IMG/VR virus record: IMGVR_UViG_3300013426_000001
Coordinates: 64,001-128,000 of that record
Length of the DNA stretch: 64,000 nucleotides
Source: a virus
Taxonomy: Duplodnaviria; Caudoviricetes
Direction: 5' to 3' (one strand)
Position numbers and translations under genes: made by a program. Shown one piece after another: positions 1 to 64,000 of the stretch. The notes beneath the pieces were generated by a model. That model made no database searches, had not been told where the DNA came from, and saw nothing but the letters and a program-made list of their open reading frames with translations. How positions within the stretch are numbered: position 1 is the stretch's first letter; each line of letters starts with the position of its first letter.

Positions 1-27
1 TAAGATAGAAATCGTAGAGGTCAAGAT

Positions 28-345
28 ATGAAAAAGGTTTTAAGGAACAATAAAGAGACAAAGGAATATCTCGATTCACTGCCGAAAGCTTATATCGCAG
101 CCTGCTGGGCTGGTTGGGGCGTTCGCGGTTTCCCCTTTAGTGGAAGATATTTAGACCAGCAAAAGACAATCCCGCTTGTTTGGGATTATTGTGATTTTAA
201 CGGTGCGGCGGATGAATGGCATTTAGTCCCCATAAATCGAACTACGACTGGGATGATTATGGGCTGGTCGTTCAACGAAAAAATGTTGAGAGATTACGTA
301 AGACTTAAAAATATTGAGCGCGGTGAGGAGTGGAGAAATGGATAA
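28..345 (+). CDS. hypothetical phage protein
   Basis: ORF track; GAGG SD; co-oriented with neighbours. Confidence 0.7.
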   Translation: MKKVLRNNKETKEYLDSLPKAYIAACWAGWGVRGFPFSGRYLDQQKTIPLVWDYCDFNGAADEWHLVPINRTTTGMIMGWSFNEKMLRDYVRLKNIERGEEWRNG

Positions 346-517
346 TAATATTGCGAAAAAGTATTACAACAAATTAATCGAAAAGTGGCAGAATCGAATT
401 GACGAAATCAATTCTTGTGACGATCCTGAAAGTCATAGCAGAATGGAATGCGAAGTGCTCGAAGAAATCATTTTTCAAGTTTCGCTTGGGCTGCCATTAC
501 TATAAGGAGATAAAAAA

Positions 518-811
518 ATGAAACACGAATGTATCGAGAAATTAGCGAAACTTTTAGACGAAGCGAAAGTGCCTTATACCAGAAACCCGATTTGGGATGG
601 AGAACAGATTCGAATTGGAGTGCTTTGCGACGCTGTATGCCATAATTTTTCTTATGGTAATGAAGATGACCTTTTAGAAATTATGGGCGCCGTAACTGAA
701 GAAGAAGCAGAAGACGGTAACGTTTTGGGTTGTTTGACGCCCGAAGAAGTTGCGAAGAGATTTGAGTATTGCTATAAAAATAACACCGAGATATATCGAG
801 AGGAAGACTAA
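518..811 (+). CDS. hypothetical phage protein
   Basis: ORF with AGGAG SD. Confidence 0.7.
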   Translation: MKHECIEKLAKLLDEAKVPYTRNPIWDGEQIRIGVLCDAVCHNFSYGNEDDLLEIMGAVTEEEAEDGNVLGCLTPEEVAKRFEYCYKNNTEIYREED

Positions 812-1276
812 ATGGGAGGAATAATTGGAGCGATAATTTTTTGGACATTTATTGGCGGATTTTTTGGCACCATCGCCGTTTGTTTTATCGGCGAAGAGGT
901 TTTGTCTCGTCGTTACAAAAAGTTTTACGAAACCACGGAAGAAGGTAAGAAACTTTATTGCGCTTCATACACACTTGACCGTCTCGGGAGCAAACACGAC
1001 TGGCTTGTAAATCAAATGAGGGAATTACGTGACAAAATAAACGAATTTGAATGCTATTTCCCCGAAGAGAGTCGCGAAAAGGCGTTTTTGCATGGAATGA
1101 AAGTTCGGTATAAAGAATACTCTGATGAGCTTTATCGCACGAAAAAAGCGATGGCAGATTGGGAGGAGCGAATCAAAAAAATGGTTGCAGAGTTTCCAAA
1201 AAAATACAAAGGAATTCTCGAATATAACTGGGAATTAGCGAAAGTGGAGGTAAAGGAGGAAAGCATATGTTGGTAA
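812..1276 (+). CDS. membrane-anchored coiled-coil hypothetical protein
   Basis: N-terminal hydrophobic helix, charged helical remainder. Confidence 0.7.
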   Translation: MGGIIGAIIFWTFIGGFFGTIAVCFIGEEVLSRRYKKFYETTEEGKKLYCASYTLDRLGSKHDWLVNQMRELRDKINEFECYFPEESREKAFLHGMKVRYKEYSDELYRTKKAMADWEERIKKMVAEFPKKYKGILEYNWELAKVEVKEESICW

Positions 1277-1629
1277 AAGATTGGTTAAGCGCGATTAAGG
1301 ACGATCGGGCTGTTAGGGTTGTGACAAGTACCATTACAATGTCGGCCGCAAAAAGTAGTATAGAACGGGATTTTGGGGATTACGAATTAAAATCTGTTGA
1401 ACAAGATAAAAACACTGGGCGGTTAATTTTATACATATCTAAATTCTTATCGAACTAAAAAGGTAAGACGTTATCTTACAGAATATGAAAAAGGATATTA
1501 TGCTGCATTACATGGTGGAGTCTCTACGGATTATATAGTTGAAAATCAATCCTATTGTATGGGAACAAAAGAATGTGAGTCCTGTATTTATGGCGGTGAT
1601 AAAAGAAAGTGCGACTTTTATCCTGTTGA

Positions 1630-1647
1630 ATAAAAGCTGTATTTTAT
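1630..1647. repeat. ATAAAA-N6-TTTTAT palindromic junction site (first of about 14 copies, see findings)
   Basis: ATAAAA gctgta TTTTAT overlapping a TAA stop, just upstream of a promoter. Confidence 0.7.
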
Positions 1648-1667
1648 CATAAACTGTGCTCAAATGG

Positions 1668-1696
1668 TTGACAACTAAACCTAAATGTGTTATAAT
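1668..1696 (+). promoter_or_regulatory. sigma-A consensus promoter
   Basis: TTGACA-17-TATAAT with extended TG. Confidence 0.85.
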
Positions 1697-1869
1697 GCAG
1701 TCGTAAACAGAAAGGTGGTTGAATATGATTAAATGTAAATATTATGACGATGGTTATTGTACTGACGATAATCTTGAGTATGGGTTTTGTCAGTTATGTT
1801 CATACAGGTCTGAAGATGAAGATATGAGAGAATGTTCGGAGTATGTTATGTATGACGGAGGTCAAAAAA

Positions 1870-2214
1870 ATGATTAAAATTTGGGTTGATGATGAGAGAG
1901 AAAGACCAGAAGATTATGATTGGTGGCTAAAAACAACAATCAGCGTTATTGCTACGATAGAAGATGAATTTTGTTGGCATCCAAATCAAGAAATAATTCT
2001 GTCTTTGGATCATGATTGCGGTGATTATAAAGAATATGGTGGAGATTATATAAAAGTATTAGATTATTTAGATGAAAAATATAATTCTCACCCCTATTCT
2101 AAATTTGCTAGGTTTATTAAAAATTATATAACCTTTCATCTCCACACAGCAAATCCAGTTGGAAGAGAAAATATGAGAAGAATTATTAAAAAGAATGGTT
2201 GGAGGGAAGTATGA
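1870..2214 (+). CDS. cyclic-phosphate-processing receiver-like domain protein
   Basis: motifs IWVDDER, LSLDHD, HTANPVGRENM. Confidence 0.7.
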   Translation: MIKIWVDDERERPEDYDWWLKTTISVIATIEDEFCWHPNQEIILSLDHDCGDYKEYGGDYIKVLDYLDEKYNSHPYSKFARFIKNYITFHLHTANPVGRENMRRIIKKNGWREV

Positions 2215-2597
2215 TGAAATGTAAATTTTATTCCGCATCAGCAAACACTTGTATGCTTGACGATCCTAGACAAGAGTGCTCATGTAAAGACAAACCCAGT
2301 GAATGTTTTTTATTCGAACCAGGCGAACGGATTGAATATGGAAGCAGTAACGTATACGAAGATGAAATGAAGGCTGCAAAATTGGCTTGTCAAAAATCGT
2401 CGATAAAATTAGAGTTGGTTCAATACCCCTATTCCAAATCAGGTCCAACCGTTTATCTCGACGATTGGCTAATCGCAGGACCGAGAGCGTTCGGCATTGG
2501 GAAGACGATTGCGAGTTATGAGTTGACGGAAGGGAATTTGAAAGATATTCAGAGAATTGTGACGCGGGAGTTAAACCGTTTGCACGGAGTAGAATAA
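2211..2597 (+). CDS. hypothetical protein, Cys-rich N-terminus
   Basis: ORF, GGAGG SD. Confidence 0.65.
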   Translation: MMKCKFYSASANTCMLDDPRQECSCKDKPSECFLFEPGERIEYGSSNVYEDEMKAAKLACQKSSIKLELVQYPYSKSGPTVYLDDWLIAGPRAFGIGKTIASYELTEGNLKDIQRIVTRELNRLHGVE

Positions 2598-2648
2598 AAG
2601 AGGAATTTTAATATATTATTTTTTTTTCAAGAACTTGCGGCTAAATGC

Positions 2649-2677
2649 TTGACAAGTTCTTTTCTTTATGTTATAAT
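2649..2677 (+). promoter_or_regulatory. sigma-A consensus promoter
   Basis: TTGACA-17-TATAAT. Confidence 0.85.
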
Positions 2678-2701
2678 AAAGCCACAATCGGAGGTAGAGA
2701 T

Positions 2702-3040
2702 ATGATAGCACCAGAAATTACAAACGTTATAGCGAGATGGAATAAGGAATGCGGGGTAAAGCAAGTCGGGGTTAAATTGCGCGGTTATGGCGAGGGAAGG
2801 TATCGACTTGAAATTTATACTGACAGACCAGGTTTTCTAATTGGGAAGGCAGGTTGCATAATCAATAGATATACCGAAGAGTTGAAAGGGCTTGCGAAAG
2901 AAATTCCTTGGAGAATAACAGAAGTTGAAATACACGAAATTCAACAAATAGTTGGGCAGGAAGAAATTGACGTGGCACAATATTATAAACAGTTTATAGA
3001 CTACGATTTGGAAGATAACGGCGAAATAATGCCGATATGA
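2702..3040 (+). CDS. KH-domain protein resembling ribosomal protein S3 N-terminal KH
   Basis: IYTDRPGFLIGKAG matches the S3-type RPGxxIGKxG motif; start after GGAGG. Confidence 0.65.
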   Translation: MIAPEITNVIARWNKECGVKQVGVKLRGYGEGRYRLEIYTDRPGFLIGKAGCIINRYTEELKGLAKEIPWRITEVEIHEIQQIVGQEEIDVAQYYKQFIDYDLEDNGEIMPI

Positions 3041-3070
3041 TAAAACGGCTGTTTTATTGGGAGGTAAATT

Positions 3071-3769
3071 ATGAAAGAATTTAAAGGCGTGTGGCACAAA
3101 GTAGCGGACGGAGATTTGCCAGAACTCGAAGAATTAGTTTTAATTGCATTTAAGGATGGAGGTTTAGGAACCACGATTGGTTATCTGAAGGAATACAATA
3201 TTTATAAAACTTGGCAGATTCAGGATAAAATTATAGGAACTCGAAAGGGCTGGGCTACAATTGATTATGAGACATTTGGATTCAATGAGGTTGTTGCTTG
3301 GATGGAATTACCCGAATATGAAGAGGAACAGAAATTGTTTTTAAATTCAAAATCATATAAGGTTGATAATGATAAATTACAGACCGTAATCTTCTACCAG
3401 AATAGGGGAGAATGGAAGTTATGTTGTAAGGGTGAAGGGTTTTCTGACGCAGTGTCAATTGAATTTGATAAGGTAATTCTTAATATAAAAAATTTAGAGT
3501 TTGATTCTGAGTTTGCCAAATCTCACGATATAACCGATAAATGGGATAGAGGATTTCGATTCAAAGTTTTGTTTAAAGGAATGAGTACATCTATTGACGG
3601 AAAACACCCCATTGATATACTTTGTAATAATTGCGAAATTTTGTACAAGGAGAACAATTCTTTAGTTTTAGAGGCGTTACACGATGAAAATGGTGAAAAG
3701 ATGCAGCTGATTATTGAAGATAATGGCAATTATAAAAAAATAACAGCTTTATCAGGAGAGTCAAAATGA
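3071..3769 (+). CDS. DUF551-like N-terminal domain protein
   Basis: WHKVADGDLPE...VVAWMELP pattern. Confidence 0.55.
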   Translation: MKEFKGVWHKVADGDLPELEELVLIAFKDGGLGTTIGYLKEYNIYKTWQIQDKIIGTRKGWATIDYETFGFNEVVAWMELPEYEEEQKLFLNSKSYKVDNDKLQTVIFYQNRGEWKLCCKGEGFSDAVSIEFDKVILNIKNLEFDSEFAKSHDITDKWDRGFRFKVLFKGMSTSIDGKHPIDILCNNCEILYKENNSLVLEALHDENGEKMQLIIEDNGNYKKITALSGESK

Positions 3770-3824
3770 AGTGCGGAACAATTCCTGTATAATGAAATAG
3801 TAGATTTATTGTGCGGAGGTTAAA

Positions 3825-4088
3825 ATGGAAGTTATCGTAGGCGGCTTACCGAAAAAAGAAGTGGAGCGTGGAGAGGTCGAAAAAATCGCAGAGAAAAATA
3901 GAACCCCGATTAAAAGAATAATAACAACCAAAGAGGGTTGGTGCGAAGATGTAATTTATTACTCAGAAGAAGTATCGACAATTGTTGATTGTGTTGAATA
4001 TTACTCTTATTATAGTTGCACGAAATACAAATGCGGTGTTCCATCGTGGCTGCGAGAACAGCTTGGTTATGATAAAAAAGAAGGGTAA
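3825..4088 (+). CDS. hypothetical protein
   Basis: ORF, GGAGG SD. Confidence 0.65.
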   Translation: MEVIVGGLPKKEVERGEVEKIAEKNRTPIKRIITTKEGWCEDVIYYSEEVSTIVDCVEYYSYYSCTKYKCGVPSWLREQLGYDKKEG

Positions 4089-4091
4089 GTT

Positions 4092-4343
4092 ATGGAAGTT
4101 GGATTGATTGGTTCGTATTGGGGAATGCGAAGATTTTGTTATGAAAACGGGGTTTTTATAACCTCCCACAACAAAGCGGTATCCCGCGATGGGAAAACGA
4201 GATACAGACTCTTGGATAGGGAAGAAGATTTGGAAGGACGAGAATTCAACGAGGCAATAATGCTCGAAGAACGTTTAGATGTAACCGACGAAGAAAAAGA
4301 AAGGCATAAAAGAATTTTTCAAAGACTTAATGCGCGGAGGTAG
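4092..4343 (+). CDS. hypothetical protein
   Basis: ORF in operon. Confidence 0.6.
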   Translation: MEVGLIGSYWGMRRFCYENGVFITSHNKAVSRDGKTRYRLLDREEDLEGREFNEAIMLEERLDVTDEEKERHKRIFQRLNARR

Positions 4344-4345
4344 TT

Positions 4346-5314
4346 GTGGGGAAATTTATTGATATGACTGGAACCGAATTCGGTGATTATATAGTAGACT
4401 CTTTTGATGATACAAAGGGTAAATATAAGTATTATTGGAATTGTCATTGCAAGAAATGCGGCGCAAAAAAGTCTATTGCATCTTCAAGTATAAAAGATGG
4501 TAAAAGTGTAAGGTGTAATGTTTGTAATGAGGATTTCGGCAGAAGAGAAGTTTGTGGTTTCCATAAAGATTTGACGGGCAAAAAATTCGGTAGTCTTACG
4601 GTTATCAAATATGCTTATTCAAAAGAGACGCGTTCTTATTGGGTTTGCGGATGCGATTGTGGAAATACTTGTACGGTATCTATAAGCTTCTTAAAAAGAA
4701 GCATCAATTTGATGTGTTCTAAATGTATCGAGAAGTTTTCCGATATAAATAATGTATTAGAAGATAATAATAGAGATATCGACAGAAGAATTATTAACAA
4801 AATTAAATTTACTAATTGTAAATCAAACAAATACATATTTTTAGAAGATAGAATAATTATCAATGATATGATCATTATAGACAAAGAAGATTTTAATTTT
4901 ATTGATAGTTTTGGAAGATATATATCGATTGATACTCGCGGATATGCGTATTTTTCATATGGAAGTAAAGACGTATATTTGCATAGGTTATTATCCAAAG
5001 CGCCGTTATTTTGCGAAAATTTCGAAACTGATATTTGCGATCATATCAACGGTAATAGATTAGATAATCGTAAAGTCAATTTAAGGATAATCAAACGTTC
5101 GGTTAATCCTGTAAATTGTGGTATTCGAACCGATAATAAAAGTGGTTGTAAAGGTGTTTCCTGGTTAGAACGATTAAAGAAATGGCAAGTAAATATACAA
5201 TTTCAAAAACAAAATCACTATATAGGCGTGTTTGAGAATTTTGAAGACGCTGTTAAAGCAAGAAAAGAAGCCGAGATTAAATATTTCGGACATTTAAACA
5301 GGAGTAATTTATGA
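4346..5314 (+). CDS. free-standing HNH/AP2 homing endonuclease
   Basis: two DLTGxxFG...WxCxCxCG repeats, DHINGNRLDNRKVNLR HNH core, C-terminal AP2 (GVSW...YIGVF...ARKEAE). Confidence 0.9.
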   Translation: MGKFIDMTGTEFGDYIVDSFDDTKGKYKYYWNCHCKKCGAKKSIASSSIKDGKSVRCNVCNEDFGRREVCGFHKDLTGKKFGSLTVIKYAYSKETRSYWVCGCDCGNTCTVSISFLKRSINLMCSKCIEKFSDINNVLEDNNRDIDRRIINKIKFTNCKSNKYIFLEDRIIINDMIIIDKEDFNFIDSFGRYISIDTRGYAYFSYGSKDVYLHRLLSKAPLFCENFETDICDHINGNRLDNRKVNLRIIKRSVNPVNCGIRTDNKSGCKGVSWLERLKKWQVNIQFQKQNHYIGVFENFEDAVKARKEAEIKYFGHLNRSNL

Positions 5315-8300
5315 GGTATATTAATTTCCACCGCCATTCCATGTACAGCAATTTGCGTAGTTTGGATTGTGTTGTCAAACCCGAAGAATATATGAAAAGG
5401 GCGGTAGAGCTTGGGCAAAAGGAATATGTCACGACCGAGCATGGGTTTCAAGGAAATATCTTTGAGGCCTATACGCTGTGCCAGCAATACGGCTTAAAGT
5501 GTATATATGGGGTAGAAGCATATTATGCCGATGATGCGACCGATAAAACGGAACGCAGTGCCTTCCATATTATACTTGTTGCTTTAACTGAAAAGGCGCG
5601 TCGCGAAATCAATAAGATTATGTCTTGGGCAAATACGGATGGGTTTTATTACAAACCTCGTATCGATTTGAAGTGCTTGCTCTCTTTGACACCGACTGAT
5701 ACACTTGTCACAACGGCTTGTATTGCGAGTAGAATGTTTAAAGATGGTTGGAAAGAAAAGTTTTTTGAACCAGTATATAAGCATTTTGGTAAGAACTTTT
5801 ATCTTGAAACGCAAGCACATACGCATCCGCGCCAAGTCGAGTATAATAAGAAGATAATCCGACTGCATCGCGAACTCGGAATTCCTATTATCCACGCCAA
5901 CGACTCTCATTACATCAAACCAGAAGACGCAAAATATCGTGATTTATTCTTAAAAGCAAAAGGGATAGAATATGCGGATGAAGAAGGGTTTATCCTTGAT
6001 TATCCCGATAGCGACACGATATTACAAAGATATAAAGAGCAGGGCGTTTTAACCGAGCAGGAAGCCATTGCGGCGCTCGAAAACACCTTAATTATTGATA
6101 AGGCAGAAGGTATTCATTTAGATAAAGAATTCAAAATACCGAAAGTTGTAGAAGGCGATAGCAATAAAGAATTAAAAAGGCTTATTAACGAAGGTTGGAA
6201 AAAGGAAAGAGAAAATGTTCCTCGAGAAAGGTGGACCGAATATATTGAACAAATAAAATACGAATATAAAATAGTTGAAGATTGTGGAATGGCGGATTAC
6301 TTTATATTAGACCATTACGTCGTACAGAAAGCCGTTAAAGATTATGGGGCAATTTTAACTCGGACGGGAAGAGGAAGTGCAGTTTCTTTCTACATAAACA
6401 AACTACTTGGTTTGACCGAAGTTGATAGAATTGCTGCCCCAATAACTTTGTATCCGACACGTTTTATGTCCGCCGAACGTATTTTAAGTTCGCGTTCCAT
6501 TCCTGATATCGATCTCAATTTTTTCGAGGTAAAACCAGTTATTCAGGCCAGCAAAGATATTTTGGGGCAAGACGGTATTTATTATATGGTTGCTTACAAA
6601 CCTTTACAAGAATCTTCTGCTTTTAGATTGTGGTGTAAAGCACAGGGTCTCGACATAAAAGAATATGATGAAGTTGCAAAAGAACTTGAAAATCATTTAG
6701 AAGATTCAAAATGGAAAGATTTGATAGAAGACAGCAAAATTTTTCGAGGCGTAATTGAATCTGTTGCTCCATCTCCTTGCAGTTTTTTATTAAGTAATGA
6801 TAAAATATCGGAAGCCATTGGTCTTATTAAGGTCGGAGAAGAAATGTGTTGTTGTCTTGATGGATATAATTGCGATTGTTATAAATGGCTTAAAAACGAC
6901 TATTTAACTGTTTCGGTTTATGGTATTATCGATCGAGTTTATAAAATGATAGGTCGACCAATCGATAGCATTCCTACACTTATAAAGAATTGCGGTCCCG
7001 AAGTTTGGGATATTTATGCAAAGGGATTAACAACAACCATAAACCAAGCGGATTCGGATTATGATAAACAAATTTTAAAAAAATATAAACCGCAAAATCT
7101 TGCTGAAATGTCCGCGTATGTCGCTGCGATTCGTCCTGGGTTTGCTTCGCTTCTTAATAACTTTATCGAACGTAAACCTTATACGACAGGCGTAAAAGAA
7201 CTCGATGATATATTGCAAGATTCATTCCATTATTTGATGTATCAAGAATCAATTATGAAATATTTGGTTTGGTTGGGTATTGAAGAAAAGGGAACTTATG
7301 ATATTATAAAAAAAATAGCGAAGAAGAAATTTAAAGAAGAAGAGTTAAATGCGTTAAAAGAGAAACTTCTCACTTCTTGGGAAAAGAAAATAGGAACAAA
7401 AGAAGGGTTTGCGGAAACTTGGCAAGTTATCGAAGATGCTTCTCGATACAGTTTTAACGCATCGCATTCGCTTTCAGTCGCTTTAGATTCTATGTATGGT
7501 GCTTATCTTAAATCGCATTATCCTATTGAATATTTTACCGTAACGCTTACGATGTATTCTGGCGATATGGATAGAACGGCAAATCTAATTGCGGAACTGC
7601 CTTTCTTCAACATTAAACTCAAAGATATTTCATTCGGTCACTCAAAGTCAGGTTACAATATGGACAAATCCACTAATACCATTTACAAAGGAATGGAATC
7701 CATAAAGTACATGAACGCTTCGGTTTCCGATACGCTTTATGGGCTTTCGCAAACGAAGAAATACAACAACTTCCTCGAACTGCTCAAAGACTTTCCAGGC
7801 GATTCCCGCCAGTTGGATATTCTGATAAAGCTCGGTTACTTCGATTGTTTCGGAACACCGCAGAAGCTCTTATCAATCGTTGATATTTACAACACCTATT
7901 CAGGCAAAAAGCTTCTCAAAAAAGAAACCTGTTCCCTTCCCCGCGAAACGATACTTCAATTCGCGACGGAGACTGACAAGCAGTATCGTATAACCGATTC
8001 CGAAGGGCTCGTTTCTTACCTCTGTGAACACGCCAAGCCGAAGGAATTCACTCTTTCCGAGCGCTTGGCTTGCGAGTTGGAATATTTGGGGTATTTAAGC
8101 TTTAAGAGCACAGACGCGAGAGATAAATACAACGGTTATGTTTGCTCGGCTGACACAAAGTTTTCACCAAAAATTACGGTTTATAACCTTTATACAGGCA
8201 AAACCGAAATAATCAAATGCTACAAAAAAACCTTCGCCGAGCAGCCGCTCGCAAAAGGCATGATTATCACTTATTACACCGAGAGCAAGCAAAGAAGCCG

Positions 8301-8403
8301 AATGAACCCCGAAACAAAGCAGTGGGAAAAAGTTCCCAACGAGTTCGAACAGTGGTTTAAATGGTATCAAATACGAGAATTACCTCCTAAGGAGACAAAA
8401 TAA
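5311..8403 (+). CDS. dnaE: DNA polymerase III alpha subunit (phage DnaE, PHP plus polymerase core)
   Basis: HRHSMYS/TEHG/NDSHY PHP motifs, GRGSA, PDIDLNF, KNDYL, YSFNASHS. Confidence 0.95.
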   Translation: MRYINFHRHSMYSNLRSLDCVVKPEEYMKRAVELGQKEYVTTEHGFQGNIFEAYTLCQQYGLKCIYGVEAYYADDATDKTERSAFHIILVALTEKARREINKIMSWANTDGFYYKPRIDLKCLLSLTPTDTLVTTACIASRMFKDGWKEKFFEPVYKHFGKNFYLETQAHTHPRQVEYNKKIIRLHRELGIPIIHANDSHYIKPEDAKYRDLFLKAKGIEYADEEGFILDYPDSDTILQRYKEQGVLTEQEAIAALENTLIIDKAEGIHLDKEFKIPKVVEGDSNKELKRLINEGWKKERENVPRERWTEYIEQIKYEYKIVEDCGMADYFILDHYVVQKAVKDYGAILTRTGRGSAVSFYINKLLGLTEVDRIAAPITLYPTRFMSAERILSSRSIPDIDLNFFEVKPVIQASKDILGQDGIYYMVAYKPLQESSAFRLWCKAQGLDIKEYDEVAKELENHLEDSKWKDLIEDSKIFRGVIESVAPSPCSFLLSNDKISEAIGLIKVGEEMCCCLDGYNCDCYKWLKNDYLTVSVYGIIDRVYKMIGRPIDSIPTLIKNCGPEVWDIYAKGLTTTINQADSDYDKQILKKYKPQNLAEMSAYVAAIRPGFASLLNNFIERKPYTTGVKELDDILQDSFHYLMYQESIMKYLVWLGIEEKGTYDIIKKIAKKKFKEEELNALKEKLLTSWEKKIGTKEGFAETWQVIEDASRYSFNASHSLSVALDSMYGAYLKSHYPIEYFTVTLTMYSGDMDRTANLIAELPFFNIKLKDISFGHSKSGYNMDKSTNTIYKGMESIKYMNASVSDTLYGLSQTKKYNNFLELLKDFPGDSRQLDILIKLGYFDCFGTPQKLLSIVDIYNTYSGKKLLKKETCSLPRETILQFATETDKQYRITDSEGLVSYLCEHAKPKEFTLSERLACELEYLGYLSFKSTDARDKYNGYVCSADTKFSPKITVYNLYTGKTEIIKCYKKTFAEQPLAKGMIITYYTESKQRSRMNPETKQWEKVPNEFEQWFKWYQIRELPPKETK

Positions 8404-9410
8404 TGGCAGTTAAAAAACCAACAAGATTTTCATACAGTAGGCTAAATCAAATGGAGAATTGTCCGTTTGCCTACTACTTAAAATACGAACAAAAGCATTG
8501 GCCCAAGGACAGTGCCTTAACAATGGAGTATGGCAATTTGTGCCATTATGTCCTCGAAACAATCGGTAATTGCATAAAAGACGGCAAAGAAATTCCCTAC
8601 GAAAAGCTCACCGAAGATTTTTGGAATATCGAATTACACACCCAAGAAAACGGGAAGAAAAAAGAGGATATACTCGGAGCTAATCTTCTCGCCAAGAAAT
8701 ACCCCGAAGCGTGGGTAAAACCCAGCCGCGCAGGGAAGACTTACGTGGAAAAGGCGAAATACTTCGCGGCGATTGGAATGTATCGCTTGGAATGGTATAT
8801 GCAAGATCACCCCGAACTTGAAATCGTCGGCTGCGAAGTTCCGTTCGAGTTTAAGTATAACGATAATTATACCTTTTTCGGGTATATCGACCGTTTACTT
8901 AAAGTTAAAGGGCAGAATAAGTTTGTAATTCACGATATAAAAACCAAAGACAAAGAATTTCGAAGGGAGGATTTGGCGACACCGTTGCAGTTCGTGATTT
9001 ACGTTTTATCGCAGCAAAAGGTTTACGGCGAAGACGCAGAGTTTGAATGTTGTTACGATTTGCCTTTCGCAGGTGAAGACGGCGTTTGGCAGTCGGCGTT
9101 GACAAAAGGCGGGATAAAGCGCGGGCTTACAAAAATCGACAAGCTTTTTGCTAAAATCGAGAATAAAGAATGGAAGCCGTCGCCGAGTATTTTGTGCGCT
9201 TGGTGTCCGTTCAGTGCGAATAACCCTGACCAACCCGAAGATTGCAAGAATTTGTGCTGTTATTACAACCTTTCAACACAAGATGAGTTCGACACTTATC
9301 ACGTGAAAATGGAATGGAAAGGAATGGACAAACACTTTATTCAAATGAAAAAATTCACGGCGTTACAAGCGATCGACGAAGCAATTGACGATGATGATTT
9401 CGAAATTTAA
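8403..9410 (+). CDS. PD-(D/E)XK Cas4/AddB-like exonuclease
   Basis: SYSRL..CP, GYIDRL, DIKT, QFVIY, C-terminal CAWCPF..C. Confidence 0.85.
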   Translation: MAVKKPTRFSYSRLNQMENCPFAYYLKYEQKHWPKDSALTMEYGNLCHYVLETIGNCIKDGKEIPYEKLTEDFWNIELHTQENGKKKEDILGANLLAKKYPEAWVKPSRAGKTYVEKAKYFAAIGMYRLEWYMQDHPELEIVGCEVPFEFKYNDNYTFFGYIDRLLKVKGQNKFVIHDIKTKDKEFRREDLATPLQFVIYVLSQQKVYGEDAEFECCYDLPFAGEDGVWQSALTKGGIKRGLTKIDKLFAKIENKEWKPSPSILCAWCPFSANNPDQPEDCKNLCCYYNLSTQDEFDTYHVKMEWKGMDKHFIQMKKFTALQAIDEAIDDDDFEI

Positions 9411-9421
9411 GGAGAGTTAAA

Positions 9422-9673
9422 ATGAAAGATAAAGAATTTGATAAAAAAATAGAACAAGTCGAGAATTATGTTAAAAGCGAAATGGATAAAGTCGTCGAAG
9501 ATTTCATGGCGGGGCATTTCAAAGAAACATCGCCCGAATATAGTCGTGAAAAAATACAGCCAAAACTTCCAGATGATCTATATAAACCAATGACCGATGA
9601 AGACATAGTGGCTATGATTTATGCAATACAAGATTGCGCTATAAAAATTCAAAATAAGCATAAGAAGGACTAA
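9422..9673 (+). CDS. hypothetical protein
   Basis: ORF, AGGAG SD. Confidence 0.65.
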   Translation: MKDKEFDKKIEQVENYVKSEMDKVVEDFMAGHFKETSPEYSREKIQPKLPDDLYKPMTDEDIVAMIYAIQDCAIKIQNKHKKD

Positions 9674-9674
9674 A

Positions 9675-9863
9675 ATGGAATACGACGAATTGATAGAGAA
9701 AATTAAAGAAGCGCTCAAAATCACCCGCAAACTTGAAATTTACGAAAAGGCGGATTTGCAAGCCATCCTCAAAGAAGCTTGGCGAGACGGTTACGATACA
9801 GGTTTCGACGAAGCAGAAGAAGACGCGAGAGAAAAATACAATTTTTATGTTAAACGGCGTTAA
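9675..9863 (+). CDS. hypothetical protein
   Basis: ORF in operon. Confidence 0.6.
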   Translation: MEYDELIEKIKEALKITRKLEIYEKADLQAILKEAWRDGYDTGFDEAEEDAREKYNFYVKRR

Positions 9864-9868
9864 AACGC

Positions 9869-9897
9869 TTGACAAACAAATTTTGATGTGATATAAT
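9869..9897 (+). promoter_or_regulatory. sigma-A promoter driving tnpB
   Basis: AAAACGC-TTGACA-17-TATAAT. Confidence 0.85.
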
Positions 9898-9908
9898 GAA
9901 GATAAGAA

Positions 9909-11123
9909 ATGGAGAATAGTAGAACCGAACAACAAATAATAACCAAACAACATCCAAAGTGGCTATTTATAAATGAGATGTGTAAACATACAAAGGATTT
10001 GTATAATTACGCAAATTACTTGATAAGACAAGAATTTGCACAAAATAAGAAATACATCCAATATAAGGAGATGAATTCCACTTTTAAATCTCACGAATTA
10101 TACAAATCCTGTATGTCGCAGCCCGCCAACTGTGTTTTACGCAGATTGGATAAGAATTGGAAATCATTCTTTAAAGCCATCAAAGATTGGAAAAAGCATA
10201 AAGAAAAATATAGCGCAATGCCCAGATTACCGAAATATCTCAAAAAAGATGGTAGATTTGTCTGGGAAATCCCAAATAATGCTTGCTATATTGTCGGGGA
10301 CGAATTACATTTTCGTATCCGTAAATTACAAGATGTGAAATGGAAGACAAAGGCAAAAGGTAGACTATTACAAGTGCGCTTTGTCCCTCGTGGGAATGAT
10401 TATGTGATGGAAGTTGTAACAGAGGTAGAAATCGAGAATAAACCCAAAAGAGAAACATCCAGAATTGTTGGAATGGATTTAGGTGTAAATAACTTTGTAA
10501 CCATAACAAATAATATTGGAGAACAACCGATTATTATTAACGGCAAAGGATTAAAAAACATAAATCAATATTTCAATAGGGAAAGAGCGTATCTTATGGG
10601 TAGAACGATTCACAGAAATGGGAAACGTTGGTCAAATAAACTCGATAAACTGAACAACAAGCGCTTCAATAAAGTCAAAAACTTTATGCACCACGCAAGT
10701 AAGTTTGTAATTGATTATTGTAAATTAAATGATATAGATACAATTATTTGCGGATTGAATAACTTTTGGAAGCGAGAAGCAAAACTTGGAAGCAACACTC
10801 AATCGTTTGCCTTTATTCCTTATGATATGTTTATTAGACAGCTGACTTATAAATGTGAAGAAGCAGGAATAAACTTTATTACAACCGATGAGAGTTATAC
10901 TTCTGGAACAAGTTTTCTTGATAACGAAGAGCCAGTCAAGGAAAACTATAATAAGAAGCGCAGGATTAAACGTGGATTGTTCAAATCAAATAATGGAACA
11001 TTGATTAATTCTGATGTAAATGGTTCTTTACAAATAATAAAGAAAGTAGCTCCGAATGCTTTTGCAGACGGAGTACAGGGTTATCTGACCCCAGTCATTA
11101 TAAATGTAGCTAATGCTATATGA
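9909..11123 (+). CDS. tnpB: TnpB RNA-guided endonuclease (IS200/IS605 superfamily), no tnpA
   Basis: YNYANY, GMDLGVNN (RuvC-I), DESYTS, INSDVNGS (RuvC-III). Confidence 0.9.
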   Translation: MENSRTEQQIITKQHPKWLFINEMCKHTKDLYNYANYLIRQEFAQNKKYIQYKEMNSTFKSHELYKSCMSQPANCVLRRLDKNWKSFFKAIKDWKKHKEKYSAMPRLPKYLKKDGRFVWEIPNNACYIVGDELHFRIRKLQDVKWKTKAKGRLLQVRFVPRGNDYVMEVVTEVEIENKPKRETSRIVGMDLGVNNFVTITNNIGEQPIIINGKGLKNINQYFNRERAYLMGRTIHRNGKRWSNKLDKLNNKRFNKVKNFMHHASKFVIDYCKLNDIDTIICGLNNFWKREAKLGSNTQSFAFIPYDMFIRQLTYKCEEAGINFITTDESYTSGTSFLDNEEPVKENYNKKRRIKRGLFKSNNGTLINSDVNGSLQIIKKVAPNAFADGVQGYLTPVIINVANAI

Positions 11124-11183
11124 TTTATGACGAATATATTTTTATATAACAGAAGACGTGTTTTATTAGGAGGTTAGATAGGT

Positions 11184-11702
11184 ATGCAAACGATCGATTA
11201 TAAGAAGGTAAAATGCCCGAAATGCGGGAAGTCGTATTTCCGTGTAAAAGAAAACTCTGGCGTCAGTTTCACGAATTTGGTCTTTACCACTAAACCCGAC
11301 CCGATTTATAAAAACGGAGAGTTGCAAAACCCGACCGAAGCCGACCCGATAAAAGTGCGTTGCGAATGTTTGGAATGCGGGTGCAACTTCCGCGTCGAAA
11401 CGTACGATGTTTTCGGGGATTATCGGTTTATCGATGAAGACGAGGAAAGAAAAGAAAACGAGAGAAAGCTTGCGGAAAGCTTTAAGGTACTAAAAAAGGA
11501 AACTGAGAAAGCTAAAACAGAACTCGTCGTCGGAACGCCGTACGAAGTGGAAAATTGTCAGTTGAAGATTTCTCAGCCTCGATTCGTGAATCTCGACGTT
11601 GAACCAGTTTTTGAAGAGTTCTCGAAAACGTGGCAAGACGGGTTAAAAGAAGAAATAGACGAGATAAAAGAAAGGCTCGCGAAGTTGGAAAAGAATAAAT
11701 AA
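11184..11702 (+). CDS. zinc-ribbon protein
   Basis: CPKC and CLECG motifs. Confidence 0.65.
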   Translation: MQTIDYKKVKCPKCGKSYFRVKENSGVSFTNLVFTTKPDPIYKNGELQNPTEADPIKVRCECLECGCNFRVETYDVFGDYRFIDEDEERKENERKLAESFKVLKKETEKAKTELVVGTPYEVENCQLKISQPRFVNLDVEPVFEEFSKTWQDGLKEEIDEIKERLAKLEKNK

Positions 11703-11728
11703 AATTAGAATTTTATTGAGGTGACGAT

Positions 11729-12142
11729 ATGCAAAATTGGACTATAAAAGATGCTCGGATGTATTTATACAACAAATGTCCAAGTGGCAAACGGCTCATT
11801 CTAACTGGCGAAATGTGTGATGAAAATAACTTTTTCGGAATAGACCAAATGAGGTCTGTCCGTGTAAACGAGTTTTTATTAGGCAAAATAAACGAAAAAG
11901 CGATTTATTCGACATTTAAAATAAAGAAAGTAAAAGATGAATTTAAAATGCTTTTACAAAAAAAGAATGTTTTTTACAGTCGCCATTACGCCTTTACGAT
12001 GAAAATTGAGATAGTTGATAGTAATTCTGGCGAAAACAAAAAGCTTACAGTGAGATGCGATAGTGTCGACATAGACGAATACAACGACGATATTATAAGA
12101 GTTGTCGGGAGCTATTCCGACTGTAAGCTTCTCGAAAAATAA
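11729..12142 (+). CDS. hypothetical protein
   Basis: ORF, GAGG SD. Confidence 0.65.
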   Translation: MQNWTIKDARMYLYNKCPSGKRLILTGEMCDENNFFGIDQMRSVRVNEFLLGKINEKAIYSTFKIKKVKDEFKMLLQKKNVFYSRHYAFTMKIEIVDSNSGENKKLTVRCDSVDIDEYNDDIIRVVGSYSDCKLLEK

Positions 12143-12151
12143 AATATTTTC

Positions 12152-12198
12152 AAAACCCCGTTCAAACACTTGACAAACGGGGTTTTATTTGTTATAAT
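12152..12198 (+). promoter_or_regulatory. fused intrinsic terminator / sigma-A promoter
   Basis: AAAACCCCGTT...AACGGGGTTTT hairpin with TTGACA in loop; TATAAT 17 nt later. Confidence 0.75.
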
Positions 12199-12220
12199 TA
12201 AACCACAATCGGAGGTAGAT

Positions 12221-12481
12221 ATGGACTGGAAAGAAGAATTTATTAAATTATTAGAAGCGGGAACTTTTGAAACCGATTCAGAAATCGACGATTACGCCGA
12301 CGAACATAATTTACCCGTCTCGGATGTTTGGCAGTGTGTAGCAGAACACGAAGAAAGTTATCTGATCGAGCAATCAATCGGGACGTCCTGTGAAGGTTGT
12401 AAATATGTTACCGTAATACGAGGCTGGGCGCCTTGTCACGATTGTTATCGAAATAAGGCTGATTTTTATAAAAAGGCATAA
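12221..12481 (+). CDS. hypothetical protein with C-terminal Cys cluster
   Basis: ATG after GGAGG; CEGC...CHDC. Confidence 0.65.
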   Translation: MDWKEEFIKLLEAGTFETDSEIDDYADEHNLPVSDVWQCVAEHEESYLIEQSIGTSCEGCKYVTVIRGWAPCHDCYRNKADFYKKA

Positions 12482-12509
12482 TAAAATGAACATTTCATTG
12501 GAGGTTAAA

Positions 12510-12893
12510 ATGACACTTGACGAAGCTTTAAAAGAAATAGAGATTCTCAAATTACAAAATAAAAAGTTAGCAGAAGCGTTCGATTCGCTGGATAAAAAAT
12601 ACGATTCGCTGAAATTGGAATTAGAACTCGCGCAAGCGTGCCACAACGAAAAGTGCGCCGAATTCAACAAACTTTGTTTTGATTATGCAAAGTTACAAGT
12701 CAAAAACGAAAGATTCGAGCAGAATATGAAAAACGTTCTCGAGATCGAGAAGAAAAACGCGGTTCGAGAATTCGCTGAAAAGTTGAAACGATTTTACGAT
12801 GGCGCCGAAGTAAGTGTTTATAACGGTTACGAAGAAGGAATCTACGAACTAAACGATAAAATAGATGAATTATTGGAGGAGTTTTTGAAATGA
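12510..12893 (+). CDS. coiled-coil phage protein (AVxEFAEKLK family)
   Basis: shares AVxEFAEKLK...IDxLLxE with next gene. Confidence 0.65.
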   Translation: MTLDEALKEIEILKLQNKKLAEAFDSLDKKYDSLKLELELAQACHNEKCAEFNKLCFDYAKLQVKNERFEQNMKNVLEIEKKNAVREFAEKLKRFYDGAEVSVYNGYEEGIYELNDKIDELLEEFLK

Positions 12894-13261
12894 GCAATAA
12901 AAGATACCCCGTTGCGATAGACGATTTGCTCATCGAATTCGACGAAATGGATTATTGCCCGATGAATTTAAGCGGCGGTGATCCCGTTAAAGAGGCGATC
13001 GCTTGGAAAAACAGCCTGCGATACGAACTCGATTTGTTGTTCGACGAAAGGAGTGTGATAGAGCGCAGAGCGGTGGAAGAATTCGCGGAGAAGTTGAAAG
13101 AAAGGCTATGCGTTTTCTTTGATGAAAATGAAAATAACGACGGCAGCATAGATAAGGCATTATTACTTGTCGCTATTATTGGGGTTAAGGCGAAAGACGG
13201 AGCGACTATATCGATAGGAATGATAGATGATTTGTTAAAGGAGTACGAAGATGATAATTGA
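12890..13261 (+). CDS. phage protein (AVxEFAEKLK family)
   Basis: paralogous C-terminus to upstream gene; ATGA overlap. Confidence 0.65.
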   Translation: MSNKRYPVAIDDLLIEFDEMDYCPMNLSGGDPVKEAIAWKNSLRYELDLLFDERSVIERRAVEEFAEKLKERLCVFFDENENNDGSIDKALLLVAIIGVKAKDGATISIGMIDDLLKEYEDDN

Positions 13262-13535
13262 TTATATTGGTCAAGAGTTGATTTGGAAGATATTAGGCAT
13301 ACACCCTTATCAAAAGAACAACCCGCATTATGCAATAAAGATTCGTTGCAAAACACCGCAAGACAATAAGAATACAAGAGACTTTATCTTACAACATATC
13401 ACAATGGATAAATTATATAGTGTTGATGCGTTTGAATACAAGCCATTTATATACGTTACTCGGAAAATTTTTGTCAAAAACGTATTCGACGAAATCAGCG
13501 AAGTCGAATTCATAAATGAATTTACAGGAGATTAA
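13251..13535 (+). CDS. hypothetical protein
   Basis: ORF, AGGAG SD. Confidence 0.6.
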   Translation: MIIDYIGQELIWKILGIHPYQKNNPHYAIKIRCKTPQDNKNTRDFILQHITMDKLYSVDAFEYKPFIYVTRKIFVKNVFDEISEVEFINEFTGD

Positions 13536-13538
13536 ATA

Positions 13539-13880
13539 ATGAATAAGCAAAAAGTTATTGAACTAAACAAAGAATTCGTTAAATTAGTCGCAGAAAACCC
13601 CAATTTGCCGATAAAGGTTTTTGTAAGCGGTGATTGTATGGAAGACGAGGAATGGGTGGTAGGCGAAATTTACGATTGCAAAGTCACCGAGATAGCGGAA
13701 TACGAAGACAGGTGTTACGAAAGAGACGACTTCGATTGGTTGAAAGAGATAATTTCGAACGGGGTTTGCGACGATCCTGAATACGCAAATCTCACCGACG
13801 AAGAGTTTGATAAAGCGATAGAAGAAAAGGTGGAATGGCTCGGTTGGGAAAGAGTGATTTTGTTAAAGGTCGACGTATAA
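13539..13880 (+). CDS. acidic hypothetical protein
   Basis: ORF, AGGAG SD. Confidence 0.7.
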   Translation: MNKQKVIELNKEFVKLVAENPNLPIKVFVSGDCMEDEEWVVGEIYDCKVTEIAEYEDRCYERDDFDWLKEIISNGVCDDPEYANLTDEEFDKAIEEKVEWLGWERVILLKVDV

Positions 13881-13910
13881 TAAATTTCTTGTTTTATTGC
13901 GTCAAAATAG

Positions 13911-13939
13911 TTGACAAATGAATTTCAATATGTTATAAT
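13911..13939 (+). promoter_or_regulatory. sigma-A promoter of Met-rich/vWA/PurA operon
   Basis: TTGACA-17-TATAAT. Confidence 0.85.
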
Positions 13940-13982
13940 CTAATTACAAAATAAATAAGGCGAGAGCCAAAGGAGCAAATTT

Positions 13983-14585
13983 ATGATGGAAAATATGTTT
14001 AATGGCATGTTTGGCAAGGTTGCAAACGGCATGTGTCGTTTGTCTATGAACGGAGGAATTGCAGTCAAAACCTCGAATGGGTATAAAACGTACAATGTTG
14101 AAAAGAAAAGATTGACCAATTGCGATAACTTCGTATTCAACATTGGTGAAGAATTCTTCTTCGTTATCCCCACAAATAAAGCGGCGGTCGGAGATATTAT
14201 TCTCGTGGCAGGCAAACCGAAATGTGTTATCAAAGCTGATGGTGAAACTATTAAAGTTATCAATTACGAAGATTCGACCGTGGAAGATATCCTCCCCGAA
14301 AGACACGTGTTTATGGGAGAAACGTACTTCTATGGGAAAATTGTTTCGATGTTTGGACAGAATTTTATGAAGGGCAAGAAAGGAATGAATAAATTCATGT
14401 CTTATATGATGATGTCCGAGATGATGAAGGGAATGAATGGAAATTCTTCCTCGATGAATAGTATGCTTCCCTTTATGATGATGGGAGGGAACTTGGGCAA
14501 TATGTTCGGTGATATGTTTGACGGTGCGATGGATTTCGGTAACCTGATCGGTGATAACGAAGAAAACGAAGAAGAGGAGAAATAA
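13983..14585 (+). CDS. protein with Met/Gly-rich low-complexity C-terminus
   Basis: MMMSEMMKGM...LPFMMMGG tail. Confidence 0.75.
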   Translation: MMENMFNGMFGKVANGMCRLSMNGGIAVKTSNGYKTYNVEKKRLTNCDNFVFNIGEEFFFVIPTNKAAVGDIILVAGKPKCVIKADGETIKVINYEDSTVEDILPERHVFMGETYFYGKIVSMFGQNFMKGKKGMNKFMSYMMMSEMMKGMNGNSSSMNSMLPFMMMGGNLGNMFGDMFDGAMDFGNLIGDNEENEEEEK

Positions 14586-14587
14586 TT

Positions 14588-15475
14588 ATGGGTGGCGGTA
14601 GTTGGACTACGAGTTCGTATACGTCTTATACGAAAACAAAAGGAATTAAAACTTCATGCTTAGCTGACGGAACCGTTACTCTTGACGCTTCTTACGATGC
14701 TCAAGATCTTTATACAGCGAGAAAACTTGATGAAGCACTTGATCCGAGGGGTGTTGTCAGAGAATGCGTAGATAGCGAGGAACACCCGAATACTATTCCT
14801 GTAATTCTTGCTCTTGACGTTACTGGAAGTATGGGGAGCGCCCTCGAAGAAGTTTCAAAAAAACTTAACGCTATTATGACTGAAACATACAAGAAAGTAA
14901 AGGATGTTGAATTTCTTGTGATGGGTATTGGAGACCTTGCGTATGATAACGCGCCCATTCAGGCTTCTCAGTTTGAATCTGATATCAGAATAGTAGAACA
15001 ACTTGATAAAGTTTATTTTGAACGTGGCGGCGGCGGCAATAAATACGAGTCTTATACGGCTGCTTGGTATTTCGCCGTTAACCAAACGAAACTGGATGCT
15101 TGGAAACGCGGCAAGAAGGGTATTTTAATTACTCTCGGAGATGAACCTCTTAACCCGTATTTGCCTAAAGAAGCTCTCAAAAGAGTGACTGGCAACGAAA
15201 CGTTACAAGGGGACGTTGAAACAAAAGAATTGTATGACGAAGTAATCAAAAAATACGACGTTTATCATTTTGCGATTGATGACAACCACACTTGTTATAG
15301 ATATTATAAAAATGACATCAAAGAAACTTGGGGAAAGTATCTTGACGATAATCACCTCAAAGTCGTTACTTTGAACGAACTTGCGGCGCAAATTGTAAAC
15401 GCTATTACAGAATCTTCCGATTCCGCTATTGGCGGAACAGGAGTTTGCACTTCTACTGATGGGATTTCTTGGTAA
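14588..15475 (+). CDS. von Willebrand factor A (vWA) domain protein
   Basis: MIDAS-type LDVTGSM, GGGGNxxESY, ITLGDE. Confidence 0.85.
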   Translation: MGGGSWTTSSYTSYTKTKGIKTSCLADGTVTLDASYDAQDLYTARKLDEALDPRGVVRECVDSEEHPNTIPVILALDVTGSMGSALEEVSKKLNAIMTETYKKVKDVEFLVMGIGDLAYDNAPIQASQFESDIRIVEQLDKVYFERGGGGNKYESYTAAWYFAVNQTKLDAWKRGKKGILITLGDEPLNPYLPKEALKRVTGNETLQGDVETKELYDEVIKKYDVYHFAIDDNHTCYRYYKNDIKETWGKYLDDNHLKVVTLNELAAQIVNAITESSDSAIGGTGVCTSTDGISW

Positions 15476-15480
15476 AATTT

Positions 15481-16665
15481 ATGAACGTTAAAATTGTAAT
15501 AGGATCTAATTATGGAGACGAAGGGAAAGGGTTAACTTCTCGTTACTTTGCCCAAAAAGCCGAAGGAAGTTGCTTAACCGTTTTACATAATGGGGGAGCA
15601 CAAAGAGGGCATACCGTTGATTATTCGGAAGATAAGAGATTTGTATACCATCATCTCGCTTGTGGAACTGCTGATGGGAGTGATACTTATTTTGAGCAAA
15701 ACTTCATAATTAATCCTATTCTTTTTAACAGAGAGGTTGAAGAGCTTGAAAAAATAAACATTCGCAATTACAGCGTATTTATTTCGCCTCGTTGCAGAGT
15801 GACAACCCCATACGATATGATACTCAATCAAATGGTTGAACGGACACGGGGTGGTCAAAAACACGGTTCTTGCGGAGTTGGTATCTTTGAAACTATAAAG
15901 AGATATGAAAGTTCTGAATATAATAAAACCTTTTCCGAGATGAAGAATATGACCGATTTGGAATTATTTAGATATATCGAAGAAATTTCTAGGGCATATT
16001 TATTCAGTAAAATCGAAGAATACAAAATTCCGAGAAATATTTCTGATGATTATTTGCCGTCAATTACTTCTCGTAAATTTTTGACCGATTATATTATAGA
16101 TTTTCGCTTGATGGCATCTGAAATAACGGAGATAGAACCGTGGGATTTGTACGGGAATTATGATACTCTTATATTTGAAGGGGCGCAGGGGCTCGCTTTG
16201 GATATGGACAACAAAGAAAATTTCCCTTATTTGACGCCAAGCAAAACAGGTTGTTACAACCCGCGAAATTCTCTTGAAGAATATGGGAAAATTCCTTTTA
16301 ATATTGAGTTATGTTACATTACAAGAACCTATCTTACTCGACACGGAGCGGGTCCTTTTCCCTCGGAATGTAAAAAAGAAGAAATTAACGAGCGGATCGA
16401 GGACAAAACGAACGTTCCTAATCCATATCAAGATAGTATAAGATATGGGAAGTTCGATATAACGGCGTTTTTAAATAGAATTAAGTCAGACGAAATTACT
16501 TTCCCCTATCATCACATCTCTACGTGTTTTATTACACATAATAATTATGTGGATGTTGAGGGTTCTGAGGTCGAAGAGCAGCTCGCGCCGAACTTTCATT
16601 TTTTATATTTTTCAGGTGATAAGTTCGGTGAAAAAATAAAAACGAAGAGAGGAGAGAGAAAATGA
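15481..16665 (+). CDS. purA: divergent adenylosuccinate synthetase-family (PurA-like) ligase
   Basis: GSNYGDEGKG, GGAQRGHT, FEGAQG, TRHGAGPF; aspartate-binding loop divergent. Confidence 0.85.
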   Translation: MNVKIVIGSNYGDEGKGLTSRYFAQKAEGSCLTVLHNGGAQRGHTVDYSEDKRFVYHHLACGTADGSDTYFEQNFIINPILFNREVEELEKINIRNYSVFISPRCRVTTPYDMILNQMVERTRGGQKHGSCGVGIFETIKRYESSEYNKTFSEMKNMTDLELFRYIEEISRAYLFSKIEEYKIPRNISDDYLPSITSRKFLTDYIIDFRLMASEITEIEPWDLYGNYDTLIFEGAQGLALDMDNKENFPYLTPSKTGCYNPRNSLEEYGKIPFNIELCYITRTYLTRHGAGPFPSECKKEEINERIEDKTNVPNPYQDSIRYGKFDITAFLNRIKSDEITFPYHHISTCFITHNNYVDVEGSEVEEQLAPNFHFLYFSGDKFGEKIKTKRGERK

Positions 16666-17099
16666 AAGCATATAGGCACGTTTATCTCGATTTTCCTAAT
16701 TTCACACAGGAAAGCTACTACGAAGTTACAAGTAAAGTAACTTTTCAAAACGGCGTAGAGGACGAGATTAAAACAACAATTGTTTGCGACGATCCCTATG
16801 ACGCGATGAGAATGGTTCGAGAATTTCTTTTATCAAAAAAGGATTGGCTTGTAACGGAAGTCCGTGGACAGAGTTGCGAAGGAGGCGCGGTATTGGTCGC
16901 AAAGCCAGAAGTTCCAGAAAAGAAATGGGTAATTATTGGTGATGGATATTATCTTAAATTCAAACATTATTCAATGATTTACACTACTGTTAATGGATTT
17001 AATGTTCATTATGGGATGTTCGATAAAAAAGAAAAAGCAGACGAACGTTGTGCGGAGTTAAATAAAGAGTGGGAAGAATATTTTGGAGATAAAAAATGA
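16662..17099 (+). CDS. hypothetical protein
   Basis: ATGA overlap, SD. Confidence 0.7.
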   Translation: MKAYRHVYLDFPNFTQESYYEVTSKVTFQNGVEDEIKTTIVCDDPYDAMRMVREFLLSKKDWLVTEVRGQSCEGGAVLVAKPEVPEKKWVIIGDGYYLKFKHYSMIYTTVNGFNVHYGMFDKKEKADERCAELNKEWEEYFGDKK

Positions 17100-17473
17100 A
17101 AACACTTTATTTCAAAAAGACACCCGACAGTGCGGGAAACGAATGGGTTGATTCGCAAGATATTTTTCAGTACGTAGACGAGCTCGATACATTCTTCAAT
17201 AAGTGGTATCAATTCATAGTAAAGAAATGCGAACAACTGAATTATTACAATAATCACACTTCAACCGCATACGGCAATCCTGATTATTCGTGGTTAATAG
17301 GTTTTTGCTCGGGTTGGTTGTCGGCAAAGAGTTGTTACGAAGATATCGAAGATGGTGTTTGCTGTATTAAAGACCAGCGAGATAGAACGATTATGAAATT
17401 TGACGTTCCAAAAATTTCTGAAATAGAACGAGAAAACCGAAAGAAAATCGACGAACTTTGGGAGAATATATAA
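17096..17473 (+). CDS. hypothetical protein
   Basis: ATGA overlap, SD. Confidence 0.7.
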   Translation: MKTLYFKKTPDSAGNEWVDSQDIFQYVDELDTFFNKWYQFIVKKCEQLNYYNNHTSTAYGNPDYSWLIGFCSGWLSAKSCYEDIEDGVCCIKDQRDRTIMKFDVPKISEIERENRKKIDELWENI

Positions 17474-17509
17474 TCGGTTAATAGAATAGTTATTTTATGA
17501 GGTGGTTTT

Positions 17510-17821
17510 ATGAATCGACAGACAAAAAACAAATTAGATTTTATCATTCAAATAGTAGTATTAATTTTAGTAACTGCTTTTGCTTTAACAGGACCAATCA
17601 TTTCTTTTATTCATCAATATCATTTAATTGTTGAAGAGTTTGGGCGGTTTATTGGTGGCGTTTTTATTTACGACAATTATGCATGGTGGAACTTGACAGC
17701 TTTAACTTGGTTTCCTTATGGTGTTTATCTCAAGATTTCGAACAAGAAAACAAATAAGGAAATGGCGAAGGAAATGTATGAATTAATGTATTGGACGGAA
17801 AAAGAAGATGACAAAAAATAA
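17510..17821 (+). CDS. membrane protein
   Basis: hydrophobic segments. Confidence 0.65.
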   Translation: MNRQTKNKLDFIIQIVVLILVTAFALTGPIISFIHQYHLIVEEFGRFIGGVFIYDNYAWWNLTALTWFPYGVYLKISNKKTNKEMAKEMYELMYWTEKEDDKK

Positions 17822-18209
17822 TATCCCTGAAGTTGGCAAAACATACGCCTTTTTCGATGACGGCAAAACTGGACTTTCTCGCCGTTATAAAGCAACGGTT
17901 TTAGGCAAAATTCCGTTCGAAGTGGCAGAAGAGCTTTATCCCGAACTTTTTGCGGGTTGGAAAGAAAACCTCGAAGAAGCCGATTTTCTTTACGCGCCGA
18001 TAACCGACTTTTTTGTGAAATGTTCAATCCCGAACTATGACGATGACTTTGTTTATTTCGTTCGTGATATAAATGGTGGCTGGTCTTCGATTGATTTTCC
18101 GAATAGCTGGATGAATGGACTTCTCGATGTTGATGGAGAATACGGTAAGAAAAACGATATTCCGCCTGTAGAAAAATGGGTGGCTGGGAAAGACTATTTA
18201 GGAGATTGA
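17808..18209 (+). CDS. hypothetical protein
   Basis: ORF in operon. Confidence 0.7.
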   Translation: MTKNNIPEVGKTYAFFDDGKTGLSRRYKATVLGKIPFEVAEELYPELFAGWKENLEEADFLYAPITDFFVKCSIPNYDDDFVYFVRDINGGWSSIDFPNSWMNGLLDVDGEYGKKNDIPPVEKWVAGKDYLGD

Positions 18210-18361
18210 TTGATGACAATTAGCGTACATACACGAGAAATATGCCCGTTATATTATTTCAACGTGAATAGTGTAGAAGAAACGTGGAACGGGTTCAGGG
18301 TTTATCTCGATAATGGATTTTACAAAGATTTTAACAAAGATTGGTGGTGGGAGGAAGAAAA

Positions 18362-18670
18362 ATGATACAGATTACGAATAAAGACTTTTACAAGCGGTAT
18401 AAAAGTTTCAGCGGCTCCTTTTCCGAGTGGTTTAACGCTTGTGTAGACGAACACGACGTTTTTCGTTTTTGGTACAAAGACGACCCCGAAGACGCAAACG
18501 CCGATTACGTCCAAATTTCGAGCGTTATCGACATAGGCGGAGATTTTCTGCTCGGGTTGAAATTCGTTGACTGGAACGGCGAAGAAGAAGGGAAGGAAAT
18601 GGTCGAATTCAGAAGATTGAGCGAGGTGAGAGCAATCGAGATTTTTGCGAATGAGGAGGATTCGGAATGA
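18362..18670 (+). CDS. hypothetical protein
   Basis: ATG after GGAGG. Confidence 0.65.
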   Translation: MIQITNKDFYKRYKSFSGSFSEWFNACVDEHDVFRFWYKDDPEDANADYVQISSVIDIGGDFLLGLKFVDWNGEEEGKEMVEFRRLSEVRAIEIFANEEDSE

Positions 18671-19128
18671 TTGAAATTTTGTTTAGGGGTAAACGCAAAG
18701 ATAATGATCAATGGGTGCATGGGTTTTACTTTAAACGAGTCAGAAATTATGCGGGATTTAAAACCGAAGAACAGGCTTATATCAAATATGAAACTTGGGA
18801 TGAAGGTTTTGTTACTTATGAAGTCACCCTTAAAACTGTTGGTCAATTTACTGGGTTAACCGATAAAAACGGGCAGAAGATATTTGAAGGTGATATTCTT
18901 CGGGGATTCTGTTATCCTTTTCGAGATGGTGAGGGTAAGCATAACTATTATGCAGAAATTGTCTGGTTCAGCAACAGCCCTGCTTTTGGGTTGATCGCCC
19001 ACAAAACTCCAACATCTAACGTGGTTGGGATTGCAGACGGAAATTGTGAATATCTTGAAGATTGGGATAATACTCAATGGGAAGTAATTGGCAATATTTA
19101 TGATAATCCCGAACTTTTGGAGGATTAA
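18667..19128 (+). CDS. YopX family protein
   Basis: EILFRGKR, GQFTGLTDKNGQKIFEGDI, EVIGNIYDNPELL. Confidence 0.9.
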   Translation: MIEILFRGKRKDNDQWVHGFYFKRVRNYAGFKTEEQAYIKYETWDEGFVTYEVTLKTVGQFTGLTDKNGQKIFEGDILRGFCYPFRDGEGKHNYYAEIVWFSNSPAFGLIAHKTPTSNVVGIADGNCEYLEDWDNTQWEVIGNIYDNPELLED

Positions 19129-19380
19129 ATGAAACTTTCTAAAATCCCCGAATTAACCCGTGAGCAACTCGAAAAGAAATTCCCACAAAATCATTATTGC
19201 ATTACCTTTTACCCTGTAGAAGACGGTTTCCCCGACCCGATAAATGCGACACAGATTTTTGTGAAACTAACTAAATCAAAGGCGAAGGAATTGGCGGAAC
19301 TTTTCGAACGGACAAATAAGGGAAATGAGGTATTAAGGATTACAATAGAAATTTTCGAAATAGGATTAAATAATGATTAA
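19129..19380 (+). CDS. hypothetical protein
   Basis: ORF, GGAGG SD. Confidence 0.6.
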   Translation: MKLSKIPELTREQLEKKFPQNHYCITFYPVEDGFPDPINATQIFVKLTKSKAKELAELFERTNKGNEVLRITIEIFEIGLNND

Positions 19381-20122
19381 ATTATATAACGATGATTGTT
19401 TGAATATAATGTCCCAAATTGAGAACAATAGTATTGATTTGATTTTGTGTGATTTACCATATGGCTGCACTTCCTGCTCGTGGGATATAATCATCCCGTT
19501 TGATAAATTGTGGGAACAATATAAGAGGATAATTAAACCTAATGGAAATATAGTTTTATTTTCTTCGGGTTTATTTACTTATAAGTTAATAGAAAGCAAC
19601 TTAAAAGACTTTAAATATAAGCTTATTTGGAAGAAAAACGTCCCTACGGGTATGAGCTCTGCAAAGTATCGCCCAATGAAGTATTATGAAGAAATCTGCG
19701 TATTTAATTTTGGTAAAGGTTCGTATAATCCAATAATGAAAGATAGAGTGGGCGTAGGTAAAGATTGCTATAATTATGACCATTACTGCAACCCAAATAA
19801 CCATATCAATTTAGATAAGGTTAAAAGAAGATACGACCCTGATAAAGTACAACCCAGCGATGTATTGGAATTTAACGTCGTTCCTAATCGAAAAGGAAAA
19901 TTGCACCCGACACAAAAACCAGTTGAACTATTAGAGTATCTAATAAAAACTTATTCGAATGAGGGTGACATGGTGCTCGATAATTGTATGGGAAGCGGAA
20001 GTACGGGTGTTGCTTGTATAAACACTCATAGAGATTTTATTGGGATCGAATTAGATAAAAAATATTTCGATATTGCAAAAAACAGAATAGAAAGTTTTCA
20101 AATAAACGGCGAAAATAATTGA
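19373..20122 (+). CDS. orphan N4/N6 DNA methyltransferase (beta class)
   Basis: DLPY, HPTQKP, VLDNCMGSGSTG. Confidence 0.9.
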   Translation: MIKLYNDDCLNIMSQIENNSIDLILCDLPYGCTSCSWDIIIPFDKLWEQYKRIIKPNGNIVLFSSGLFTYKLIESNLKDFKYKLIWKKNVPTGMSSAKYRPMKYYEEICVFNFGKGSYNPIMKDRVGVGKDCYNYDHYCNPNNHINLDKVKRRYDPDKVQPSDVLEFNVVPNRKGKLHPTQKPVELLEYLIKTYSNEGDMVLDNCMGSGSTGVACINTHRDFIGIELDKKYFDIAKNRIESFQINGENN

Positions 20123-20147
20123 CATTTGCCTCCGATTATGTTATAAT
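20119..20147 (+). promoter_or_regulatory. sigma-A promoter
   Basis: TTGACA-17-TATAAT. Confidence 0.8.
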
Positions 20148-20172
20148 GAACGTGTAATCGGAGGTTTGATAT

Positions 20173-20421
20173 ATGCAGAAAATAGAGCCGACTCATAAAG
20201 AGATAATGGAACATTTGGATTGTTGCTACTACAGCCGCTGGCATAAAGGCATTTGTGAGTGCAAAAGCCCAAACCAATTCAAGAGTTGTTACGAGGCGGC
20301 GAAAAAGCGATTGACAAAAACGGTTTTGACCGAAGAGGAAATAAAACAAAAGCAGGAAGAAAACGCGAAGGCGATGTCGGATATAGACAAGGCGTTAGCA
20401 GCGTTTCACGGGGAGGAATAA
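20173..20421 (+). CDS. hypothetical protein
   Basis: ORF, GGAGG SD. Confidence 0.65.
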   Translation: MQKIEPTHKEIMEHLDCCYYSRWHKGICECKSPNQFKSCYEAAKKRLTKTVLTEEEIKQKQEENAKAMSDIDKALAAFHGEE

Positions 20422-20422
20422 A

Positions 20423-20818
20423 ATGAAAAAACCGAGTAAATTCAAAAGATGGTTTTTAGGTCTTTTTGGCGGTGTGCCGAAGAGTGATTACAACATTGTT
20501 GTTGAGCAAAGAGACAATTTTATCGGCGACTTGAAAATCAACGATTCGCAGATTAAAGAGTTACAACAAGAAAACGAGCTTCTCAAAAAACAAATCGCTC
20601 ACGACCCGATGACGCCCGTTGCAATCACGACGTGGAATGTTAAACTCAAAGAAATCAAAAAGACGGCGACGATCGGTCCGCTGCCGTTAGATCAAACTGA
20701 ATTTTGTTTGCGTGACGCGGTTTTGATGGAAATCGCGCCGTTTATCAGAATCGAGCAAAGCCCGAGAAGTCAGACAGCAACTGCGACATTGTTACTCGCT
20801 GAGGTCGAAGATGTATAA
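20423..20818 (+). CDS. hypothetical protein
   Basis: ORF, GGAGG SD. Confidence 0.65.
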   Translation: MKKPSKFKRWFLGLFGGVPKSDYNIVVEQRDNFIGDLKINDSQIKELQQENELLKKQIAHDPMTPVAITTWNVKLKEIKKTATIGPLPLDQTEFCLRDAVLMEIAPFIRIEQSPRSQTATATLLLAEVEDV

Positions 20819-21470
20819 ATTCAAAAAACCGTTATCGGAAATCGATTATATAATTAGTTTTGATCTTGCTCTCTATAAAACGGGCATTTCATTATACAAT
20901 ATTAAGCAAAAATCAATCGTTCGAACCGACAAAATCGAAGTTTCACACAACGATGAAACGCCCGTAGCGACGCTTTATACCAAGCTTAAAGAATACCTGA
21001 CCTCGGCGGTCGAGAAATACGGCAATCTGTTGATGATTATCAAGGAAGCGATGCCCGCGCAAGCAGGTCGATTTACGACCATCGCGACACTCCAAACGCT
21101 CGCAAAGGCGCACGCGGCGCTCGATATCGCGGTTGCGAAAGTGGATGGGGTTGATTTTTATGACGAAGTGGGCGTTCACGCGGTCTCGGTAAAAGCGCTT
21201 TTCAAAACCGAAGAGAACCCGAAGCCGACAAAGACCGACATTAAAAAAGCAGTCTGCGCCTATTACGGGCTGAAAGTAGGCGATTTGACAGATGACGAAA
21301 GCGATTCGGTTGCGGTAATTTATACACTTATCAAGAAGAAGTGGAACGCGGATTTAAAAGACGAGATAAAGCGCGTTAAAAAAGAAATGAAAGGCTTAAA
21401 GCAAGAACGAGCAATCGAGGCACATCAAAAACGTATCGAGGAATTGCAGGGAATGCTTCTTGTCGAATAA
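20811..21470 (+). CDS. RuvC-like Holliday junction resolvase
   Basis: ISFDLALYKTG, IIKE, DDESDSVAV. Confidence 0.75.
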   Translation: MYKFKKPLSEIDYIISFDLALYKTGISLYNIKQKSIVRTDKIEVSHNDETPVATLYTKLKEYLTSAVEKYGNLLMIIKEAMPAQAGRFTTIATLQTLAKAHAALDIAVAKVDGVDFYDEVGVHAVSVKALFKTEENPKPTKTDIKKAVCAYYGLKVGDLTDDESDSVAVIYTLIKKKWNADLKDEIKRVKKEMKGLKQERAIEAHQKRIEELQGMLLVE

Positions 21471-21510
21471 AAAATATATTTTATTACATCAAAAAATAAA
21501 ATAATTTTGC

Positions 21511-21557
21511 AAAACCCGTTTGTTTTAGTTGACAACGGGATTTTGTTGTGCTATAAT
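21511..21557 (+). promoter_or_regulatory. fused terminator / sigma-A promoter
   Basis: AAAACCCGTT...AACGGGATTTT around TTGACA; TATAAT at 21552. Confidence 0.75.
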
Positions 21558-21587
21558 GTAGACACTGAAACAAAGGTGGTATGAATT

Positions 21588-23282
21588 ATGAACAAACAAG
21601 AATATGAAATCGTTAAAAACTTCTCTTACGAAGGGTATTGTGATTATCTCTCTAAAAAATACGAGGGTCTCGACAAGACGGGTTTGTTCAAACATCATAC
21701 TTTTGAAAACGTAAAAGCAAATTTGTCTAATCCCGACATTGCAAAAGATGCGACTGAAGAAGAAAGAAACACTATTACTTATTGTTCGTTTGACGAGCAC
21801 TTGTTTTTACACATTCTTATCGGAGAACAGACCGACGCTCGCAAAGCTCTTGGTTTGGGCGGAGCGGTTACTTATATAATCCCGCAGTTAAACAAATATT
21901 TCGATTGCGGCGAAATGGTTTATTCGTCTAATTATTACAGCAATCTCGACAAAGACGTTTTCGATATGCTTGTTAAAAGATGTGACGAGGCGATTACAAA
22001 AACCAACATCGCTCTCGATCACAATAAATCAATTTACTTGCAGGCTGAAAAATATCTCGAAGAAAACGGCAAAGCGTTAGTTGTAATTGGCACAGGTCTT
22101 GGTAAAACCACCACTGCTCTTGAATATTTATGGGAACATAAATGCCGTGCGCTCGTCATTGGACCGAATAACATTATAAAGAGCGGCTGGGAAGAATATA
22201 TCGATTGGTGCGATACCACAACTTATCAGGCATTTGCGAACAACTATCCCACCATCGACTATTCTCAATATGGTTTGGTTATTCTTGATGAGGCACACCA
22301 TGCGGGTTATGATGAAGACACGGGTAAAGGTGCGGCGGTTTGGAGCAAAGGTATTAAGTATATAATCGAGAATGGTGTAAAGGTTCTTGGTTTAACAGCA
22401 ACACCCGAAAGAAGTGATAAGATAGACATCGGTAGTACTATTTTTAGAGGTTGTGTTTGCGAAGGCTTCGCAGTCGAAGACGGCATTGAAAAGGGTATAA
22501 TTCACCCGTTCTCTTATATAACAGCTTATTATGACACGAATGGCATCGCAGAAGAATATTCTGATTGTGAAAACAAAGAACTTGTCGGGCAACTTGATCT
22601 CGCAATAAATAACACGCCGACCGTTAAAGACATATTCAGAAAACATATGCCGAATAATAAAAGAAAAGGCATTGTGTTTATTCAGGAAATTGCAGACGAA
22701 CAGGACGTTATAGATATAATGAAAGACGTTTACCCGAATGTTGAAATGAGAATTATTCATTCCAAAATGACCGACGAAGAAGTAAAGGCAAATCGTAAAT
22801 GGTTTGAAGAAACCGATGAGGGTTATTTACTTGCGGTTAATATGATTTCGGAAGGTGCTCATTACAGAGGTGTAAATACCCTAATTATGTTTAGAAGAAC
22901 GAATTCATATCTCGTTTTCACACAACAAATTGGACGCATTATAACGCTTGTTAAAAACGAGAACCCGAACGCAATTGTTTTCGACTTTGTAAATAATATT
23001 GAAAATATTGAATATAACAACAGAAAACAAGATAAAAAACGTATTCGCAACATTACAAATATTATAAGACAACTCGAAAAGACTTCTGCATTCAAATCCA
23101 AACAAATCATTGTTGCCGACGAAACAAGAAACATTGTAAAGTGCATACGCAAAATTAAAGAATTCGAAGATAATTCTTGGTTGGAATGGGAGGATGATAT
23201 TATTAGGAAATATTATCCAACAGAGGGAGCAGAAGGTTGTATGAAGAGAATTAATCAAAAAAGAAAGGAATTAGGTATTTAA
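21588..23282 (+). CDS. SF2 (DEAH) helicase with N-terminal HNH-like segment
   Basis: GTGLGKT, LDEAHH, LTATPER, QQIGR; N-terminal EHLFLHILI. Confidence 0.85.
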   Translation: MNKQEYEIVKNFSYEGYCDYLSKKYEGLDKTGLFKHHTFENVKANLSNPDIAKDATEEERNTITYCSFDEHLFLHILIGEQTDARKALGLGGAVTYIIPQLNKYFDCGEMVYSSNYYSNLDKDVFDMLVKRCDEAITKTNIALDHNKSIYLQAEKYLEENGKALVVIGTGLGKTTTALEYLWEHKCRALVIGPNNIIKSGWEEYIDWCDTTTYQAFANNYPTIDYSQYGLVILDEAHHAGYDEDTGKGAAVWSKGIKYIIENGVKVLGLTATPERSDKIDIGSTIFRGCVCEGFAVEDGIEKGIIHPFSYITAYYDTNGIAEEYSDCENKELVGQLDLAINNTPTVKDIFRKHMPNNKRKGIVFIQEIADEQDVIDIMKDVYPNVEMRIIHSKMTDEEVKANRKWFEETDEGYLLAVNMISEGAHYRGVNTLIMFRRTNSYLVFTQQIGRIITLVKNENPNAIVFDFVNNIENIEYNNRKQDKKRIRNITNIIRQLEKTSAFKSKQIIVADETRNIVKCIRKIKEFEDNSWLEWEDDIIRKYYPTEGAEGCMKRINQKRKELGI

Positions 23283-23285
23283 CCC

Positions 23286-23993
23286 ATGGAAAGAAATCAA
23301 AATGCAATTATGAAACGTGCACATATTCTTGGAGTTAAATTTGATGAATATTTTTGGTCGGAAGAAGAAATAGAACTCTTAAAAAAATATTATCCAATTG
23401 AAGGCACCGAATGTTATAAAAGATTTAAAAATCTTTCTAAAACTCAAATTAAAAGTGCGGCAATTAGATTAAAAATATATCGCAATCCTATGTGGTCTAT
23501 TGAAGAAAATGAAATTATGAAACAATATTATCCGATAGAAGGCGGAAATTGTTATAAAAGATTAAATAATAAAACAAAAAAGCAAACATTACAACACGCT
23601 ACAATTCTTCATTTATCTTGCCACACAGTTAATACATCGGCTGACAGATGGACCGAAGAAGATGATAATATTATAAAGCAATATTATCCGATAGAAGGGA
23701 GCGAATGTTATAAAAGAATTGCAGGTACTACTAAAGCCACCGTTAGAGGTAGAGCTTCTTTTTTAGGTATTAAAGATATGACATCTAAAGTGATGGCGCG
23801 TAAGATTTTATGCGTAGAAACAGGAGAAATATTTAATAGTATTACAGATGCAGCAAAAATATATGGTTGTATGACAAAGATTGGGGCTGTTTGTAAAGGC
23901 AAAAAAGAGACTGCTGGTAAGCTTGCTGATGGAACAAAATTACGTTGGAAATATGTTGAAGAAACAGCAGAAGAAACATCAACCGCTGAATAA
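23286..23993 (+). CDS. Myb/SANT-like W-x-EE..YYPxEG repeat protein with NUMOD1-like tail (in frame with upstream helicase)
   Basis: three W..EE..KxYYPIEG repeats; ILCVETGEIFNSITDAA...WKY. Confidence 0.7.
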   Translation: MERNQNAIMKRAHILGVKFDEYFWSEEEIELLKKYYPIEGTECYKRFKNLSKTQIKSAAIRLKIYRNPMWSIEENEIMKQYYPIEGGNCYKRLNNKTKKQTLQHATILHLSCHTVNTSADRWTEEDDNIIKQYYPIEGSECYKRIAGTTKATVRGRASFLGIKDMTSKVMARKILCVETGEIFNSITDAAKIYGCMTKIGAVCKGKKETAGKLADGTKLRWKYVEETAEETSTAE

Positions 23994-24055
23994 AAGAGAC
24001 ATTTCATCGTGTATCGATAGAGTCTTAATTTAATTTTGACACAAAAATTTTTCAG

Positions 24056-24101
24056 AAACTCCGTTCAAATAGTTGACAACTCGGAGTTTTTGTGTTATAA
24101 T
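24056..24101 (+). promoter_or_regulatory. fused terminator / sigma-A promoter
   Basis: AAACTCCG...CGGAGTTT hairpin around TTGACA; TATAAT 17 nt later. Confidence 0.75.
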
Positions 24102-24123
24102 GAGGCCACAGTTGGAGGTAGTT

Positions 24124-24564
24124 ATGAGACTGTGGCACATCGATTTGATTCCATATCTTCCTAAATCACAGTTACTTGCTCAATGGCGCGAACTTAACTC
24201 GGTATACACAAAACAAGATAGACATATCCTTATCAATTATATATACGACTACAACCGTCATTATCTCAAAGCGTATTCCGATAAGGTAATCGCCGAAATG
24301 CGCCGTCGTGGAATAAAAATCCGTGACTTATCGAAATATGACACTTATTTTTGGGGAATGCAAAATGGGTTTGCGAGGAAAGAAATCGTCGGGATAGAAT
24401 CGGGGTTGCGGTTCAAAGAGCACAACGACGAATATTTGCGGATTTGTTATTACAATCTCAAAGAGAAATATATGCGCGGACAGAAAGATTTCGATTACCC
24501 GACGTGGGTAAGATTATACTATTTTTGTAAAAATATTTTAAAAAAGGAGAAAACAAATGGCTGA
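24124..24564 (+). CDS. denV: pyrimidine-dimer DNA glycosylase / endonuclease V-like
   Basis: MRLWHIDLIPYLPKSQLLAQWRE, EMRRRG. Confidence 0.75.
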   Translation: MRLWHIDLIPYLPKSQLLAQWRELNSVYTKQDRHILINYIYDYNRHYLKAYSDKVIAEMRRRGIKIRDLSKYDTYFWGMQNGFARKEIVGIESGLRFKEHNDEYLRICYYNLKEKYMRGQKDFDYPTWVRLYYFCKNILKKEKTNG

Positions 24565-25048
24565 ATTTCCGAAGTTCTTCGTAAAAGACTTTGATCACAA
24601 CGCTCAACTTATAGAAAACTATAATATTTTGCGTTATCGCGAAGAAGAAATCAAAAAACTCAAAAAGAAATGCGCGACACGAGCCGAGTTCGCAGAAAAG
24701 TTACGCACCGAATTCATGTGGCGTTATTGGTCGAAAGCAGAGCACGAACTTATCATAAGTAGAATCGAAGACGGGAGAATTTTGCTCACGCCGTGGTGTG
24801 GCTGCCGCGATGACGAAAAAGCGACGATCGATGTGACAGATGATTACTCGCAGCTCGATTGGAGTGCGTTTGCCGACTACCATATCAACAGGCAGGTTTA
24901 CAAAACCGAAGCGAAAATCGACGTTTATGACCAGATTATGTTCGGGGACAGATTCGAGAAATTAGTCGATACATTATGGACAACGCGGTTCAAATACGAA
25001 CGCGACAACCCTAAATTTCACGACCAAGATAAGGAGGTAAAACAATGA
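24557..25048 (+). CDS. hypothetical protein
   Basis: ORF, AGGAG SD. Confidence 0.7.
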   Translation: MAEFPKFFVKDFDHNAQLIENYNILRYREEEIKKLKKKCATRAEFAEKLRTEFMWRYWSKAEHELIISRIEDGRILLTPWCGCRDDEKATIDVTDDYSQLDWSAFADYHINRQVYKTEAKIDVYDQIMFGDRFEKLVDTLWTTRFKYERDNPKFHDQDKEVKQ

Positions 25049-25554
25049 ACTGGAACAGACAATCGGTTAGAGAATTTAACCGCAAGCACAAAACCAATTA
25101 CACAAAGGCGGAACTCGAGGCGCTCGACTTCGCGATAAAGTTCCGCGCAGGCAATGCGAATGTTCAATCGATGAGAGACCTCGCGCTTAACCCGTTTATC
25201 AACATCGAACTCGAAGAACCGATACCCGAAGGAACGGAAGTAAAGCTTAATTACGAGGTTATAAAGAGCCGCCCGACTTATCCGAGATTGTCGCAAAAAT
25301 ACAAAGATTTCATCGAGGCGAACAAGGACGCGGTTTTACATACAACGGACGAGAACGCGAAGAAGGGTTACGTTTGCCTTGCAGAAGACCCCGACAAGTT
25401 GTGGTTATGGACGCCGCTTTTCGACCTTTTATATAAGAACGAAGCGGGCGAATTCGTGGAATACGGTGACTCGATTTTGGCACCAAAAGACGAAGAAGAG
25501 GAGAAAAAGGAAAATGTATCAGACAAAGCTGACGAAGGAACAGTTGGCGTATAA
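25045..25554 (+). CDS. hypothetical protein
   Basis: ORF, AGGAGG SD. Confidence 0.7.
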   Translation: MNWNRQSVREFNRKHKTNYTKAELEALDFAIKFRAGNANVQSMRDLALNPFINIELEEPIPEGTEVKLNYEVIKSRPTYPRLSQKYKDFIEANKDAVLHTTDENAKKGYVCLAEDPDKLWLWTPLFDLLYKNEAGEFVEYGDSILAPKDEEEEKKENVSDKADEGTVGV

Positions 25555-25658
25555 CCTCGCGTATCATCTCGAACGAGAGGTTGACAAGCCCGCGCACGAA
25601 GTTATTATAGAAACATTGGCGGCTTACGAAGAAAATTCAAAAAAGAGTAACAAAACGC

Positions 25659-25687
25659 TTGACAAAGAATAATCGGCGTGTTATAAT
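25659..25687 (+). promoter_or_regulatory. sigma-A promoter
   Basis: AAAACGC-TTGACA-17-TATAAT. Confidence 0.85.
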
Positions 25688-25719
25688 GAAGAAAAAGTGA
25701 TTAAAAGGAGCAAAATTTA

Positions 25720-26940
25720 ATGGCAGTTTATTTTGACGCGGTGGGAACAATTCATCCCATCAAAGAAACAGACAAATTTAAAGCGGTCGAATATCGCAGA
25801 TTCGATTCTTCTGGTTACGCAAAGAAAACCATTCGTTTCAATTTCCGTACTAACACGGGTTCAATTACGAATATGGAAATCAGCGCGTTATACAGAGCAA
25901 ATGAAGACGGAACGCCCGCAGACGAAAACAGAACATTCGATAAGAAAGAGGGGTGGATTGAGTATCCCGAAAGAAAGGAATACCCCGACAAGGGAAGATT
26001 CCAGACGAGTTTTCTTGACAAATCGCCTTATAAAGTCGCGAACGTTCTTAAAGCATATGAAGCAGGCAATCTCTCGACTTATGATGCGGATAAATACGGG
26101 ATTCATTCGGAAGAAGATTACGAGGCATTGAGCAAAAAGTATAACAGTTGCGTAAAGCGTTTTCTTTTTGATATTGATTTTATCAATTATTTCGAAAGAA
26201 TTTTGGCAAACTACGATAAATTCCTCAAAGACAGACTTATGAAAGTAAGTGGCGAATGGACATTCGAATATTCCGCACAGAAAGACACGGTTTATAAAAA
26301 GTTCGTTCCTAACCGCATCGAATATTGTCACGATGAAGAACCCGTTCAGGTAATCGGTCTTAAAATTCCGTTTATTTTTGAAGGAGATAATCCGATAGCG
26401 GTTGGCAAAGGTGATAAGAAGGTGTTGAAGGGTTATACGCCTTATTACGCGAGAGAATTCAAAATGGAGACTTTTGGCGGAAAATATCTCAAACCGATCG
26501 AAATTGTTATACCCGAAAACATCGAGAAATCCGTTGCAAACAGATTTGAGAAAAAAGATCCGACCGTAACTTCGAAGTATAAATTGTGGAACTTAAATTG
26601 CGCTTATATTAACGGAGCGGAAAAGAAAGATATCGAAGAAGACGACCTTACAGAAGACGAGAAATTCGATATCGAGTGCGGTTTCAGAACGCTCGAAGAA
26701 ATCAAAGCTGAGCACGCGAAAGCAGACAAAGGTGCGGAAGGCAACGGCAAATACGACTCGACCAAGGTTTACGGCGACAGGATTACCGAAATCAGGCTCA
26801 TAAAATGCGGAGAAAAGGGAAACCCCGAAAACGCCGAATACGACGACGGGCAGACGCAGCACCCGACGCACGATATGCCAGAAGAAGTAAAACAGGCGAT
26901 GAATTCGGTAAGCGACGATGACGATATTTTTGAGATATAA
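25720..26940 (+). CDS. putative phage single-stranded DNA-binding protein
   Basis: acidic DDDDIFEI tail; directly upstream of ERF annealase. Confidence 0.55.
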   Translation: MAVYFDAVGTIHPIKETDKFKAVEYRRFDSSGYAKKTIRFNFRTNTGSITNMEISALYRANEDGTPADENRTFDKKEGWIEYPERKEYPDKGRFQTSFLDKSPYKVANVLKAYEAGNLSTYDADKYGIHSEEDYEALSKKYNSCVKRFLFDIDFINYFERILANYDKFLKDRLMKVSGEWTFEYSAQKDTVYKKFVPNRIEYCHDEEPVQVIGLKIPFIFEGDNPIAVGKGDKKVLKGYTPYYAREFKMETFGGKYLKPIEIVIPENIEKSVANRFEKKDPTVTSKYKLWNLNCAYINGAEKKDIEEDDLTEDEKFDIECGFRTLEEIKAEHAKADKGAEGNGKYDSTKVYGDRITEIRLIKCGEKGNPENAEYDDGQTQHPTHDMPEEVKQAMNSVSDDDDIFEI

Positions 26941-26952
26941 TCGGAGGTAAAT

Positions 26953-27648
26953 ATGAATATTTTTGAGAAAATCCAGGCGGTAAGAGTTGAACTCCGCCAC
27001 ACGAAACTTAAAATGAGCGGCAAAAATAAGTTCGCGAATTACGAATACATGGAACTCGACGACTTCCTTCCGACGCTCAACGAACTTATGTTTAAATATA
27101 AAATAACGGCAATCGCTTCGTTCACGAGGGAAAAAGCAATTCTCACGGCGATCGACTGCGAAAAGCCCGAAGACAGATATACGATTGAATCTCCGTTCGG
27201 GACGGCAGATCTCAAAGGCTGTCATGAAGTTCAGTGCATTGGCGCGGTTGAGACTTATCAGCGTCGTTACCTTTATCAGGCAATGTTCGACATCGCAGAG
27301 AGCGACGGTTTAAACAAGTCTCAGGGTGACCCGAGCAAACCCACTCCGAAGAAAACGGCTGAATTCCCGAGTCATACGGAAGAAGAGCCGCTTCCTGGCG
27401 AAGAGAACCCCGCCGCAAAGCCCGCTGAACCCGTTGATGAAAAAGACCCGAACGGCGCTGAAAGATGTGCGAAGATAAAGGAAGTTTTCAACGCAAAGAG
27501 AAAAGCGAAAGAGCTGACGACGGACACGCAGAAAGCGATTAAAAGGTTGTTGGTTGAAAATAGCGAAGATGGCGCGGGAATGTTGAACGAGAATTATTCG
27601 GCTGGGGTTTATGACCAACTTGAAGAATTACTCGGCATAAACAATTAA
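26953..27648 (+). CDS. ERF-family ssDNA annealing protein
   Basis: KSGKNKF-like NYEYMELDD, GAVETYQRRYLY..FDI. Confidence 0.85.
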   Translation: MNIFEKIQAVRVELRHTKLKMSGKNKFANYEYMELDDFLPTLNELMFKYKITAIASFTREKAILTAIDCEKPEDRYTIESPFGTADLKGCHEVQCIGAVETYQRRYLYQAMFDIAESDGLNKSQGDPSKPTPKKTAEFPSHTEEEPLPGEENPAAKPAEPVDEKDPNGAERCAKIKEVFNAKRKAKELTTDTQKAIKRLLVENSEDGAGMLNENYSAGVYDQLEELLGINN

Positions 27649-27723
27649 GACAAACTGCCATTTGGGTTTGCAATATGGGAAAGCGTAGAGAGTAAAATTT
27701 CTGCGCTTTTCTCAACTAAACAC

Positions 27724-27753
27724 TTGACAAAACATATTTTGATATGCTATAAT
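27724..27753 (+). promoter_or_regulatory. sigma-A promoter preceded by terminator hairpin (about 27680-27711)
   Basis: TTGACA-18-TATAAT. Confidence 0.7.
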
Positions 27754-27779
27754 AAGCGTGTAAATCGGAGGTAGAAATT

Positions 27780-28019
27780 ATGGAGCTTAAAAATGCAAAG
27801 AAACTTATTAAAAAAATAGGAGTTAAATCATGGTTTGAGGCGGGCATTAATGTCGTCAAAGTAGGAGATAAGTTGCTTGATCCTACCGATACATTTTCAA
27901 GACTTGATTTTTACACGAAGCGTGGCGGCGTTAAATTCTGCGAAGAAAAGGAACTCAAAATCCCGTGCGGAGAAATCGAACTCAATAACGGCGCGTTTTT
28001 GCGTTATAATGTGTTGTAA
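27780..28019 (+). CDS. hypothetical protein
   Basis: ORF, GGAGG SD. Confidence 0.6.
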   Translation: MELKNAKKLIKKIGVKSWFEAGINVVKVGDKLLDPTDTFSRLDFYTKRGGVKFCEEKELKIPCGEIELNNGAFLRYNVL

Positions 28020-28032
28020 GGAAGGTTTTGTA

Positions 28033-28554
28033 ATGATAGATAGCCAAAAAGTTTTATACAGTGCGGGCGCGAATGACGAATGTTACACTCCTGCGTACGG
28101 AGTCAAACCAATTCTTAAATATATACCCAAAGACTGGGTTGTTTGGTGCCCGTTTGACACGGAGGATAGCGAATATGTTAAACTTATACGCGCAAACGGG
28201 AACAAAGTAATCGCGTCGCACATTTCCAAAGGGCACGATTTTTACACCTTTGAGCCGAGTGAGCACTGGGATTGTATAATCAGCAATCCTCCGTTCGGTG
28301 GGAAAAGGCATATCTTCGAACGCACATTGAGTTTTGAGAAGCCATTCGCGTTATTGATGTCGCTCACGTGGCTGAATGATTCCGCGCCCAAACAATTATT
28401 TATGGAAAAAGATTTACAACTGCTTATGTTCGATAAGCGGATAAAATTCCTCAACGACGGCGAAGTGCAGAATAAAATCACATTTAGTAGCGCGTATTAC
28501 TGCTGGAATTTTCTTCCCAAACAGATTATTATGGAGAAACTGGAATGCAAGTGA
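28033..28554 (+). CDS. small N6-adenine DNA methyltransferase-like protein
   Basis: DECYTP, WCPFD, ISNPPF. Confidence 0.75.
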   Translation: MIDSQKVLYSAGANDECYTPAYGVKPILKYIPKDWVVWCPFDTEDSEYVKLIRANGNKVIASHISKGHDFYTFEPSEHWDCIISNPPFGGKRHIFERTLSFEKPFALLMSLTWLNDSAPKQLFMEKDLQLLMFDKRIKFLNDGEVQNKITFSSAYYCWNFLPKQIIMEKLECK

Positions 28555-29078
28555 AATGTCAAATTTGCGGTAAATCAATCGACCGCTCAACTGCATATAA
28601 AGCCGTGATTGGCGGTGCGAATAAATATTTCTGCTCGGAAGAAGAATTCAACGCCGACAAAGCTCGCAAAGACCACGCGAAAGAAGTTCTCGAAACAATA
28701 GCAGAATGTTATCAATACTGCTCGGGTTATGGCGAGCCGCCGTATAACGTGGTTGGGAAAGAACTTAAAGATAACCTGAAAGCAATCGATGTTGAAGTGA
28801 TTTACCAATTTGTAAAAGAAAACCGCGAAAAGCTTAAAAAGACGGTCGACAAAAAAATCGAACGAGACGGACCGTTCGGGCAAGTTTATTTCGCGTTTCG
28901 GTATATCAGTGGGATAATTAAGCGAGAGATTCTCGAAAAAGATTGGAAGGCGAAACAAATTGCGCCCACAATTCAAAAAACGGGGATTGACTTGAATTTT
29001 TATAATATTAAACCGAACACAAACCACTTAAAAAAAAGACGTTCGTTAGACGACTTGGAGGACGAGGTAAATGATTAA
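28545..29078 (+). CDS. zinc-finger protein upstream of helicase (possible loader)
   Basis: CQICGK...YFCSEE; overlaps dnaB start. Confidence 0.55.
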   Translation: MQVKCQICGKSIDRSTAYKAVIGGANKYFCSEEEFNADKARKDHAKEVLETIAECYQYCSGYGEPPYNVVGKELKDNLKAIDVEVIYQFVKENREKLKKTVDKKIERDGPFGQVYFAFRYISGIIKREILEKDWKAKQIAPTIQKTGIDLNFYNIKPNTNHLKKRRSLDDLEDEVND

Positions 29079-30642
29079 CAAAGAGGCTTTTATTGCTGGA
29101 GTATGTGACAAGATAGACGAAAGGCTTCTTGAAGACCGCGTTACAGTTGAAGGGAACGCCGTCTCGATCTTTTTACAAGATTTGACGAATTACAACGATA
29201 TCAATTACAAACCTGAAGATTTTCTAACGAAAGACGGGCGGTTCCTTTTTTGCGTAGGAAAGTCGCTTCGTGATTTGGGATATAATTACCTCGATGAAGT
29301 GACGATTATGTCGAAATGCTCGCAGGAAATCAAAGATAGGATTTCCGCACTCGGCGGTTATAAGACAATTCAGCACCTTCTCGATGTCGTAAATGCCGAA
29401 AACGCCGATGCTATTCTTGATGATTTGACGAAAAGCAATATTTTGGTCAAGCTTTATAAAAGCGGTTTCAATCTTTTCGATGAAGTAACACTCGATAACG
29501 GCAAGCGTATTTCACCGTTCAAGTTGTTTAGAAATTTCACCTCGACAGAAGTTCTCGATTGGTACGACGCAAAAATCAGCGGATTAAGCAAGGTGAATAA
29601 TAACCAAATCATTTACGACGAATACGTCGACTTCGGCGAGAAGTTCATCTCGGATTTACAGAACAACGTCGACAGCGGTGTCTCGTTCGCAGACGCGGGC
29701 GAAGACATAAACGGCGACAAAATCAGCGTCGCGCCCTTTTTGAGTAGTAATATACTCGGTCTTGCGCCTGGAACATTAAGCCTTTTCGGCGGGTTCAGTG
29801 GCGTTGGCAAAACGACTTATATGGTCGGGGTGATTATGGCACTCATTTCGCAGGGGAAGAAGGTTCTCGTCCTCGAAAACGAGATTATGAAGAACAAACT
29901 TTACCTCATGATTTTCAGTTGGTTCATTTCCCGTTATATGGGATATCAGAAACTCCCGAAGAAAAAGCTTGAATCGGGTGTTTATACCGACGAAGAGAAA
30001 AAGGTAATTACCGAAGCCGAAAAACAGTGGAAAGAAAAATTTGCGGATAAATTGCGTGTTGTCGGTTTATCGTCGGCAAACTCGAAGTTAAGTTCTCAAA
30101 TCATCAAAAACTCGGTTCTCCGTTCGGGGTTCGACGTCTTTATCGTCGATACGTTCAAACTCGACGATAGTGCGGACATAAACGGCGCGTTGTGGCAAGT
30201 AATGAAGAATAACATCAGCGAACTCGAAGGGCTGACGAAGAAGTATGGAGTAATCGGTTTGGCGACGGTTCAGTTGACAAACAACGACTTAAAGAGGTTG
30301 TGGCTCGATTCAAGTTGTCTCGGAACATCAAAAGGTATAAAAGAAGTGTGTTCTAACCTAATTTTGCTCAGAAAGCTTGGGGGAGATTTAGAGTTAATTA
30401 ACGGCTCGGATATTTACTGCCGCCCATTCCGTTCGAAAAAGAATGAGCAGGGCGACTGGATAGAAGAACCTTATGACGCAGACCCAAGCAAAGTTTGGAG
30501 AGTTCTTTTCATAGATAAATCACGTTCTGGACCTGACAGCGGCGATACGGGTGTAGCGTATTTGTTGAGATATGACGGAGATCATTGCTCGTTTTATGAG
30601 ACGGCAAAGTGCCGCCCTGTTAGGAAAATCATAAACGGATAA
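29071..30642 (+). CDS. dnaB: DnaB-like replicative helicase
   Basis: GFSGVGKT Walker A, FIVDTFK Walker B, TVQL, DKSRSG. Confidence 0.9.
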   Translation: MINKEAFIAGVCDKIDERLLEDRVTVEGNAVSIFLQDLTNYNDINYKPEDFLTKDGRFLFCVGKSLRDLGYNYLDEVTIMSKCSQEIKDRISALGGYKTIQHLLDVVNAENADAILDDLTKSNILVKLYKSGFNLFDEVTLDNGKRISPFKLFRNFTSTEVLDWYDAKISGLSKVNNNQIIYDEYVDFGEKFISDLQNNVDSGVSFADAGEDINGDKISVAPFLSSNILGLAPGTLSLFGGFSGVGKTTYMVGVIMALISQGKKVLVLENEIMKNKLYLMIFSWFISRYMGYQKLPKKKLESGVYTDEEKKVITEAEKQWKEKFADKLRVVGLSSANSKLSSQIIKNSVLRSGFDVFIVDTFKLDDSADINGALWQVMKNNISELEGLTKKYGVIGLATVQLTNNDLKRLWLDSSCLGTSKGIKEVCSNLILLRKLGGDLELINGSDIYCRPFRSKKNEQGDWIEEPYDADPSKVWRVLFIDKSRSGPDSGDTGVAYLLRYDGDHCSFYETAKCRPVRKIING

Positions 30643-30672
30643 AAAAAATTTAAAAAAACCTCATAAAAACGC

Positions 30673-30701
30673 TTGACAAACAAAACAAGATGTGTTATAA
30701 T
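30673..30701 (+). promoter_or_regulatory. sigma-A promoter upstream of RNA locus
   Basis: AAAACGC-TTGACA-17-TATAAT. Confidence 0.85.
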
Positions 30702-30870
30702 AAATGCGTAAATTGGAGGTAAGGTTATGGCAAGTTTATTTATCGCAGATTTCTTTTTAACAGTCGGGTTTATTCTCGGAATTAAAATTTGGATGAAGAG
30801 AACGGGCGATACCTTCCAAGAAGTTTGTATGAAAATAAGAGACGCGATTATGCGTAAATAAGGAGAAAAG

Positions 30871-31068
30871 ATGTTACCTGAAAGTATTAGAGATAGAGTT
30901 GTCGAAGAGCAGAACGAACTTCGCGACAGAATCACAAAACTTGCTTTGTTTGTTTACTCGGCGAAAATCGAAACCGTCGACGAAAAGCAAGTGAGATTGC
31001 TCAAACGTCAACTTCGTATTATGAGTGAATATGACGAAGTTCTGACAGAGCGGCTCAAAGCAGACTAA
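30871..31068 (+). CDS. small coiled-coil phage protein (crAss001_48-like)
   Basis: RVVEEQNEL..RI.KL..F....LL..QL..M..Y..VL.ER. Confidence 0.6.
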   Translation: MLPESIRDRVVEEQNELRDRITKLALFVYSAKIETVDEKQVRLLKRQLRIMSEYDEVLTERLKAD

Positions 31069-31069
31069 A

Positions 31070-31765
31070 ATACAGGTGCCGAATACCAGAGACGTCGGGT
31101 CAAAAGGTCGGTTAAATGCGGGATTATGCAAGCCTGAGAAAGCAACAACCTCTGAATTGGTGTAAGTGTGTATTAACACCGCCAGGATACGGCGGTATCC
31201 ATGTAAGCAGGAAGTTGCAGGGGTCAACTAAAGGCGGCGGCTCGTTAAGCCGTGTAGCAACCCCTCAAAAACTCTATAATTGCACAGCGGATTGTAGATA
31301 ATGGTGCGGCGCCAACAAGCCGAAATCAATGCAGTACGTAAGGGACTGATGGTTTACTGAGAAACAGAAAATCTCAAAGCTGTAAAAATATTTTAATAGG
31401 TGCTACGAAATCCTCTTAATTATACAAGAGCACTTAAAGTGTGACTTGCTTGCGTAATGACTTAAAGAACCTCGTTGAGTAGAGGTGGTCAGGGTTTAGT
31501 ATCGAGGGAAAGGCGGTAGTAAATGGAGTTGGACGAACAGCCTATATAGAGTTGATGGTGTAAAAATCTCTTAAAACCATCTTACGGAAAGATCCCCAAA
31601 AGGGACTGCGGGCGTTACGATTTTTTCCAGCGCCCACCGCTGACCAACATGCGGGATATAAGTGGCTGGGTCGACAAGTATCAAAAACAGGAATAACTCG
31701 AACTGTTTAGTTCCATCTCGGCTGGACGAGAGGTTTCTCCCCAAAGTACACGGGGATAGGGTTAT
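31070..31765 (+). ncRNA. large structured non-coding RNA candidate (GOLLD/ROOL size class, family unassigned)
   Basis: about 700 nt with no credible ORF and many helices; directly precedes tRNA cluster. Confidence 0.6.
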
Positions 31766-31769
31766 ATGT

Positions 31770-31858
31770 GGAAACTTGCGAGAGTTGGTTTAATCGACTG
31801 GTCTTGAAAACCAGCGACCGTAAAAGGTCCGTCAGTTCAAATCTGACAGTTTCCGCCA
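31770..31858 (+). tRNA. tRNA-Ser(UGA)
   Basis: GGAAACT/AGTTTCC acceptor, CTGGT-CTTGAAA-ACCAG, long variable arm, TTCAAAT, G73, CCA. Confidence 0.95.
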
Positions 31859-32011
31859 CTCGCACGGCTTTATTGATTCCCTGAGCGAGGAAAAGCGAAT
31901 CAATCGACAAACACGTCGTTAGAGTGTTCACTGTGCAGGTATCAGATTGGTTAGTATTACCTGTCGGATTGGTGTTTATCCGTCAATGAGGTGCAAACTC
32001 AAACACAACAT

Positions 32012-32085
32012 AGGCAATTAGCACAAAAGCAGTGCAACCGACTTTGACTCGGTTTACGTTGGAGCGTTACCAGCATTGCCTGCCA
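32012..32085 (+). tRNA. tRNA-Gln(UUG), non-canonical D/T loops
   Basis: AGGCAAT/ATTGCCT, ACCGA-CTTTGAC-TCGGT, T-loop AGCGTTA, GCCA. Confidence 0.8.
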
Positions 32086-32241
32086 TTATGCCGCACGTAC
32101 TTTCACGCGGCGGGGAAGACGAAGAGAAAGCGGAGCTTGAGAAGTGCGCAAACGGAGTAGGTCGTGTGCGCAAGTCATTACTCATCAAGGCAATTACTTT
32201 GGTTAGGCGCAAGATTGCTACGTTTTTGCGAGGAGGTTTAT

Positions 32242-33351
32242 ATGAAACTTAATAAAGCATTTAAATTTAGATTATTGCCAAATCAAAATCAAATAGATCT
32301 CCTTGGAAAAACTTTTGGTTGTTGTAGATCTATTTATAATAAAATGCTTGAAGATAAAATCAAATATTATGAAGAGACAAAAAAGAATTTATCTGTAACT
32401 CCAGCACAATATAAACAAGAATTTGAGTGGTTAAAAGAAGTTGATTCTTATTCTTTGTGTAATGAACAGATGAATTTACAAACTGCTTTCAATAATTTCT
32501 TTAGAAACCCAAAAGTTGGCTTCCCAAAATTCAAAAGCAAAAAGAGTGACAAAAGCAGTTATACAACAAGCAATGTTAGTAATATAATTAGAGTTAACGA
32601 TAAGCACCAAATTCATCTATGTAAACTTGGTTGGGTTAAATTTGTAGAACATCGAAAAATTCCAACTGATTACAAAATTAAATCAGTAACAATTACCAAA
32701 ACTCCATCGGGGAAATATTATATTTCAATTTTAACCGAATATGAATATGAAATCTCCAAAAGAGTTTTAGATAAAAACAAATCTCTTGGATTAGATTACA
32801 GCTCTCATGACTTTTATGTCGATAACCAAGGCAGAAATCCAGAGCATTTACATCATTATTACAGAGATTTGCAAAACAAACTTGCTTTTCACCAAAGAAA
32901 ACTTTCGCATATGGTTAAGGATAGCAACAATTATGCTAAACAGAAAATAGTTATTGCTCGAATACACGAAAAGATTTCTAATCAGAGAAAAGATTTCGTA
33001 GAAAAAGAATCGACGAAACTCGCAGACTTATACGACGTTATCTGCCTCGAAAATATTGATTTGTCAAATATTGCTCAATCGTTAAAACTCGGTAAAAGCA
33101 CGTTAGATAATGCCTTCGGGACGTTCAGAAATAGATTAGAGCAAAAGATGATATTGCAAGGGAAATTGGTCGCCAAAATAGATAAGTGGTTTCCCTCAAG
33201 CAAACTTTGCAGATTTTGTGGTTGCATTAACAAAGATTTGAAATTGTCCGACAGGGTTTGGAAATGTGAATGCGGTAAAACTCTTAACAGAGATGAAAAT
33301 GCTGCGATAAATATTCTTAACAAAGGATTAAAGCAATTGACAATAGCATAA
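32242..33351 (+). CDS. tnpB: TnpB RNA-guided endonuclease (IS605/IS1341-type), no tnpA
   Basis: KAFKFRLLP, GCCRSIYN, GLDYS, CLENI, CRFC/CEC zinc finger, RDENAAINI; GGAGG SD. Confidence 0.95.
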   Translation: MKLNKAFKFRLLPNQNQIDLLGKTFGCCRSIYNKMLEDKIKYYEETKKNLSVTPAQYKQEFEWLKEVDSYSLCNEQMNLQTAFNNFFRNPKVGFPKFKSKKSDKSSYTTSNVSNIIRVNDKHQIHLCKLGWVKFVEHRKIPTDYKIKSVTITKTPSGKYYISILTEYEYEISKRVLDKNKSLGLDYSSHDFYVDNQGRNPEHLHHYYRDLQNKLAFHQRKLSHMVKDSNNYAKQKIVIARIHEKISNQRKDFVEKESTKLADLYDVICLENIDLSNIAQSLKLGKSTLDNAFGTFRNRLEQKMILQGKLVAKIDKWFPSSKLCRFCGCINKDLKLSDRVWKCECGKTLNRDENAAINILNKGLKQLTIA

Positions 33352-33373
33352 AAATATGTTATAATTGAAATAG

Positions 33374-33487
33374 AACCGTTAGAACGACGGGGATAGCTTG
33401 TTGAAACTGATATTGTTTGGTATCTTGAGCAAGAAACTCTGATGTTTTAGCATCGTGAGTAGTTCGCAATACGAGTTTTATTAATCT
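33374..33487 (+). ncRNA. TnpB omega-RNA scaffold / right end plus putative guide
   Basis: AACCGTTAGAACGACGGGGATAGCTTG...GAGTAGTTC, shared with the copy at 48663. Confidence 0.7.
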
Positions 33488-33495
33488 TATGAAAT

Positions 33496-33659
33496 ATGGC
33501 TGTACACGTAACGGCAACGTGACCGAATCGTAAGTGTCGGAAAGGAAATAAACCCTCAATTGAGGCAATCAACGACGGTTGAAAGCGAATGAATTGGGTT
33601 TGAGTTTTCGCGAAAGTGCTCTAACTTTATTGTGAGTTCAAATCTCACCAGCCATTCCA
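33496..33659 (+). ncRNA. giant tRNA-like RNA with about 90-nt structured insertion
   Basis: ATGGCTG/CAGCCAT-T-CCA acceptor, D arm CACG/CGTG, T arm GTGAG-TTCAAAT-CTCAC. Confidence 0.7.
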
Positions 33660-33660
33660 C

Positions 33661-33789
33661 CACCCTGCGGTAGGTATACATACGCGCAGTCCGAAGCTAT
33701 TGGCGGATATGGAATTTGTGTATAGCTAACACACTACGACGGAGTGGACGGGATTTCCCGCGTACCAGACAAAAGAAACCACTCCACCA
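33661..33789 (+). ncRNA. inter-tRNA structured RNA motif, copy A (ends in stem + ACCA)
   Basis: shares CACCCT.CGG.AG / GTCCGAA / TGGCGGATA / ACGAC with copy B. Confidence 0.55.
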
Positions 33790-33866
33790 CGGGGTGTAGC
33801 GCAGCTTGATAGCGCGTTCGGTTTGGGACCGAAAGGTCGGAAGTTTGAATCTTCTCACCCCGACCA
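33790..33866 (+). tRNA. tRNA-Pro(UGG)
   Basis: CGGGGTG/CACCCCG, TTCGG-TTTGGGA-CCGAA, ACCA. Confidence 0.95.
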
Positions 33867-33867
33867 G

Positions 33868-33987
33868 CACCCTACGGCAGACATTCTGAAGATGTTATGT
33901 GTGGTCCGAAAAATGGCGGATAGAGAGAAGGAAGCATTGCGCAATGCTTAGAACGACTGGGAATCTCGACATTAACCTTACCAGCCA
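33868..33987 (+). ncRNA. inter-tRNA structured RNA motif, copy B
   Basis: same conserved blocks as 33661-33789; ends CCAGCCA. Confidence 0.55.
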
Positions 33988-33991
33988 TCAT

Positions 33992-34081
33992 GCTTGGTTG
34001 CCAGAGTCAGTTAAATGGAGCGGATTTGTAATCCGCCGAGCGTCAAAGCTCACGACAGGGCAGAGCTGTCACCAAGCTCCA
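33992..34081 (+). tRNA. tRNA-Thr(UGU) with long variable arm
   Basis: GCTTGGT/ACCAAGC-T-CCA, GCGGA-TTTGTAA-TCCGC, GAGC/GCTC variable stem, T-loop GGCAGAG. Confidence 0.8.
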
Positions 34082-34091
34082 AAATATTTTT

Positions 34092-34139
34092 AGAAACCGT
34101 GTTATTTTGCTTGACACGGTTTCTTTTTTGTGTTATACT
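34092..34139 (+). promoter_or_regulatory. terminator of RNA locus fused to recD2 promoter
   Basis: AGAAACCGTGT...ACACGGTTTCT plus T tract overlapping TTGACA-17-TATACT. Confidence 0.8.
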
Positions 34140-34157
34140 TATCTCAAAGGAGATTTT

Positions 34158-36524
34158 ATGGAAAACCAAGAAAATCAAAACAAAATCACGGGATATTGCG
34201 TGCCGACTCGCTTAATTTACCCGAAAGTCCCGATCGAGGAGTTCGTCCCAGGGAGCTGGGGGCTTCTCGAAGTCGACGTGGGGCAGATATTACAAGGGTC
34301 GTTTCCAGCGGGGTTTAGCAAAAACGGTTGGTTCCCAACGGTCGTGTTCAAAGGGGCGCTCCCGCCGATTGACACCGAGAAAACGTATTACTTCGAGGTC
34401 GAAATGGTCGCGGACGCGAAAAGCCCGTATAAAGTCGGGTTTAACATTTTGTTTATGACGCAGAGGGTTCGTTTAACAAAGTTTGAAGAGCAAAAGCTTT
34501 TCCTCGAAAGCATTTTAACCGAACACCAAATCGACATTTTATACGAAGAACTCGTCGACCCGTTCGAAGCGATCGACAGCGGGGATATATTCCTTCTCTC
34601 AACTGTAAAAGGGATTGGCGAGAAAACAGCAGAGAAAATCGTTGAAACGTATAACCGCACCAAAAAGGACGCAAACGCTTTTCTCGTTCTCCGAGAAGAG
34701 TTCGGGTTGACTGACGCGGCGGTGACAAAACTCCAACAACGTTATCTCTCGACAGACACGATAATCGCGAAACTTCGAGAGAACCCATACGAGTTAATGA
34801 CTCTCGACGGTTACGGGTTCAAAAAGTGTGATGCACTCGCGCTCAAAGGCGGAATGGCAAAAGACGCGAAATTCCGAGTCCGAGCTTACGTCACGCACTT
34901 TTTAACCGACCAAGCCGAGATGGAGGGAAATTCGTGGATTTATCTCCGCGACCTTTTACACGGTGTGGTTGAGTTTATCCCATCGATAAAGAAGGAAATC
35001 TTCGCCGAATGGCTTAAAGAGTGGTCGGGAAGAATTGATTCGGATGAAACCGTGTTTTTGTACTATGACGAAGAACAGAAGAGGATTGGGTTAAAACACT
35101 ATCGTGAACTTGAAGAAAACATCACTGAAGAAGTTTTCAGGTTACTTAACGCGCCGAAAAAAGATTTGAAGAAATACCGTTTTACAATCGAGGATGCGAT
35201 TAAAGAATGCGAACAGGAAAATGGGTGGGAGTACACCGACGAACAAAAAGCAGTAATTTACGGTTGTTTGGAAAACAATATAAGTATAGTAACAGGTAGG
35301 GGCGGCAGCGGCAAAAGTACTACAATGAAACCGATCGCAAGATTTTGTGCCGCTAATAGATTGTCGGTCGCGCAAACAGCGTTATCTGGGCGAGCCGCGT
35401 CTAACTTATCAGAGATAACAAATATTGAAGGCAAGACGATACACAGACTTTTAGGTTATAATCCAAAAGCGGGCGGGTTTGCTTATGATAAAGATAATCC
35501 GATTTCAGAAAATGTTGTTATCGTCGATGAGTTATCAATGAACGATAATGAATTGTTATATCGGCTGTTGCAATCAATACCAAACGGAAGTAAAGTAATT
35601 ATGTTGGGTGACTACGCACAACTTGAGCCAATTTCGAATGGAAATTTCCTAAAAGATTGCCTCGATACAAACGCCGTGCCATGTTACCGCTTAACCAAAA
35701 TTCATCGTCAAGCTCAGAAGTCAGCAATCATAATCGAATCAATCAAAGTCTCGAATGGGCAGCAGATAATCGGTAATTCGGAAATTAGTGAAATAAGAGG
35801 CGAACTCAAAGACCTTAAAATCGTGACTTATAAAGATGCGGATTTATCGCGAGTGAAATTCCTCACGGAATACCGAACGCTTTTACAGCAAGGGGTTTCG
35901 CCTAACGATATAATTGGCGTCGTCCCGATGAAGTTGCGTGGCGCGATGTCGAGTTTCGCGCTCAACAACGACGTGCAAAAATTCGTCAATCCCGATGAAC
36001 ATTTACCCAGCATCAAGTTGGCGGCAGATAAAGACAAGTATTACACGATAAGACTTGGCGACCGCGTAATTAACCGCAAAAACCATTACGACACGATTAC
36101 GCGTGTGGTTTACGAAAGATACGGGTTTGACAAAGACAACCCCGTTGAACCGATATACAATGGAAATCTCGGTTTCGTTACCGATATACAGGAAAATTAC
36201 ATCGTTGTGGATTTTAAGCAGCAAGGCGAGGTCGTGATACCGAAGGCGTATTGGGAAGATGTGCTTCTCGGTTACGTCGTTACGACGCACAGCTTCCAGG
36301 GGAGTCAGTCGCCTTACGTTGTGGTCGGATTAGATATGTCGGCTTACATGCTCTTGTCACGAGAAATGCTTTACACGGCGATTACGAGAAGCAAGAAATA
36401 TTGCGTTTTGGTTGGGCAGATAAATGCCATTAAAAAAGCGACTTCGATTAGCCGCGTCTCGGTAAAACAAACGTGGCTTAAAGAATTATTATTAGAAAAA
36501 GGAGGTAACAAAAATGGGACGTAA
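34158..36524 (+). CDS. recD2: RecD2-like SF1B helicase
   Basis: HhH GIGEKTA, GRGGSGKS, TIHRLL, VDELSM, GDYAQL, HSFQGSQ, LYTAITR. Confidence 0.92.
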   Translation: MENQENQNKITGYCVPTRLIYPKVPIEEFVPGSWGLLEVDVGQILQGSFPAGFSKNGWFPTVVFKGALPPIDTEKTYYFEVEMVADAKSPYKVGFNILFMTQRVRLTKFEEQKLFLESILTEHQIDILYEELVDPFEAIDSGDIFLLSTVKGIGEKTAEKIVETYNRTKKDANAFLVLREEFGLTDAAVTKLQQRYLSTDTIIAKLRENPYELMTLDGYGFKKCDALALKGGMAKDAKFRVRAYVTHFLTDQAEMEGNSWIYLRDLLHGVVEFIPSIKKEIFAEWLKEWSGRIDSDETVFLYYDEEQKRIGLKHYRELEENITEEVFRLLNAPKKDLKKYRFTIEDAIKECEQENGWEYTDEQKAVIYGCLENNISIVTGRGGSGKSTTMKPIARFCAANRLSVAQTALSGRAASNLSEITNIEGKTIHRLLGYNPKAGGFAYDKDNPISENVVIVDELSMNDNELLYRLLQSIPNGSKVIMLGDYAQLEPISNGNFLKDCLDTNAVPCYRLTKIHRQAQKSAIIIESIKVSNGQQIIGNSEISEIRGELKDLKIVTYKDADLSRVKFLTEYRTLLQQGVSPNDIIGVVPMKLRGAMSSFALNNDVQKFVNPDEHLPSIKLAADKDKYYTIRLGDRVINRKNHYDTITRVVYERYGFDKDNPVEPIYNGNLGFVTDIQENYIVVDFKQQGEVVIPKAYWEDVLLGYVVTTHSFQGSQSPYVVVGLDMSAYMLLSREMLYTAITRSKKYCVLVGQINAIKKATSISRVSVKQTWLKELLLEKGGNKNGT

Positions 36525-36783
36525 TTATTTTGATTTCAGCGATGAAGATTCTGATTTCAGCCAGAAGGCGGTCGCAAACGTCGGAACGAGAACCATTAGT
36601 TTGAGTCTAGGAACGATGGCATTTATCATTTCGATGATTTTCATGACACTTAAATTGTGTGGCAAAATCGATTGGTCGTGGGTTATGGTTTTCCTGCCTA
36701 TAATTATCGCGGTCGGAATCAATGTCTTGGCGTTTTTGATCGGTTTGATTCTTTTTATAATTTTTTGTATCAGAGACCGATAA
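36514..36783 (+). CDS. small two-TM membrane protein
   Basis: LKLCGKIDWSWVMVFLP. Confidence 0.7.
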   Translation: MGRNYFDFSDEDSDFSQKAVANVGTRTISLSLGTMAFIISMIFMTLKLCGKIDWSWVMVFLPIIIAVGINVLAFLIGLILFIIFCIRDR

Positions 36784-36787
36784 ACGC

Positions 36788-36816
36788 TTGACAAATGAGT
36801 TCGGGTGTGTTATAAT
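36788..36816 (+). promoter_or_regulatory. sigma-A promoter
   Basis: TTGACA-17-TATAAT. Confidence 0.85.
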
Positions 36817-36887
36817 GCCGTTGAAAACCGTTGAATAAAAGGGCAGTTTTATTTAGCGGTAAAAATTCACTTAAAAGGAGATATGAA

Positions 36888-37223
36888 ATGACAGTGGCGA
36901 TAACACATCACGGGACCCAGAGGATGAAAGAGAGAACGAAAGTTTCTCCGACAAAAGCAATCGACAGAGCCGAGAAGGCGTTATGGTGTGGTAAAGAGCC
37001 GAAAGACTTTCCAAAGAACACGCGTAGATATTTAGAAAACGTTTTACAGAGGTCGGCAGAAGAAGGTCGCGCAGACACGCTTAAAGTCCTCGGAAATGAT
37101 TGTTACCTTTTTTGCAAAGGAATTCTCATCACGATAATTCCGATTCCTGAAAAAGTCCGTAAAGCAGATCAAAAAAATAAAGTAAGAAAATCTCAAAGGA
37201 GAGAAAATTATGAAAACGATTAA
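36888..37223 (+). CDS. hypothetical protein (ITxHxxxRMxER motif)
   Basis: ATG after AGGAG. Confidence 0.65.
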   Translation: MTVAITHHGTQRMKERTKVSPTKAIDRAEKALWCGKEPKDFPKNTRRYLENVLQRSAEEGRADTLKVLGNDCYLFCKGILITIIPIPEKVRKADQKNKVRKSQRRENYEND

Positions 37224-37827
37224 ACTAATTTTATTTTGGCTCGTCCATTGTACATGGGGAATTATAATGACACTCGTCGGTTCCGTCGGAGCGCTCGTTA
37301 TGCTCGTTACGGGGCACAATCCGAAAAAGCACGGCTACTCGATTTACTTCGTTACGGGGCACGGATGGGGCGGAGTTTGTCTCGGACCCTTCTTCTTCGT
37401 AAGCGATGACTGCGACGACATTGATAGCAAGACACACGAGGCGGGGCACAGTCTTTTTCAGGCAATGCCGATGGGACCGCTCTTCCCGTTTTTGGTGGGA
37501 ATTCCATCAATGCTTCGTTATTACCTTTTCGACTTCGATAACCGCAAAAAGAGATTGACTTTTATGGCAATTATCGTTTCGGTCGCGGCGTTTGCTGGAT
37601 TGATTCTCGTTGCCCTCGGCGTCAATTTCCATATCATTATACTCATCATAATCGGGGCGTTGATAGTCTTCTACGCGATATGTATATTTATATGGTTATA
37701 TGCAAGCGAAATAGATAAAATGGATAGTTCGTCATACGGCTACTACGATATATGGTTTGAACGCGATGCGTCGAAGTACGGTTTGGCAAATTATTATAAA
37801 AATAAAAAAGAACTCGAATATGAGTAA
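37210..37827 (+). CDS. membrane protein with HExxH zinc-peptidase-like motif
   Basis: HEAGH, WFERDA, several TM helices. Confidence 0.6.
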   Translation: MKTIKLILFWLVHCTWGIIMTLVGSVGALVMLVTGHNPKKHGYSIYFVTGHGWGGVCLGPFFFVSDDCDDIDSKTHEAGHSLFQAMPMGPLFPFLVGIPSMLRYYLFDFDNRKKRLTFMAIIVSVAAFAGLILVALGVNFHIIILIIIGALIVFYAICIFIWLYASEIDKMDSSSYGYYDIWFERDASKYGLANYYKNKKELEYE

Positions 37828-37844
37828 AAGGAGATTAAAAAATT

Positions 37845-38234
37845 ATGAAACTTATTGAAGTGTTAAACGCGAGAAAAGTAATTGCAAGCAAAGCACAGGC
37901 AAAAGGTGTAAACTTCGGAACTTCGTTCAAGTTTATGAAGTTTATTAAAGCAACCGATGAAGACGAAAAGTTCTACAACGAAAAGAGAGACGAGCTTATT
38001 AAAAGTCTTGCTATGAAGGACGATAACGGCGAATTCGTTATTGAAAACAATCAATACAAATTTACAGATGAAAATTTTGCAGAAATCAATAAGCAACTTA
38101 ACGAACTTGCGGCAACCGAAGTTGAAATTCCCGATAAAATGAAATTTACCGAACAAGAACTCGACAAGATGGAATTCACCATTGAAGAAGTTGCCGCTAT
38201 TTATGAACTTTTAAAATTGGACGAAAATGAATAA
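37845..38234 (+). CDS. acidic helical phage protein (DUF1617-like)
   Basis: size and pattern; SD. Confidence 0.5.
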   Translation: MKLIEVLNARKVIASKAQAKGVNFGTSFKFMKFIKATDEDEKFYNEKRDELIKSLAMKDDNGEFVIENNQYKFTDENFAEINKQLNELAATEVEIPDKMKFTEQELDKMEFTIEEVAAIYELLKLDENE

Positions 38235-38955
38235 CGATAGTTCACGTGACATTCGCAATATCACAAAATTAAACAAAGATGGCACAACGACACAAATACA
38301 GGTAGATTGGAATAAATTGCCTTGCAGCAAATGCGAGCGGAGATACCATTTCACCTGCCCGAAAGATTGCTGGAATAAAAAAGGAGAGTACTGTGTATAT
38401 TGAAGATAGTAGGATTCATGTTTATTCTCGTGACTGTAATTATTGTCATTATTACGAATGTAATCAAGATTGTGAAAAATGTTCGAATTTCGACGGATTT
38501 GACGAAAAAACGCAAAAGCAAATCTGCGCCTGCGAAGAAAAAGTGATTACAAAATTTGCTGGTTCTTCGTGCCCGTGCTTCAAAGAAAACTGGGATTAAC
38601 AAAAACCACAAAAAACCACATTTTTGCAATAAAATGCCGATAATCGTTCTATTTTATCATTTATCGACATAATAAGCAAAATAGACACGATTTATAACAT
38701 ACGGCGTAAATAACGCGATTATCGATATTTTTGGAGTAAAAAATGAAAAAAATTAAAATTTCTTATTCAATAGTAATGGAAGATGATGTTTACGAACAAT
38801 TCAAAAATGGATTGGGGATAACAAGTAATGCAGAGCTTTTGGGATATATAAAAGGAGTAACGAAGCAGCAGGAAAACGAGTTTGCTAAAATTGACGACAT
38901 CGTAGTTATACTTCCCGACGAACCGTATATTCCCAAAAATTAAAAAAAATTTAGA

Positions 38956-39002
38956 AAAACCTGTTTCAAACGCTTGACAGGTTTTCTTTTTTATGCTATA
39001 AT
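38956..39002 (+). promoter_or_regulatory. fused terminator / sigma-A promoter
   Basis: AAAACCTGT...ACAGGTTTT plus T tract over TTGACA-17-TATAAT. Confidence 0.75.
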
Positions 39003-39033
39003 TCACCTATCAAATCAAGGAGAAGAAGAAACA

Positions 39034-41015
39034 ATGGAAATCGAAGTAACATACAAAGTTAAAGTGAGCGACCGAATCATCGGTTGTTTAATGCAGGACA
39101 GCGACCATCCTGACAGGAAAAGCGTGATGGAATACCTGAAACAATGTCAAGTCGACTTGATAGAAGATGTCTACGACCACGGCGACGAATTAGAAATCGT
39201 AAGCGTTGAAGCGAAAAGCATCGAGGAGGAAGAGAAGTGAAAATTCTGAAGAAAATATTCGTGACGTTTTTAGCGATAATTTTACTCCCATTTTATCTTT
39301 TATCGGTAATGGGGATGGTTGTTTTGGGAGCGTTTATCGGCGTTTATCTCGCATTCGTAAAATCGATAACTCTCATTAAGAGCGCGTGGGACGGAACGTT
39401 CAAGTGGAAAGACTTATTAGGAGATTTGGAAGATGGCAAATTTTGATAAATATGACAGCGCGTTTGATTACGCAATAGATAAAGCGGCAGAAGAAAGAGA
39501 AAAACTTAAAGAAACCCAAAGACTTCAAATCGATTATGACGTAATGAAGAATCTTGTTTATATCAACGGTGTTGAATGCACCCCGAAATCTTTTTTCGCT
39601 TTTACGGCAAATCTCGTTCAGTTATACTGCGAGACGATTTATGCAGTTGAAACACGTTCGTTCGCGATTACTACGACGAGTAAAGAAATACCCGACGGAA
39701 GGAATCTCGTAAATCACCTTAAATTTTACACTTATCTCGACGGTGGTGTAAGAGTGATCGGAGAATTCACCAACGAAATCAGTGATACGATAGAATTCGA
39801 CAGAACGTTCAAAAACGGTTCGATGATTGTTCATTATTTCGTTGAAAAGAGCGAGCAAATCGCAAGGAGCGCGGTTTTAGGATGATAAAAGATATGGTTT
39901 ATTACATAGGATTCAGATATAACAAACTTTACGTCGGAGAATTACCGATTGAAAAGGAAACGGATAAGTTATATTATCTCAATCGGATTTCCAACGTTTT
40001 AGGCGATGTAAGAATTCTTAAAAAGTCAGAAGAAAACATAATCAACGACAAAGCAAGTTGGACAACCGACGCTGCGATTTTCGATAAGCTCAAAAGAGCA
40101 TTTGTACTCAGCCGTAAACAATCGCTTAAAGGCACGATAGCTGCCGACAAAGAAATGCTTCGCAGACTCATTAAAGATGCACGCGAACTTAAAATCAAAA
40201 TATAGGAGAACCAAAATGAGATTTCTTAAAGAAGACACGATAGTTTTTGAAAAAGATAACTACACTGACGAATCCGCTCTTCAAACTGCAATTTCGGAAA
40301 CGGTAAAACACTTAATGGAAAACAATTACGCCGCACTCGTACATTGTGACGAACCCTCAATGGGGATTTACTGCGTTTCCTATGCATATGAATGGAATGC
40401 AGCAAACGAATTCGGGGACGACCGTTATATGCTCGTAACGGCAGACGAGGCGGAAGATTTGCTTGCTCAAAGAGAGGAGAAAGAGATAACTCATTCGGAG
40501 GACCGAAATGGCGGCATCGAATAAAAAAGAAGTGCTTGTTATGGTTTTGCGCCCGACGATTTTTAAAGTTGAAGCGAATGGCTTTGAAGATGCGAAAAAG
40601 ACGATAATTAATCAGCTCGTCACTTCGGGACAAATGAAGCCCAGCGACCCGATAGAATTCAGAGAGATGATCGATTATGAATTAAAAAGTGAAACAGAAG
40701 AAAATAAACAGAAGGAGAAAGAAGATGATAACGGCAGCGAAAGCGAAGATAATCACGGAACGACAGGAAGTTAAAGACAGAGCAAACCGAGTAATAGAGG
40801 CAATAGCAAAAGACATAGAGAAACGTGCGACGATAGGTTGTAGAGAACTCGTGATTCGTATGGACGGGATAGGAAAATATTTCACGTTCAAGGAAAGGGT
40901 TTTCGGAGACGTAAGTCTTTTGTGGGAGGGAGTTCGCCCCTTAGTCGAGAAAAGATTCAGGGAAGCAAATTTCGCCATTAACGGTGGGCAATATGGATTT
41001 ACCATTTCGTGGTAA
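39034..41015 (+). other. operon of seven small overlapping hypothetical genes (39034-39240, 39237-39446, 39433-39885, 39882-40205, 40216-40524, 40508-40774, 40725-41015)
   Basis: tightly coupled ORFs with SD sites. Confidence 0.65.
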
Positions 41016-41029
41016 AAGGAGGTAACGAA

Positions 41030-41272
41030 ATGAAACTGGATATATTTTTAGGTGATATGGCGAAAGTTAAAGAATTTGTCGCAATAGCGCAATCGGTTAA
41101 GCAAGACACGATTCTGCATAGCGGTAAATACGCGGTCGATGCGAAGTCGATAATGGGTGTTTTCAGCTTGGATTTAAGTAACCCACTCGTGCTTGAAGTT
41201 GGATTTGATGACTCAACAACAATGGCAGAGATGAGCGAAACGATGGATAAATTTTTAGTATTTGAGGCATAA
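41030..41272 (+). CDS. HPr-family phosphocarrier-like protein
   Basis: VDAKSIMGVFSLDLS (Ser46 motif); no His15 motif. Confidence 0.8.
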   Translation: MKLDIFLGDMAKVKEFVAIAQSVKQDTILHSGKYAVDAKSIMGVFSLDLSNPLVLEVGFDDSTTMAEMSETMDKFLVFEA

Positions 41273-41775
41273 AATGGATGCGTCAGAGATAATTTGTTTA
41301 GTGATAGCAAGCGTGGTTTCAATTTTTTTTGTAACCATAATAATGCTTCTGCGTAAATGGAATCACGAAGATGATAGCAAAGAACAAACATTCAAAGGAA
41401 GCATGATAATTTTCCCTAAATGTGAAGAAATTCAACCGTTCATTATTTATGGGGATTGGTATTACAAACCACAAAATAATTGCTGGTATAATAAAGGGAA
41501 AGCCTATCCAGCGGATATATGCCAGATTATAGAAGAGAAAGATAAGATATGAATAAATGTGAGTTTTGCACCGCTTCGGTTAATCAAAACGGGCGCTTCG
41601 TTTGTACCGCGGATGATAAAAATAATCGTCATTATAAATGCGAGTTTGCACTTGACAGAATGCTCAAAGTGATGGAATTTCAGGCTAACAGCCGTAATAC
41701 TAAAAACTATAACATTAACAAGCACACAGAAAACAGAAATCGATGATTGAAAATCACGAAGTCAATTAAAAACGC

Positions 41776-41804
41776 TTGACAAACGTCAAGTAATGTGGTA
41801 TAAT
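41776..41804 (+). promoter_or_regulatory. sigma-A promoter
   Basis: AAAACGC-TTGACA-17-TATAAT. Confidence 0.85.
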
Positions 41805-41830
41805 AGAGGCACAATCAGAAAGGTAGTTAT

Positions 41831-42394
41831 ATGGATTACACGATTAGTTACGAGAAAGACATACAAACCAGGCTCGACAGGAACGAGAAGTTACTGTGGT
41901 CTAAAACCACACAGATCGCCGACTTACAATACGAAGCCGAGTTGATTGCCAACGCTTCTATCGAGATTATTCGCGGAATCCGCGATCATGTTCAGGCGAC
42001 CGATTTGCACAAAATATGGCTTGACTTTGACCACGATAAAGGTAAATTCAAACCCGATGGGAAAGACAGCAAAGCAATGTTTAAATTCATCGAGGAAAAT
42101 TACGTGTTTGACGGAGAAGTCCCGAAAGACGTGAAGTTGAAAGGTATAACCCTGTATGGGTATTGTTGGGCGTTGTGGCTCGATTACGTCAGAGGTGGTA
42201 AAGAGTTTAGAATAGCTCTCCCCTGTTATAAAAACGTGAACAAGGAAAATTACAAAAGTTTGAGTTACGAGATTATGACGGTCGACGGTTGCTCTTGCAC
42301 GGTCGTATTCAGCACAATGTTTCTTTCGGAGCTAAAAGACGGCGTTACGAAATTCTTGAATGGAGATATCGGGAATGAATATGGGAACGAATAA
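41831..42394 (+). CDS. hypothetical protein
   Basis: ORF after promoter. Confidence 0.7.
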   Translation: MDYTISYEKDIQTRLDRNEKLLWSKTTQIADLQYEAELIANASIEIIRGIRDHVQATDLHKIWLDFDHDKGKFKPDGKDSKAMFKFIEENYVFDGEVPKDVKLKGITLYGYCWALWLDYVRGGKEFRIALPCYKNVNKENYKSLSYEIMTVDGCSCTVVFSTMFLSELKDGVTKFLNGDIGNEYGNE

Positions 42395-42650
42395 AAGAGA
42401 ACTCGCAAAACTGAAAAAGTGGACAGATACCTTAACAGACGAGCAGCTCAAAAAAGAGTATCACGACGCGGTGTTCGATACGCTCGGAAGTCAAACAGAA
42501 GAAATGTATGAACGCGGTTACGATGTTGTGGACATACAGGGAAGAGAGGAATATGAAAGGTGGCTTTCGAGGCGGAGTGATATGCTTGAAGAGATTTGTC
42601 GGAAAAGAGGAATCGAATTATGGGAAGAATACGCTGAGGAGAAAAGATGA
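42381..42650 (+). CDS. hypothetical protein
   Basis: ORF in operon. Confidence 0.65.
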   Translation: MGTNKRELAKLKKWTDTLTDEQLKKEYHDAVFDTLGSQTEEMYERGYDVVDIQGREEYERWLSRRSDMLEEICRKRGIELWEEYAEEKR

Positions 42651-43024
42651 TAGGCGGAACTTTATTGATAAGATGTGAGAAAGAGGATTTTCAAAAATTC
42701 GTGGGAAACCATTCGGATTTGCAAAGCCGATATGATGAGAATTTCCCGTCTGGAATTGATTACTCGATGGCTTATGATGAAGAGCTTGATGGTATAATCT
42801 TCGAATATGAATCAAATTTAACCAACAGATGGAACGACGAAAATCGGTCTAAACTTTTAAAGAGAATCGAAGTTTGGCTCGCACTCGGGCAAGTAGTTGA
42901 AATGAATAGATGGTGGATTGACGAACGTTACGAAGAAAACGTCGGGTTAAGAGATATGGCAAAAAATGATACCGAAGTTATGAGAAAGTGGAAGAAGTTC
43001 CATAGAGAAATGGTGTTGGGATGA
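42647..43024 (+). CDS. hypothetical protein
   Basis: ATGA overlap. Confidence 0.65.
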   Translation: MIGGTLLIRCEKEDFQKFVGNHSDLQSRYDENFPSGIDYSMAYDEELDGIIFEYESNLTNRWNDENRSKLLKRIEVWLALGQVVEMNRWWIDERYEENVGLRDMAKNDTEVMRKWKKFHREMVLG

Positions 43025-43173
43025 TATCAATTTGATATCGGAGTGATGTATATTATATATCATATTTATATCTTATAGAAAGAGGAAGGAAAGGGAATGG
43101 TAGTCAGAAGTGGTCGGAAAGGGATGAAAATGGTTAACACTCTCTTTTTCTTTTAATCCAAAAAGAGGAAAAA

Positions 43174-44013
43174 ATGTACAGACAAGGACTTACCTCAATC
43201 TCGGCACCCCCTGAGATTTACAACCAAATATGCAAACAAATATCACAAAATGCAACAATCGAAAGTGAAATTACAGCCAAGCAAACCGTAATTTTCTCGA
43301 CAGTTCGTCCAATAGGTTTCCTATACAAGCAAATCGAAGGTAGAACTGCATTGCGTTTAGCCTTAAAGCAAATGATTTACGAGCGTATAGACGAAATAAC
43401 AGGCGAAGTCAAATACTTCCTAACGCTTGAAACAGGCTATCGTTTCGGTAAACCGCCAGTCTATGTTATCACAGACGATGCAGAGATATCCGCCGCCCGA
43501 TACAGTGAATACCTTACGCTAACGCCCTATAGCAGTTTCCAACGCAAAGAGACGACTTTTATCGATAAGGCGACAGGGCGCAAATACGTAATGAGTTACA
43601 CATACGACGGGAGCATAATCACGTTCAATCAATTCTCAAAGAATGTAAACGAGAACTTCGATTTGCCAGAATATATAAAGTCGGTGATTTATGCAGACGG
43701 AGACAAGTGGGAGCAGAACTTCCACGTAGTTCAAGCCAAATGGCGTGAGAAGCAAGAAGCGGACATAGCGGCGAAGAAAGCTGCGATTCAAGCGAAGAAA
43801 GACGCGGAGGCGGAGGAGCGCAAGCGCAAAGCAGCCGAGAAAAAGAAGGCTCAGGCGGCGGCTAAGAAGGCGAAGCCTTTATCAAAAACGACAAGGAAGA
43901 TTACAGAAAGTGATAAACCCAAACCAAAGACTTCCAAGCCTGTTCCAGAGAAAAAGAAGAAAGAGGAGACTGTAACAGACATGTGGAGCAATTGGAGTAA
44001 AGGTAAAAAATAG
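43174..44013 (+). CDS. hypothetical protein with Lys/Ala-rich C-terminus
   Basis: 279-aa ORF, GAGG SD. Confidence 0.7.
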   Translation: MYRQGLTSISAPPEIYNQICKQISQNATIESEITAKQTVIFSTVRPIGFLYKQIEGRTALRLALKQMIYERIDEITGEVKYFLTLETGYRFGKPPVYVITDDAEISAARYSEYLTLTPYSSFQRKETTFIDKATGRKYVMSYTYDGSIITFNQFSKNVNENFDLPEYIKSVIYADGDKWEQNFHVVQAKWREKQEADIAAKKAAIQAKKDAEAEERKRKAAEKKKAQAAAKKAKPLSKTTRKITESDKPKPKTSKPVPEKKKKEETVTDMWSNWSKGKK

Positions 44014-44164
44014 AAATTCCATTCTTGATTAAAGCAAATCTTTGGGGCGGCGGAGCCGAGCCAACGCCCTTGGAGGGTGGGAGGGAACCTTGGGGCGGCA
44101 CAAGGTGCCCTCTGAAAGCGAAGAATAAAAATCGAAATAATTCTAAGAAAGTCAATTAAAATGC

Positions 44165-44193
44165 TTGACAAAAGAAATTAATTATGGTATAAT
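44165..44193 (+). promoter_or_regulatory. sigma-A promoter
   Basis: TTGACA-17-TATAAT. Confidence 0.85.
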
Positions 44194-44288
44194 AAAAGCA
44201 GATAGTGGAGGAGTGGGTGACGGGTTTGTCCCGCCGCCCATAAAAACGTATTTCAAATGCACCACCTTTTTTTGCAAAATTGCAGGAA

Positions 44289-44415
44289 TTATCGGAGATT
44301 TTGAGAAAATCTCGTCACTAAAATTTCTATAAAGGTAAACCTAGACTCTTATTATAGAAAAAATAGTGATGAGTTTTTTCGAAAATCGCAGATTTTATCG
44401 GAGATTTTGAGAAAA
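44289..44415. repeat. 21-bp direct repeats flanking an imperfect inverted repeat
   Basis: TTATCGGAGATTTTGAGAAAA at 44289 and 44395; inverted repeat 44311-44331/44353-44373. Confidence 0.8.
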
Positions 44416-44441
44416 AAGTAGGGTTTTTTAAGGAGAAAACT

Positions 44442-45794
44442 ATGGAAGCAAACGAGCGAAGCGAGTTAATACAGTTTCAGGGAAACAGCGATGAGAAATC
44501 AAAATGTGAAATAAAATTCACATTAGCGGAAGAGAAAAGAAGGAAAGAAGAAGAGAAACAAAAACAAGATGAGATAAGAGATAAACTTATTAAAAGAAGA
44601 TTGCGTAAGACGAAAATCAAAGACAACTTATTTTCGTATGAAGAGCTGTGTGATATATTCTGTTCCGAACCAACAAGAAGCATGGATAGTCGTAAAAGTC
44701 AATTCAAAGACTGGGAAAGATTTTGCGACATTGAAAAGGTAGATCGGAAGTACCATTTGTCGAACATTAAAAAAGACCCGCCGCCAGATTTGCATAAATC
44801 AGAAGTGAAACAGCATATCGCAAACGTCTTGTATTTGTATATGTATTTGCATCCCGATTCCAAAAGAGAAGACGGGAGAATTACTTTATCGAGAAGAGAG
44901 CTTTATTGGATACTCGGATACGTGAATTCTAATTATTTTGGAAACAATGAAGAATTGAAATATATCAAAGACAACTACCCGACAATTTGGACAGAGTATA
45001 ACGCGAAGCTTATCGGATATATGAACGCGCAAATTGCATCGGCTTTTTCGACGTTAAGAAATAAAAGAATAATCGACGAATTAGACGGATACCAGTTTTG
45101 GTTAGAGGGTAAAGAAGGTTGGATAGCAGTAAACGACGATACCGATTCAGATAAGATAGCGCAATTGTTATCTTGCGAGAAGATGGTTTTAGAACAAATG
45201 GCGGCGGAAAATTATAATGAGCAGTTAAAGAAATGGAACGAATGTGAAAGCCCGAATAAGGGGCAATGGAAGCCCGAACGCAGAACGTTCGATATGGGGT
45301 ATATCTTCGCAACAGGGCAGTACGAGATTTTTAAAAGAAGAACTTGCGAATTGTATAAAAAACATTTTAAGCTTGCATTACGAGATTATCGAAGAGTGTA
45401 TAAAGTTTATGTGCTGAGGCATTATCTCGGAGAACAACTCAAAGAGAATTTAGGAGAAGAATTTGTAAAAGACGCGCAGAAATTATTTAAAGAGGAACAG
45501 ATTAAAATAAACCAAAAAACAACAGTCAAAAATTTGGAATCTAAACACAGGTTGGCGGCGGAACGAGAAAATATGAATGAACTTCAACTCAAAATCTTAG
45601 ATAACGAGAGCGGGTTTAGAAAAGTCACGGTTTTTAAAAGAGAGCAGAGAAAATACGACGAGGTTTTGAATAAATGCCCCGAAGCACTTTTACAGATCGG
45701 AACAGAAAAAGAAAAGATAATTACCGATAAATATATCGAGATTTTTAAAGATATCACAGAGAAGCTCATTAAAATATATCCTACGAAGTTATGA
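44442..45794 (+). CDS. large basic hypothetical protein (possible replication or DNA-binding protein)
   Basis: 450 aa; follows origin-like repeat structure. Confidence 0.6.
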   Translation: MEANERSELIQFQGNSDEKSKCEIKFTLAEEKRRKEEEKQKQDEIRDKLIKRRLRKTKIKDNLFSYEELCDIFCSEPTRSMDSRKSQFKDWERFCDIEKVDRKYHLSNIKKDPPPDLHKSEVKQHIANVLYLYMYLHPDSKREDGRITLSRRELYWILGYVNSNYFGNNEELKYIKDNYPTIWTEYNAKLIGYMNAQIASAFSTLRNKRIIDELDGYQFWLEGKEGWIAVNDDTDSDKIAQLLSCEKMVLEQMAAENYNEQLKKWNECESPNKGQWKPERRTFDMGYIFATGQYEIFKRRTCELYKKHFKLALRDYRRVYKVYVLRHYLGEQLKENLGEEFVKDAQKLFKEEQIKINQKTTVKNLESKHRLAAERENMNELQLKILDNESGFRKVTVFKREQRKYDEVLNKCPEALLQIGTEKEKIITDKYIEIFKDITEKLIKIYPTKL

Positions 45795-45803
45795 GGCGGA
45801 GAT

Positions 45804-46397
45804 ATGGAAGAAGAAATAAAATTTTATTTACACATTAAAAAGCAATTTTTCCCCAAAAACAAAAATATTGAAAATGAATATGGGATATTTTCAATTGACA
45901 AAGCTTTTACGTGGGATAATTGGCTGAACAAATTTACAAAAAGCAGTATAAATATCTTAAAGGGATATTTTAAAACAATAAAACAAGATGTGTATTACGT
46001 TGTCACGGGATATTTAAAAGCCGATGACGAACATAAATTAATTTTATTTGCAAATGAATGTTATGAAATTAAAGGGGTTACAACCCCTATAGAATATGTA
46101 ACCAAAGAAAATTTGTGTTTACCTCAATTAGTGGGCAATAAAATGTGGAAAGGCTGTAAAACAAACAGAATAAGAGCCGAAGAAGACGCTAATTCAGGGG
46201 AACCAAGCAGGCAAAAGCAATTGCATAGAGAATACAACGATTTAAAAAGGCAAGCACGAGCCGAAGTCTATGCTGAACTTGGGATAAGAACTTATCTTGA
46301 TATGCGACAAGTTTTGGAAGGTTGGGTTGAGGATAGATATAAACAAAAACTCAAAGAAGCAAGAGAAAAATCTAAAAACATCTCCTCAGACGCTTGA
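45804..46397 (+). CDS. hypothetical protein, N-terminus resembling RecD2 N-terminal domain
   Basis: FFPK..YGIF..LKG....YYVVTG pattern like IYPK..WGLL..FKG....YYFEVE of 34158. Confidence 0.5.
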   Translation: MEEEIKFYLHIKKQFFPKNKNIENEYGIFSIDKAFTWDNWLNKFTKSSINILKGYFKTIKQDVYYVVTGYLKADDEHKLILFANECYEIKGVTTPIEYVTKENLCLPQLVGNKMWKGCKTNRIRAEEDANSGEPSRQKQLHREYNDLKRQARAEVYAELGIRTYLDMRQVLEGWVEDRYKQKLKEAREKSKNISSDA

Positions 46398-46422
46398 CAA
46401 ACACATTCAAAAGTGATATAAT
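46394..46422 (+). promoter_or_regulatory. sigma-A promoter
   Basis: TTGACA-17-TATAAT. Confidence 0.85.
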
Positions 46423-46471
46423 AGAAATATAAAAGTTAGCCGTTTCGAAATCGACACGGTAAGGAGGCCAA

Positions 46472-47020
46472 ATGAAAACATACGACCGCGAATTTGAACT
46501 CGGCTTTTCAGTATCCGCCGCCCGAGCGATAAATACAATACTCCGTGAAAAACTTATCGTAATCCATCAAGACATCATCCATCAGACCTGGCTTGAAGAA
46601 GGCGAGGTCGGCGATTACAAATTCCGCACGCGAATCCGCAGAACCGAAGTCGCTCGACCCGATATGAACGGTTCGTGGGCTGGAAAATGCGAATTCACGA
46701 CTAAGTATTCAAAGAGCGATGAAACGGCAGCGAAGCAAGATAATATGGAGCTTAACGCCGAAATCCTGCCCGAAGAGTACGAGAAATTGAAGAAAATCTA
46801 CAAGGCGGCGGACAAGGAAGAAGTAACGAAAATCAGGACCTATTTCAGAGAGCCGCTTGATGCGTTCACAATCTACACGCTCGATACTTATCCGAACGAA
46901 GAAGATGACAGAGCGCGCATCGAGATTGAGTTTAGTACGCCCGAAGAAATGAAACGCTGGAAGGCGCCTGGCTGGCTTAAAGAACTTATCGGGAAGAAAT
47001 ATAGCGGGCAAAAGGCTTAA
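46472..47020 (+). CDS. CYTH-domain (triphosphate tunnel) protein
   Basis: EFE, RIRR, TTK, KIR, LDTY, EIEF pattern. Confidence 0.7.
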   Translation: MKTYDREFELGFSVSAARAINTILREKLIVIHQDIIHQTWLEEGEVGDYKFRTRIRRTEVARPDMNGSWAGKCEFTTKYSKSDETAAKQDNMELNAEILPEEYEKLKKIYKAADKEEVTKIRTYFREPLDAFTIYTLDTYPNEEDDRARIEIEFSTPEEMKRWKAPGWLKELIGKKYSGQKA

Positions 47021-47040
47021 CCGCCGCCCAAAGGAATTAT

Positions 47041-47313
47041 ATGGCAAAAAAGAAACCAGACCAACTTTGTTGGGATTGCAAACGAGCTGTTAATTGCGAA
47101 CCCTTGACTTGCCCATGGGCAGCGTTGGGAAAACCAGTCGACGGTTGGGAAGCAGAGAAATCAGAATTTAACGATTGGGAAGGCAACTCAAAAATTAAGG
47201 TGCAAACGTACACTATAACTAAATGTCCTCTTTTCATTCAGGATCGAACCGAAACTGCAAGTGTAGCTAAACTGTGGGAGGGCACGGGTAAAATTTGGTG
47301 GATGCTCGATTAA
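47041..47313 (+). CDS. Cys-rich protein, paralog 1
   Basis: LCWDCKR..CPWA..GKPVDGW..CPLFIQD. Confidence 0.7.
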   Translation: MAKKKPDQLCWDCKRAVNCEPLTCPWAALGKPVDGWEAEKSEFNDWEGNSKIKVQTYTITKCPLFIQDRTETASVAKLWEGTGKIWWMLD

Positions 47314-47341
47314 AATAAATCGCACATCAAAAGGAATAATT

Positions 47342-47791
47342 ATGGAAAGTAAACCGATTAAACTAACTAAGAGCAATGGGCGCAAGAAATATAACATCTA
47401 CGCTGACACACTCTGCTGGAACTGTAAACGATGCACCAACCCCGATTCTTATCCTTGCTCGTGGGCGGAAAGTGGCAAACCTATCGAAGGCTGGACCGCC
47501 GCCGAAGGAAGAGAATTCTTTCACTATCTCCCGACGGGCGAAAAGGTAAGTATGGGGTTCTCCTACGTGGTAACAGATTGTCCGCTGTTCATCCAAGACA
47601 AACCGTTTTCCACCTACGCAGAGGGGTGCGCATGGGTCGCCGACGCTCTTAACGTCGATATCAGTACCGTCGTCAATAAGCCAAGGCAATACTTCCGCAA
47701 ATACGAGGAAATTTATGGCAAAAAGCTTCCGTATTGGCTCATGAATCATAGCGAGGAGAAGACATTTTTTCCAAATAATCCGAACAATTAA
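47342..47791 (+). CDS. Cys-rich protein, paralog 2
   Basis: LCWNCKR..CSWA..GKPIEGW..CPLFIQD. Confidence 0.7.
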   Translation: MESKPIKLTKSNGRKKYNIYADTLCWNCKRCTNPDSYPCSWAESGKPIEGWTAAEGREFFHYLPTGEKVSMGFSYVVTDCPLFIQDKPFSTYAEGCAWVADALNVDISTVVNKPRQYFRKYEEIYGKKLPYWLMNHSEEKTFFPNNPNN

Positions 47792-47818
47792 AATTTTTCA
47801 AAAAGTGCATAAAAACAC

Positions 47819-47847
47819 TTGACAAATCTATAAAGAAGTGGTATAAT
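47819..47847 (+). promoter_or_regulatory. sigma-A promoter
   Basis: TTGACA-17-TATAAT. Confidence 0.85.
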
Positions 47848-47895
47848 GTATTCGTGAACTAAAGATGATATTCGATATCGTCAAAGGAGAACTAT

Positions 47896-48132
47896 ATGAA
47901 ATATTACAGTGAAAGACTCAATCGTTTATATGACACCGAAGAGGAACTTTTTAGAGCGGAACGTATCTTAGATGGTGTCTGCGGGCAAAAAGAAAAAACT
48001 GCCCGCCGCCCGAATCACGATGATTTTTCTCGTCCCGCCACTACATCTTCCAAGATTAACAGCAATCATTCAAGCACTGATGATACTGCTTTTAGAGCAG
48101 CGATTATACTTTTGTTGCTGAATTATTTTTAA
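47896..48132 (+). CDS. hypothetical protein
   Basis: AGGAG SD after promoter. Confidence 0.6.
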   Translation: MKYYSERLNRLYDTEEELFRAERILDGVCGQKEKTARRPNHDDFSRPATTSSKINSNHSSTDDTAFRAAIILLLLNYF

Positions 48133-48264
48133 GCTCACACCAGGCGGCGGGAAAAGAAATTAAGTCCATTTGACTATCACCTCACTATGTAAGCAAAAAG
48201 AATTAAGCAAAACAGACAGAGAGAAATAATCATCCATTTTGCAAGAACCTCCTACCGCCGCCTC

Positions 48265-48300
48265 GAAACCCTGATCGAAAGATTGGGGTTTCTTTTTTTT
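48265..48300 (+). terminator. intrinsic terminator
   Basis: GAAACCCTGATC-GAAA-GATTGGGGTTTC plus T tract. Confidence 0.8.
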
Positions 48301-48309
48301 ATCCAAAAT

Positions 48310-48654
48310 CACTTGACAAATATTATTCGAGAAAACGACGTAATTTGTATTGAAGATTTGCAAGTGAAAAATATGGTCAAAAACCATAAACTCGCGCAAG
48401 CAATTAGCGACGTTTCTTGGTCGGAGTTTGTTCGGGAATTAGAATATAAGGCGCGTTGGTATGGAAGATTAGTTATTAAAGTCGATAAGTTTTTCCCGAG
48501 TTCTCAAACTTGCAGTGTCTGCGGCTACAAGAATGAAGGGACAAAAGACTTAAAAGTTAGAGAATGGGATTGCCCTGTTTGTCATACTCATCATGATAGG
48601 GATGTGAATGCGGCGATAAACATTCTCAATGAAGGGCTTAAACAATTAGCCTAA
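48310..48654 (+). pseudogene. tnpB: 5'-truncated tnpB (RuvC-II, zinc finger and RuvC-III only)
   Basis: [29 protein letters not shown]; no N-terminal half. Confidence 0.85.
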
Positions 48655-48662
48655 ACATAAAC

Positions 48663-48774
48663 AACCGTCGGAACGACGGGGATAGCTTGGTAAATATTCT
48701 CGCAGTAGTCGGAAGTTCCCAAGAATCTCGCAGATTTAGTTGTGAGAGGTTCAAACGAGTATATACTCTTAGTA
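48663..48774 (+). ncRNA. TnpB omega-RNA scaffold / right end plus putative guide
   Basis: AACCGTCGGAACGACGGGGATAGCTTG...GAGAGGTTCA. Confidence 0.7.
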
Positions 48775-49184
48775 ATCATAGTTCCGTACTTTTATTATAC
48801 TCTTCTAGTATATATACTCTTATATCGGATATATTCTTTCAGAATATATCCTCTTAAACTATTCACTTCGTTCATAGTTTAGGTTTAATATTATTCTTTT
48901 ATTTATTACTTATACTTAGCTTAATACAAGTGAAGAGTATATATTACCAGTAAACTTAATATGAGTATATTTTAAATAATATATAATAATATATATAAGA
49001 GAAATATATAAAGAGAATATAAATAATACATGAGTAATTGGTAACACTCTTTATATACTCCGTACTAGTGATTAGAGAAAAGGGTAGACCAAACCATACG
49101 CGAAGTTCCGCACAAAAAAAAAGCGCCCGCCGCCAAAACAAAAAAATCCCTAAAATATTTTTTTTGAAAACCGCTGTCAAATAC

Positions 49185-49213
49185 TTGACAATCTTCCCGC
49201 GTTGTGGTATAAT
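49185..49213 (+). promoter_or_regulatory. sigma-A promoter
   Basis: TTGACA-17-TATAAT. Confidence 0.85.
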
Positions 49214-49366
49214 ACTTTTGCAAGCTGAAAGAGCGGTGTTGGATATCGGTTGTGCAAAGTTGTTGCCGCTCCCGCTTGCACCAGGTCTCAATATCCGCCG
49301 CCTTAAAACACAGCATTCCTTCGGCGGCGGGAGACCACCACTAAACAGATACTCTCGGAGGGAATT

Positions 49367-49714
49367 ATGAAACTTGAATCTTGCCGCAATCACACGGCTG
49401 ACGAAATCGAAACTACAATCACCATGCTCGGCAACGGCGCTGACGGCTTCCGCGTTTACACGACCAGCAATTCAATGCTTACGAAAATCGGGAAGTTCCT
49501 CGACACTCCTAATACTCCTTGGTCGATAGAAAAAATCGAACGCTACTCCGACGGAGTTCCCTCGGGTTACTTCTTCAGATGCTCGGTCAAGAACTGCTTA
49601 CAGCTTAAGGCTAAAAAGGCGGCGGGCAGAGAGTTCACGGAAGAGGAAAAAGAAACAGCTCGCGAAAATATGAAAAAAGTCGCAGCTGAAAGATGGGGTA
49701 AAAATCAAATCTAA
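49367..49714 (+). CDS. hypothetical protein, last + strand gene
   Basis: GGAGG SD. Confidence 0.7.
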   Translation: MKLESCRNHTADEIETTITMLGNGADGFRVYTTSNSMLTKIGKFLDTPNTPWSIEKIERYSDGVPSGYFFRCSVKNCLQLKAKKAAGREFTEEEKETARENMKKVAAERWGKNQI

Positions 49715-49865
49715 GGTTTTTTTATAATAAGAATGTTATTATTCGGAAGACAATTCAAGGTCGGGTCGAACACTCGCCCGCCTCGAAGTCTTTTTGGGAA
49801 ATTATAGGCAAATTCAATAGGCTCACACAGAAAGGCTTTTTGCTTTTCATATTTATACTCCTTCA

Positions 49866-49903
49866 GGCGGCGGTCCGTATAATTCGGGCTGCCGTTCTTT
49901 TTT
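49866..49903 (+). terminator. intrinsic terminator
   Basis: GGCGGCGGTCCG...CGGGCTGCCGTT plus T tract. Confidence 0.7.
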
Positions 49904-52900
49904 TATAGACGCAGGGCAGTCGTCTGGAAAATAAGGGGGCGTTCATGGTGATCTGAAAATGGGGCGCTTACATGCAATTTGGGCGTCAGCCAAAAAAGGC
50001 GGCGGCGCTTTGTAAGAAAAAATGCCCGCCCGCTTAAAGAAATATGCCCCGTGGGTTAAAAAATACCGCATAGTAAGGGCTGCTGGTCTTTATTTATACT
50101 GGCAGAGAGCAGTCCAGTTTTCGATTATTCAACGGTTACTTCGAGAAACCCAAGTGCAGCTGCTGGAGCATCCGCGTTTTTAGAGCGGTGCGGATGAATG
50201 GCCGCTTAGTTGTTACGGGTTTGTGTTAGTGGGTTCGGATGTTAACGCTAAAGATTATAAACTGTACTATAAGAAGTATTAAAAGCGCCATCTAATCACC
50301 TCCTTTTCACTTACTTTCAGCCATTAATTATCCTTAATGGCGTAGATGATATTGTAAATGAATACAAATGCCATAAAAAACGCTAATACCATAAACCTAC
50401 CTCCTTTTACTAATTTCGATTGTCGTAAAGCCTATAACCAACATAAATACTATCAGTGCATAAACCATCGCATCACCTCCTTTCTGTAAAGACCACAATG
50501 TTTCCATCTCTTTGCGTAATGAATGTAACTTCGTCGAATTTATGTTCGTTGAAGTAATCAACTTTGCCTTTTGTTGTAAGGTTGAGTTCATCGCCATTGC
50601 CGTTATTCGGCACGATTTTTACCTCGCACCAATCGTCCAATATTTTGTTGAGTTCGCCGAGTGTCATATTAAGCCTCCTTATAAAACGCGATTCTTTTGC
50701 CCAAGTAATTCGTTCCGCAGTTATAAAACGCATACTCGTTGCAGAATTTCTCAAAATCGTAATCGAGCGGGATTTCCGCCATTCCAACCCACATATTGTA
50801 AGGGTGGACATTGCAAGGAAGGCAGTAAACCGCCTTCCTTGCTGTGTGCATTTTTCTTGCCTGAGTTTTTGTTATTTTTTCGTAGTTCATATTTTTACCT
50901 CCTTTGAACTATTAGTCTAATTTGGTTAATCTGTCGAAAATGCAATTCCCGCTCTTCGTGAAATGATAAGTAAGGACTTTCCAATCGTCTTCCCAAGTCC
51001 ACGAAACCTTGTACCCGAGAACTGCGTTTGTTGCCGTTTTGCCGATGAGGATTTCACCGTTTTCTGTCTGTGCCGTGAGTTGATACGAGGGATTACCGTA
51101 ATAGCTGTTGTTTCGTTTTTCTACTTTGAGAATTTTGAAATTTGATTTAAATTCTTTCATAATTTTACTCCTTAAAATTTATTTTGTCTTAATTCGGGAA
51201 AATATTGTTCCATTATCTTGAGGGTGATTTTTCTTTCTGGAAATGTTTCTATGTCAAACCCTATGCACATAGAGCCATCTTTGGTTGATGTTTCTGTAAC
51301 CCCATAGGAGTGAATATAATTCTTATACCCTTTCGGTCTTTCGCCGTAAAAATAAGCGAAGGTGTTCCAATATTTCACTTCAAATTCTTTATCACGAACT
51401 ATAATTTTTGCACATTCTGTGCGTCCATCATTCGTGTAAAATTTTTCAATTTCCATGATGTTTTGCATTTCTTCATCAAAACCTCTTAAAAACTGCTTTG
51501 CTCTAAAATCGTTTTTATCTATCATAATTTTTGCTCCTTTTTTAAACATTAAGTGTTTTTCTGACTTCGATTATAAGTAAGCCAGTGGTTTCGTCATATG
51601 CCACGAAATTGCGCTCTGTGTACCAAGCACCAGGTTCGACCTGATAATGTGGATCCTCGAAACCGAGAAATTCCATAATTACGTCGGTCGGCATTGCCCG
51701 TTTTTTGATTTCGCTCATTTCCTCTTCGGATAAACGATAGACTTCGAGATGAGCGAGCGATTCGCATTCGTGTTCGTAGGGTGTGTAAGTTCCAGATTTA
51801 GTTAAAAATTGCATATTTTACCTCCAAATTAATAATTAGTTGCGATTGCGTAATCGCAGTGATAATCATCATCGTCTTCGATTTTCCAAACATAAACGTC
51901 GGGTTCGTTTTTTGTGATGTCGTCGAAAAATTCTCTGATATAAGCCGAGGCGTTCATTCTCGCCTCTTCGGTGTCGTTACCTACGACGATTCCGCTGATG
52001 TTGTTCGCGTCGTCGTAAAATTTCCAAAGTCCGTTGATGTTAGTTTTATTTTTCATAATTACTCCTTTCCTGCGAATATACCGTCGCAGGTCGGTTTATT
52101 TTTTTGTTTGTTTTGTTGATTAGAATGGTTTAAAATTCTTTTTACCTTCTTCGTATTCACGAGTGAAGCGTTTGTCCCAGTTGATGTATTCATAGAGATG
52201 ATCGATTATGTCTTCTCTGCCAATTCCTTCGCCTTCGTCAAGTCCACTTACGTAATCGCAAAGCATTTCTGCGAAGTTGGTTACTGCCGCGTTTTCGATT
52301 TCTGTAATTTCTTTTTGTTTCATAAAAAATCCTTTTTCGGCTCTTTCCGTATGAGAGTGTCCCGACGTATTTTTGTTTAGATTAATATTCCGAAACGAGA
52401 ATGTAGATATCACCGATTCTGTTTACCCATTCGTTATCGAGCGGGTTGTAATCTTCACTTACGTCATCCCAATTGAGATGATTTACGAGATAATCCAACA
52501 TTTGGTATTTGTTCCCGATGAATTCCGTTTCGCAAACGAGCCATTCCATAAGGCATTCAACCGTATCGAATCTTGAGAGAATTTCGAGATAATCTTCGTA
52601 TTGCTCCTCGAACGTCGGGTCGGTATCATCATGTCTTTCGAGTGGAAGATAATCGAGATAGTTTTCGTCGGAATCGTAGAGCTTTACTCTGTCTTTCTCT
52701 TCGCGGTTTTCGAGTTCTTCAATGTAAAAGTTGCCTAAATAACTGTTATTAATTTTACGCATATTTTATACCTCCTTTATGCGTTAGAATCCAAGTTCTT
52801 GTACTTCGTTAATCCAATTATCGAGTTTATCTTCGTTAAATTCAATAATATTTTGATCTTCGAGAAATTTCAAGATTTTCCTCAATTGTTCATAGCCGTT

Positions 52901-53967
52901 CCAACCGCTTTTGCTGATTTTGCCATTTTTATTCAACGGTTTTTTGCTCCCGAGCGCTTGTAATAATTCTTCGAGATTTGTGATTTGCATTTTATACCTC
53001 CAATTCGGCAAGTTCGATTTGCCAATATTCGTTAATTGTGTCAATAACCTTATCTGCCTTGAACTCGTCAAACAACCGATAAACGTTTACCGTATTCCAA
53101 TCGTCGGGTTCGGCCTCTTCGTCGTAATCGTCCATATACGCCCATTCAAGAGCTTGATATGCCCAAGCGCGTACCGAACCGTAACGCCCAAACGCGAAAT
53201 CGCTTGATTGATAGTCGGCCGTGTTTACGTAGATTTTGTCAGTCGGTAATTTTTCGATTGCTTCGACTGATTTCGGGAAGATGTCTTTGAATCTTTCGAC
53301 GTCTTCTGCGTGCTGCAAATCCATGTTGGCGTATTCGTCGAGCGACGAAATTTGCTGTTGTTCTTTGAGTTGTGCTAATGTGATTTTGTTCATATTTTTA
53401 TCTCCTTTAATTAAAATTTTCTTCTGGAATGTTTGGGCAGTAATCTTCATGGAACGTTATGTGAAAACAAGATTCATCATCTTGCTTCATTTTTCCATCG
53501 TCATCATAATACTCCAGATCTTCCATGTATGTTTGTCCACGATTCACGCATTCTAAACTTCTTAGAAATTCAAGAATCGCGTGCTTGTTTTTTATAAGAA
53601 AATCGTATTCTGCGCCCTTGAACTCATTGAAATAAATAGTGTATTTCCCATCGCGAGTTTCGAGCCTGCCTTTAATTTCGATTTTGCTTACAAATTGTTG
53701 TAATTGAGCTTTGATAAAAATCATAATAGCCTCCTTAAATTTTCTCTTCTTTCCAGCCGAACCATTTGTATGCTTCGACCATTTTGCTGATTGCTGTTTT
53801 GTCTACTTTTATCGGTTCTCCGTAAAAGCTCACGAAGTCGCGATAGAACTTGCGATTTGCAACATCGACGCGAAGCCGCGCCGTGTTGCCGTTTTTGTCT
53901 GTTTTGCCGATGAATTCCATAATTTCTGGTGTCATATATTACCTCCGATTTTTTAGAAAAGAGAAGC

Positions 53968-54396
53968 TCAAACGAGCTCCTCTAATTCGTCAAACTGCAA
54001 CGCAACATTTCTCATCGTGGTTTCAAACCCGAACCAAGCGAGAATGTTTTGGTTATAATAATCGAGCGCCAACGGATCTTCGGGATTCCAACTTATTTGG
54101 CCGCAGAAGAATTCCGTCAAATCGTGAATCCCGCATTCTTCCATCTGTTCGTAAAGCAGACGATTAATTGCGTCTTTGTTCTTTGCGTAATAAGCAGTCG
54201 TGTCGGAATAATAGATAAGTTCTCCGACAATTCCACTGATACATCCGTGCTCGATTACCTCAAGCGGTATCTGTTTCGGGTCGTCATATTCATCGAATTT
54301 ATCGAGAATATAATTCGTTACGCTTTCGACCAAACCGTCGTTCGCTTCGATTGCCTGTTTGTTGAGTTTTTCAATGTTTTGTTTTGTGAATTTCAT
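53968..54396 (-). CDS. acidic phage protein, possible DNA mimic or anti-restriction protein
   Basis: HGCISG..ELIYYSDT..NILAWFGFE; strongly acidic. Confidence 0.5.
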   Translation of the reverse strand: MKFTKQNIEKLNKQAIEANDGLVESVTNYILDKFDEYDDPKQIPLEVIEHGCISGIVGELIYYSDTTAYYAKNKDAINRLLYEQMEECGIHDLTEFFCGQISWNPEDPLALDYYNQNILAWFGFETTMRNVALQFDELEELV

Positions 54397-55174
54397 TTGG
54401 AAATTCCTCCTGAAAATTTATTTTGCAATTTGCGGATTGCTGTACGAGACCGCAGGCTTGCTTGCCCACCAGGCGCTTTACCACTTCGGCAGGGACGCCT
54501 AAGCCCATTCAACGCTTTCGCGAGGAGTGCCTAATTCAGATTTGTCTAATCGTGATTTGACGATTATCTAACGATTTTTCCCGTTTCTGTGTCCCATTCG
54601 AGACCGATGAGACTTGCGAGGCGTTCGGGTTCAAACCACATCATATCGTTGATTTCGGTTTCGTCATACCCATTGCCTCCACAGTCAAGCGCTTCGAGTT
54701 CGTCGCCAATGCGATCGAGCTCTTCGAGGGTGAATTCTTCTGCGTTCGAGACTGCTCCCGACCAGAATTCAAAATTACTTAAACTGTCGTCTCTATAAAT
54801 TTTCATAGAGCACCTCCTATTAATATCTTTTGAAGCAGATTTTCATTTCTGCCCTTTGTTGCGGGTAGATTTGCTTTTCGTCGAACGGGAAAACCTTTTC
54901 CGCGCATTCGATCGGCGTGAATTCATCGGTTATCCAAGTCAGGCATTTCGTGCCTTCGACCGTGATAAGAATCGCCGTTTCGCCTTCGAAGTCCGACCAA
55001 TTCCAGTCGATGATTTTGAGCATTTTTACGGCGGAATCTTTGTCGAATTTCCACGTGAGATCTTCGAGAATTCTTTCGCGTTTTTCGTCGAAATCCGACC
55101 AGTTTTCAGGGACGTTGAGTACAAATTCGTATTGGTTGTTATTTAATGTCATGGCTATTTTACCTCCTTTGCCA

Positions 55175-55399
55175 TTATTTCACTTCGTAGTATTTCGGCA
55201 TTCCACCGAGCTCGTAGTTGTTGATTGTTTCTTCGGTTTCGTCGTTGAATTGGGTATCGACCATATCGTTGTAATCGAGTTCGAATTCGCCGTTGTAATA
55301 AGCGTCTTCTGCTTTCTGTAATGCCTCGCTCGAGTCTTCTGCTTGTACTTCAACGATTTTGTTAAGTGTTTCTGTTACTGAAATGTAAAAAGTTTTCAT
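55175..55399 (-). CDS. DpnD/PcfM-like protein
   Basis: VTETLNKIVEVQAE..EAL...Y..GEFELD. Confidence 0.7.
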   Translation of the reverse strand: MKTFYISVTETLNKIVEVQAEDSSEALQKAEDAYYNGEFELDYNDMVDTQFNDETEETINNYELGGMPKYYEVK

Positions 55400-56521
55400 A
55401 ATATTTTCCTTTCCCTTTCGGGACGGTCGGGTGTGGTTTTTGAGTCGACTTTGCGACCCCGACCGTTTTGTTATTTTTCGATTTTTGTCAAACAATCTTC
55501 GTCGTATTCTTCGCAACGCCAGTAAACGAATTGATTACCTTTGACAGTTGTGAATACTTCATATCGAACGGCTGTTTCATCGCCGCCCTCTACGCACTCA
55601 TCGACGTAATCTTCATATGTCCGAAGAGTTCCTTGGAATAAGAATTCGTCTCCGTCATAAATCCGAACTGTGTCGGGCTTACTTTTGAGATGTCGGACTT
55701 CGTATCCGACCTTTGCTTTGATGGTATTACGCATTTTGCACCTCCTTTATTAACCCATCTTTATCGATTTCGAGTCCCTCCAAGACTTCGTAATCGGTGA
55801 TAAGTGCGCCCGCTAACCAATCGAAATCTTCGTTTTTGACGATTGTATACGTGTCATCGTATATATCACCGCCTTTGCAATACGGGAAATTAATAAAATC
55901 GAAATCCGTCCTCATATCGTCGGACGTCCAAACTTTGACGCCTGCGACAACCGCGTAATTGCGATTGTCTTTTGCCTGAATTAAGTCTTCACAAGGTTCG
56001 TCATCAAACCCGTTAGACCAACCTACGCAAATTGCGAGGCTGTCGTCGAGTTTGAGTGTGCAGCAACCTTGTTGGTTATCGATCAACCAATCGGTGCTTT
56101 CTTTGAGCCATTTTGCAACATTGTCCATTGTGAATTCTATTTTACGCATTTTTAATACCTCCTTATGCGTTAGTCTAACCAATTGCTTGCTTTATCGATG
56201 AAATCCCATTTATCCATTTCGAGAATTTCTTCGACGGTTTTGCCTTCTTCGTTTATCAAGTCGTTGATGCAATACGCGATTGCGGCGGTCGTCATCGTTT
56301 CGGCTTTGAGATAAATTCTAACGCCAAACGCGCATAAACTTTCGAATTCCTCTTCGGTGTAATCGAAGTCTAAAACCGCGTCTAATTCGTTCGCGACTTC
56401 CAAGTCGCAGATAGAAATGCCTAATTCGTTTACTTTGTTTAATTGTTCTCTGTACGTCATTTTACGTACCTCCTAAAAATATTTTTGCCCGTTTATGTGG
56501 TCGGTAGCACAACCAAGTTTT

Positions 56522-57235
56522 TTAGTCGATTTGTTCGATTTCTGCGCTTTCGAAGTCGAAGTATTCTTCCACGTCTTCCAACGTCGGATTATAAAACCCG
56601 CTCATCGAATCGACCATTTCGCCTTCTTCGTCTATTTCGCGGCTTAGTTCATTCCCGTCCATCGATTGTCTAATTACGACGGTCGGTTCGTAAAGCGTCC
56701 ACTGATAAACATTCCCTTCGAGGAAATCGTTGTAAGTTGCAATTTCGCCTTTGAGTGTTTTCGTCGCGGCTTCTTTCCAGTCTATTTCGTCTTTCAAGCA
56801 CGTCTGTGCGAGATAGAAATCCTTTTCGACGAAGATGAGCCCTATGAAGCTGCTATCCCAAGCATCTCTTCTTCCTGTCGATATCGAGATGCCGCTGTGG
56901 TCGTAAAGCCATAACGGCAATCCGCAAATGTCGGGTTGATCAAGAATAAACCGAATTTCCTCGCCGAACGTCATTTCGTCGATTTCTTCGTCGCTTTTCC
57001 CGTATTTGCGGCAGATTTCCGCGAGCTGCTCTTCGGTTTCTCTGTTGCTGTTGCAATCGCCGAGTTGATAATCGCGATGGCAGCAAAGCATCGTTCCGAG
57101 GTTATCCCACGAACGCGGGTCGTCCGAGAACTGGTCTTGCTCGATTACGAGACGGAGTTTTCTTCCGTCGGTGGTGGTGATGGCGAATTTGTCGCCTGCG
57201 TAAAGTTTAGTGGTTTTGTTAATCATTTTAGTCAT
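56522..57235 (-). CDS. acidic mobile-element protein (LYDHSG family)
   Basis: PRSWDNLGTM..HRDY.LGD, LYDHSGISI, WDSS. Confidence 0.6.
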   Translation of the reverse strand: MTKMINKTTKLYAGDKFAITTTDGRKLRLVIEQDQFSDDPRSWDNLGTMLCCHRDYQLGDCNSNRETEEQLAEICRKYGKSDEEIDEMTFGEEIRFILDQPDICGLPLWLYDHSGISISTGRRDAWDSSFIGLIFVEKDFYLAQTCLKDEIDWKEAATKTLKGEIATYNDFLEGNVYQWTLYEPTVVIRQSMDGNELSREIDEEGEMVDSMSGFYNPTLEDVEEYFDFESAEIEQID

Positions 57236-57754
57236 TTTTTTATCCTCCTATGACTTATTTAATCTTTTTAAGAATTTCTAAAACCGTTACTAACTGATTT
57301 GAGTTAGCGACGTTCGTATTGCGGTCGTGGTCGTATAAGTTATACTCGTTAAGTATTCTTTCGACCTCGTTCGTGATTTCTTCGCAATCGTCGTTCCATT
57401 GCGTCATCGAACAACCCGTCGGGTAGTAACAAATTTCGTCGTCGTCTGTTGCAACATAGATTTGATTGCGCTCGATTGCTTTTACCCAATCTTTGCCTTC
57501 GTCATCTGCTAATAACCCAATCCAATCGTTCGGCGCGATTAAAATTGGATCGTAATTGTCGTTGTAACATGGTTCGTCGTAATGAATGCAGATTTGTTTG
57601 TCTGTCTTGTTCTCGATTACGGCGATAAAGTCGTAATCTTGCCCTGTTGTGCTGACTTTTATAAAGTCGTTTTCAAAAATTTTAGTCATTTTTTTATCCT
57701 CCTATGACTTTTATTTATTCCCCGTTTACGGTCGGTAGGTCAACCGATTTTTAT

Positions 57755-58849
57755 TTACTTATTAGATTTTGTTCCGTTGCATCTTCTGCAAAGAATGACG
57801 CAATTTTCAATTGTTGTTTTACCGCCTTTTGACCAAGGGTCACAATGATCTGCTTGTGCTTCCTCCCAAGCAACTTCCTTTCCACACATCGCACATTTAT
57901 GATTTTGTTGTTCATAAACCGTACGTTTTATATTTTCTGGAAATGCTCGAAGCGATAAATGTCTTTCATCACCATCAAATAGATATTCATAAATGCCTGA
58001 CTTTTTGGTGACTTCATCATCTTTCATCAATCGAGAAATAATTGTTTCGAGTTCTTCTGCGTTATATTGATTTTTGCCATATTTGTTATATAACAAACCC
58101 CATTGCTGCGTAAGCATTTCTTTTCTTAAATGCTTGCCGAAAAGTGACTTCGTCCAACTCATTACTTGATTAAAATAACCAACGAGTTCGTCTGCTGCGG
58201 GGAAGAATTGGTGTTGAGCCATATATTCTTCGATTCCGTTTTTACGACCGTTGGTTATCCAATATAATGCTTGTTCAAGCAACTCTTGCCGATTTACCTT
58301 TGCGTTTGTAAATCCTTTTGAATTATTCGCTTCTGCACAATTGGTTTTGCTGAACCAGGCTTTTGCGCTCGCCAACCAAGGACCAACGTAAGCCGCGTTT
58401 CGAAGCTCTTGTTCTGATAATGGTTCGCCTGCGATGTTAATTACGCGGAACCAGTTCAATTTTTCTTCTTCGGTTCCATCGCAAACATAAATAAGCAATT
58501 CATAATTTAAAAATTGTTCTTTAAATTCTTCACTTTGCCCTTCATAAGTTTTGCCGTTATAAAAGAATTTCCCTTTAACGAATTCGCAAATCGACATCGT
58601 TCTTTGCTGCCCATCAAGAATTTCAAAACCTTCAACTTTGTTTTTACTCCAATAAAAACTCGAAAGCGGGAAACCATTCATTATTGAATTGATAACCGCA
58701 ATTGATTGTTTTTCGGTATAAACATAAAGGCGTTGATATGCGGGGCGGACGTTTAATTTACCTCCATAAGCAATGACGCCAAGCTCATCTCTGTTTTCGT
58801 ATCCGTTTATAATTTCACGGATTGTTACTTTTTTGTTAGTTATTTTCAT
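57755..58849 (-). CDS. DUF262 (ParB-like/GmrS) + HNH endonuclease
   Basis: RPAYQR, ILDGQQR, FRVINIAG, C-terminal CAMC..ADH..PWSKGG..CRRCN. Confidence 0.85.
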   Translation of the reverse strand: MKITNKKVTIREIINGYENRDELGVIAYGGKLNVRPAYQRLYVYTEKQSIAVINSIMNGFPLSSFYWSKNKVEGFEILDGQQRTMSICEFVKGKFFYNGKTYEGQSEEFKEQFLNYELLIYVCDGTEEEKLNWFRVINIAGEPLSEQELRNAAYVGPWLASAKAWFSKTNCAEANNSKGFTNAKVNRQELLEQALYWITNGRKNGIEEYMAQHQFFPAADELVGYFNQVMSWTKSLFGKHLRKEMLTQQWGLLYNKYGKNQYNAEELETIISRLMKDDEVTKKSGIYEYLFDGDERHLSLRAFPENIKRTVYEQQNHKCAMCGKEVAWEEAQADHCDPWSKGGKTTIENCVILCRRCNGTKSNK

Positions 58850-58878
58850 ATTTACCTCCGATTAAAAAGAACGGTTTG

Positions 58879-59838
58879 TTAACCGTTCTTTTTCCATTTT
58901 ATTAAAAGTCTTTTGTATTTGTATTCACCATGGAGGAGAGGCTTGAATAGGTCATATTCAGAATCGCTTCCATTGTTGGCCTCGCCAACAATGGTGAATT
59001 GATTGGGATTGAGTTTATCCAATCCGCTTATGGGGACCGCCATCAAACCATCAAACCCTAGTGGTATGTTTGCTGTTCGATCCACATGAATCGCATCGAA
59101 ATTATCGTATTTTGGATAAAATTGTTCATTCCCTTTATATGTTCTCCAAGCGCAAAACTCTTCGTAGTGGGTGGCGACATGAAGGTTGGTATACCAATTT
59201 ATATTCCCGAACTTTTTGTATTCGCCATTCGGTTGCAGAAATTTTCGAGGATGATTGTGCCCTTGCCACATTTTATCTTCTTTTATATAACGAAAACAAT
59301 TTTTATAGCAAATTGCGTTCATCGGTCCTATAATAAGAAATTGTTTTTTGTGTTCCATAATCACATCGACAAACTCATCTATGATCGAAAACGGGGGATT
59401 GGTTATAACGATATCACATTCGTCGAAGAATTTTGCGCATTCTTCACTTCTGAAATCGCCATCGTCTTCAAGCAATTCTCTTTTTGCTTTTGCGTAAGGC
59501 CAACACTTATCTTCCGATGTTATTAAATCGTCACGATCAATTGTAAGTTTAACTCCACGACTTCCTTCACGATAACAGGTGCATATAAGCTTCTTTAATT
59601 TATATTGTGTGAAACATTGTGCAAAAACGTACCAAAATTGACTGCCTTTATATTCAAGGCAACGATCTTCTGGAACGTTCCATAATTCGTCACCCGCATC
59701 GTCGCAAGGAAGATAAATTATTTTATCTTCAAATTGATCAGTGTAATATTGAACTTCTTGCAAGATATCAAATTGGCAAGTATAAAATTCGTTATCTTTG
59801 TTTCTTTTTGCTGTGTGTAAATTATTGTTTTTAGACAT
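58879..59838 (-). CDS. adenine-specific DNA methyltransferase, EcoRI-family
   Basis: NEFYT, YLPCDD, DGDFRSEEC, ITNPPFS, KYDNFDAI. Confidence 0.85.
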   Translation of the reverse strand: MSKNNNLHTAKRNKDNEFYTCQFDILQEVQYYTDQFEDKIIYLPCDDAGDELWNVPEDRCLEYKGSQFWYVFAQCFTQYKLKKLICTCYREGSRGVKLTIDRDDLITSEDKCWPYAKAKRELLEDDGDFRSEECAKFFDECDIVITNPPFSIIDEFVDVIMEHKKQFLIIGPMNAICYKNCFRYIKEDKMWQGHNHPRKFLQPNGEYKKFGNINWYTNLHVATHYEEFCAWRTYKGNEQFYPKYDNFDAIHVDRTANIPLGFDGLMAVPISGLDKLNPNQFTIVGEANNGSDSEYDLFKPLLHGEYKYKRLLIKWKKNG

Positions 59839-59854
59839 AATTAATTTCCTCCGA

Positions 59855-60055
59855 TTATTTATTGATTTTATAATTTTCATTCCAGCTTCCAGCCCTTGCG
59901 ATTGCTTCTTTCCACGTCGGCGACCAAAAGCAGTTTTCGGCCTGATGGTTTTTGAGCCACCAAGTCACGCTTTCGCCTTGCGGGATTGCTCCCGCATAAG
60001 CGATTTTGTTTCCGTTGTCGTCTTTTGTTTCATATGTTATAAAAAGTTTTGCCAT
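59855..60055 (-). CDS. hypothetical protein
   Basis: GGAGG SD after promoter. Confidence 0.65.
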   Translation of the reverse strand: MAKLFITYETKDDNGNKIAYAGAIPQGESVTWWLKNHQAENCFWSPTWKEAIARAGSWNENYKINK

Positions 60056-60072
60056 AATATTTTTACCTCCTA

Positions 60073-60101
60073 ATTATAGCTTATTTTTTCTTATTTGTCA
60101 A
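60073..60101 (-). promoter_or_regulatory. sigma-A promoter (- strand)
   Basis: reverse complement AAAACGC-TTGACA-17-TATAAT. Confidence 0.85.
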
Positions 60102-60182
60102 GCGTTTTTACGCGCTTTTTCCCTTTCGGGACGAGCGTAGTCGGGATTTTCCTTTCTACGCTCTTTGATTCTCTGTGCCGAC

Positions 60183-60362
60183 TTAATCCTTAATTACGCC
60201 GTAAATGTCGTCGACGTAATAGCCTGCAAATATGTTGTAAATCGCGGTGCATTTCTTACCGTTATATTCAACGATAATGTCGTTATCTCCGTTGTATTGG
60301 AGAATTGTTACTTCGGCAAATTTGCCGCCGAGTGAGTGAATGTGTGCTTGTACTTTGTTCAT
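60183..60362 (-). CDS. hypothetical protein
   Basis: GGAGG SD. Confidence 0.65.
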   Translation of the reverse strand: MNKVQAHIHSLGGKFAEVTILQYNGDNDIIVEYNGKKCTAIYNIFAGYYVDDIYGVIKD

Positions 60363-60869
60363 AATTGAGCCTCCTAAAATTTTATTGCGATTATTCAAGC
60401 GATATCGCGAAACGCCGTTTTTCATTCCTCGTCCTTTTCAGGCTTCGGTAATTGCTTGGGGTCGTGCGTCGAACCTTCGTTTTTGACTTTGAGCAGGTCT
60501 TTGTCTGCTTCCGTCATTTTGAGTTTTTCGACGCTCTTTTTCGTGTAATCTTTGAAGAAATTAGCCATTTTATACCTCCTTTGCTAACCTGTTCTTCACC
60601 GCTCTGTCGCGAATTTTTTCGAGTTCGATGCGGTCTCTGCTTGCCTTCACTTCTGATTTGAGTTCGTCGGTTAGTTCGACGTCAAAATCTTTGAGAAGTT
60701 TAAGCGTGTAAGTTTTGAGCATTTTCAATGTGATTTCCACTATTCGTCACCTCCTTTCGTCCAGAAGAACGATTTCTTTCCTTTGACGGCTCTTTCGTAA
60801 TCGATAAGAACCGTCGCCCCAACTATTGCCGTTGTCAAACAAACTACTGCGATAATTCCGAGTACCATC

Positions 60870-61310
60870 TTAATCACCTCCTTTAATGGCTTTCTTTAAC
60901 GCCTGCGCTTCATCTTCCAATCCATTCCTTTTGAGAACGCGATAAGCGCTCTCGTAATCGCCGAGTTCGACAAAAACGCTTGCGTCGTCTATCGCGAGTT
61001 CCTGTGAGTAGGCGACTACGCGTTTCGCTGCATTCGTGAGTAAACGCTGCACGACGCCTTTGCGGTCGTATTTGCGCGTTCGATGGATTTCGGTTACGAC
61101 TTTCGTCGTTTTGCGAAGTTCTTCTGCTTCGAGCATTGTTGCCTTTGCTCTGTGCAACTGCGCGAGATAGCATTTATCTTCAATGCAGAAACCCGCCTTC
61201 GGGCAGATTGAGCAACTGCGTTCGAAGCGGTAATCCGCTTCTTTGAGTGTTTTGGCTTCGTCTTGCAGTTCGACTGCGCGAGCCATTGAAAAGTGAAATT
61301 TGTTATTCAT
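60870..61310 (-). CDS. hypothetical protein with Cys cluster
   Basis: CSICP..C...C; AGGAG SD. Confidence 0.65.
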   Translation of the reverse strand: MNNKFHFSMARAVELQDEAKTLKEADYRFERSCSICPKAGFCIEDKCYLAQLHRAKATMLEAEELRKTTKVVTEIHRTRKYDRKGVVQRLLTNAAKRVVAYSQELAIDDASVFVELGDYESAYRVLKRNGLEDEAQALKKAIKGGD

Positions 61311-61312
61311 GG

Positions 61313-61522
61313 TTATTTAATCTCCTTTACGTTTGTCCAGTTGTACGTCGCTGCTTTGCCTGTGCGCTTCGTAACCTTCCCGCATAAGTTCATGCAGTAC
61401 TGATGTGCTTCATCTAAGCACTGCTGTTTGGTTTCGTGAAGAGAAGTCTCAAACTCCTCCTTCGAAATCGTTTTGTCGTCGATGATGACGTCAAAATTGA
61501 CTTTGTAAAATTTCTTAATCAT
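61313..61522 (-). CDS. hypothetical protein
   Basis: ATG at 61522 after AAGGAG. Confidence 0.65.
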   Translation of the reverse strand: MIKKFYKVNFDVIIDDKTISKEEFETSLHETKQQCLDEAHQYCMNLCGKVTKRTGKAATYNWTNVKEIK

Positions 61523-61591
61523 AGGATAACTCCTTTGCCGACAGCCGCTTCGAACGACCTGATTGTGTCGGCTTGAATACCGTTTCTCGAT

Positions 61592-61644
61592 ATCCCGACG
61601 CCCGAAGGCGTTTCGTCTTAATCTTCCAAGACTCATCAGGGGAT
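61592..61644 (-). ncRNA. type I hammerhead self-cleaving ribozyme
   Basis: minus strand AUCCC-CUGAUGA-GUCUU(loop)AAGAC-GAAA-CGCC(UUCG)GGCG-UC^GGGAU: full core, three stems, GUC site. Confidence 0.92.
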
Positions 61645-62060
61645 TATATGATCGGATCGCTTAATCGATTTGCAACCGATTGATAGACGGTAACGGGGTT
61701 CGGGTAATCTTCTTTTGCGCCCGTTTGCCTGAACTTATCGAGCTGTTCGAATAAGTAAGTCCAACCATGAGCGTAACGAATGCTTCGTATGACGTTTATC
61801 GTCTTAAAGCCTTTCGTACCACCGAACAACGCCAACCACTTTGGGTTTTCGCAACCGCTTCCATCGGGTTTGTCGACGCAAATCTCAGTTGCTTCTTCGC
61901 CTTCTGCGGAATTGATGTTGTCAAGGGTTAAACGAAGACCGAAGCCGTTTTTATAGAACTGAATGAAGAGTTCTTGGTCTTCATCCGTCTTGTACGCTTG
62001 GCGAACAGCGTTTATGAGCTGCTCTTTTGACTGTAATTGTGTAAGCTTGAGTAATAGAAT
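61644..62060 (-). CDS. hypothetical protein, probable ATT start
   Basis: frame of 61644-61835 stays open to ATT at 62060, 9 nt after GGAGG. Confidence 0.55.
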   Translation of the reverse strand: MLLLKLTQLQSKEQLINAVRQAYKTDEDQELFIQFYKNGFGLRLTLDNINSAEGEEATEICVDKPDGSGCENPKWLALFGGTKGFKTINVIRSIRYAHGWTYLFEQLDKFRQTGAKEDYPNPVTVYQSVANRLSDPII

Positions 62061-62175
62061 AAGCTTATACCTCCTTTATTTGCTCGTTAGCGGCGCTTCT
62101 GCTCACTCACCCAGAACAGACAGGGAATGGAAACATCCGCGTTGTTACGCAGTGCGGATGTAAGGCTGCGTCGAA

Positions 62176-62310
62176 CTATCTTTCAAGTTCGATTAAGCGG
62201 CGTTCAACCGCTTTTGCGACTTCCCAGTCGTGAGCTTTGCGTGCTCTTTCGAGCCACGTCGTGAGCTTTGACTTGTCAGCCGTTTGACGTATGTAATCAA
62301 ACACGTCCAT
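62176..62310 (-). CDS. small hypothetical protein
   Basis: ATG after AAGGAGG. Confidence 0.6.
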   Translation of the reverse strand: MDVFDYIRQTADKSKLTTWLERARKAHDWEVAKAVERRLIELER

Positions 62311-63256
62311 TTCGTTCACCTCCTTTGACTTAAAGCTCTTCCTGTTCGCATTCGAGCTGATATTGGTCATCAACTCCGATGCTGGAAAGGAATTCAGCAA
62401 CCATATCGGCTGCTTGCCTTGCCGTCTTTGCGCAAAAGATGCGAGAGAGGCGTACTTCATCGTTCGTGTCGAGTAACATGATCTTGAAAGTGTAACCTTT
62501 CAGCATTTTGGTACCTCCTTTTTTTGTGCTTTTAGCCAGCCAGCTGTTACGATTTACGAAAACGTAACTTGCCGAATGCTTGCTCGGGCTTGTGACCGAG
62601 CTGCCGCATTAACGCCTTTCGGCGCCACTCTGCGTAGTGTTTTTTACGTGGTTATCGCTTCCACGTCTTGTGTTAGTCTACTATCTCTATTTTGCCGTGT
62701 TTTTTCAAAAGTTCAACTTGTTTCATCATTTTTTCAAATGACGAATAAATGCAGAAATAATCATTTTTAGGATCGTCATGCATAATTTTGAGTTGGAAGT
62801 TATCTAAGCCTTTGTAAAATTTGAAACCTTTAATCATTTTAGGTTCCTCCGTTCTTTATTCCGTTAGCGGTGCTGTTGCTCACTCACGAAGAGCAACCAT
62901 CGAAGCAGTTTTACATCTTACTTGGGATGTAATAATGTATTTCGCTTATAAAATAAGGTAATTTACATTATCTTAATTCACTTTTATTACTATATATAGT
63001 ATATGTTATCCCTTTTCACACTCAACTCAGAATTCCTCCCCCACTAATTAAAGACGCCCAACTCAAAACACCATCCCCTCCTCAAATTCCAACCCGCGTA
63101 ACCACCCATTCCCATTTTTTGAACCCCAATTCTCAATCCACCTCAACCCTCCAAACGTCTGGACAATTTCACATTTACATTCACCCACCTAAAACCTTTA
63201 CCCTTTTGCCCCCTCTTAAAAAAAAATAAAAAAAATCAAAAATCCCCCCAAATCGC

Positions 63257-63285
63257 TTGACAAATCCCCTTCCCTGTGTTATACT
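63257..63285 (+). promoter_or_regulatory. sigma-A promoter
   Basis: TTGACA-17-TATACT. Confidence 0.8.
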
Positions 63286-63307
63286 ATACTCAAACAAGGA
63301 GGCAATT

Positions 63308-64000
63308 ATGAACTTAATCAGTTTGTTCAGCGGTTGCGGCGGTTTGGATTTAGGCTTTGAAAAGGCAGGCTTTAATGTTGCCGTAGCAAACGAATTTGAT
63401 CCTACGATTTGGGCAACTTTCAAGGCTAATCATCCCAATACTAAGTTAATAGAAGGCGATATCCGCAAAATTAAAGATACAGATTTTCCCGACGATATTG
63501 ACGGAATAATCGGCGGTCCGCCTTGTCAATCTTGGTCAGAAGCAGGTGCGCAACGCGGAATCGACGATTTGCGTGGTCAACTTTTTTATGAATACATAAG
63601 GATATTAAAAAGCAAACAACCGAAATTTTTCCTTGCAGAGAACGTAAGCGGTATGTTGCTTGGCAGGCATTCTGAGGCTGTTAAAAATATCATTGAAATG
63701 TTCAAAGAATGCGGCTATAACGTAACTGTAACATTAGTAAATGCAAAAGACTATGGGGTACCACAGGAGCGTAAGCGTGTTTTTTACATTGGCTTTAGAA
63801 ACGATTTGAATATTGATTTCAAATTTCCTCAAGGTTCAACAAAAGACAATAATAAAAAAATAACGCTTCGCGATACAATTTGGGATTTGCAATTTACAGC
63901 AGTTCCTGCTGGTGATAAAAATTATCATAACCCTAACGCAGTTAATAATAACGAATATTTCACGGGTGCATTTTCGCCTATATTTATGAGCCGTAACAGA
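63308..64000 (+). CDS. C5 cytosine DNA methyltransferase, M.HaeIII-like (runs off window)
   Basis: translated by hand: [45 protein letters not shown]. Confidence 0.92.

Follow-up and report, generated by a model that had tools for sequence, protein, structure and literature searches.

A dispersed 11-6-11 dyad element at phage gene junctions, a possible docking site for a DNA-binding protein

The window, a 64-kb stretch of a 138.5-kb phage genome (designated G000), carries dispersed copies of a palindrome, ATAAAA-N6-TTTTAT, which forms the centre of a dyad element of about 28 bp that SPbeta-like phages, the laboratory phage SPbeta among them, retain in the gaps between co-oriented genes. Our preferred reading, in which we place about even confidence, is that these copies are sites for a putative dimeric protein that binds double-stranded DNA and has a roadblock- or insulator-like role. 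Five perfect copies occur in the window where 0.07 are expected, and none of 100 dinucleotide shuffles contained as many. The enrichment is specific to a 6-bp spacer: across the whole of G000, a spacer length (k) of 6 yields eight perfect copies and 22 with at most one mismatch, against 0–2 and 2–12, respectively, for each remaining k between 0 and 20. When the count is restricted to intergenic DNA (164 gaps, 17.8 kb, 64.6% AT), eight perfect copies and 16 with at most one mismatch are found, whereas 300 shuffles within the gaps give 0.013 and 0.56, and spacings other than 6 yield 0–1 and 0–7 copies. An excess over the AT-rich intergenic background, which an earlier, sequence-only reading of this DNA had named as its check, is therefore present.

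That reading had listed 13 sites in the window. Its five perfect copies are exact, and its eight degenerate copies all appear in our table of matches with at most two mismatches, as follows.

1630..1647, perfect copy, ATAAAAGCTGTATTTTAT; a possible 24-codon ORF lies upstream, and the site ends 20 bp 5' of the -35 of a consensus sigma-A-type promoter at 1668-1696
2594..2611, one mismatch (right arm TTTTAA); TAA stop 2595-2597 within the left arm, promoter 2649-2677 downstream
3040..3057, perfect copy; flanked by the stop TGA 3038-3040 on one side and by the next gene's ribosome-binding site (ATG 3071) on the other, at a junction that recurs in relatives with different genes flanking it
3792..3809, two mismatches (ATGAAA...ATTTAT); immediately 5' of a ribosome-binding site, with better palindrome copies at the related junction in G002 and G004
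11149..11166, two mismatches (ACAGAA...TTTTAT); downstream of a TnpB-like gene (9909-11123), with the same ACAGAA variant after the same TnpB-like gene at a different location in the relative G001
11699..11716, perfect copy; TAA stop 11700-11702 in the left arm, ribosome-binding site after the right arm
12481..12498, one mismatch (right arm TTTCAT); stop codon ending at 12481, ribosome-binding site downstream
13880..13897, one mismatch (left arm ATAAAT); stop codon ending at 13880, promoter 13911-13939 downstream
17481..17498, one mismatch (ATAGAA); ribosome-binding site directly downstream
21467..21484, perfect copy; TAA stop 21468-21470 in the left arm, terminator-hairpin/promoter unit about 45 bp downstream
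23990..24007, one mismatch (TTTCAT); TAA stop 23991-23993 in the left arm, with a perfect copy of identical core present in G002
36835..36852, perfect copy; within a 5' leader and some 25 nt past a TATAAT, with different cores in the G004 and G002 orthologs and full 12-bp arms in the G004 copy
38640..38657, two-mismatch match; doubtful, at background level, with no related copy found in relatives

Copies with two mismatches have to be read against a high background (at two mismatches, 46 found and 24.2 ± 5.0 expected). The sites at 3792 and 11149 are credible only through the better copies or the recurring variant at related loci, support that the one at 38640 lacks. Four further matches with at most one mismatch (2214, 20875, 39885 and 57914) are all coding and about as numerous as the background predicts.

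The element is wider than the 18-bp site. It spans about 28 bp, TYTRA-ATAAAA-N6-TTTTAT-TYARA, in an 11-6-11 layout, and upholds the tyrosine-recombinase-like arrangement of arm, spacer and arm that had been noticed before; the G000 form is R-T-T-K-A-ATAAAA-N6-TTTTAT-T-M-A-A-Y around a core of TAAAA-N6-TTTTA. Conservation of the arms reaches ±11, as seen in SPbeta at positions -5 (T, 19 of 23), -4 (Y, 22 of 23), +21 (R, 23 of 23) and +22 (A, 23 of 23). The 6-bp cores all differ within one genome, as the earlier reading had observed. The palindrome is present in SPbeta, Geobacillus virus E3, Perkons, phiCD211 and several gut-phage clades, and is kept in phages whose other genes share 22–46% identity or nothing detectable. 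In a de novo palindrome scan, TAAAA-N6-TTTTA or the offset form ATAAA-N8-TTTAT ranks first in G000, in SPbeta (34 copies against 1.7), in E3 (30 against 3.6), in Perkons (17 against 1.2), in phiCD211 (26 against 6.4) and in the record G020 (25 against 4.8). The specificity for 6-bp spacing recurs in the relatives G001, G002 and G004 and in SPbeta, which has 13 perfect copies and 38 with at most one mismatch at k = 6, against 0–1 and 3–10 at other k.

Placement is overwhelmingly intergenic: of the perfect copies in G000, G001, G002 and G004, 36 of 36 fall outside genes, and 33 of 38 SPbeta copies are intergenic in a genome that is about 15% non-coding, gene calls being those of a crude, purpose-written ORF caller. 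A stop codon overlaps the left arm at seven of the 13 listed sites (2594, 3040, 11699, 12481, 13880, 21467 and 23990), or at eight if the 24-codon ORF at 1559-1633 is real, which falls short of the nine or so overlaps claimed earlier. At many sites this stop codon sits in a fixed register within the arm, and the ribosome-binding site usually starts 1–2 nt past the right arm; some sites lie far from any ribosome-binding site. Positions relative to promoters are not fixed, sites being found upstream of promoters, in leaders, or inside operons between a stop codon and a ribosome-binding site. Numerous genes of this stretch are served by promoters of their own, and the promoter/terminator units are elements separate from the palindrome. 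Orientation relative to transcription is biased in SPbeta and E3 and unbiased in the gut phages; in SPbeta, TTTTAA serves as the downstream arm 16 times, against three for TTAAAA as the upstream arm (p = 0.004). The fixed stop register and the orientation bias of SPbeta and E3 would be equally compatible with a role in the RNA or in translational coupling.

Of the alternatives, we consider it rather unlikely that the element acts in the transcript, as a weak A-U hairpin at cistron borders that a protein or nuclease recognises, with consequences for mRNA processing, stability or translational coupling. Sites in transcribed spacers of co-oriented genes, the proximity of stop codons and ribosome-binding sites, the orientation bias and the asymmetric flanks of gut-phage sites (A at -1 in 32 of 36, T at +18 in just 20 of 36) all speak for such a function. 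Against it, none of 11 candidate pairs covaries, neither the outer pairs (e.g. -4/+21, 22 paired versus 20.6 expected) nor core pairs 6/11, 7/10 and 8/9 across seven genome groups, and compensatory double changes in the arms show no excess. An A-to-G variant occurs equally commonly in either arm, as ATGAAA or as TTTCAT, of which the latter would place an A·C mismatch in an RNA hairpin. The arm hairpin is marginal at 37 °C (about -0.4 kcal/mol) and unstable at 60 °C (+2.5), yet the phage of the thermophile Geobacillus retains 17 perfect copies. Several sites, moreover, lie in divergent or promoter-upstream DNA.

At orthologous sites the core drifts while the arms persist. The junction at 13880 and its counterparts in three relatives keep the arms around four different cores (TTCTTG, TTCGTG, TGTGTG and TATATA) despite flanks that are 81–95% identical, and one ortholog has a 4-bp core. 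The arms are conserved by sequence, independently of each other, around a spacer that is free in sequence and fixed in length. Because this conservation is joined by core drift, a lack of covariation and a marginal hairpin, we read the element as the site of a protein that binds double-stranded DNA, and the independent reading of two arms across a free spacer fixed at 6 bp suggests that such a protein would be dimeric.

The element would then serve as a docking site for a putative dimeric, sequence-specific protein, most likely encoded by the phage, which at gene junctions would affect polymerases in transit or the topology of the DNA, not initiation. Action on elongation or topology is suggested by the variable placement of the sites with respect to promoters. 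Protein binding, the phage origin of the protein and the effect of its binding are what we infer; a function as a stoperator-like roadblock or insulator is more conjectural still. That the TAA of the arm so often serves as a stop codon would be incidental, a result of the places in which the sites can come about. The flank asymmetry of the gut-phage sites counts against the preferred reading.

A close parallel is offered by the stoperators of Cluster A mycobacteriophages, described in PMC9283540 as more than 20 copies of a short protein-binding site in short intergenic spaces, with an orientation linked to transcription, and as thought to stop elongation rather than initiation. The palindrome resembles them in its many dispersed copies in short intergenic spaces and, in SPbeta, in an arm polarity of the kind that paper reports, here a partial one of 16 to 3. 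The two differ in that L5-type stoperators are 13-bp asymmetric sites of a monomeric temperate-phage repressor, whereas the element described here is a dyad of 28 bp whose 6-bp spacer is free in sequence; neither the phage families nor their hosts are related, and gut phages show no polarity.

As the earlier reading had stated, the window contains no recombinase. A gene for an Xer/Cre-like recombinase of the YomM family lies elsewhere in the genome (29352-30389), among tail genes about 34 kb 5' of the window. Its product is the only PF00589 protein in G000 and, among SPbeta genes, matches yomM (40322-41239) best rather than yopR; a gene for an MrpR-type repressor was not found in G000. The catalytic residues R170, H279, R282 and Y314 (R...H-x-x-R...Y) are invariant in eight homologues. 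The proteins of SPbeta, E3 and Perkons have Lys instead of the second catalytic Arg. Among known structures the nearest are XerA, Cre and XerH, with the integron integrase ninth. All named phages tested encode a YomM-like homologue, SPbeta's own YomM included. Among 40 related records, seven have recombinase and motif, three the recombinase only, two the motif only and 28 neither, so that the motif occurs in 7 of 10 recombinase-bearing and 2 of 30 other records (Fisher p = 0.0002, a value that ignores relatedness). The YomM-family recombinase is the leading, albeit unproven, candidate binder of the palindrome. Co-occurrence may reflect shared ancestry only, since G041, G043 and G045 carry clear full-length YomM-like genes (197–254 bits) and no enriched palindrome of any kind, and G022 and G029 have palindrome sites without a strong YomM-like homologue.

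Xer and Cre sites such as dif, difH and loxP consist of inverted arms of about 11–13 bp around a central region of 6–8 bp. The strict 6-bp spacer, arms reaching ±11 and a phage-encoded Xer/Cre-like enzyme with R-H-R-Y residues all match this pattern, and we regard as unlikely the proposal, raised in the earlier reading in the form of att-like sites, that the sites are crossover points of the YomM-family enzyme, each with its own 6-bp overlap, at which allelic modules are swapped in register. Some cores are indeed shared by different genomes between different flanking genes: among 13 identical-core pairs, both flanks are homologous in just one to three, one junction family takes the form U1/U2-CGGCGA-like core-D1/D2/D3, with like cores and varied flanking genes, and G004 and G001 have the same core order. 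In contrast to Xer and Cre sites, however, the element is present in tens of copies per genome, each with its own central region, and at orthologous sites the flanking genes are better conserved than these cores. Arms this short, and one arm sequence for about 30 sites, are also unusual for recombination sites, and the three records with the recombinase and no dispersed palindrome, together with the Lys substitution in SPbeta, E3 and Perkons, further weaken the case. Mosaicism in the compared genomes is extreme, with breakpoints at about half of all junctions, and the palindrome shows a weak enrichment of breakpoints at most: in three comparisons, breakpoints fell at 20/27, 17/30 and 18/27 motif junctions versus 119/237, 147/263 and 110/253 other junctions, i.e. 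one-sided homology at 74%, 57% and 67% of motif junctions and at 50%, 56% and 43% of motif-free ones. The proposed correspondence of breakpoints in relatives with these sites thus amounts to a weak excess or none.

It is quite improbable, in our estimate, that the YomM-family recombinase works at 15–35 "addressed" 11-6-11 junction sites, be it as an operon-managing or as a module-exchanging enzyme. If it did, the former would represent a YomM-type site-specific DNA-cleaving or -relaxing enzyme, or a polar roadblock, that manages long operons, and the latter an in-register exchange by which related phages in one cell swap gene modules, nature's equivalent of recombinase-mediated cassette exchange with heterospecific spacers.

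We give very little credence to a functionless linker, composed of a stop codon, an A-rich tail and a U-rich run leading up to the ribosome-binding site, which is spread as cassettes are exchanged along with their borders. TAAAA is a common gene end in G000 (42 of 191 called genes) and breakpoints abound, but a linker leaves unexplained the strict 6-bp spacing, the dyad symmetry to ±11, the retention in distant phages and the sites far from ribosome-binding sites.

Least probable, and barely worth entertaining, is identity with SPBRE, the dispersed intergenic repeat of SPbeta that is bound by the tyrosine-recombinase-fold master repressor MrpR/YopR (SroF) according to PMC10516654, a kinship raised in the earlier reading: phage group and dispersed intergenic placement are shared, and the SPbeta palindrome lies within about 250 bp of 4–5 of 10 MrpR-bound promoters, but a k-mer scan of these ten promoters finds as their common word approximately CAAATAATATGTATATAAT, inside the promoter and not the palindrome; SPBRE is asymmetric and sits in about 10 promoters, whereas SPbeta has about 34 core copies of the palindrome, most of them at the ends of genes; for phi3T, the SroF box is described as a 26-bp asymmetric, monomer-bound site (bioRxiv 10.1101/2025.11.27.690993); the ChAP-seq analysis in PMC10516654 gave ten peaks, not about 34; and the sole PF00589 protein of G000 is of YomM type.

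Other dispersed elements are less similar. The PeSL (promoter-early stem-loop) cassettes of T4-type phages, which combine a promoter with a terminator and recombine by homology, likewise are short conserved intergenic elements in gene-rich, variable regions with gene swaps (PMC2839356), whereas the palindrome is neither promoter nor terminator, and breakpoints are not clearly concentrated there. In G000 a search for a Y1 (TnpA) gene returned only TnpB-like genes. The REP/BIME elements of enterobacteria, too, are extragenic palindromes scattered over transcribed spacers at the ends of genes, where they act as protein docking sites; the REP unit, however, is a longer, imperfect hairpin that is conserved in its entirety and moved by a Y1 transposase, unlike the present element, in which the arms alone are conserved.

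Integron cassette arrays adjoin an IntI-type integrase gene with attI and a cassette promoter, and their attC sites are imperfect inverted repeats of roughly 57–141 bp with a conserved R box. The cassette array suggested in the sequence-only reading was rejected: the sites measure 18–28 bp, with A/T arms, a 6-bp spacer and no attC-type structure, their cores drift, breakpoints are barely enriched at them, and no integrase is adjacent, the sole PF00589 gene lying well outside the window. Nor is the "half site" reported at 33481 a broken copy. Relatives have at this position the upstream arm of a hairpin that adjoins a perfect site, and in G000 a TnpB-like gene has been inserted beside the hairpin arm.

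The window, bases 64001–128000, is part of a single phage genome record of 138,523 bp with a G+C content of 40%, and by its gene content the phage is to be classed as a large siphovirus of the SPbeta/c-st type. Its DnaE-type polymerase shares 55% identity with the counterpart in Clostridium phage c-st and 45% with the one in Geobacillus virus E3, and further marker genes code for a DnaB-like helicase, an Erf-like annealing protein, a YopX-family protein and a 3462-aa tape-measure protein; a megablast search with 12 kb against a phage collection returned 0 matches. The stretch carrying the 13 copies of the ATAAAA-N6-TTTTAT palindrome is a replication and nucleotide-metabolism region, transcribed rightward from several perfect sigma-A-type promoters. 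At 15469–16665 lies a gene for a PurZ-like adenylosuccinate synthetase (phrog_1211, 1.5e-57; PF00709, 7.7e-35), and from this similarity the genome could contain 2-aminoadenine (Z), which would change how the A/T-rich arms are to be read.

The palindrome is a real feature. All 5 perfect and 8 degenerate copies listed in the sequence-only reading were found at their positions, and chance does not explain them: shuffles of the whole window contain 0.07 perfect copies, and across the genome, among spacings of 0–20 between the arms, only 6 is enriched (8 perfect copies and 22 with at most one mismatch, vs 0–2 and 2–12 elsewhere). The enrichment also holds against AT-rich intergenic DNA, a comparison which that reading had proposed, as 8 perfect copies and 16 with at most one mismatch lie in 17.8 kb of gaps, where within-gap shuffles give 0.013 and 0.56 and other spacings give 0–1 and 0–7. 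Matches with two mismatches come close to the background count; sites 3792 and 11149 are probably genuine on comparative grounds, and 38640 is in doubt. A supposed half site ending at 33481 is no broken copy; it proved to be the upstream arm of an adjacent hairpin, next to which a TnpB-like gene has been inserted. The reported overlap of the left arm with the upstream stop codon is real at 7, possibly 8, of the 13 sites, against an earlier figure of about nine. A secondary peak at spacing 11 was discarded, its members being coding or chance matches. At 44412–44429, directly 5' of a ribosome-binding site, AAAAAAGTAGGGTTTTTT carries a symmetric T-to-A/A-to-T arm variant and is possibly a diverged copy; it is kept in two IMG/VR relatives, G002 and G001. 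Small cysteine-rich ORFs at 1559–1633, 1725–1877 and 2211–2597 share the N-terminus M(M/I)KCK(F/Y)Y, and their start (ATGAAATGTAAATTTTAT), which recurs in the relative G004, resembles the palindrome by chance.

The element is wider and far more widespread than could be seen from the window alone. Alignment of the sites revealed weaker conservation reaching eleven bases on either side: in the gut phages, 32/33 sites have a purine at −5, 21 have T at −4 and 28 have A at −1, and in SPbeta, T stands at −5 in 19/23 sites, Y at −4 in 22/23, and R and A at +21 and +22 in 23/23 each. In three IMG/VR relatives located via the polymerase there are 7, 9 and 12 perfect copies and no match to a reversed control pattern, and all 36 perfect copies in these genomes and the present one lie outside called genes. 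Perfect copies number 13 in SPbeta, 17 in Geobacillus virus E3, 9 in Perkons and 13 in c-st (control, 0–1 each); in SPbeta the six-base spacing yields 13 perfect copies and 38 with at most one mismatch, 33 of these 38 intergenic, vs 0–1 and 3–10 at other spacings. A motif-blind scan of all 5-mer palindromes ranked the shorter form TAAAA-N6-TTTTA first in SPbeta, E3, Perkons, phiCD211 and the record G020, and a one-base offset form first in the present genome. The element is not universal: 9 of 40 further records related by their polymerase are clearly positive, and in G003, G041, G043 and G045 the scan found no palindrome of any kind enriched. A collection-wide scan of viral contigs for AATAAAA-N6-TTTTATT was uninformative, as nearly all of the matches listed were single chance matches.

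Three related records carry arrangements of their own. The 145-kb phage G013 has, besides 10 copies of TAAAA-N6-TTTTA, a second dispersed palindrome, GTTTT-N2-AAAAC, in 66 copies (other spacings, ≤3); G041, which has a YomM-like gene and lacks the palindrome under study, carries six LexA-box-like palindromes of the type GAACATATGTTC; and in G022, six TTAAAA-N6-TTTTAT copies fall within 1.5 kb at about 89.3–90.8 kb and so are clustered locally, in contrast to the scattered copies of other genomes.

In SPbeta, a model phage of genetics, lysogeny control was explained by SPBRE, the one genome-wide cis element known there. The palindrome is a second and more abundant element of this phage, with about 34 core copies, and its conservation spans phages of Bacillus, Geobacillus and Clostridioides as well as uncultured gut phages. 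It is apparently undescribed in print: a literature search, which did not extend to the 1999 SPbeta genome paper, found no description, and in the SPbeta GenBank record two copies are annotated, as nothing more than stem-loops. Because the same sites occur in SPbeta, the question of their function is directly testable in Bacillus subtilis.

Most likely, the palindrome serves as a docking site for a protein on DNA, and a double-stranded site recognized by a symmetric dimer is favoured, since A-to-G variants occur in either arm (ATGAAA or TTTCAT), pairs do not covary, cores drift at orthologous sites and the hairpin is marginal. The arms are conserved as sequence. Among the outer arm positions, C or T at −4 occurs with G or A at +21 irrespective of pairing (22 paired vs 20.6 expected), seven genome groups show no covariation in the three inner core pairs, and compensatory double changes are not enriched. 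At the 13880 junction, four different cores occur with the arms kept and the upstream gene 81–95% identical. The arm hairpin amounts to about −0.4 kcal/mol at 37 °C and +2.5 at 60 °C, and the element is nonetheless kept by a thermophile's phage.

The position of the sites relative to promoters is not constant, which speaks against an operator or activator site of the classical kind: 1630, 2594 and 13880 lie 13–37 bp upstream of a −35, 36835 lies in a leader, and six window sites have a stop codon immediately on one side and the next ribosome-binding site on the other, a placement pattern repeated in SPbeta. A bound protein would meet elongating polymerases or shape the DNA at gene borders. For such a roadblock-like role, the closest documented case is that of the stoperators of Cluster A mycobacteriophages (PMC9283540).

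A binder was sought by gene content among proteins shared with SPbeta, E3 or Perkons, of which only 9 are detectable; filtering left 3 candidates, one of them a marginal match to the structural gene yomV, and none is plausible as a DNA-binding protein. Nor did anything repressor-like emerge when 170 called proteins were scanned with Pfam and PHROGs. None of the host-factor motifs considered (ComK A4-N5-T4, CodY, ARG box, CcpC, dif) seems to fit the palindrome. As the sequence-only reading had suggested looking for, there is a tyrosine recombinase elsewhere in the genome, exactly one, encoded at 29352–30389 among tail genes; in SPbeta-like phages, a conserved gene for a Xer/Cre-like recombinase is surrounded by the genes of the tail block. 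The protein is a homologue of SPbeta YomM (30% identity, E = 3e-24), with further homologues in E3, Perkons, c-st and phiCD211, and its structural model (mean pLDDT 80) is nearest to XerA, Cre and XerH. Eight gut-phage homologues share R, H-x-x-R and Y without exception, and Lys replaces the second Arg in SPbeta, E3 and Perkons. The 11-6-11 layout of the palindrome is of the type bound by Xer/Cre-like enzymes. Among 40 records, 7 carry both the full-length gene and the motif, 3 the gene only, 2 the motif only and 28 neither (Fisher p = 0.0002, a value that ignores kinship, many of the records being fragments or close relatives). The YomM-type recombinase is thus a candidate binder as a lead and not a result, because three records have the gene without the palindrome and two have sites without a strong homologue. 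A literature search found no paper on this recombinase type, for which the palindrome now provides a concrete hypothesis.

There is some evidence that the palindromes mark borders at which gene modules are exchanged. Different phages can have one and the same core flanked by unrelated genes, the cores follow one another in identical order in the relatives G001 and G004, and among 13 identical-core pairs between phages, both flanks are homologous in 1–3, one flank in about 7 and none in 4. However, cores are not protected from drift, and mosaicism is so extensive in these genomes that breakpoints make up about half of all junctions; junctions with the motif have only a small lead in two of the three reference genomes and none in the third (20/27 vs 119/237, 17/30 vs 147/263 and 18/27 vs 110/253 for other junctions).

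It is unlikely that the element acts in RNA or is linked to translation. The stop codon in fixed register, the ribosome-binding site that often adjoins the palindrome and an orientation bias in SPbeta (TTTTAA downstream 16 vs 3, p = 0.004) point that way, but the pairing and hairpin data speak against a role in RNA, as does the TTTCAT form, which in a transcript would be an A.C mismatch. As for terminators, one orthologous site belongs to a genuine hairpin with T-run, but most sites are without an upstream partner. The real terminators of the region are G+C hairpins enclosing the −35 of the next promoter; these units, similar to the PeSL cassettes of T4-type phages, consist of a G+C hairpin and T-run whose loop holds the −35 TTGACA of the next consensus promoter, and lie in the window at:

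12150–12200, promoter/terminator unit
21500–21560, promoter/terminator unit
24040–24110, promoter/terminator unit
34090–34135, promoter/terminator unit
38960–39010, promoter/terminator unit

Identity with the SPbeta-type repressor repeat, also considered earlier, was not borne out. MrpR binds ten promoters (PMC10516654), and our own scan found that these have in common, within the promoter, a word of the type CAAATAATATGTATATAAT; the phi3T SroF box is described as an asymmetric site of 26 bp to which a monomer binds (bioRxiv 10.1101/2025.11.27.690993). As both differ from the palindrome, which lies near four or five of the ten promoters in SPbeta, it is a separate element and not SPBRE.

Targeting of the motif by IS605-type elements was likewise dropped. 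The TnpB-like gene at 9909–11123 and its G001 copy are both followed by ACAGAA-N6-TTTTAT; however, a second TnpB-like gene lies inside a terminator stem and its G002 homologue is without this flank. Finally, nothing resembling attC sites or an integron platform was found, and the feature is not an integron-like array.

The window contains two full and one truncated TnpB-like genes (OrfB_IS605/Cas12f1-like TNB); no Y1 transposase was found:

9909–11123, first TnpB-like gene, at another locus in G001, upstream of the polymerase
32242–33351, TnpB-like gene
48283–48654, TnpB-like gene

Compared with G004 and G002, the second gene is an insertion into a terminator stem. Genes of homing-endonuclease type (HNH, multi-HTH/DUF7487, LAGLIDADG, GmrSD-HNH) are also numerous:

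window 4346–5314, homing-endonuclease-type gene
window 57755–58849, homing-endonuclease-type gene
genome 4004–5470, homing-endonuclease-type gene
genome 15883–17817, homing-endonuclease-type gene
genome 137608–138405, homing-endonuclease-type gene

One of them lies directly upstream of the polymerase, at the place where G001 has its TnpB-like gene.

Follow-up and report, generated by a model that had tools for sequence, protein, structure and literature searches.

A non-coding region at the head of a phage tRNA island as a probable chain of small structured RNAs

The tRNA island of a 138.5-kb gut phage with direct terminal repeats is headed by a non-coding region of about 700 nt, which is probably a chain of about seven separately folding small RNAs and not one giant RNA. 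We favor many RNAs because the modules of the region assort independently among related phages, because the upstream neighbor of one of them, the core, varies from phage to phage, because the modules close on themselves, and because the long-range helices proposed for the region fail on comparison. Three of the modules, namely the core, M4 and the GGUG unit, are supported by covariation; the invariant U.G pairs fit only the plus strand, i.e. the strand of the tRNAs.

Locus and coding potential

The window, i.e. the whole stretch of 64,000 nt that was analyzed, corresponds to bases 64001-128000 of the IMG/VR record of the phage. The phage helicase shares only 24-30% identity with those of large Bacillota phages (phiCD211, Lactococcus 949); one of the related contigs is labelled human gut metagenome, and others stem from goat and rabbit gut bins. 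The original prediction placed the region (Table 1) at the head of a tRNA cluster, which is confirmed and is the sole tRNA island of the phage. Downstream of tRNA-Ser follow, in this order, tRNA-Gln, a TnpB gene (32242-33351), tRNA-Pro and a RecD-like helicase. The consensus promoter upstream of the region is the likely start of a unit that comprises two small ORFs, the RNA modules and the tRNAs, and the hairpin at the far end is the only strong terminator-like hairpin of the island. No terminator-like site was found between this promoter and position 34092, and neither a strong promoter nor a strong terminator between the modules; a weak promoter-like match (10/12) is located at 31042-31071. 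Since promoter and terminator frame the island, the latter looks like a single transcription unit, with some internal promoters.

The TnpB gene is intact (OrfB_IS605 and Cas12f1-like TNB domains), and a perfect consensus promoter at 33337-33365 overlaps its final codons. Relatives (loci with L numbers) carry IscB-type HEARO RNAs or another TnpB elsewhere in the island (L003:4483, L004:9935, L020:1225, L002:8054-9222). Directly 3' of tRNA-Gln lies a conserved non-coding block (32083-32232), which recurs at 72-80% identity in L002-L006, L011, L013, L017, L020, L024, L026 and L027 and is also found directly 3' of a tRNA in L011 and L024 (tRNA-His in L024). On the minus strand of the window, positions 62584-62634 match the type-P5 twister self-cleaving ribozyme with 58 bits (gathering score 37.6). 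Two possible intron-bearing phage tRNAs occur in L016: a single Rfam tRNA match spans 202 nt (L016:2561-2762), which implies an insert of about 130 nt, and a tRNA-Leu homologue at about L016:1080-1215 has about 50 extra nt in the anticodon loop compared to L008:6352-6436.

All six frames of the region contain 8-15 stops each. The longest and only sizeable ORF on the plus strand (31116-31301, 61 aa) has no match in Pfam; in each of the six relatives inspected (L017, L004, L006, L018, L024, L026) it has lost its start or its frame is interrupted. A coding reading was rejected on these grounds, so that the region is confirmed as non-coding, in line with the earlier statement that it holds no credible ORF.

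Searches with Rfam 15 gave no match in the region, be it at gathering score or at E ≤ 10, the latter on both 3.4 kb and 761 nt, and none on the minimal member of the GGUG family described below. Neither ARAGORN nor Rfam detected a tRNA or tmRNA cloverleaf inside 31069-31769, and the Rfam models for HEARO/IscB guide RNAs, group I introns and the known self-cleaving ribozymes did not match the region, whereas HEARO, a group I intron and a twister were detected elsewhere with the same tool. The structures are absent from Rfam.

Compared to shuffled sequences, the folding energy of the whole region has a z-score of -1.66 on the plus and -0.59 on the minus strand, and the individual modules range from -0.3 to -1.9. 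Folding energy alone is therefore unremarkable and not better than that of shuffles. The evidence for structure is comparative: it comes from covariation among relatives and not from thermodynamics.

Table 1. Features of the region and its surroundings, with positions in the window.
Feature	Position	Strand	Remarks
Sigma-70-type promoter	30673-30701	+	12/12 hexamer matches, TG-extended
65-aa ORF, crAss001_48 family	30871-31068		upstream neighbor of the region
Region under study	31069-31769	+	about 700 nt, non-coding
U1, small GGUG-type unit	31073-31136	+	alignment A9
U1 P1	31073-31077 with 31132-31136	+	followed by one G
U1 P2	31079-31082 with 31108-31111	+	
U2, variable multi-hairpin domain	31138-31218	+	includes ACCGCC/GGCGGT hairpin; fold predicted only
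M1b stem-loop	31219-31265	+	closed by AGGGGU/ACCCCU
M1b inner helix	31238-31242 with 31248-31252	+	5 bp; C-G to A-U compensatory change in L003
Core	31272-31386	+	115-nt double-pseudoknot RNA; alignment A4
Core H1	31273-31281 with 31290-31298	+	compensatory changes at two adjacent pairs
Core H2	31307-31310 with 31319-31322	+	four different helix versions
Core H3	31332-31335 with 31345-31348	+	invariant or one-sided changes
Core H4	31352-31355 with 31362-31365	+	one A-U/U-A swap
Core proposed pseudoknots	31284-31288 with 31379-31383; 31359-31361 with 31373-31375	+	invariant or one-sided changes
Large GGUG unit	31395-31546	+	152 nt; alignment A6, model R2
GGUG unit P1	31395-31401 with 31540-31546	+	7-bp closing helix, inner U.G
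GGUG unit G and P2	G 31402; P2 31403-31406 with 31516-31519	+	P2 4 bp
GGUG unit tail UAAAU-GGAG-N6-GAACA	31520-31539	+	3' of 109-nt variable insert
M3, three hairpins	31548-31636	+	simple hairpins, single compensatory changes or replaced stems
M3 hairpin 1	31554-31559 with 31576-31581	+	A-U to G-C in L003
M3 hairpin 2	31593-31596 with 31602-31605	+	rebuilt with other sequences in L017, L020, L024
M3 hairpin 3	31610-31614 with 31631-31635	+	G-C to A-U in L004 type
M4, pseudoknot-capped RNA	31637-31767	+	130 nt; eight sequences known
M4 Hb	31637-31640 with 31651-31654	+	
M4 Hc	31685-31690 with 31703-31708	+	two adjacent pairs change on both sides in L017
M4 Hd	31716-31720 with 31727-31731	+	different hairpin in each lineage
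M4 He	31738-31742 with 31752-31756	+	rebuilt in L017
M4 pseudoknot	Hc loop 31693-31699 with 3' end 31759-31765	+	7 bp; U.G to C-G in L017
tRNA-Ser(UGA)	31770-31858	+	downstream neighbor of the region
Intrinsic-terminator-like hairpin	34092-34124	+	13 pairs, then T run; far end of island

A mosaic of self-closing modules

The region was compared with about 70 related loci. The starting set consisted of five phages with a 98%-identical helicase (L002-L006), and further loci were collected via conserved words from viral and metagenome collections. Even among the five close relatives similarity to the region is found only in patches of 72-93% identity, and the BLAST map divides the region into blocks which are present or absent independently of each other. 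About seven modules result, which recur in other phages independently and in other combinations. Thus, L003 has M1b, M3 and M4 but no core, core and M3 are directly adjacent in L024, and L013 places a tRNA-Tyr between GGUG unit and core. Depending on the phage, the upstream neighbor of the core is one of four different modules. Where sampling is good, each module has a terminal helix or pseudoknot of its own that closes it.

The same comparison bears on the pairings from which the region had been called helix-dense. Eight of the ten pairings listed turned out to be local hairpins, most of them conserved or compensated, while the density as such finds no counterpart in the folding energy, which does not rise above chance. 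Seven of the hairpins (AGGGGT/ACCCCT, TGAGA/TCTCA, GATGGT/ACCATC, TCCC/GGGA, GGGCG/CGCCC, AAACAG/CTGTTT and TCCCC/GGGGA) are mostly conserved or show compensatory or replaced-hairpin changes; the eighth, ACCGCC/GGCGGT, is likewise local but lies in a variable domain that is common only to L017 and is partly lost there. The two long-range helices do not hold. For TACAG/CTGTA, proposed to close 31071-31384, the 5' side changes in the L004-type relatives (L004, L006, L018, L024 and L026) while the 3' side stays unchanged, and its CTGT is more readily accounted for by a pairing within the core. For TGGTCAG/CTGACCA with nested GCGGT/ACCGC, relatives retain only one of the two sides, and the GCGGT lies partly in P2 of the GGUG unit. 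Since the helices that were proposed as closures of RNAs of 314 and 160 nt are not conserved and about seven modules are found, the original estimate of one or two new RNAs was an undercount. Its broader expectation of a structured, possibly new RNA that cannot confidently be assigned to GOLLD or ROOL is borne out by the lack of any Rfam match at all thresholds used and by covariation on the tRNA strand in core, GGUG unit and M4.

In the core alignment A4 (14 distinct sequences), 99.5% of the cells are paired under the full model, which includes both proposed pseudoknots, six pairs are changed on both sides and none of 500 shuffles reaches the observed level (slid controls, 28-40%); all cores are at least about 85% identical, and in families as narrow as those of core and M4 (about 80% identity or more) covariation amounts to few events and kinship can inflate shuffle tests. 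Judged from this alignment, H1 and H2 can be taken as proven by compensatory changes, and H3 and both pseudoknots as consistent but unproven. Invariant U.G pairs fix the plus strand. A TATAAT inside the core was considered as a sigma-70-type promoter and rejected, as these bases take part in the covariation of helix H1. With model R1, a single core was detected in each locus, and three more cores were added later (L047, L063 and L065). The core stands alone in L010, L011, L013 and L027, where a tRNA starts 0-8 nt downstream. R1 detected no diverged core paralogues (weak matches in L035 and L068 do not align), and no copy of the core word was found among 185,579 reference genomes; L014 and L015 proved to be chance word matches. 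Immediately 5' of the core, L010 (230-365), L013 and L027 carry an AT-rich insert of about 130 bp with perfect 11-bp inverted repeats that resembles a MITE-type insertion or a long hairpin.

U1 shares the P1-G-P2-UUAAAU frame with the large GGUG unit but differs in the tail, which here follows the UUAAAU junction with 14 nt, and U1 is not found by R2. In both of its helices, the type seen in the window and L017 and the L004 type differ by clean compensatory changes: P1 reads CAGGU/GCCUG in the window and L017 and CUCGGU/GCCGAG in L004, L006 and L024, and P2 reads CCGA/UCGG versus CCAG/UUGG or CCAG/CUGG. In L002 a TnpB element is inserted into a U1-like small unit. U2 is common only to L017 (about 87% identity), and L004-type relatives have unrelated sequence of similar length at this place. 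In L003 and L020, M1b appears as a block of its own. In the window, M4 ends 4 nt before tRNA-Ser, in L017 a few nt before tRNA-Leu.

No conserved neighboring protein accompanies the modules: the best cluster is present in 9 of 53 loci, and a kinase-plus-HD protein, PhoH and Clp in 5-6 loci each. The kinase-plus-HD protein (about 315 aa, AAA_33/KTI12-type kinase and HD domains), which lies near tRNA islands (L008:2786-3739, L016:8726-9664 and four other loci), resembles polynucleotide kinase-phosphatase RNA-repair enzymes. Neither antisense nor repeat matches between the individual modules and the phage genome exceed chance level, and a literature search returned no description of these motifs.

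The GGUG unit and its family

GGUG units are laid out as P1, a G, P2, a purine-rich internal loop, a variable insert, a UAAAU junction, GGAG-N6-GAACA and P1'. The unit of the window shows P1 with the inner U.G, the single G, the 4-bp P2, UAAAU and GGAG-N6-GAACA, and scores 105 bits (E 2e-25) against model R2, partly by construction as it is one of the 11 sequences from which the model was built. A word from the tail matched 47 viral contigs from many metagenomes, and R2 finds 51 distinct members in phage loci. A further 14 members occur in 12 genome contigs, 11 of which are labelled Bacillota or Clostridia-type and one as a Methanobrevibacter bin (labels: Oscillospiraceae, Christensenellaceae, Acutalibacteraceae, Bacilli, Fusibacter, Clostridia, Eubacteriales, Candidatus Limenecus bin, Methanobrevibacter bin); the members in the Candidatus Limenecus and Methanobrevibacter bins may reside on mis-binned phage contigs. 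In total, the family comprises 65 units (covariance-model hits) in 56 loci. Another 7 of the 19 unit-word matches in genomes were rejected as chance matches without model support, a number that equals the chance expectation (contigs from Pseudomonas, Maribacter, SAR86, Deltaproteobacteria, Chitinophagales, Bacteroidota and one Eubacteriales).

In alignment A7, which contains the R2 members, 95.9% of the cells are paired, both sides change in 6 of the 11 pairs, doubly changed cells number 53 versus 15 expected, and none of 500 shuffles reaches the observed level; alignment to the R2 model biases these figures towards that structure, the P1 swaps nonetheless being plain in the raw sequences. The inserts measure 28-129 nt, and the smallest member has 67 nt (L032:2889-2957). 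A third small hairpin in the tail, suggested by the minimum free energy fold, is not kept by other members, and hammerhead-, K-turn-, T-loop- or tRNA-like readings of the unit, compared by eye, do not fit the conserved positions.

tRNAs are present in the loci of 51 of the 65 units, and without exception these tRNAs have the same orientation as the unit. A tRNA is found within 20 nt of 14 units, one of which (L075) lies exactly between two tRNAs. GGUG units have no Rfam match. In islands of other GGUG-carrying phages ROOL, GOLLD, RAGATH-33, a group I intron and several tmRNAs are recognized (L039:7641-8241, L042:2836-3438, L059:9006-9609, L045:5016-5531, L046:7215-7340, L041:3037-3355), elsewhere than the units, which therefore form a separate family.

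Seven GGUG units are present in the 147-kb phage G002, of which five form a tandem array of 1.1 kb (L092:2000-3100, i.e. G002:C1:75500-76600). This array has its own -10 box upstream and is free of tRNAs for 2 kb in both directions (5-kb stretch examined), so that GGUG units appear to be autonomous genes. The G-C pairs of P1, invariant in the other units, are here swapped or shortened in a coordinated manner. After its fourth unit the array has a 17-codon ORF with a strong ribosome-binding site, a sequence also present 3' of units in L057. The leader that follows the consensus promoter (window 30702-30730, L026:2300-2330) has GUAAAUUGGAGG just 5' of the start codon and closely resembles the invariant GGUG tail UAAAUGGAG; given this likeness, the tail may mimic a ribosome-binding site.

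The most informative feature of the modules is the invariance of their unpaired stretches, which span phages of 98-233 kb and, as far as sequence conservation can tell, point to a specific partner. We tentatively raise the possibility that GGUG units represent a novel and widespread class of RNA genes in phages, which occur one at a time among tRNAs or form tandem arrays by themselves. In these genes a fixed scaffold (P1, P2, tail) would surround a freely replaceable domain; core and M4 would be further new stable RNAs or ribozymes of the tRNA operon. Such RNAs would act in trans, the scaffold binding a common partner and the variable domain giving specificity, e.g. as decoy or guide against host translation, tRNA-processing or defense factors.

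The modules could instead be cis-acting spacers without a function of their own, structured leaders which insulate tRNA folding, guide processing or protect the precursor from nucleases. Their position directly 5' of tRNAs with gaps of 0-8 nt would suit this role, as would the free replacement of helix sequences and the pseudoknot-capped ends, which could block exonucleases. We nevertheless consider spacers improbable: unpaired stretches that stay invariant across phages of such different size would be unexpected, and the tandem array of G002 lies more than 2 kb from any tRNA and has its own -10 box.

Origin of the modules and comparison with known systems

How the modules would be made and stabilized, and what they might do, we infer from their arrangement. 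Since they occur elsewhere alone, reordered or squeezed between two tRNAs, they can be read as discrete non-tRNA RNA genes of a tRNA operon, probably co-transcribed with the tRNAs as a single precursor between the promoter at 30673 and the terminator at 34092. They would be released by RNase P and RNase Z, acting at the neighboring tRNAs, together with cuts in A/U-rich linkers; 5' processing of tRNA-Ser would define the 3' end of the RNA upstream of it. Closed module ends, i.e. a terminal helix or a pseudoknot between the 5' hairpin loop and the 3' end, would shield the products from exonucleases, and the invariant single-stranded stretches (GGUG tail, core loops) would offer sites for a trans-acting partner, probably one with a link to translation or tRNA metabolism during infection.

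Alternatively, the region might encode a single "ornate" RNA of about 700 nt that represents a new class and works like ROOL or GOLLD, with the modules as domains of this composite molecule, which perhaps forms multimers. All modules lie on one strand without a strong promoter or terminator in between, and close relatives keep a single module order, which is also compatible with one composite RNA. GOLLD, moreover, combines a variable with a conserved part and can have tRNAs in a linker, and both ROOL and GOLLD adjoin phage tRNA islands. We regard this alternative as unlikely, since the modules are found singly in other phages, each sampled one closes on itself and the two proposed long-range helices are not conserved; the Rfam models of ROOL and GOLLD, which score 155-333 bits on true copies in sister islands, are silent here. 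Very improbable is a third alternative, in which the modules are mobile-element debris or non-autonomous derivatives (IS605/TnpB or IscB guide-RNA ends, MITE-like) in a recombination hot spot: the TnpB inside the island, the HEARO RNAs, further TnpB and short inverted-repeat insert at the same places in relatives and the mosaic shuffling would fit it, yet the region has no HEARO or other Rfam match, compensatory changes and invariant loops argue for selection on RNA structure, and in L002 TnpB interrupts a module and is not itself one.

Non-tRNA stable RNAs have been known from phage tRNA clusters since T4, and to our knowledge it is not known to anyone what they do; interest was revived by the RNA-only cages that ROOL and GOLLD form. 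The present locus contributes three or more further RNA structures that have covariation support and no entry in Rfam. The GGUG family, with at least 65 members in gut and rumen phages and Bacillota-type contigs and a design of scaffold plus variable domain, offers a compact target (67-190 nt, many sequences) for probing, structure work and partner pull-downs. Some candidates for large ornate RNAs beside tRNA genes may likewise be chains of small RNAs.

ROOL (RF03087) is a structured RNA of Bacillota phages and prophages that is often located beside tRNA islands (PMC5737381; bioRxiv 10.1101/2024.12.08.627333). The region shares this setting, i.e. a phage and the proximity of tRNA genes, and in L039, L042 and L059 true ROOL genes share this type of island with the GGUG unit. 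The ROOL model, however, does not match the region at E ≤ 10, compared to 280-333 bits for the true ROOL of these three loci, and in place of one large RNA we find separate, independently assorting modules of 45-150 nt and no conserved long-range helix. GOLLD (RF02032) also occurs in the context of phage tRNA islands, consists of a variable and a conserved part and can have tRNAs embedded; its Rfam model represents the universally conserved 3' domain (bioRxiv 10.1101/2024.12.08.627333). Despite the similar setting, the region shows neither a match to this model nor a universally conserved 3' domain extending across it. The true GOLLD at L045:5016-5531 is about 400 nt away from the nearer GGUG unit and about 1.7 kb from the other. 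Since the models thus locate true ROOL and GOLLD in sister islands at places other than those of the modules, the suggestion that the region is a divergent member of either class is not upheld.

Staphylococcus phage K, likewise a phage of Bacillota, produces abundant non-coding transcripts beside its tRNA genes (PMC9241854); these are known only from transcript mapping, and the likeness to the modules is one of description. The species 1 and 2 stable RNAs of T4 (rnaC and rnaD) are annotated as small stable RNAs in a tRNA cluster, beside a homing endonuclease. They differ from the modules in host phylum and phage lineage and show no similarity to R1 or R2: with filters off, neither model matched rnaC or rnaD in their own orientation within T4 68000-76000, and the sole overlapping matches were 32-nt stretches with E values of 1.9 (wrong strand) and 7.2. 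As non-tRNA RNA genes of 119-139 nt that are arranged head to tail with tRNAs on the same strand, rnaC and rnaD would nonetheless be the best analogue for how the modules are made.

Follow-up and report, generated by a model that had tools for sequence, protein, structure and literature searches.

A tRNA-like gene with an 88-nt branched variable arm adjoining a TnpB/omegaRNA cassette in a gut phage tRNA array

Results

Organisation of the locus

The stretch of DNA analysed here (the window, 64,000 nt) comprises bases 64001-128000 of a 138.5-kb IMG/VR gut-phage genome with terminal repeats. On its plus strand lies a tRNA array in which tRNA-Ser (31770-31858) and tRNA-Gln (32012-32085) are followed by a spacer, a tnpB gene, an omegaRNA scaffold, the tRNA-like element considered in this study (33496-33659, +, 164 nt), a second spacer, tRNA-Pro, a third spacer, a Thr-like tRNA and a terminator. 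The first spacer (32087-32232, +), located 3' of tRNA-Gln, belongs to the phage backbone: it is common to sister phages lacking the cassette, shows 72-76% identity between cassette-bearing backbones, and ends with ...ACGTTTTTGCGAG, where the cassette begins. The tnpB gene (32242-33351, +) encodes a 369-aa protein of the IS200/IS605 OrfB type, with the Pfam domains HTH_OrfB_IS605, OrfB_IS605, and Cas12f1-like_TNB.

A consensus sigma-70 promoter (33337-33365, +; TTGACA, 17 nt, TG-TATAAT) overlaps the tnpB stop, with 12 of 12 hexamer positions matching and an extended -10. Downstream, the omegaRNA scaffold (33372-33467, +), whose start was placed from the promoter, is homologous to the region following tnpB in 10 other copies and ends with ...GTAGTTCGC. 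A 28-nt guide or leader (33468-33495, +), the first 15 nt of which are AATACGAGTTTTATT, separates the scaffold from the element. The next terminator-like site on the plus strand is found at 34092-34124, with none earlier; given the promoter at the tnpB stop and the lack of a terminator before 34092, the omegaRNA, the element, and tRNA-Pro are probably co-transcribed.

The spacer trailing the element (33660-33789, +, 130 nt) begins with CCCTGCGG, ends with ...CCACTCC-A-CCA, and precedes tRNA-Pro (33790-33866, +); the same spacer follows tRNA-Trp in sister phages. In one contig, L102, it is precisely missing, and tRNA-Pro begins 3 nt past the CCA of the element. With a CCA encoded in the DNA, a trailer otherwise belonging to a true tRNA, and tRNA-Pro so close in L102, this layout would suit the maturation by tRNA enzymes that was originally proposed.

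Two spacers of approximately 125 nt in the array (33660-33789 and 33867-33987) start at tRNA CCA ends with a ..CCCTRCGG.. motif and end with a 7-bp stem followed by N-CCA. In many related phages, spacers of this type come after the element as well as after tRNA-Trp and tRNA-Pro; they are cleanly deleted in L102 and have no match in Rfam. Recombination between these repeats seems to shuffle tRNA cassettes. The Thr-like gene at 33992-34081 has a perfect anticodon arm with UGU and a variable arm of 17 nt; its T loop, GGCAGAG, is non-canonical, and it carries U73-CCA. It is called neither by ARAGORN nor by the Rfam tRNA model and is conserved in L102-L106. Elsewhere in the window, a type-P5 twister ribozyme was recognised on the minus strand at 62584-62634 (Rfam RF02684, 58.2 bits against a gathering score of 37.6).

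The tRNA frame and its central domain

From 5' to 3', the element consists of an acceptor strand, TA, a D arm, a single A, a hairpin, an 88-nt stretch, ATT, a T arm, T, and CCA. Its 5' part (33496-33521, +) contains the acceptor strand ATGGCTG (33496-33502) and the D arm CACG-TAACGGCAA-CGTG (33505-33521), with GG in the loop; its 3' part (33632-33659, +) contains the T arm GTGAG-TTCAAAT-CTCAC (33632-33648), the acceptor strand CAGCCAT (33649-33655), the discriminator T33656, and CCA (33657-33659). In the window copy, all 16 frame pairs are Watson-Crick (7/7 in the acceptor, 4/4 in the D arm, and the 5-bp T stem), and a TTCRANN-type T loop and N73 are present. The acceptor, D arm, and T arm described in the original prediction were therefore all recovered at 33496-33659 on the plus strand, and the element has every part of a canonical tRNA frame, from the acceptor and the GG-bearing D arm to the T stem and loop and N73. 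A chance frame was excluded by a strict scan for acceptor, D arm, and T arm spaced 95-260 nt apart, over both strands of 6 phage genomes (~0.78 Mb), which returned the element plus one other genuine tRNA frame only.

The 88-nt stretch (33541-33628, +) can be drawn as a branched variable arm closed by a base helix, AAAG/CTTT (33541-33544 × 33625-33628), and containing a long bulged helix, an apical TCAAC/GTTGA hairpin, and a small hairpin with a GAAA loop (CGC-GAAA-GTG). All the helices previously listed for this insert, including AAACCC/GGGTTT (33550-33555 × 33596-33601), occur in the sequence; their joint formation does not stand, since CCTC/GAGG and AAACCC/GGGTTT share two C residues and are mutually exclusive in full. 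As in class II tRNAs, a paired arm lies between the anticodon-stem position and the T stem (33541-33544 × 33625-33628, with one compensatory change described below). Known class II variable arms are single hairpins of about 13-21 nt, whereas this one is branched and 88 nt long, far larger, to our knowledge, than in any known tRNA.

A further locus in a related phage, L042:1467-1671 (corresponding to G005:C1:85793-85997), has a perfect tRNA-Thr(UGU) frame with a 129-nt insert inside the anticodon. The insert is itself a tRNA frame: 6 of 7 acceptor pairs form, a D arm is present, the T arm reads GTGGG-TTCGAAA-CCCAC, A-CCA follows, and the Rfam tRNA model gives it 33 bits. Within this inner frame, ~74 nt replace the anticodon and the variable region. 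The locus looks like a tRNA nested within a tRNA.

Distribution and variation of the element

Copies of the locus were sought by exact identity to this TnpB protein and through four proteins of its 90% cluster, yielding 13 further contigs from independent samples. The element is present, always in the same place, in all 14 contigs having tnpB at this site (the window plus 13). Six of the other copies are identical to that of the window, and seven are variants at 3-4 positions. The substitutions include T33561C, at a loop position; G33502A, which creates an A.C mismatch in acceptor pair 7-66 (L106 and L107); and T33656G, which changes the discriminator from U to G in six variants. With 3-4 substitutions in 164 nt, compared with a neutral expectation of ~6.6 at a dS of 0.04, variation is not clearly lower than neutral. 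The proposal of a new class of tRNA mimic finds no support here: every copy sits in a single cassette lineage of at least 97.6% identity.

About 15 distinct related arrays without tnpB at the site, reached through the RecD2 neighbour in IMG/VR and metagenomes, all lack the element. Their slot is occupied by an ordinary tRNA-Trp(CCA) or, in L088, by a Tyr(GUA)-like tRNA. The slot tRNA lies downstream of a hairpin, ACGAGTTTT...AAAACTCGT, and upstream of the CCCTGCGG spacer. For the tRNA in this slot of L088 (365-443), ARAGORN reports a CUGUAAA loop on a mismatched stem.

No homologue of the element was detected by blastn against INPHARED, by three element-sequence or frame patterns in IMG/VR, or by one pattern in GTDB genomes; the RecD2-neighbour loci in IMG/VR and 23 metagenome loci contained none outside the cassette lineage, and no IMG/VR allele carried the element without the cassette. 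The element is thus found only with the TnpB/omegaRNA cassette, as its immediate downstream partner, a context that the original prediction had overlooked. The search for a parent tRNA of normal length with the same acceptor stem returned only an unrelated tRNA-Arg in IMG/VR, and no parent was present among 57 related tRNAs. Likewise, IS ends and the rest of the genome provided only chance 8-12-mers as sources of the insert. A 25-nt match to the insert in G004 was traced to a palindrome within a tnpB gene and was discarded as its origin.

Support for the variable arm, and the readings as a decaying or an intron-containing tRNA

In all seven variant copies, A33541G and T33628C occur together, replacing A-U with G-C at the first pair of the AAAG/CTTT helix and disrupting a competing minimum-energy hairpin (33613-33617 × 33624-33628). 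These are two of the 3-4 substitutions per variant, a coincidence with a rough chance estimate of ~0.005; a shuffle control for covariation gave 91/500, from five sequences only, too few to resolve the question. Because all the copies belong to one recent lineage, the covariation counts as a single event. The compensatory pair gives real but thin support to the giant-variable-arm fold against the minimum-energy fold, upholds the claim of a very large insert at the variable-arm position of a tRNA frame, and hints at selection acting on the arm. Folding energy was less informative: the whole element gave z = -2.3, and the central 110 nt alone folded no better than shuffled sequence (z = -1.4; 18/200 shuffles). 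Since the centre is no stabler than shuffled sequence, the branched domain rests on one compensatory substitution and not on folding energy.

These data bear on a serious alternative, which we consider possible but tentative, namely that the element is a disrupted tRNA in decay, which gained ~90 nt of unrelated DNA, lost its anticodon arm, and persists through linkage to a young, fast-spreading TnpB cassette. Such a history would suit an orphan with no homologue outside the cassette lineage in INPHARED, the IMG/VR patterns, GTDB, or the 23 metagenome loci, as well as a central domain no stabler than shuffled, a substitution count near the neutral expectation, and variants with an acceptor mismatch or a variable discriminator. 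It is harder to reconcile with 16 of 16 perfect frame pairs, a compensatory pair in the insert base helix among so few substitutions, a location behind a consensus promoter, and the lack of a detectable insert source in IS ends or the genome.

Standard detectors did not recognise the element. ARAGORN in default mode did not call it, the Rfam tRNA model (RF00005, 29-bit threshold) gave no match even at E <= 10, and no other Rfam family matched at gathering thresholds or at E <= 10, so that the check for a known family came back empty. Identity as a tmRNA was rejected: acceptor pair 3-70 is G3-C70 instead of G3-U70, as had been noted, and the ARAGORN tmRNA search of the genome returned zero calls, in line with the Rfam result. 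A tRNA interrupted by a group I intron was likewise discarded, in agreement with the earlier size argument, as the non-tRNA part spans only 70-110 nt, compared with ~200 nt or more for such introns, and no Rfam family, including the group I intron, matched at E <= 10.

With its intron option, ARAGORN does call the element, as a tRNA-Ser(UGA) with a 70-nt intron following position 33. Brute-force deletions also yield Ser, Leu, or Tyr class II models on a CGAA/TTCG stem, and the putative 5' exon ends with U and the intron with G. We nevertheless regard an intron-containing tRNA as highly improbable. The proposed anticodon stem has four Watson-Crick pairs and one U.U, with its position one off; 70 nt is far below the size of a group I core, with no Rfam ribozyme found; and none of the proteins that could support protein-dependent splicing (Rnl2-type ligase, RtcB, AAA_33-family kinase) was found to be encoded by the phage. 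The compensatory pair 33541/33628 moreover couples a base of the "intron" to a base of the "exon", which argues against its removal and supports the original view that the insert is not an anticodon-loop intron.

The hairpin at the anticodon position and the question of decoding

The position of the anticodon arm is taken by an 18-nt hairpin, CCGA-ATCGTAAGTG-TCGG (33523-33540, +), which shows no variation in any copy. Its 4-bp stem and 10-nt loop, irregular as first described, differ from the 5-bp stem and 7-nt loop with U33 of a canonical anticodon arm. The loop can be read either as UC-GUA-AG, Tyr-like with C at position 33, or as AU-CGU-AA with a 3-nt GUG bulge, Thr-like. As neither reading is canonical and the discriminator varies between near-identical copies, we doubt a decoding function for the element.

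We judge it unlikely that the element works as an aminoacylated tRNA whose body is of an extreme class II type, decoding through its GUA (Tyr-like) or CGU (Thr-like) loop or charged by SerRS through the long arm. Several features are compatible with it: the arm begins immediately 3' of the hairpin and stops 3 nt short of the T stem, as in class II tRNAs; the anticodon arm of the Tyr(GUA)-like tRNA in the same slot of L088 resembles the hairpin at 13 of 19 positions; a Thr(UGU)-like tRNA of the same array (33992-34081) has a variable arm of 17 nt; and the G73 of six variants is a SerRS-compatible discriminator. Against these stand the lack of a 5-bp stem and 7-nt loop, a GUA reading without U33, a CGU reading that requires a 3-nt bulge, zero matches to the Rfam tRNA model even at E <= 10, and near-identical copies that disagree on the discriminator. 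The acceptor pairs A1-U72 and U2-A71 also seem to fit poorly with the Ser, Tyr, and Thr identity sets, which counts further against a working tRNA.

Another originally proposed function, one particular task that a stable RNA might have, is that of a decoy or sponge occupying host factors that act on tRNAs, either a defence nuclease or a tRNA-binding factor; we consider it very unlikely. Modulation of an aaRS or the ribosome, proposed alongside it, would be hypothetical. One published account describes phage tRNAs whose altered anticodon loops escape anticodon nucleases (PMC10264068), and another describes a Septu system that cuts the variable loop of tRNA-Tyr (PMC13096335); a GUA-containing loop combined with a huge variable arm would suit such a role, but no partner protein is linked to the element.

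A suppressor tRNA was also considered and rejected: the CUCUAAC motif at 33619-33625 has no flanking stem, the genome fits the standard code, and no CUA tRNA is present. The sister phage G005 has an amber-suppressor tRNA with anticodon CUA (G005:C1:6705-6779) and an HNH endonuclease reading frame (L010:5086-5451) in which several TAG codons fall in frame; nothing in the genome of the window points to recoding. Abnormal anticodon loops are seen in Tyr-like tRNAs of L003 (3046-3123), L084 (2046-2123), and L089 (2013-2090), where ARAGORN reports an 8-nt loop with GTAA as the "anticodon".

Positions 33485-33491 in the leader (CTTATGA; CTTACGA in most variants) are complementary to the core of the hairpin loop, TCGTAAG (33528-33534). 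The variant form of this match was reached in 88 of 20000 shuffles, and the window form was not significant. Leader-loop pairing (CUUA(C/U)GA × UCGUAAG, 7 bp in some variants) was set aside as post hoc and not robust across copies.

The TnpB cassette and its guide

TnpB aligns over its full length with the TnpB of ISDra2, conserving the RuvC D/E/D residues and the zinc finger, and tnpB has a dN/dS of 0.15-0.28. The cassette has no tnpA and also lacks the left end of intact relatives: five contigs (L110-L112, L117, and L118) carry the left end and promoter, 60 nt or more, upstream of AAGGAGGTTTATATG, both being missing from the window copy. In three different backbones, the backbone spacer abuts GAGGTTTATATG directly. 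The unit therefore has the catalytic triad, zinc finger, and scaffold of an IS200/IS605 TnpB without the left end and tnpA of a complete transposon.

In 10 related tnpB copies (68-92% identity, protein or DNA), the scaffold ends with ...GTAGTTCAC and the sequences diverge beyond it; the next gene lies ~128 nt past the tnpB stop, and a tRNA-like gene is found in 0/10. Carriage of the element as IS cargo was rejected, since these ten related IS copies stop ~125 nt past tnpB and none carries a tRNA-like gene, which indicates that the element is not part of this IS family.

The guide differs by 1-2 substitutions among cassette variants. Its first 15 nt, AATACGAGTTTTATT, match the minus strand in each sister array without the cassette, either exactly or with a single mismatch, and ATAA always stands just before the match. 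The matching position is the 3' arm of the hairpin directly upstream of the resident tRNA; in G005, two positions of the guide-match site are mismatched close to the ATAA side.

Between backbones, divergence amounts to 1.4-1.6% in tnpB (dS ~0.04), 0.7-2% in the scaffold and guide, and 1.8-2.4% in the element. The block from tnpB to the element is ~98% identical, compared with a difference of ~25% in the spacer immediately to its left, and high identity ends at or just past the element, within the repeated CCCTGCGG spacer. The simplest reading is that this block moved recently between diverged phages.

A segment at 48598-48689 is 76-93% similar, in stretches of 27-50 nt, to the tnpB end and to the beginning of the omegaRNA scaffold, and probably represents an orphan scaffold beside a tnpB remnant.

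Discussion

The reading that we favour, held as a whole with moderate confidence, is that a tRNA gave rise to the element, which retained the full tRNA frame with an encoded N73-CCA, underwent degeneration of its anticodon arm, and expanded its variable arm to a branched 88 nt. Its product would probably be a non-decoding stable RNA matured by tRNA enzymes, and the element would travel with, and perhaps benefit, a spreading TnpB cassette. Most likely, the promoter at the end of tnpB yields one precursor comprising the omegaRNA scaffold, the 28-nt guide, the element, the spacer, and tRNA-Pro. A cut by RNase P at the 5' end of the element would release a stable, CCA-ended RNA of ~164 nt, and the same cut would fix the 3' end of the TnpB omegaRNA, trimming the guide. 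The mobile unit would consist of the left-end-less tnpB, the omegaRNA, the guide, and the element, and would spread among related phages, probably through guide-directed cleavage upstream of the resident tRNA in cassette-less sister phages; recombinational repair from a co-infecting, cassette-bearing genome would then swap that tRNA for tnpB and the element.

The giant arm is left unexplained if the element acts as a handle for RNase P, because any ordinary tRNA could be such a handle. A bolder version, which we hold to be doubtful, makes the giant-armed RNA a working part of a domesticated TnpB cassette instead of a passenger. It would be a natural fusion of tRNA and guide RNA, with guide length set by RNase P and a separate function for the selected arm, and RNA-guided cleavage would let the unit home into sister phages. 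Possible functions of the arm include protection or localisation of the RNA and titration of host defences directed at tRNAs. The favoured reading and this extension both lend themselves to experiment, since the element has a clear genetic partner and the fragment from the promoter to tRNA-Pro is shorter than 600 bp.

Comparison with known systems

By analogy of architecture, the closest known counterpart of the element is RNA C of phage T4. We know of no role assigned over decades to stable tRNA-like RNAs of the T4 RNA C and RNA D type. T4 RNA C (species 1 RNA, rnaC) and RNA D, like the element, lie in a phage tRNA array and measure 120-165 nt, and RNA C likewise combines an acceptor-like closing stem with a canonical T arm (CCGGG-TTCGAAT-CCCGG in rnaC) and a large structured centre where the anticodon region would otherwise lie. 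The element shares this layout, an acceptor-like stem and a T arm around a large centre within a tRNA array, as an architectural resemblance only: no sequence likeness is visible by eye. RNA C, a stable RNA encoded in the T4 tRNA cluster, is 139 nt long. Unlike in the element, the closing stem of rnaC contains two U.U mismatches, a clear D arm is missing, and CCA is not encoded; the T4 RNAs have no linkage to TnpB. The role of RNA C is unknown according to a review (PMC3014915).

Bacterial class II tRNAs (Ser, Leu, Tyr, and Sec) have in common with the element a paired arm between the anticodon and T stems in an otherwise standard frame, from which the element departs by the size and branching of its 88-nt arm, its non-canonical anticodon arm, and its failure to score with the tRNA covariance model. 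Mimics of the tmRNA and YrlA types also join a tRNA-like acceptor/T-arm module to extra RNA domains. YrlA has a circularly permuted architecture and is not known to have a free CCA end. The element differs from tmRNA in its G3-C70 pair, the lack of a tag reading frame, and the lack of an ARAGORN tmRNA call, and with no Rfam match at E <= 10 it belongs to neither type, provided that Rfam holds both.

The cassette resembles IS200/IS605 TnpB-omegaRNA systems of the ISDra2 type in its intact TnpB, its homologous scaffold, and a guide that matches genomes lacking the element. It differs from them in having neither tnpA nor a left end, in a guide that matches the opposite strand of the sister site, and in a tRNA-like gene placed exactly at the guide end and moving with it, a gene that related intact copies do not carry. 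The locus is thus a clean case of a left-end-less TnpB with a guide aimed at sister phages, and it bears on how RNA-guided nucleases turn into weapons or homing devices in phage competition. If a cut by RNase P does define the TnpB guide, the arrangement would be nature's parallel to the tRNA-gRNA arrays engineered for genome editing.

What the first reader, a model, noticed from the sequence alone, without database searches (positions are those of the whole stretch)
43490..50005. Twenty CCGCCGCC octamers confined to 6.5 kb before the strand switch
Seen on either strand at 43490, 43854, 44046, 44231, 44778, 45200, 45554, 46515, 46804, 47021, 47496, 48003, 48143, 48255, 49127, 49295, 49323, 49618, 49866 and 49998. 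Elsewhere I found only about 3 (15027/15030 in a Gly run, and 31233). They lie in coding and intergenic DNA, in both orientations, in an AT-rich genome, so codon use does not explain them. The zone also holds two origin-like structures and ends where transcription converges. Inference: a dispersed protein-binding domain, such as a centromere-like partition site, an origin or terminus organiser, or a packaging/ejection signal. ORFs 43174 or 44442 may encode the binder.
Basis: partly seen in the sequence, partly recalled or inferred. Interest (0 to 1): 0.75.

Follow-up and report, generated by a model that had tools for sequence, protein, structure and literature searches.

The report
Conserved CCGCCGCC site array, phage module
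A 6.5-kb block of early genes in an uncultured 138-kb gut phage carries about twenty exact copies of the word CCGCCGCC. Natural selection keeps them, even at silent codon positions, across a whole clade of related phages, so they are very probably docking sites for a DNA-binding protein whose job is still unknown.

Summary
**Observation: confirmed.** All 20 coordinates are exact. The window holds 23 copies (0.69 expected). The whole 138.5-kb phage genome holds 26, and 20 of them lie in 6.5 kb.

**Unbiased check.** CCGCCGCC is the most position-clustered 8-mer in four related genomes tested this way. The same syntenic cluster (14-22 copies in about 6-7 kb) occurs in six viral records and in most of 20 metagenome loci.

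**Evidence of selection.**
- Sites in aligned DNA are kept 79% of the time, against 33% for background 8-mers.
- Third-codon positions inside the sites are kept 87% of the time, against 63%.
- There are at least 63 independent sequence contexts.
- Both orientations share the flanks T-R-W-CCGCCGCC-Y.
- One-mismatch variants are hardly enriched.

**Layout.** Orientation and spacing look random, at about one site per 340 bp. Stretches without sites coincide with mobile or alternative inserts.

**Readings rejected.** Recombination junctions, codon use, microsatellite, polar Chi or Ter traps, and a ParA- or TubZ-type centromere are not supported.

**Best reading (0.35 for the specific output; about 0.7 that these are duplex-DNA protein sites).** This is a stoperator-like array of asymmetric binding sites. 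The best candidate reader is the module's own Zn-ribbon(+HTH) paralogues (47041, 47342), not ORF 44442, which is absent from some cluster-bearing phages. An origin-organising role or a host-factor role remains open.

The scan had noted this stretch only in a second reading of the same DNA, not on other DNA.

The parts
43490..50005 (.). Array of 20 exact CCGCCGCC sites. Plus orientation: 43490, 44231, 44778, 46515, 47021, 47496, 48003, 48255, 49127, 49295. Minus orientation: 43854, 44046, 45200, 45554, 46804, 48143, 49323, 49618, 49866, 49998. Extended consensus T-R-W-CCGCCGCC-Y.
   Evidence: counts, enrichment. (flanks). (conservation).
43174..44013 (+). 279-aa protein with a Lys/Ala/Glu-rich basic C-terminal tail. 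The array starts inside this gene, at about codon 106, in the six viral records. Homologues seen in G001, G002, G004 and G006.
   Evidence: No Pfam, PHROG or NCBIfam family.
44165..44193 (+). Perfect TTGACA-17-TGnTATAAT promoter. Its leader carries octamer 44231 at about +30, inside a predicted 5' hairpin.
44442..45794 (+). 450-aa protein of unknown function holding 3 conserved octamers. In G004 and G006 the slot is taken by unrelated 466- and 455-aa genes that have none.
45804..46397 (+). 197-aa protein of unknown function, no octamer.
46394..46422 (+). Perfect consensus promoter. First octamer downstream at +85 (46515).
46472..47020 (+). 182-aa module protein of unknown function, with homologues in G001, G002 and G004. 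Holds octamers 46515 and 46804.
47041..47313 (+). 90-aa Cys-rich Zn-ribbon protein (CWxCKR...CPW...GW...CPLF). Octamer 47021 lies 20 nt before its ATG. Candidate reader of the octamer.
47342..47791 (+). 149-aa paralogue with the same Zn-ribbon plus a confident C-terminal three-helix domain. Relatives of the family carry assorted HTH domains. Candidate reader.
   Evidence: Co-occurrence.
47819..47847 (+). Perfect consensus promoter before the 78-aa ORF 47896-48132.
48265..48292 (+). Intrinsic terminator hairpin directly after octamer 48255.
   Evidence: z -2.2.
48283..48654 (+). C-terminal fragment of a TnpB (Cas12f-like TNB domain). This inserted DNA carries no octamers.
48755..49070 (.). AT-rich non-coding stretch with about 8 copies of AAGAGTATATA-type iterons in both orientations. 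Origin-like, with no octamer inside. 93.6% identical to G006, while the flanks are about 75%.
49185..49213 (+). Perfect consensus promoter of the 115-aa gene.
49295..49330 (+). Leader hairpin CCGCCGCC-N20-GGCGGCGG with a conserved loop. Conserved in G004, G006 (two copies), G007 and L051.
49367..49714 (+). 115-aa module protein of unknown function, with homologues in G001, G002 and G004. Holds octamer 49618.
49866..49896 (+). Terminator ending the plus-strand block. Octamer 49866 forms its 5' arm.
   Evidence: z -3.9.

Best explanation
The octamers are the invariant core of an asymmetric site of about 12 bp (T-R-W-CCGCCGCC-Y) that a sequence-specific protein reads on duplex DNA. About one site per 340 bp, in random orientation, turns a 6-7 kb accessory early-gene module into a protein-occupied domain.

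**Proposed reader (inferred).** The module's own Zn-ribbon proteins are the most likely reader: the 90-aa 47041 and the 149-aa 47342, the latter with an added helix-turn-helix-like domain. Each would bind one site as a monomer.

**Proposed output (inferred).** Multiple occupancy would throttle host RNA polymerase coming from the module's four consensus promoters. This would be a stoperator-like silencing or timing switch, either early shut-off or silencing in a carrier or lysogenic state.

**What is shown.** The array exists, is confined to one module, is conserved and under purifying selection at the DNA level, uses a very stringent core with shared flanks, and travels with the module.

**What is inferred.** That a protein reads it, which protein that is, and what the output is.
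For: **Confinement and excess.**

**Same syntenic array in relatives.** G001 14 of 16, G002 15 of 18, G004 17 of 19, G006 21 of 24, G007 19 of 23. Also L051, L052 and most of 18 metagenome loci.

**Selection.**
- Sites are kept in 208 of 263 aligned cases, against 33% for background 8-mers.
- Flanks diverge around invariant cores.
- Third-codon positions in sites are conserved 87% against 63%, p 2.5e-6.
- Octamers also occur in DNA that is not homologous between relatives.

**Duplex-type recognition.** T at -3 and Y at +8 occur in both orientation classes.

**Stringent core.** In G000, 20 exact sites against 3 one-mismatch. Across loci, 319 against 92.

**Reader candidate.**
- The Zn-ribbon genes lie inside the array, with a site 20 nt before 47041.
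- Homologues co-occur with arrays down to 33% identity.
- They are absent from G003 and G005, which lack arrays.
- The C-terminal three-helix domain is modelled with pLDDT 87-93.
- A minority of 40 sampled family members (up to 3 per Pfam family) carry an HTH-type domain: Sigma70_r4_2, HTH_23, GcrA, GerE and others.

**Precedent.** A monomeric two-domain phage repressor reads more than 20 asymmetric 13-mers and stops elongation (PMC9283540).
Against: **No binding data.** Co-occurrence cannot separate the Zn-ribbon genes from the other module genes (279-aa, 182-aa, 115-aa), which travel with them.

**Motif invariance.** The octamer does not change while the 149-aa protein drifts to 33-45% identity. 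This fits a host factor, or the better conserved Zn-ribbon domain, better than a drifting HTH.

**Differences from stoperators.** Orientation is random and half the sites are in coding DNA. The apparent rule that promoter-proximal sites point one way (10:0) shrinks to 5-7 against 2 independent leader types in the wider sample.

**Density-type layout.** Random spacing (CV 0.95) suggests a density signal, not promoter-specific operators.

**Gaps in the pattern.**
- A provirus with a 27%-identical homologue has no octamer.
- Two loci cut at the gene have 0-1 sites.
- The fold search found nothing significant.
Confidence: 0.35

Rival explanations
1. Origin or maintenance organiser. The sites recruit a replication or segregation protein around the AT-rich iteron stretch at 48755-49070. 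This would resemble the octamer iterons of phage P4 ori/crr, or parS clusters around an origin. The variable 450-aa 'slot' gene would be an exchangeable initiator or helicase.
For: - The AT-rich iteron block lies inside the array and is unusually conserved.
- The slot gene is replaced by unrelated proteins of similar size, one weakly helicase-like.
- The nearest named kin by polymerase are Clostridium phage c-st (55%) and phiCD211 (48%). phiCD211 is annotated with a partition protein, integrases and repressors. That c-st is kept as a plasmid prophage is my own knowledge.
- The genome encodes a tyrosine recombinase.
- The layout is a density-type, orientation-free array.
Against: - No ParA-like or tubulin-like motor in the genome, and no homologue of the phiCD211 partition protein.
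- The sites spread over 6.5 kb, whereas known centromeres and origins span a few hundred bp.
- phiCD211 has neither the module nor the octamer.
- Origin function is not shown.
Confidence: 0.2
2. Host-factor sites. The array binds a conserved host protein, either to recruit it or to titrate it away from the host chromosome. The phage supplies only the DNA.
For: - The core is strictly invariant across phages whose polymerase is only 52% identical and whose module proteins are 33-75% identical.
- The core is very stringent and one-mismatch forms are little enriched.
Against: - The host is unknown. The only genome hit is a TnpB on a short MAG contig labelled Christensenella sp..
- No known Firmicutes regulator with this site comes to mind (own knowledge, not a test).
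- The array always travels with the same phage module.
Confidence: 0.15
3. RNA-level element. CCGCCGCC in mRNA leaders pairs with GGCGGCGG further along the same transcripts. The resulting hairpins and long-range helices would control stability, termination or translation.
For: - A conserved leader hairpin CCGCCGCC-N20-GGCGGCGG, with a second copy in G006 that has a different loop.
- Octamer 44231 sits in a predicted 5' hairpin whose other arm differs between genomes.
- Octamer 49866 forms a terminator arm.
- Promoter-proximal sites are mostly in plus orientation.
Against: - Several sites are unstructured (49127, 48143, 48255) or lie outside the inferred transcripts, for example 49127 upstream of its promoter.
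- Plus and minus sites are unbalanced within transcription units.
- Plus and minus sites share the same flank preferences read on their own strand.
- The promoter-orientation signal weakens with more data.
Confidence: 0.1
4. End-related signal: Chi-like attenuation of a host exonuclease, or a stop or pause signal for DNA ejection or packaging next to the leftward block of small early genes.
For: - The word is an exact, G-rich 8-mer, as known Chi sites are (own knowledge).
- The array abuts the convergent boundary with a block of about 13 kb of small leftward genes.
- The assembly 'terminal repeat' is only 77 bp, an assembler overlap, so the true ends are unknown.
Against: - No polarity. Orientation is mixed throughout, and adjacent orientation pairs look random.
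- Sites share flank preferences, which are not expected for Chi.
- Nothing places a genome end here.
Confidence: 0.08
5. No function: a by-product of composition, codon or amino-acid runs, a microsatellite, foreign origin of the segment, or recombination scars.
For: The word is (CCG)2CC. The copies outside the array lie in a run of Gly codons (15026-15036) or tightly grouped inside a very long ORF.
Against: - GC content is normal.
- Half the sites are non-coding.
- Synonymous positions are conserved.
- The repeat is not extended: G is rare at -1 and +8.
- Homology breakpoints are not enriched at sites, 7.5% against 7.1% within 10 bp.
- There are at least 63 independent contexts.
Confidence: 0.02

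Closest known systems
Operator and stoperator sites of Cluster A mycobacteriophages (L5 gp71, TipsytheTRex repressor; PMC9283540)
   Same: - Many (more than 20) copies of one short asymmetric site dispersed through transcribed phage DNA.
- High sequence fidelity.
- Read there by a monomer with two DNA-binding domains. The candidate here also has two domains (Zn-ribbon plus three-helix).
   Different: - Stoperators are genome-wide, mostly in short intergenic gaps, and strictly co-oriented with transcription. Here the sites are confined to one 6.5-kb module, half are inside genes, and orientation is random.
- No sequence relation to gp71 was seen.
- Binding is untested.
Phage P4 ori/crr octamer iterons (TGTTCACC, bound by the alpha protein).
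   Same: An exact octamer in multiple copies and both orientations, spread over kilobases around a replication region. An AT-rich iteron block lies within the array here.
   Different: - P4 has two compact clusters about 4.5 kb apart, not a continuous scatter through genes.
- No alpha-type primase-helicase is encoded in the module.
- Origin function is not shown here.
Domain-marking sites of bacterial chromosomes and plasmids (parS/ParB, KorB OB sites, Noc, matS). Own knowledge.
   Same: A density-type, orientation-free signal that labels one domain of a replicon.
   Different: - Those sites are palindromes of 13-16 bp read by dimers. This one is asymmetric.
- No ParA, ParB or TubZ was detected.
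Chi sites (RecBCD/AddAB). Own knowledge.
   Same: A short, exact, G-rich word that is not palindromic.
   Different: - Chi acts in one orientation and is polar along replicons. Here orientation is mixed.
- Chi is a host-genome-wide signal, not a 6.5-kb island.

Membership tests
Stoperator-type repressor site array (Cluster A mycobacteriophages) | Many copies of one asymmetric site of about 13 bp | tested here: met
   20 copies here and 329 across 26 loci. Asymmetric consensus T-R-W-CCGCCGCC-Y.
Stoperator-type repressor site array (Cluster A mycobacteriophages) | Orientation tied to the direction of transcription | tested here: not met
   10 plus and 10 minus sites within co-directional operons. 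Adjacent orientation pairs look random. The promoter-proximal bias is only suggestive.
Stoperator-type repressor site array (Cluster A mycobacteriophages) | Sites spread over the whole genome, mainly in short intergenic gaps | tested here: not met
   20 of 26 lie in 4.7% of the genome. By my reading of the ORF map, 10 of 20 lie inside genes.
Stoperator-type repressor site array (Cluster A mycobacteriophages) | A cognate monomeric repressor binds the sites and blocks elongation | not testable with these tools
   There is only a candidate, the Zn-ribbon(+HTH) paralogues.
Partition centromere (ParABS, ParMRC, TubZRC) | An NTPase motor gene (ParA, ParM or TubZ) in the replicon | tested here: not met
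   - PF00091 (tubulin): no match.
- PF13614: only a P-loop inside the helicase gene.
- No homologue of the phiCD211 partition protein.
- ParM was not searched.
Partition centromere (ParABS, ParMRC, TubZRC) | A compact palindromic site or tandem iteron array | tested here: not met
   The site is asymmetric. Copies are scattered with a median gap of 288 bp.
Chi or polar fork-trap (Ter) sites | Orientation polarity relative to an end, origin or terminus | tested here: not met
   Mixed orientation strings in all six genomes.
Chi or polar fork-trap (Ter) sites | Over-representation and strand skew in the host chromosome | not testable with these tools
   The host is unknown.
Iteron-type replication origin (P4 ori/crr-like) | Repeated initiator sites next to an AT-rich unwinding region | tested here: inconclusive
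   An AT-rich stretch with its own AAGAGTATATA iterons lies inside the array. The octamers flank it but extend 5 kb away.
Iteron-type replication origin (P4 ori/crr-like) | An initiator protein that binds the repeats | not testable with these tools
   No recognisable initiator. The slot genes are unannotated.
Recombination-junction motifs (PeSL-like boundary sequences) | Motifs sit at the mosaic breakpoints between relatives | tested here: not met
   14 of 187 breakpoints lie within 10 bp of a site, against 7.1% expected at random.

The most novel reading that the evidence does not exclude
A previously undescribed way for a phage to label one accessory gene module. An exact 8-bp word at about 3 copies per kb would be read by a small Zn-ribbon protein family with about 2,000 uncharacterised cluster representatives. 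This would build a chromatin-like, insulated nucleoprotein domain that controls transcription, replication start or DNA handling of that module as a unit. The code would be fixed, unchanged across phages that have otherwise diverged to about 50% protein identity.
Probability: 0.25. Interest if true: 0.8.

Novelty: new variant of a known kind. Interest (0 to 1): 0.62.

Why it matters
Dispersed, selected DNA words are rare and informative in phage genomes. Stoperators, Chi and uptake sequences each revealed a mechanism.

Here the signal is unusually clean: exact, confined to one module, conserved at silent sites, and present in every sampled member of a clade of large uncultured gut phages related to the Clostridium phages c-st and phiCD211.

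It comes with a short list of candidate readers from a large uncharacterised Zn-ribbon family. That makes the question 'what organises or silences accessory early modules in large Firmicutes phages' directly testable with a gel shift and a DAP-seq experiment. The motif can also serve as a marker for this module in metagenomes.

Tried and rejected
1. **Recombination-junction idea.** Two breakpoints seemed to fall on octamers, but over 187 breakpoints there is no enrichment.
2. **Promoter-proximal orientation rule.** It looked strong (25 of 27; 10:0). It fell to 5-7 against 2 independent leader types with the metagenome loci, so I keep it only as a hint.
3. **A 15 x 27-bp tandem array next to the distant Zn-ribbon homologue in provirus G008.** It looked like iterons but is a coding repeat, (GSASISKVC)n, inside a 302-aa ORF.
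4. **G003 as a negative control.** It lacks both octamers and module, but it is rearranged and poorly alignable here, so it shows only that module and array come and go together.
5. **phiCD211.** No octamer, no module, and no analogous clustered word.
6. **Annotation of module proteins.** Pfam, PHROGs and NCBIfam scans gave nothing for the module proteins, apart from the TnpB fragment and a few weak, sub-threshold hits.
7. **Structure of the 149-aa protein.** The PDB profile search and Foldseek on the AlphaFold model gave nothing significant. The ESM Atlas gave only viral hypothetical proteins.
8. **Rfam.** No family in the zone.
9. **Literature search for the word in phages.** Nothing relevant.
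10. **Host identification through TnpB.** Only one short MAG contig.
11. **Degenerate sites.** One-mismatch variants are not enriched in G000, 3 against 3.7 expected.
12. **Spacing.** Neither regular nor phased.

Full report
**1. Observation**

An exact search finds 23 CCGCCGCC in the window, against 0.69 expected (maximum 4 in 100 shuffles). Twenty are at precisely the listed positions, ten on each strand. The window is bases 64001-128000 of a 138,523-bp viral record. The whole genome has 26 copies.

The record's 'terminal repeat' is a 77-bp assembler overlap, so the physical ends are unknown.

The word is the most enriched 8-mer of the zone (20 of 26, p 8.5e-22). A scan of every 8-mer for positional clustering ranks it first in this genome. 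GC content in the zone is ordinary.

By my reading of the ORF map, ten sites lie in genes, in several reading frames but mostly as Ala-Ala. The other ten lie in non-coding DNA.

**2. What the genome is**

The window carries the following:
- a PolIII-alpha-type polymerase, helicases and an exonuclease V-like protein;
- a PurZ-like synthetase and several TnpB genes;
- 26 perfect TTGACA-17-TGnTATAAT promoters genome-wide, nearly all on the plus strand.

The nearest named phages by polymerase are Clostridium phage c-st (55%) and the C. difficile phage phiCD211 (48%). The genome encodes a tyrosine recombinase. It has no ParA-like or tubulin-like protein.

**3. The array is a clade property**

The same syntenic array occurs in five further viral records:

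| Record | Copies in the array / in the record |
|---|---|
| G001 | 14 / 16 |
| G002 (truncated record) | 15 / 18 |
| G004 (polymerase 52% identical) | 17 / 19 |
| G006 | 21 / 24 |
| G007 | 19 / 23 |

Sources.

- In all six records the array starts at the same site inside the 279-aa gene and ends near the point where plus- and minus-strand genes converge.
- CCGCCGCC is also the top clustered 8-mer in G001, G002 and G004.
- Two Logan contigs and most of 18 metagenome loci show it too, with up to 22 sites in 6.7 kb.
- G003 (polymerase 67% identical) lacks the array together with most of the module genes I searched for (the 279-, 450-, 149- and 115-aa proteins). G005 lacks the array and most of those genes but has one weak 115-aa match. 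phiCD211 lacks both.

**4. Selection**

- In a three-way alignment, the cores stay invariant while the flanks diverge. Some sites are lineage-specific, so there is turnover.
- Over all ordered genome pairs, 208 of 263 aligned octamers are conserved (79%), against 33% for other 8-mers in the same alignments.
- In G000 genes, third-codon positions inside octamers are conserved 87% against 63% elsewhere (p 2.5e-6). First and second positions differ little, 90% against 87%.
- Octamers also sit in segments that are not homologous between relatives.
- In 26 loci there are 329 sites in at least 63 independent contexts.

**5. Anatomy of the site and the array**

- Flanks, read on the CCGCCGCC strand, prefer T at -3 (37 of 63), R at -2 (clear for sites in the plus orientation, not for those in the minus orientation), T or A at -1, and C or T at +8 (49 of 63). 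The -3, -1 and +8 preferences hold for sites in either orientation relative to transcription.
- The core is all-or-none. G000 has 20 exact sites but only 3 one-mismatch variants in the zone (3.7 expected from the genome average). Across loci the counts are 319 exact against 92.
- G is rare on either side of the core, so the (CCG)n repeat is not extended.
- Gaps between sites are roughly exponential (median 288 bp, CV 0.95), and adjacent orientations look random.
- Stretches without sites coincide with a TnpB fragment and an AT-rich iteron block in G000, an HNH gene in G004, and the alternative 455-466-aa 'slot' genes of G004 and G006.

**6. Relation to transcription and RNA**

- Four perfect promoters lie inside the array and one lies upstream of it.
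- The first site downstream of each promoter is almost always in the plus orientation, at +28 to +150. Among 'unique' contexts the count within 100 nt was 10:0.
- With the metagenome loci this reduces to 5-7 independent leader types in plus against 2 in minus. I treat it as a hint only.
- One pair of sites forms a conserved leader hairpin before the 115-aa gene. One site forms a terminator arm. One sits in a predicted 5' hairpin. Others are unstructured.
- No Rfam family matches.

**7. Candidate readers**

- ORF 44442 is absent from G004, which keeps the array, and unrelated genes fill its slot in G004 and G006.
- ORF 43174 has homologues in G001, G002, G004 and G006 and carries a basic Lys/Ala-rich tail.
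- The two Cys-rich paralogues, 47041 (90 aa) and 47342 (149 aa), share a four-Cys Zn-ribbon signature.
- The longer one has a confidently modelled three-helix C-terminal domain.
- The family has 2,172 cluster representatives. Of 40 sampled members, a few (up to 3 per Pfam family) carry an HTH-type domain.
- Their homologues sit in or next to the array in every array-bearing genome sampled, down to 33% identity.
- The short paralogue is better conserved (69% against 45% between G000 and G004). That fits an unchanging DNA word better than the drifting C-terminal domain does.
- This is co-occurrence, not proof. A 27%-identical homologue in a provirus has no octamers.

**8. Interpretation**

The data show a selected, stringent signal read at the DNA level, dispersed through one accessory module.

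I rate 'protein-binding sites on duplex DNA' at about 0.7. The specific model is a Zn-ribbon reader producing stoperator-like, domain-wide control of host RNA polymerase traffic. I rate it at 0.35.

| Rival reading | Confidence |
|---|---|
| Origin or maintenance organiser | 0.2 |
| Host-factor sites | 0.15 |
| RNA pairing | 0.1 |
| Chi-like or ejection signal | 0.08 |
| No function | 0.02 |

**9. Comparison with known systems**

The closest known system is the operator and stoperator array of Cluster A mycobacteriophages (PMC9283540). This array fails two of its defining features, transcription-linked orientation and genome-wide intergenic placement. I therefore file it as a new variant of that kind, not as a member.

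P4 ori/crr, parS-type domain markers and Chi each share one or two traits and fail others (see the membership table).

**10. Earlier findings**

The scan's earlier notes held only a second reading of this same stretch (withheld). A lead to P4 crr came from an unrelated genome.

Noticed in passing
window 15469-16665 (+): A 398-aa protein matches PHROG 1211, a PurZ-type adenylosuccinate synthetase (E 1.5e-57). The phage may replace adenine with 2-aminoadenine. A G/C-only binding site would be blind to that change.
   Followed up: no
window 48755-49070: AT-rich non-coding block with about 8 AAGAGTATATA-type iterons in both orientations, and a palindromic GAGTATATACTC. It is 93.6% identical to G006, while neighbouring DNA is about 75%. 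GAGTATATA occurs 6 times in the genome, 5 of them here.
   Followed up: partly
window 48283-48780: C-terminal third of a TnpB (TNB domain, E 3e-27). It is followed by a structured tail that weakly resembles Rfam Ref70 (E 0.084), probably a decayed omega-RNA. G004 has an HNH endonuclease gene at the equivalent place.
   Followed up: partly
whole genome (G000), e.g. window 41776, 44165, 46394, 47819, 49185: 26 perfect TTGACA-16/18-TATAAT promoters, almost all with an extended -10 TG and almost all on the plus strand between genome 60 and 113 kb. This is a remarkably uniform early promoter set.
   Followed up: partly
window 49220-49366; L036 (G006), two copies: Conserved structured 5' leader of the 115-aa gene: an outer helix GCAAGC...GCUUGC, then the octamer hairpin with a conserved loop (AACNCANCAUCYC). 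It is duplicated before a different gene in G006. Possibly a cis-regulatory RNA.
   Followed up: partly
window 44268-44309 and 44374-44415: Two 42-nt direct repeats (86% identical) in the 240-nt leader of the 450-aa gene. A G-rich tract at 44040-44100 precedes the promoter.
   Followed up: no
window 44442-45794 vs L008:7210-8610 (G004) vs L036:7171-8538 (G006): Three unrelated proteins of 450-466 aa occupy the same slot behind the same promoter and leader in different relatives. One is weakly SF2-helicase-like. Only the G000 type carries octamers.
   Followed up: partly
G000 genome 29352-30389 (L044:9352-10389): A tyrosine recombinase (Phage_integrase, E 6.7e-16) in a phage whose named kin, by polymerase, are c-st and phiCD211. 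phiCD211 is annotated with a partition protein, integrases and repressors. The lifestyle may be temperate or plasmid-like.
   Followed up: partly
G003 (L010) 14659-16375: Nine copies of AAGCGAAA, all in one orientation, within 1.7 kb of a relative that lacks the CCGCCGCC array (10 copies in the 146-kb record).
   Followed up: no
L040 4014-4421 (provirus G008): 15 tandem copies of a 27-bp unit that encode a (GSASISKVC)n repeat protein, just upstream of the distant Zn-ribbon homologue. This is a coding repeat, not iterons.
   Followed up: yes
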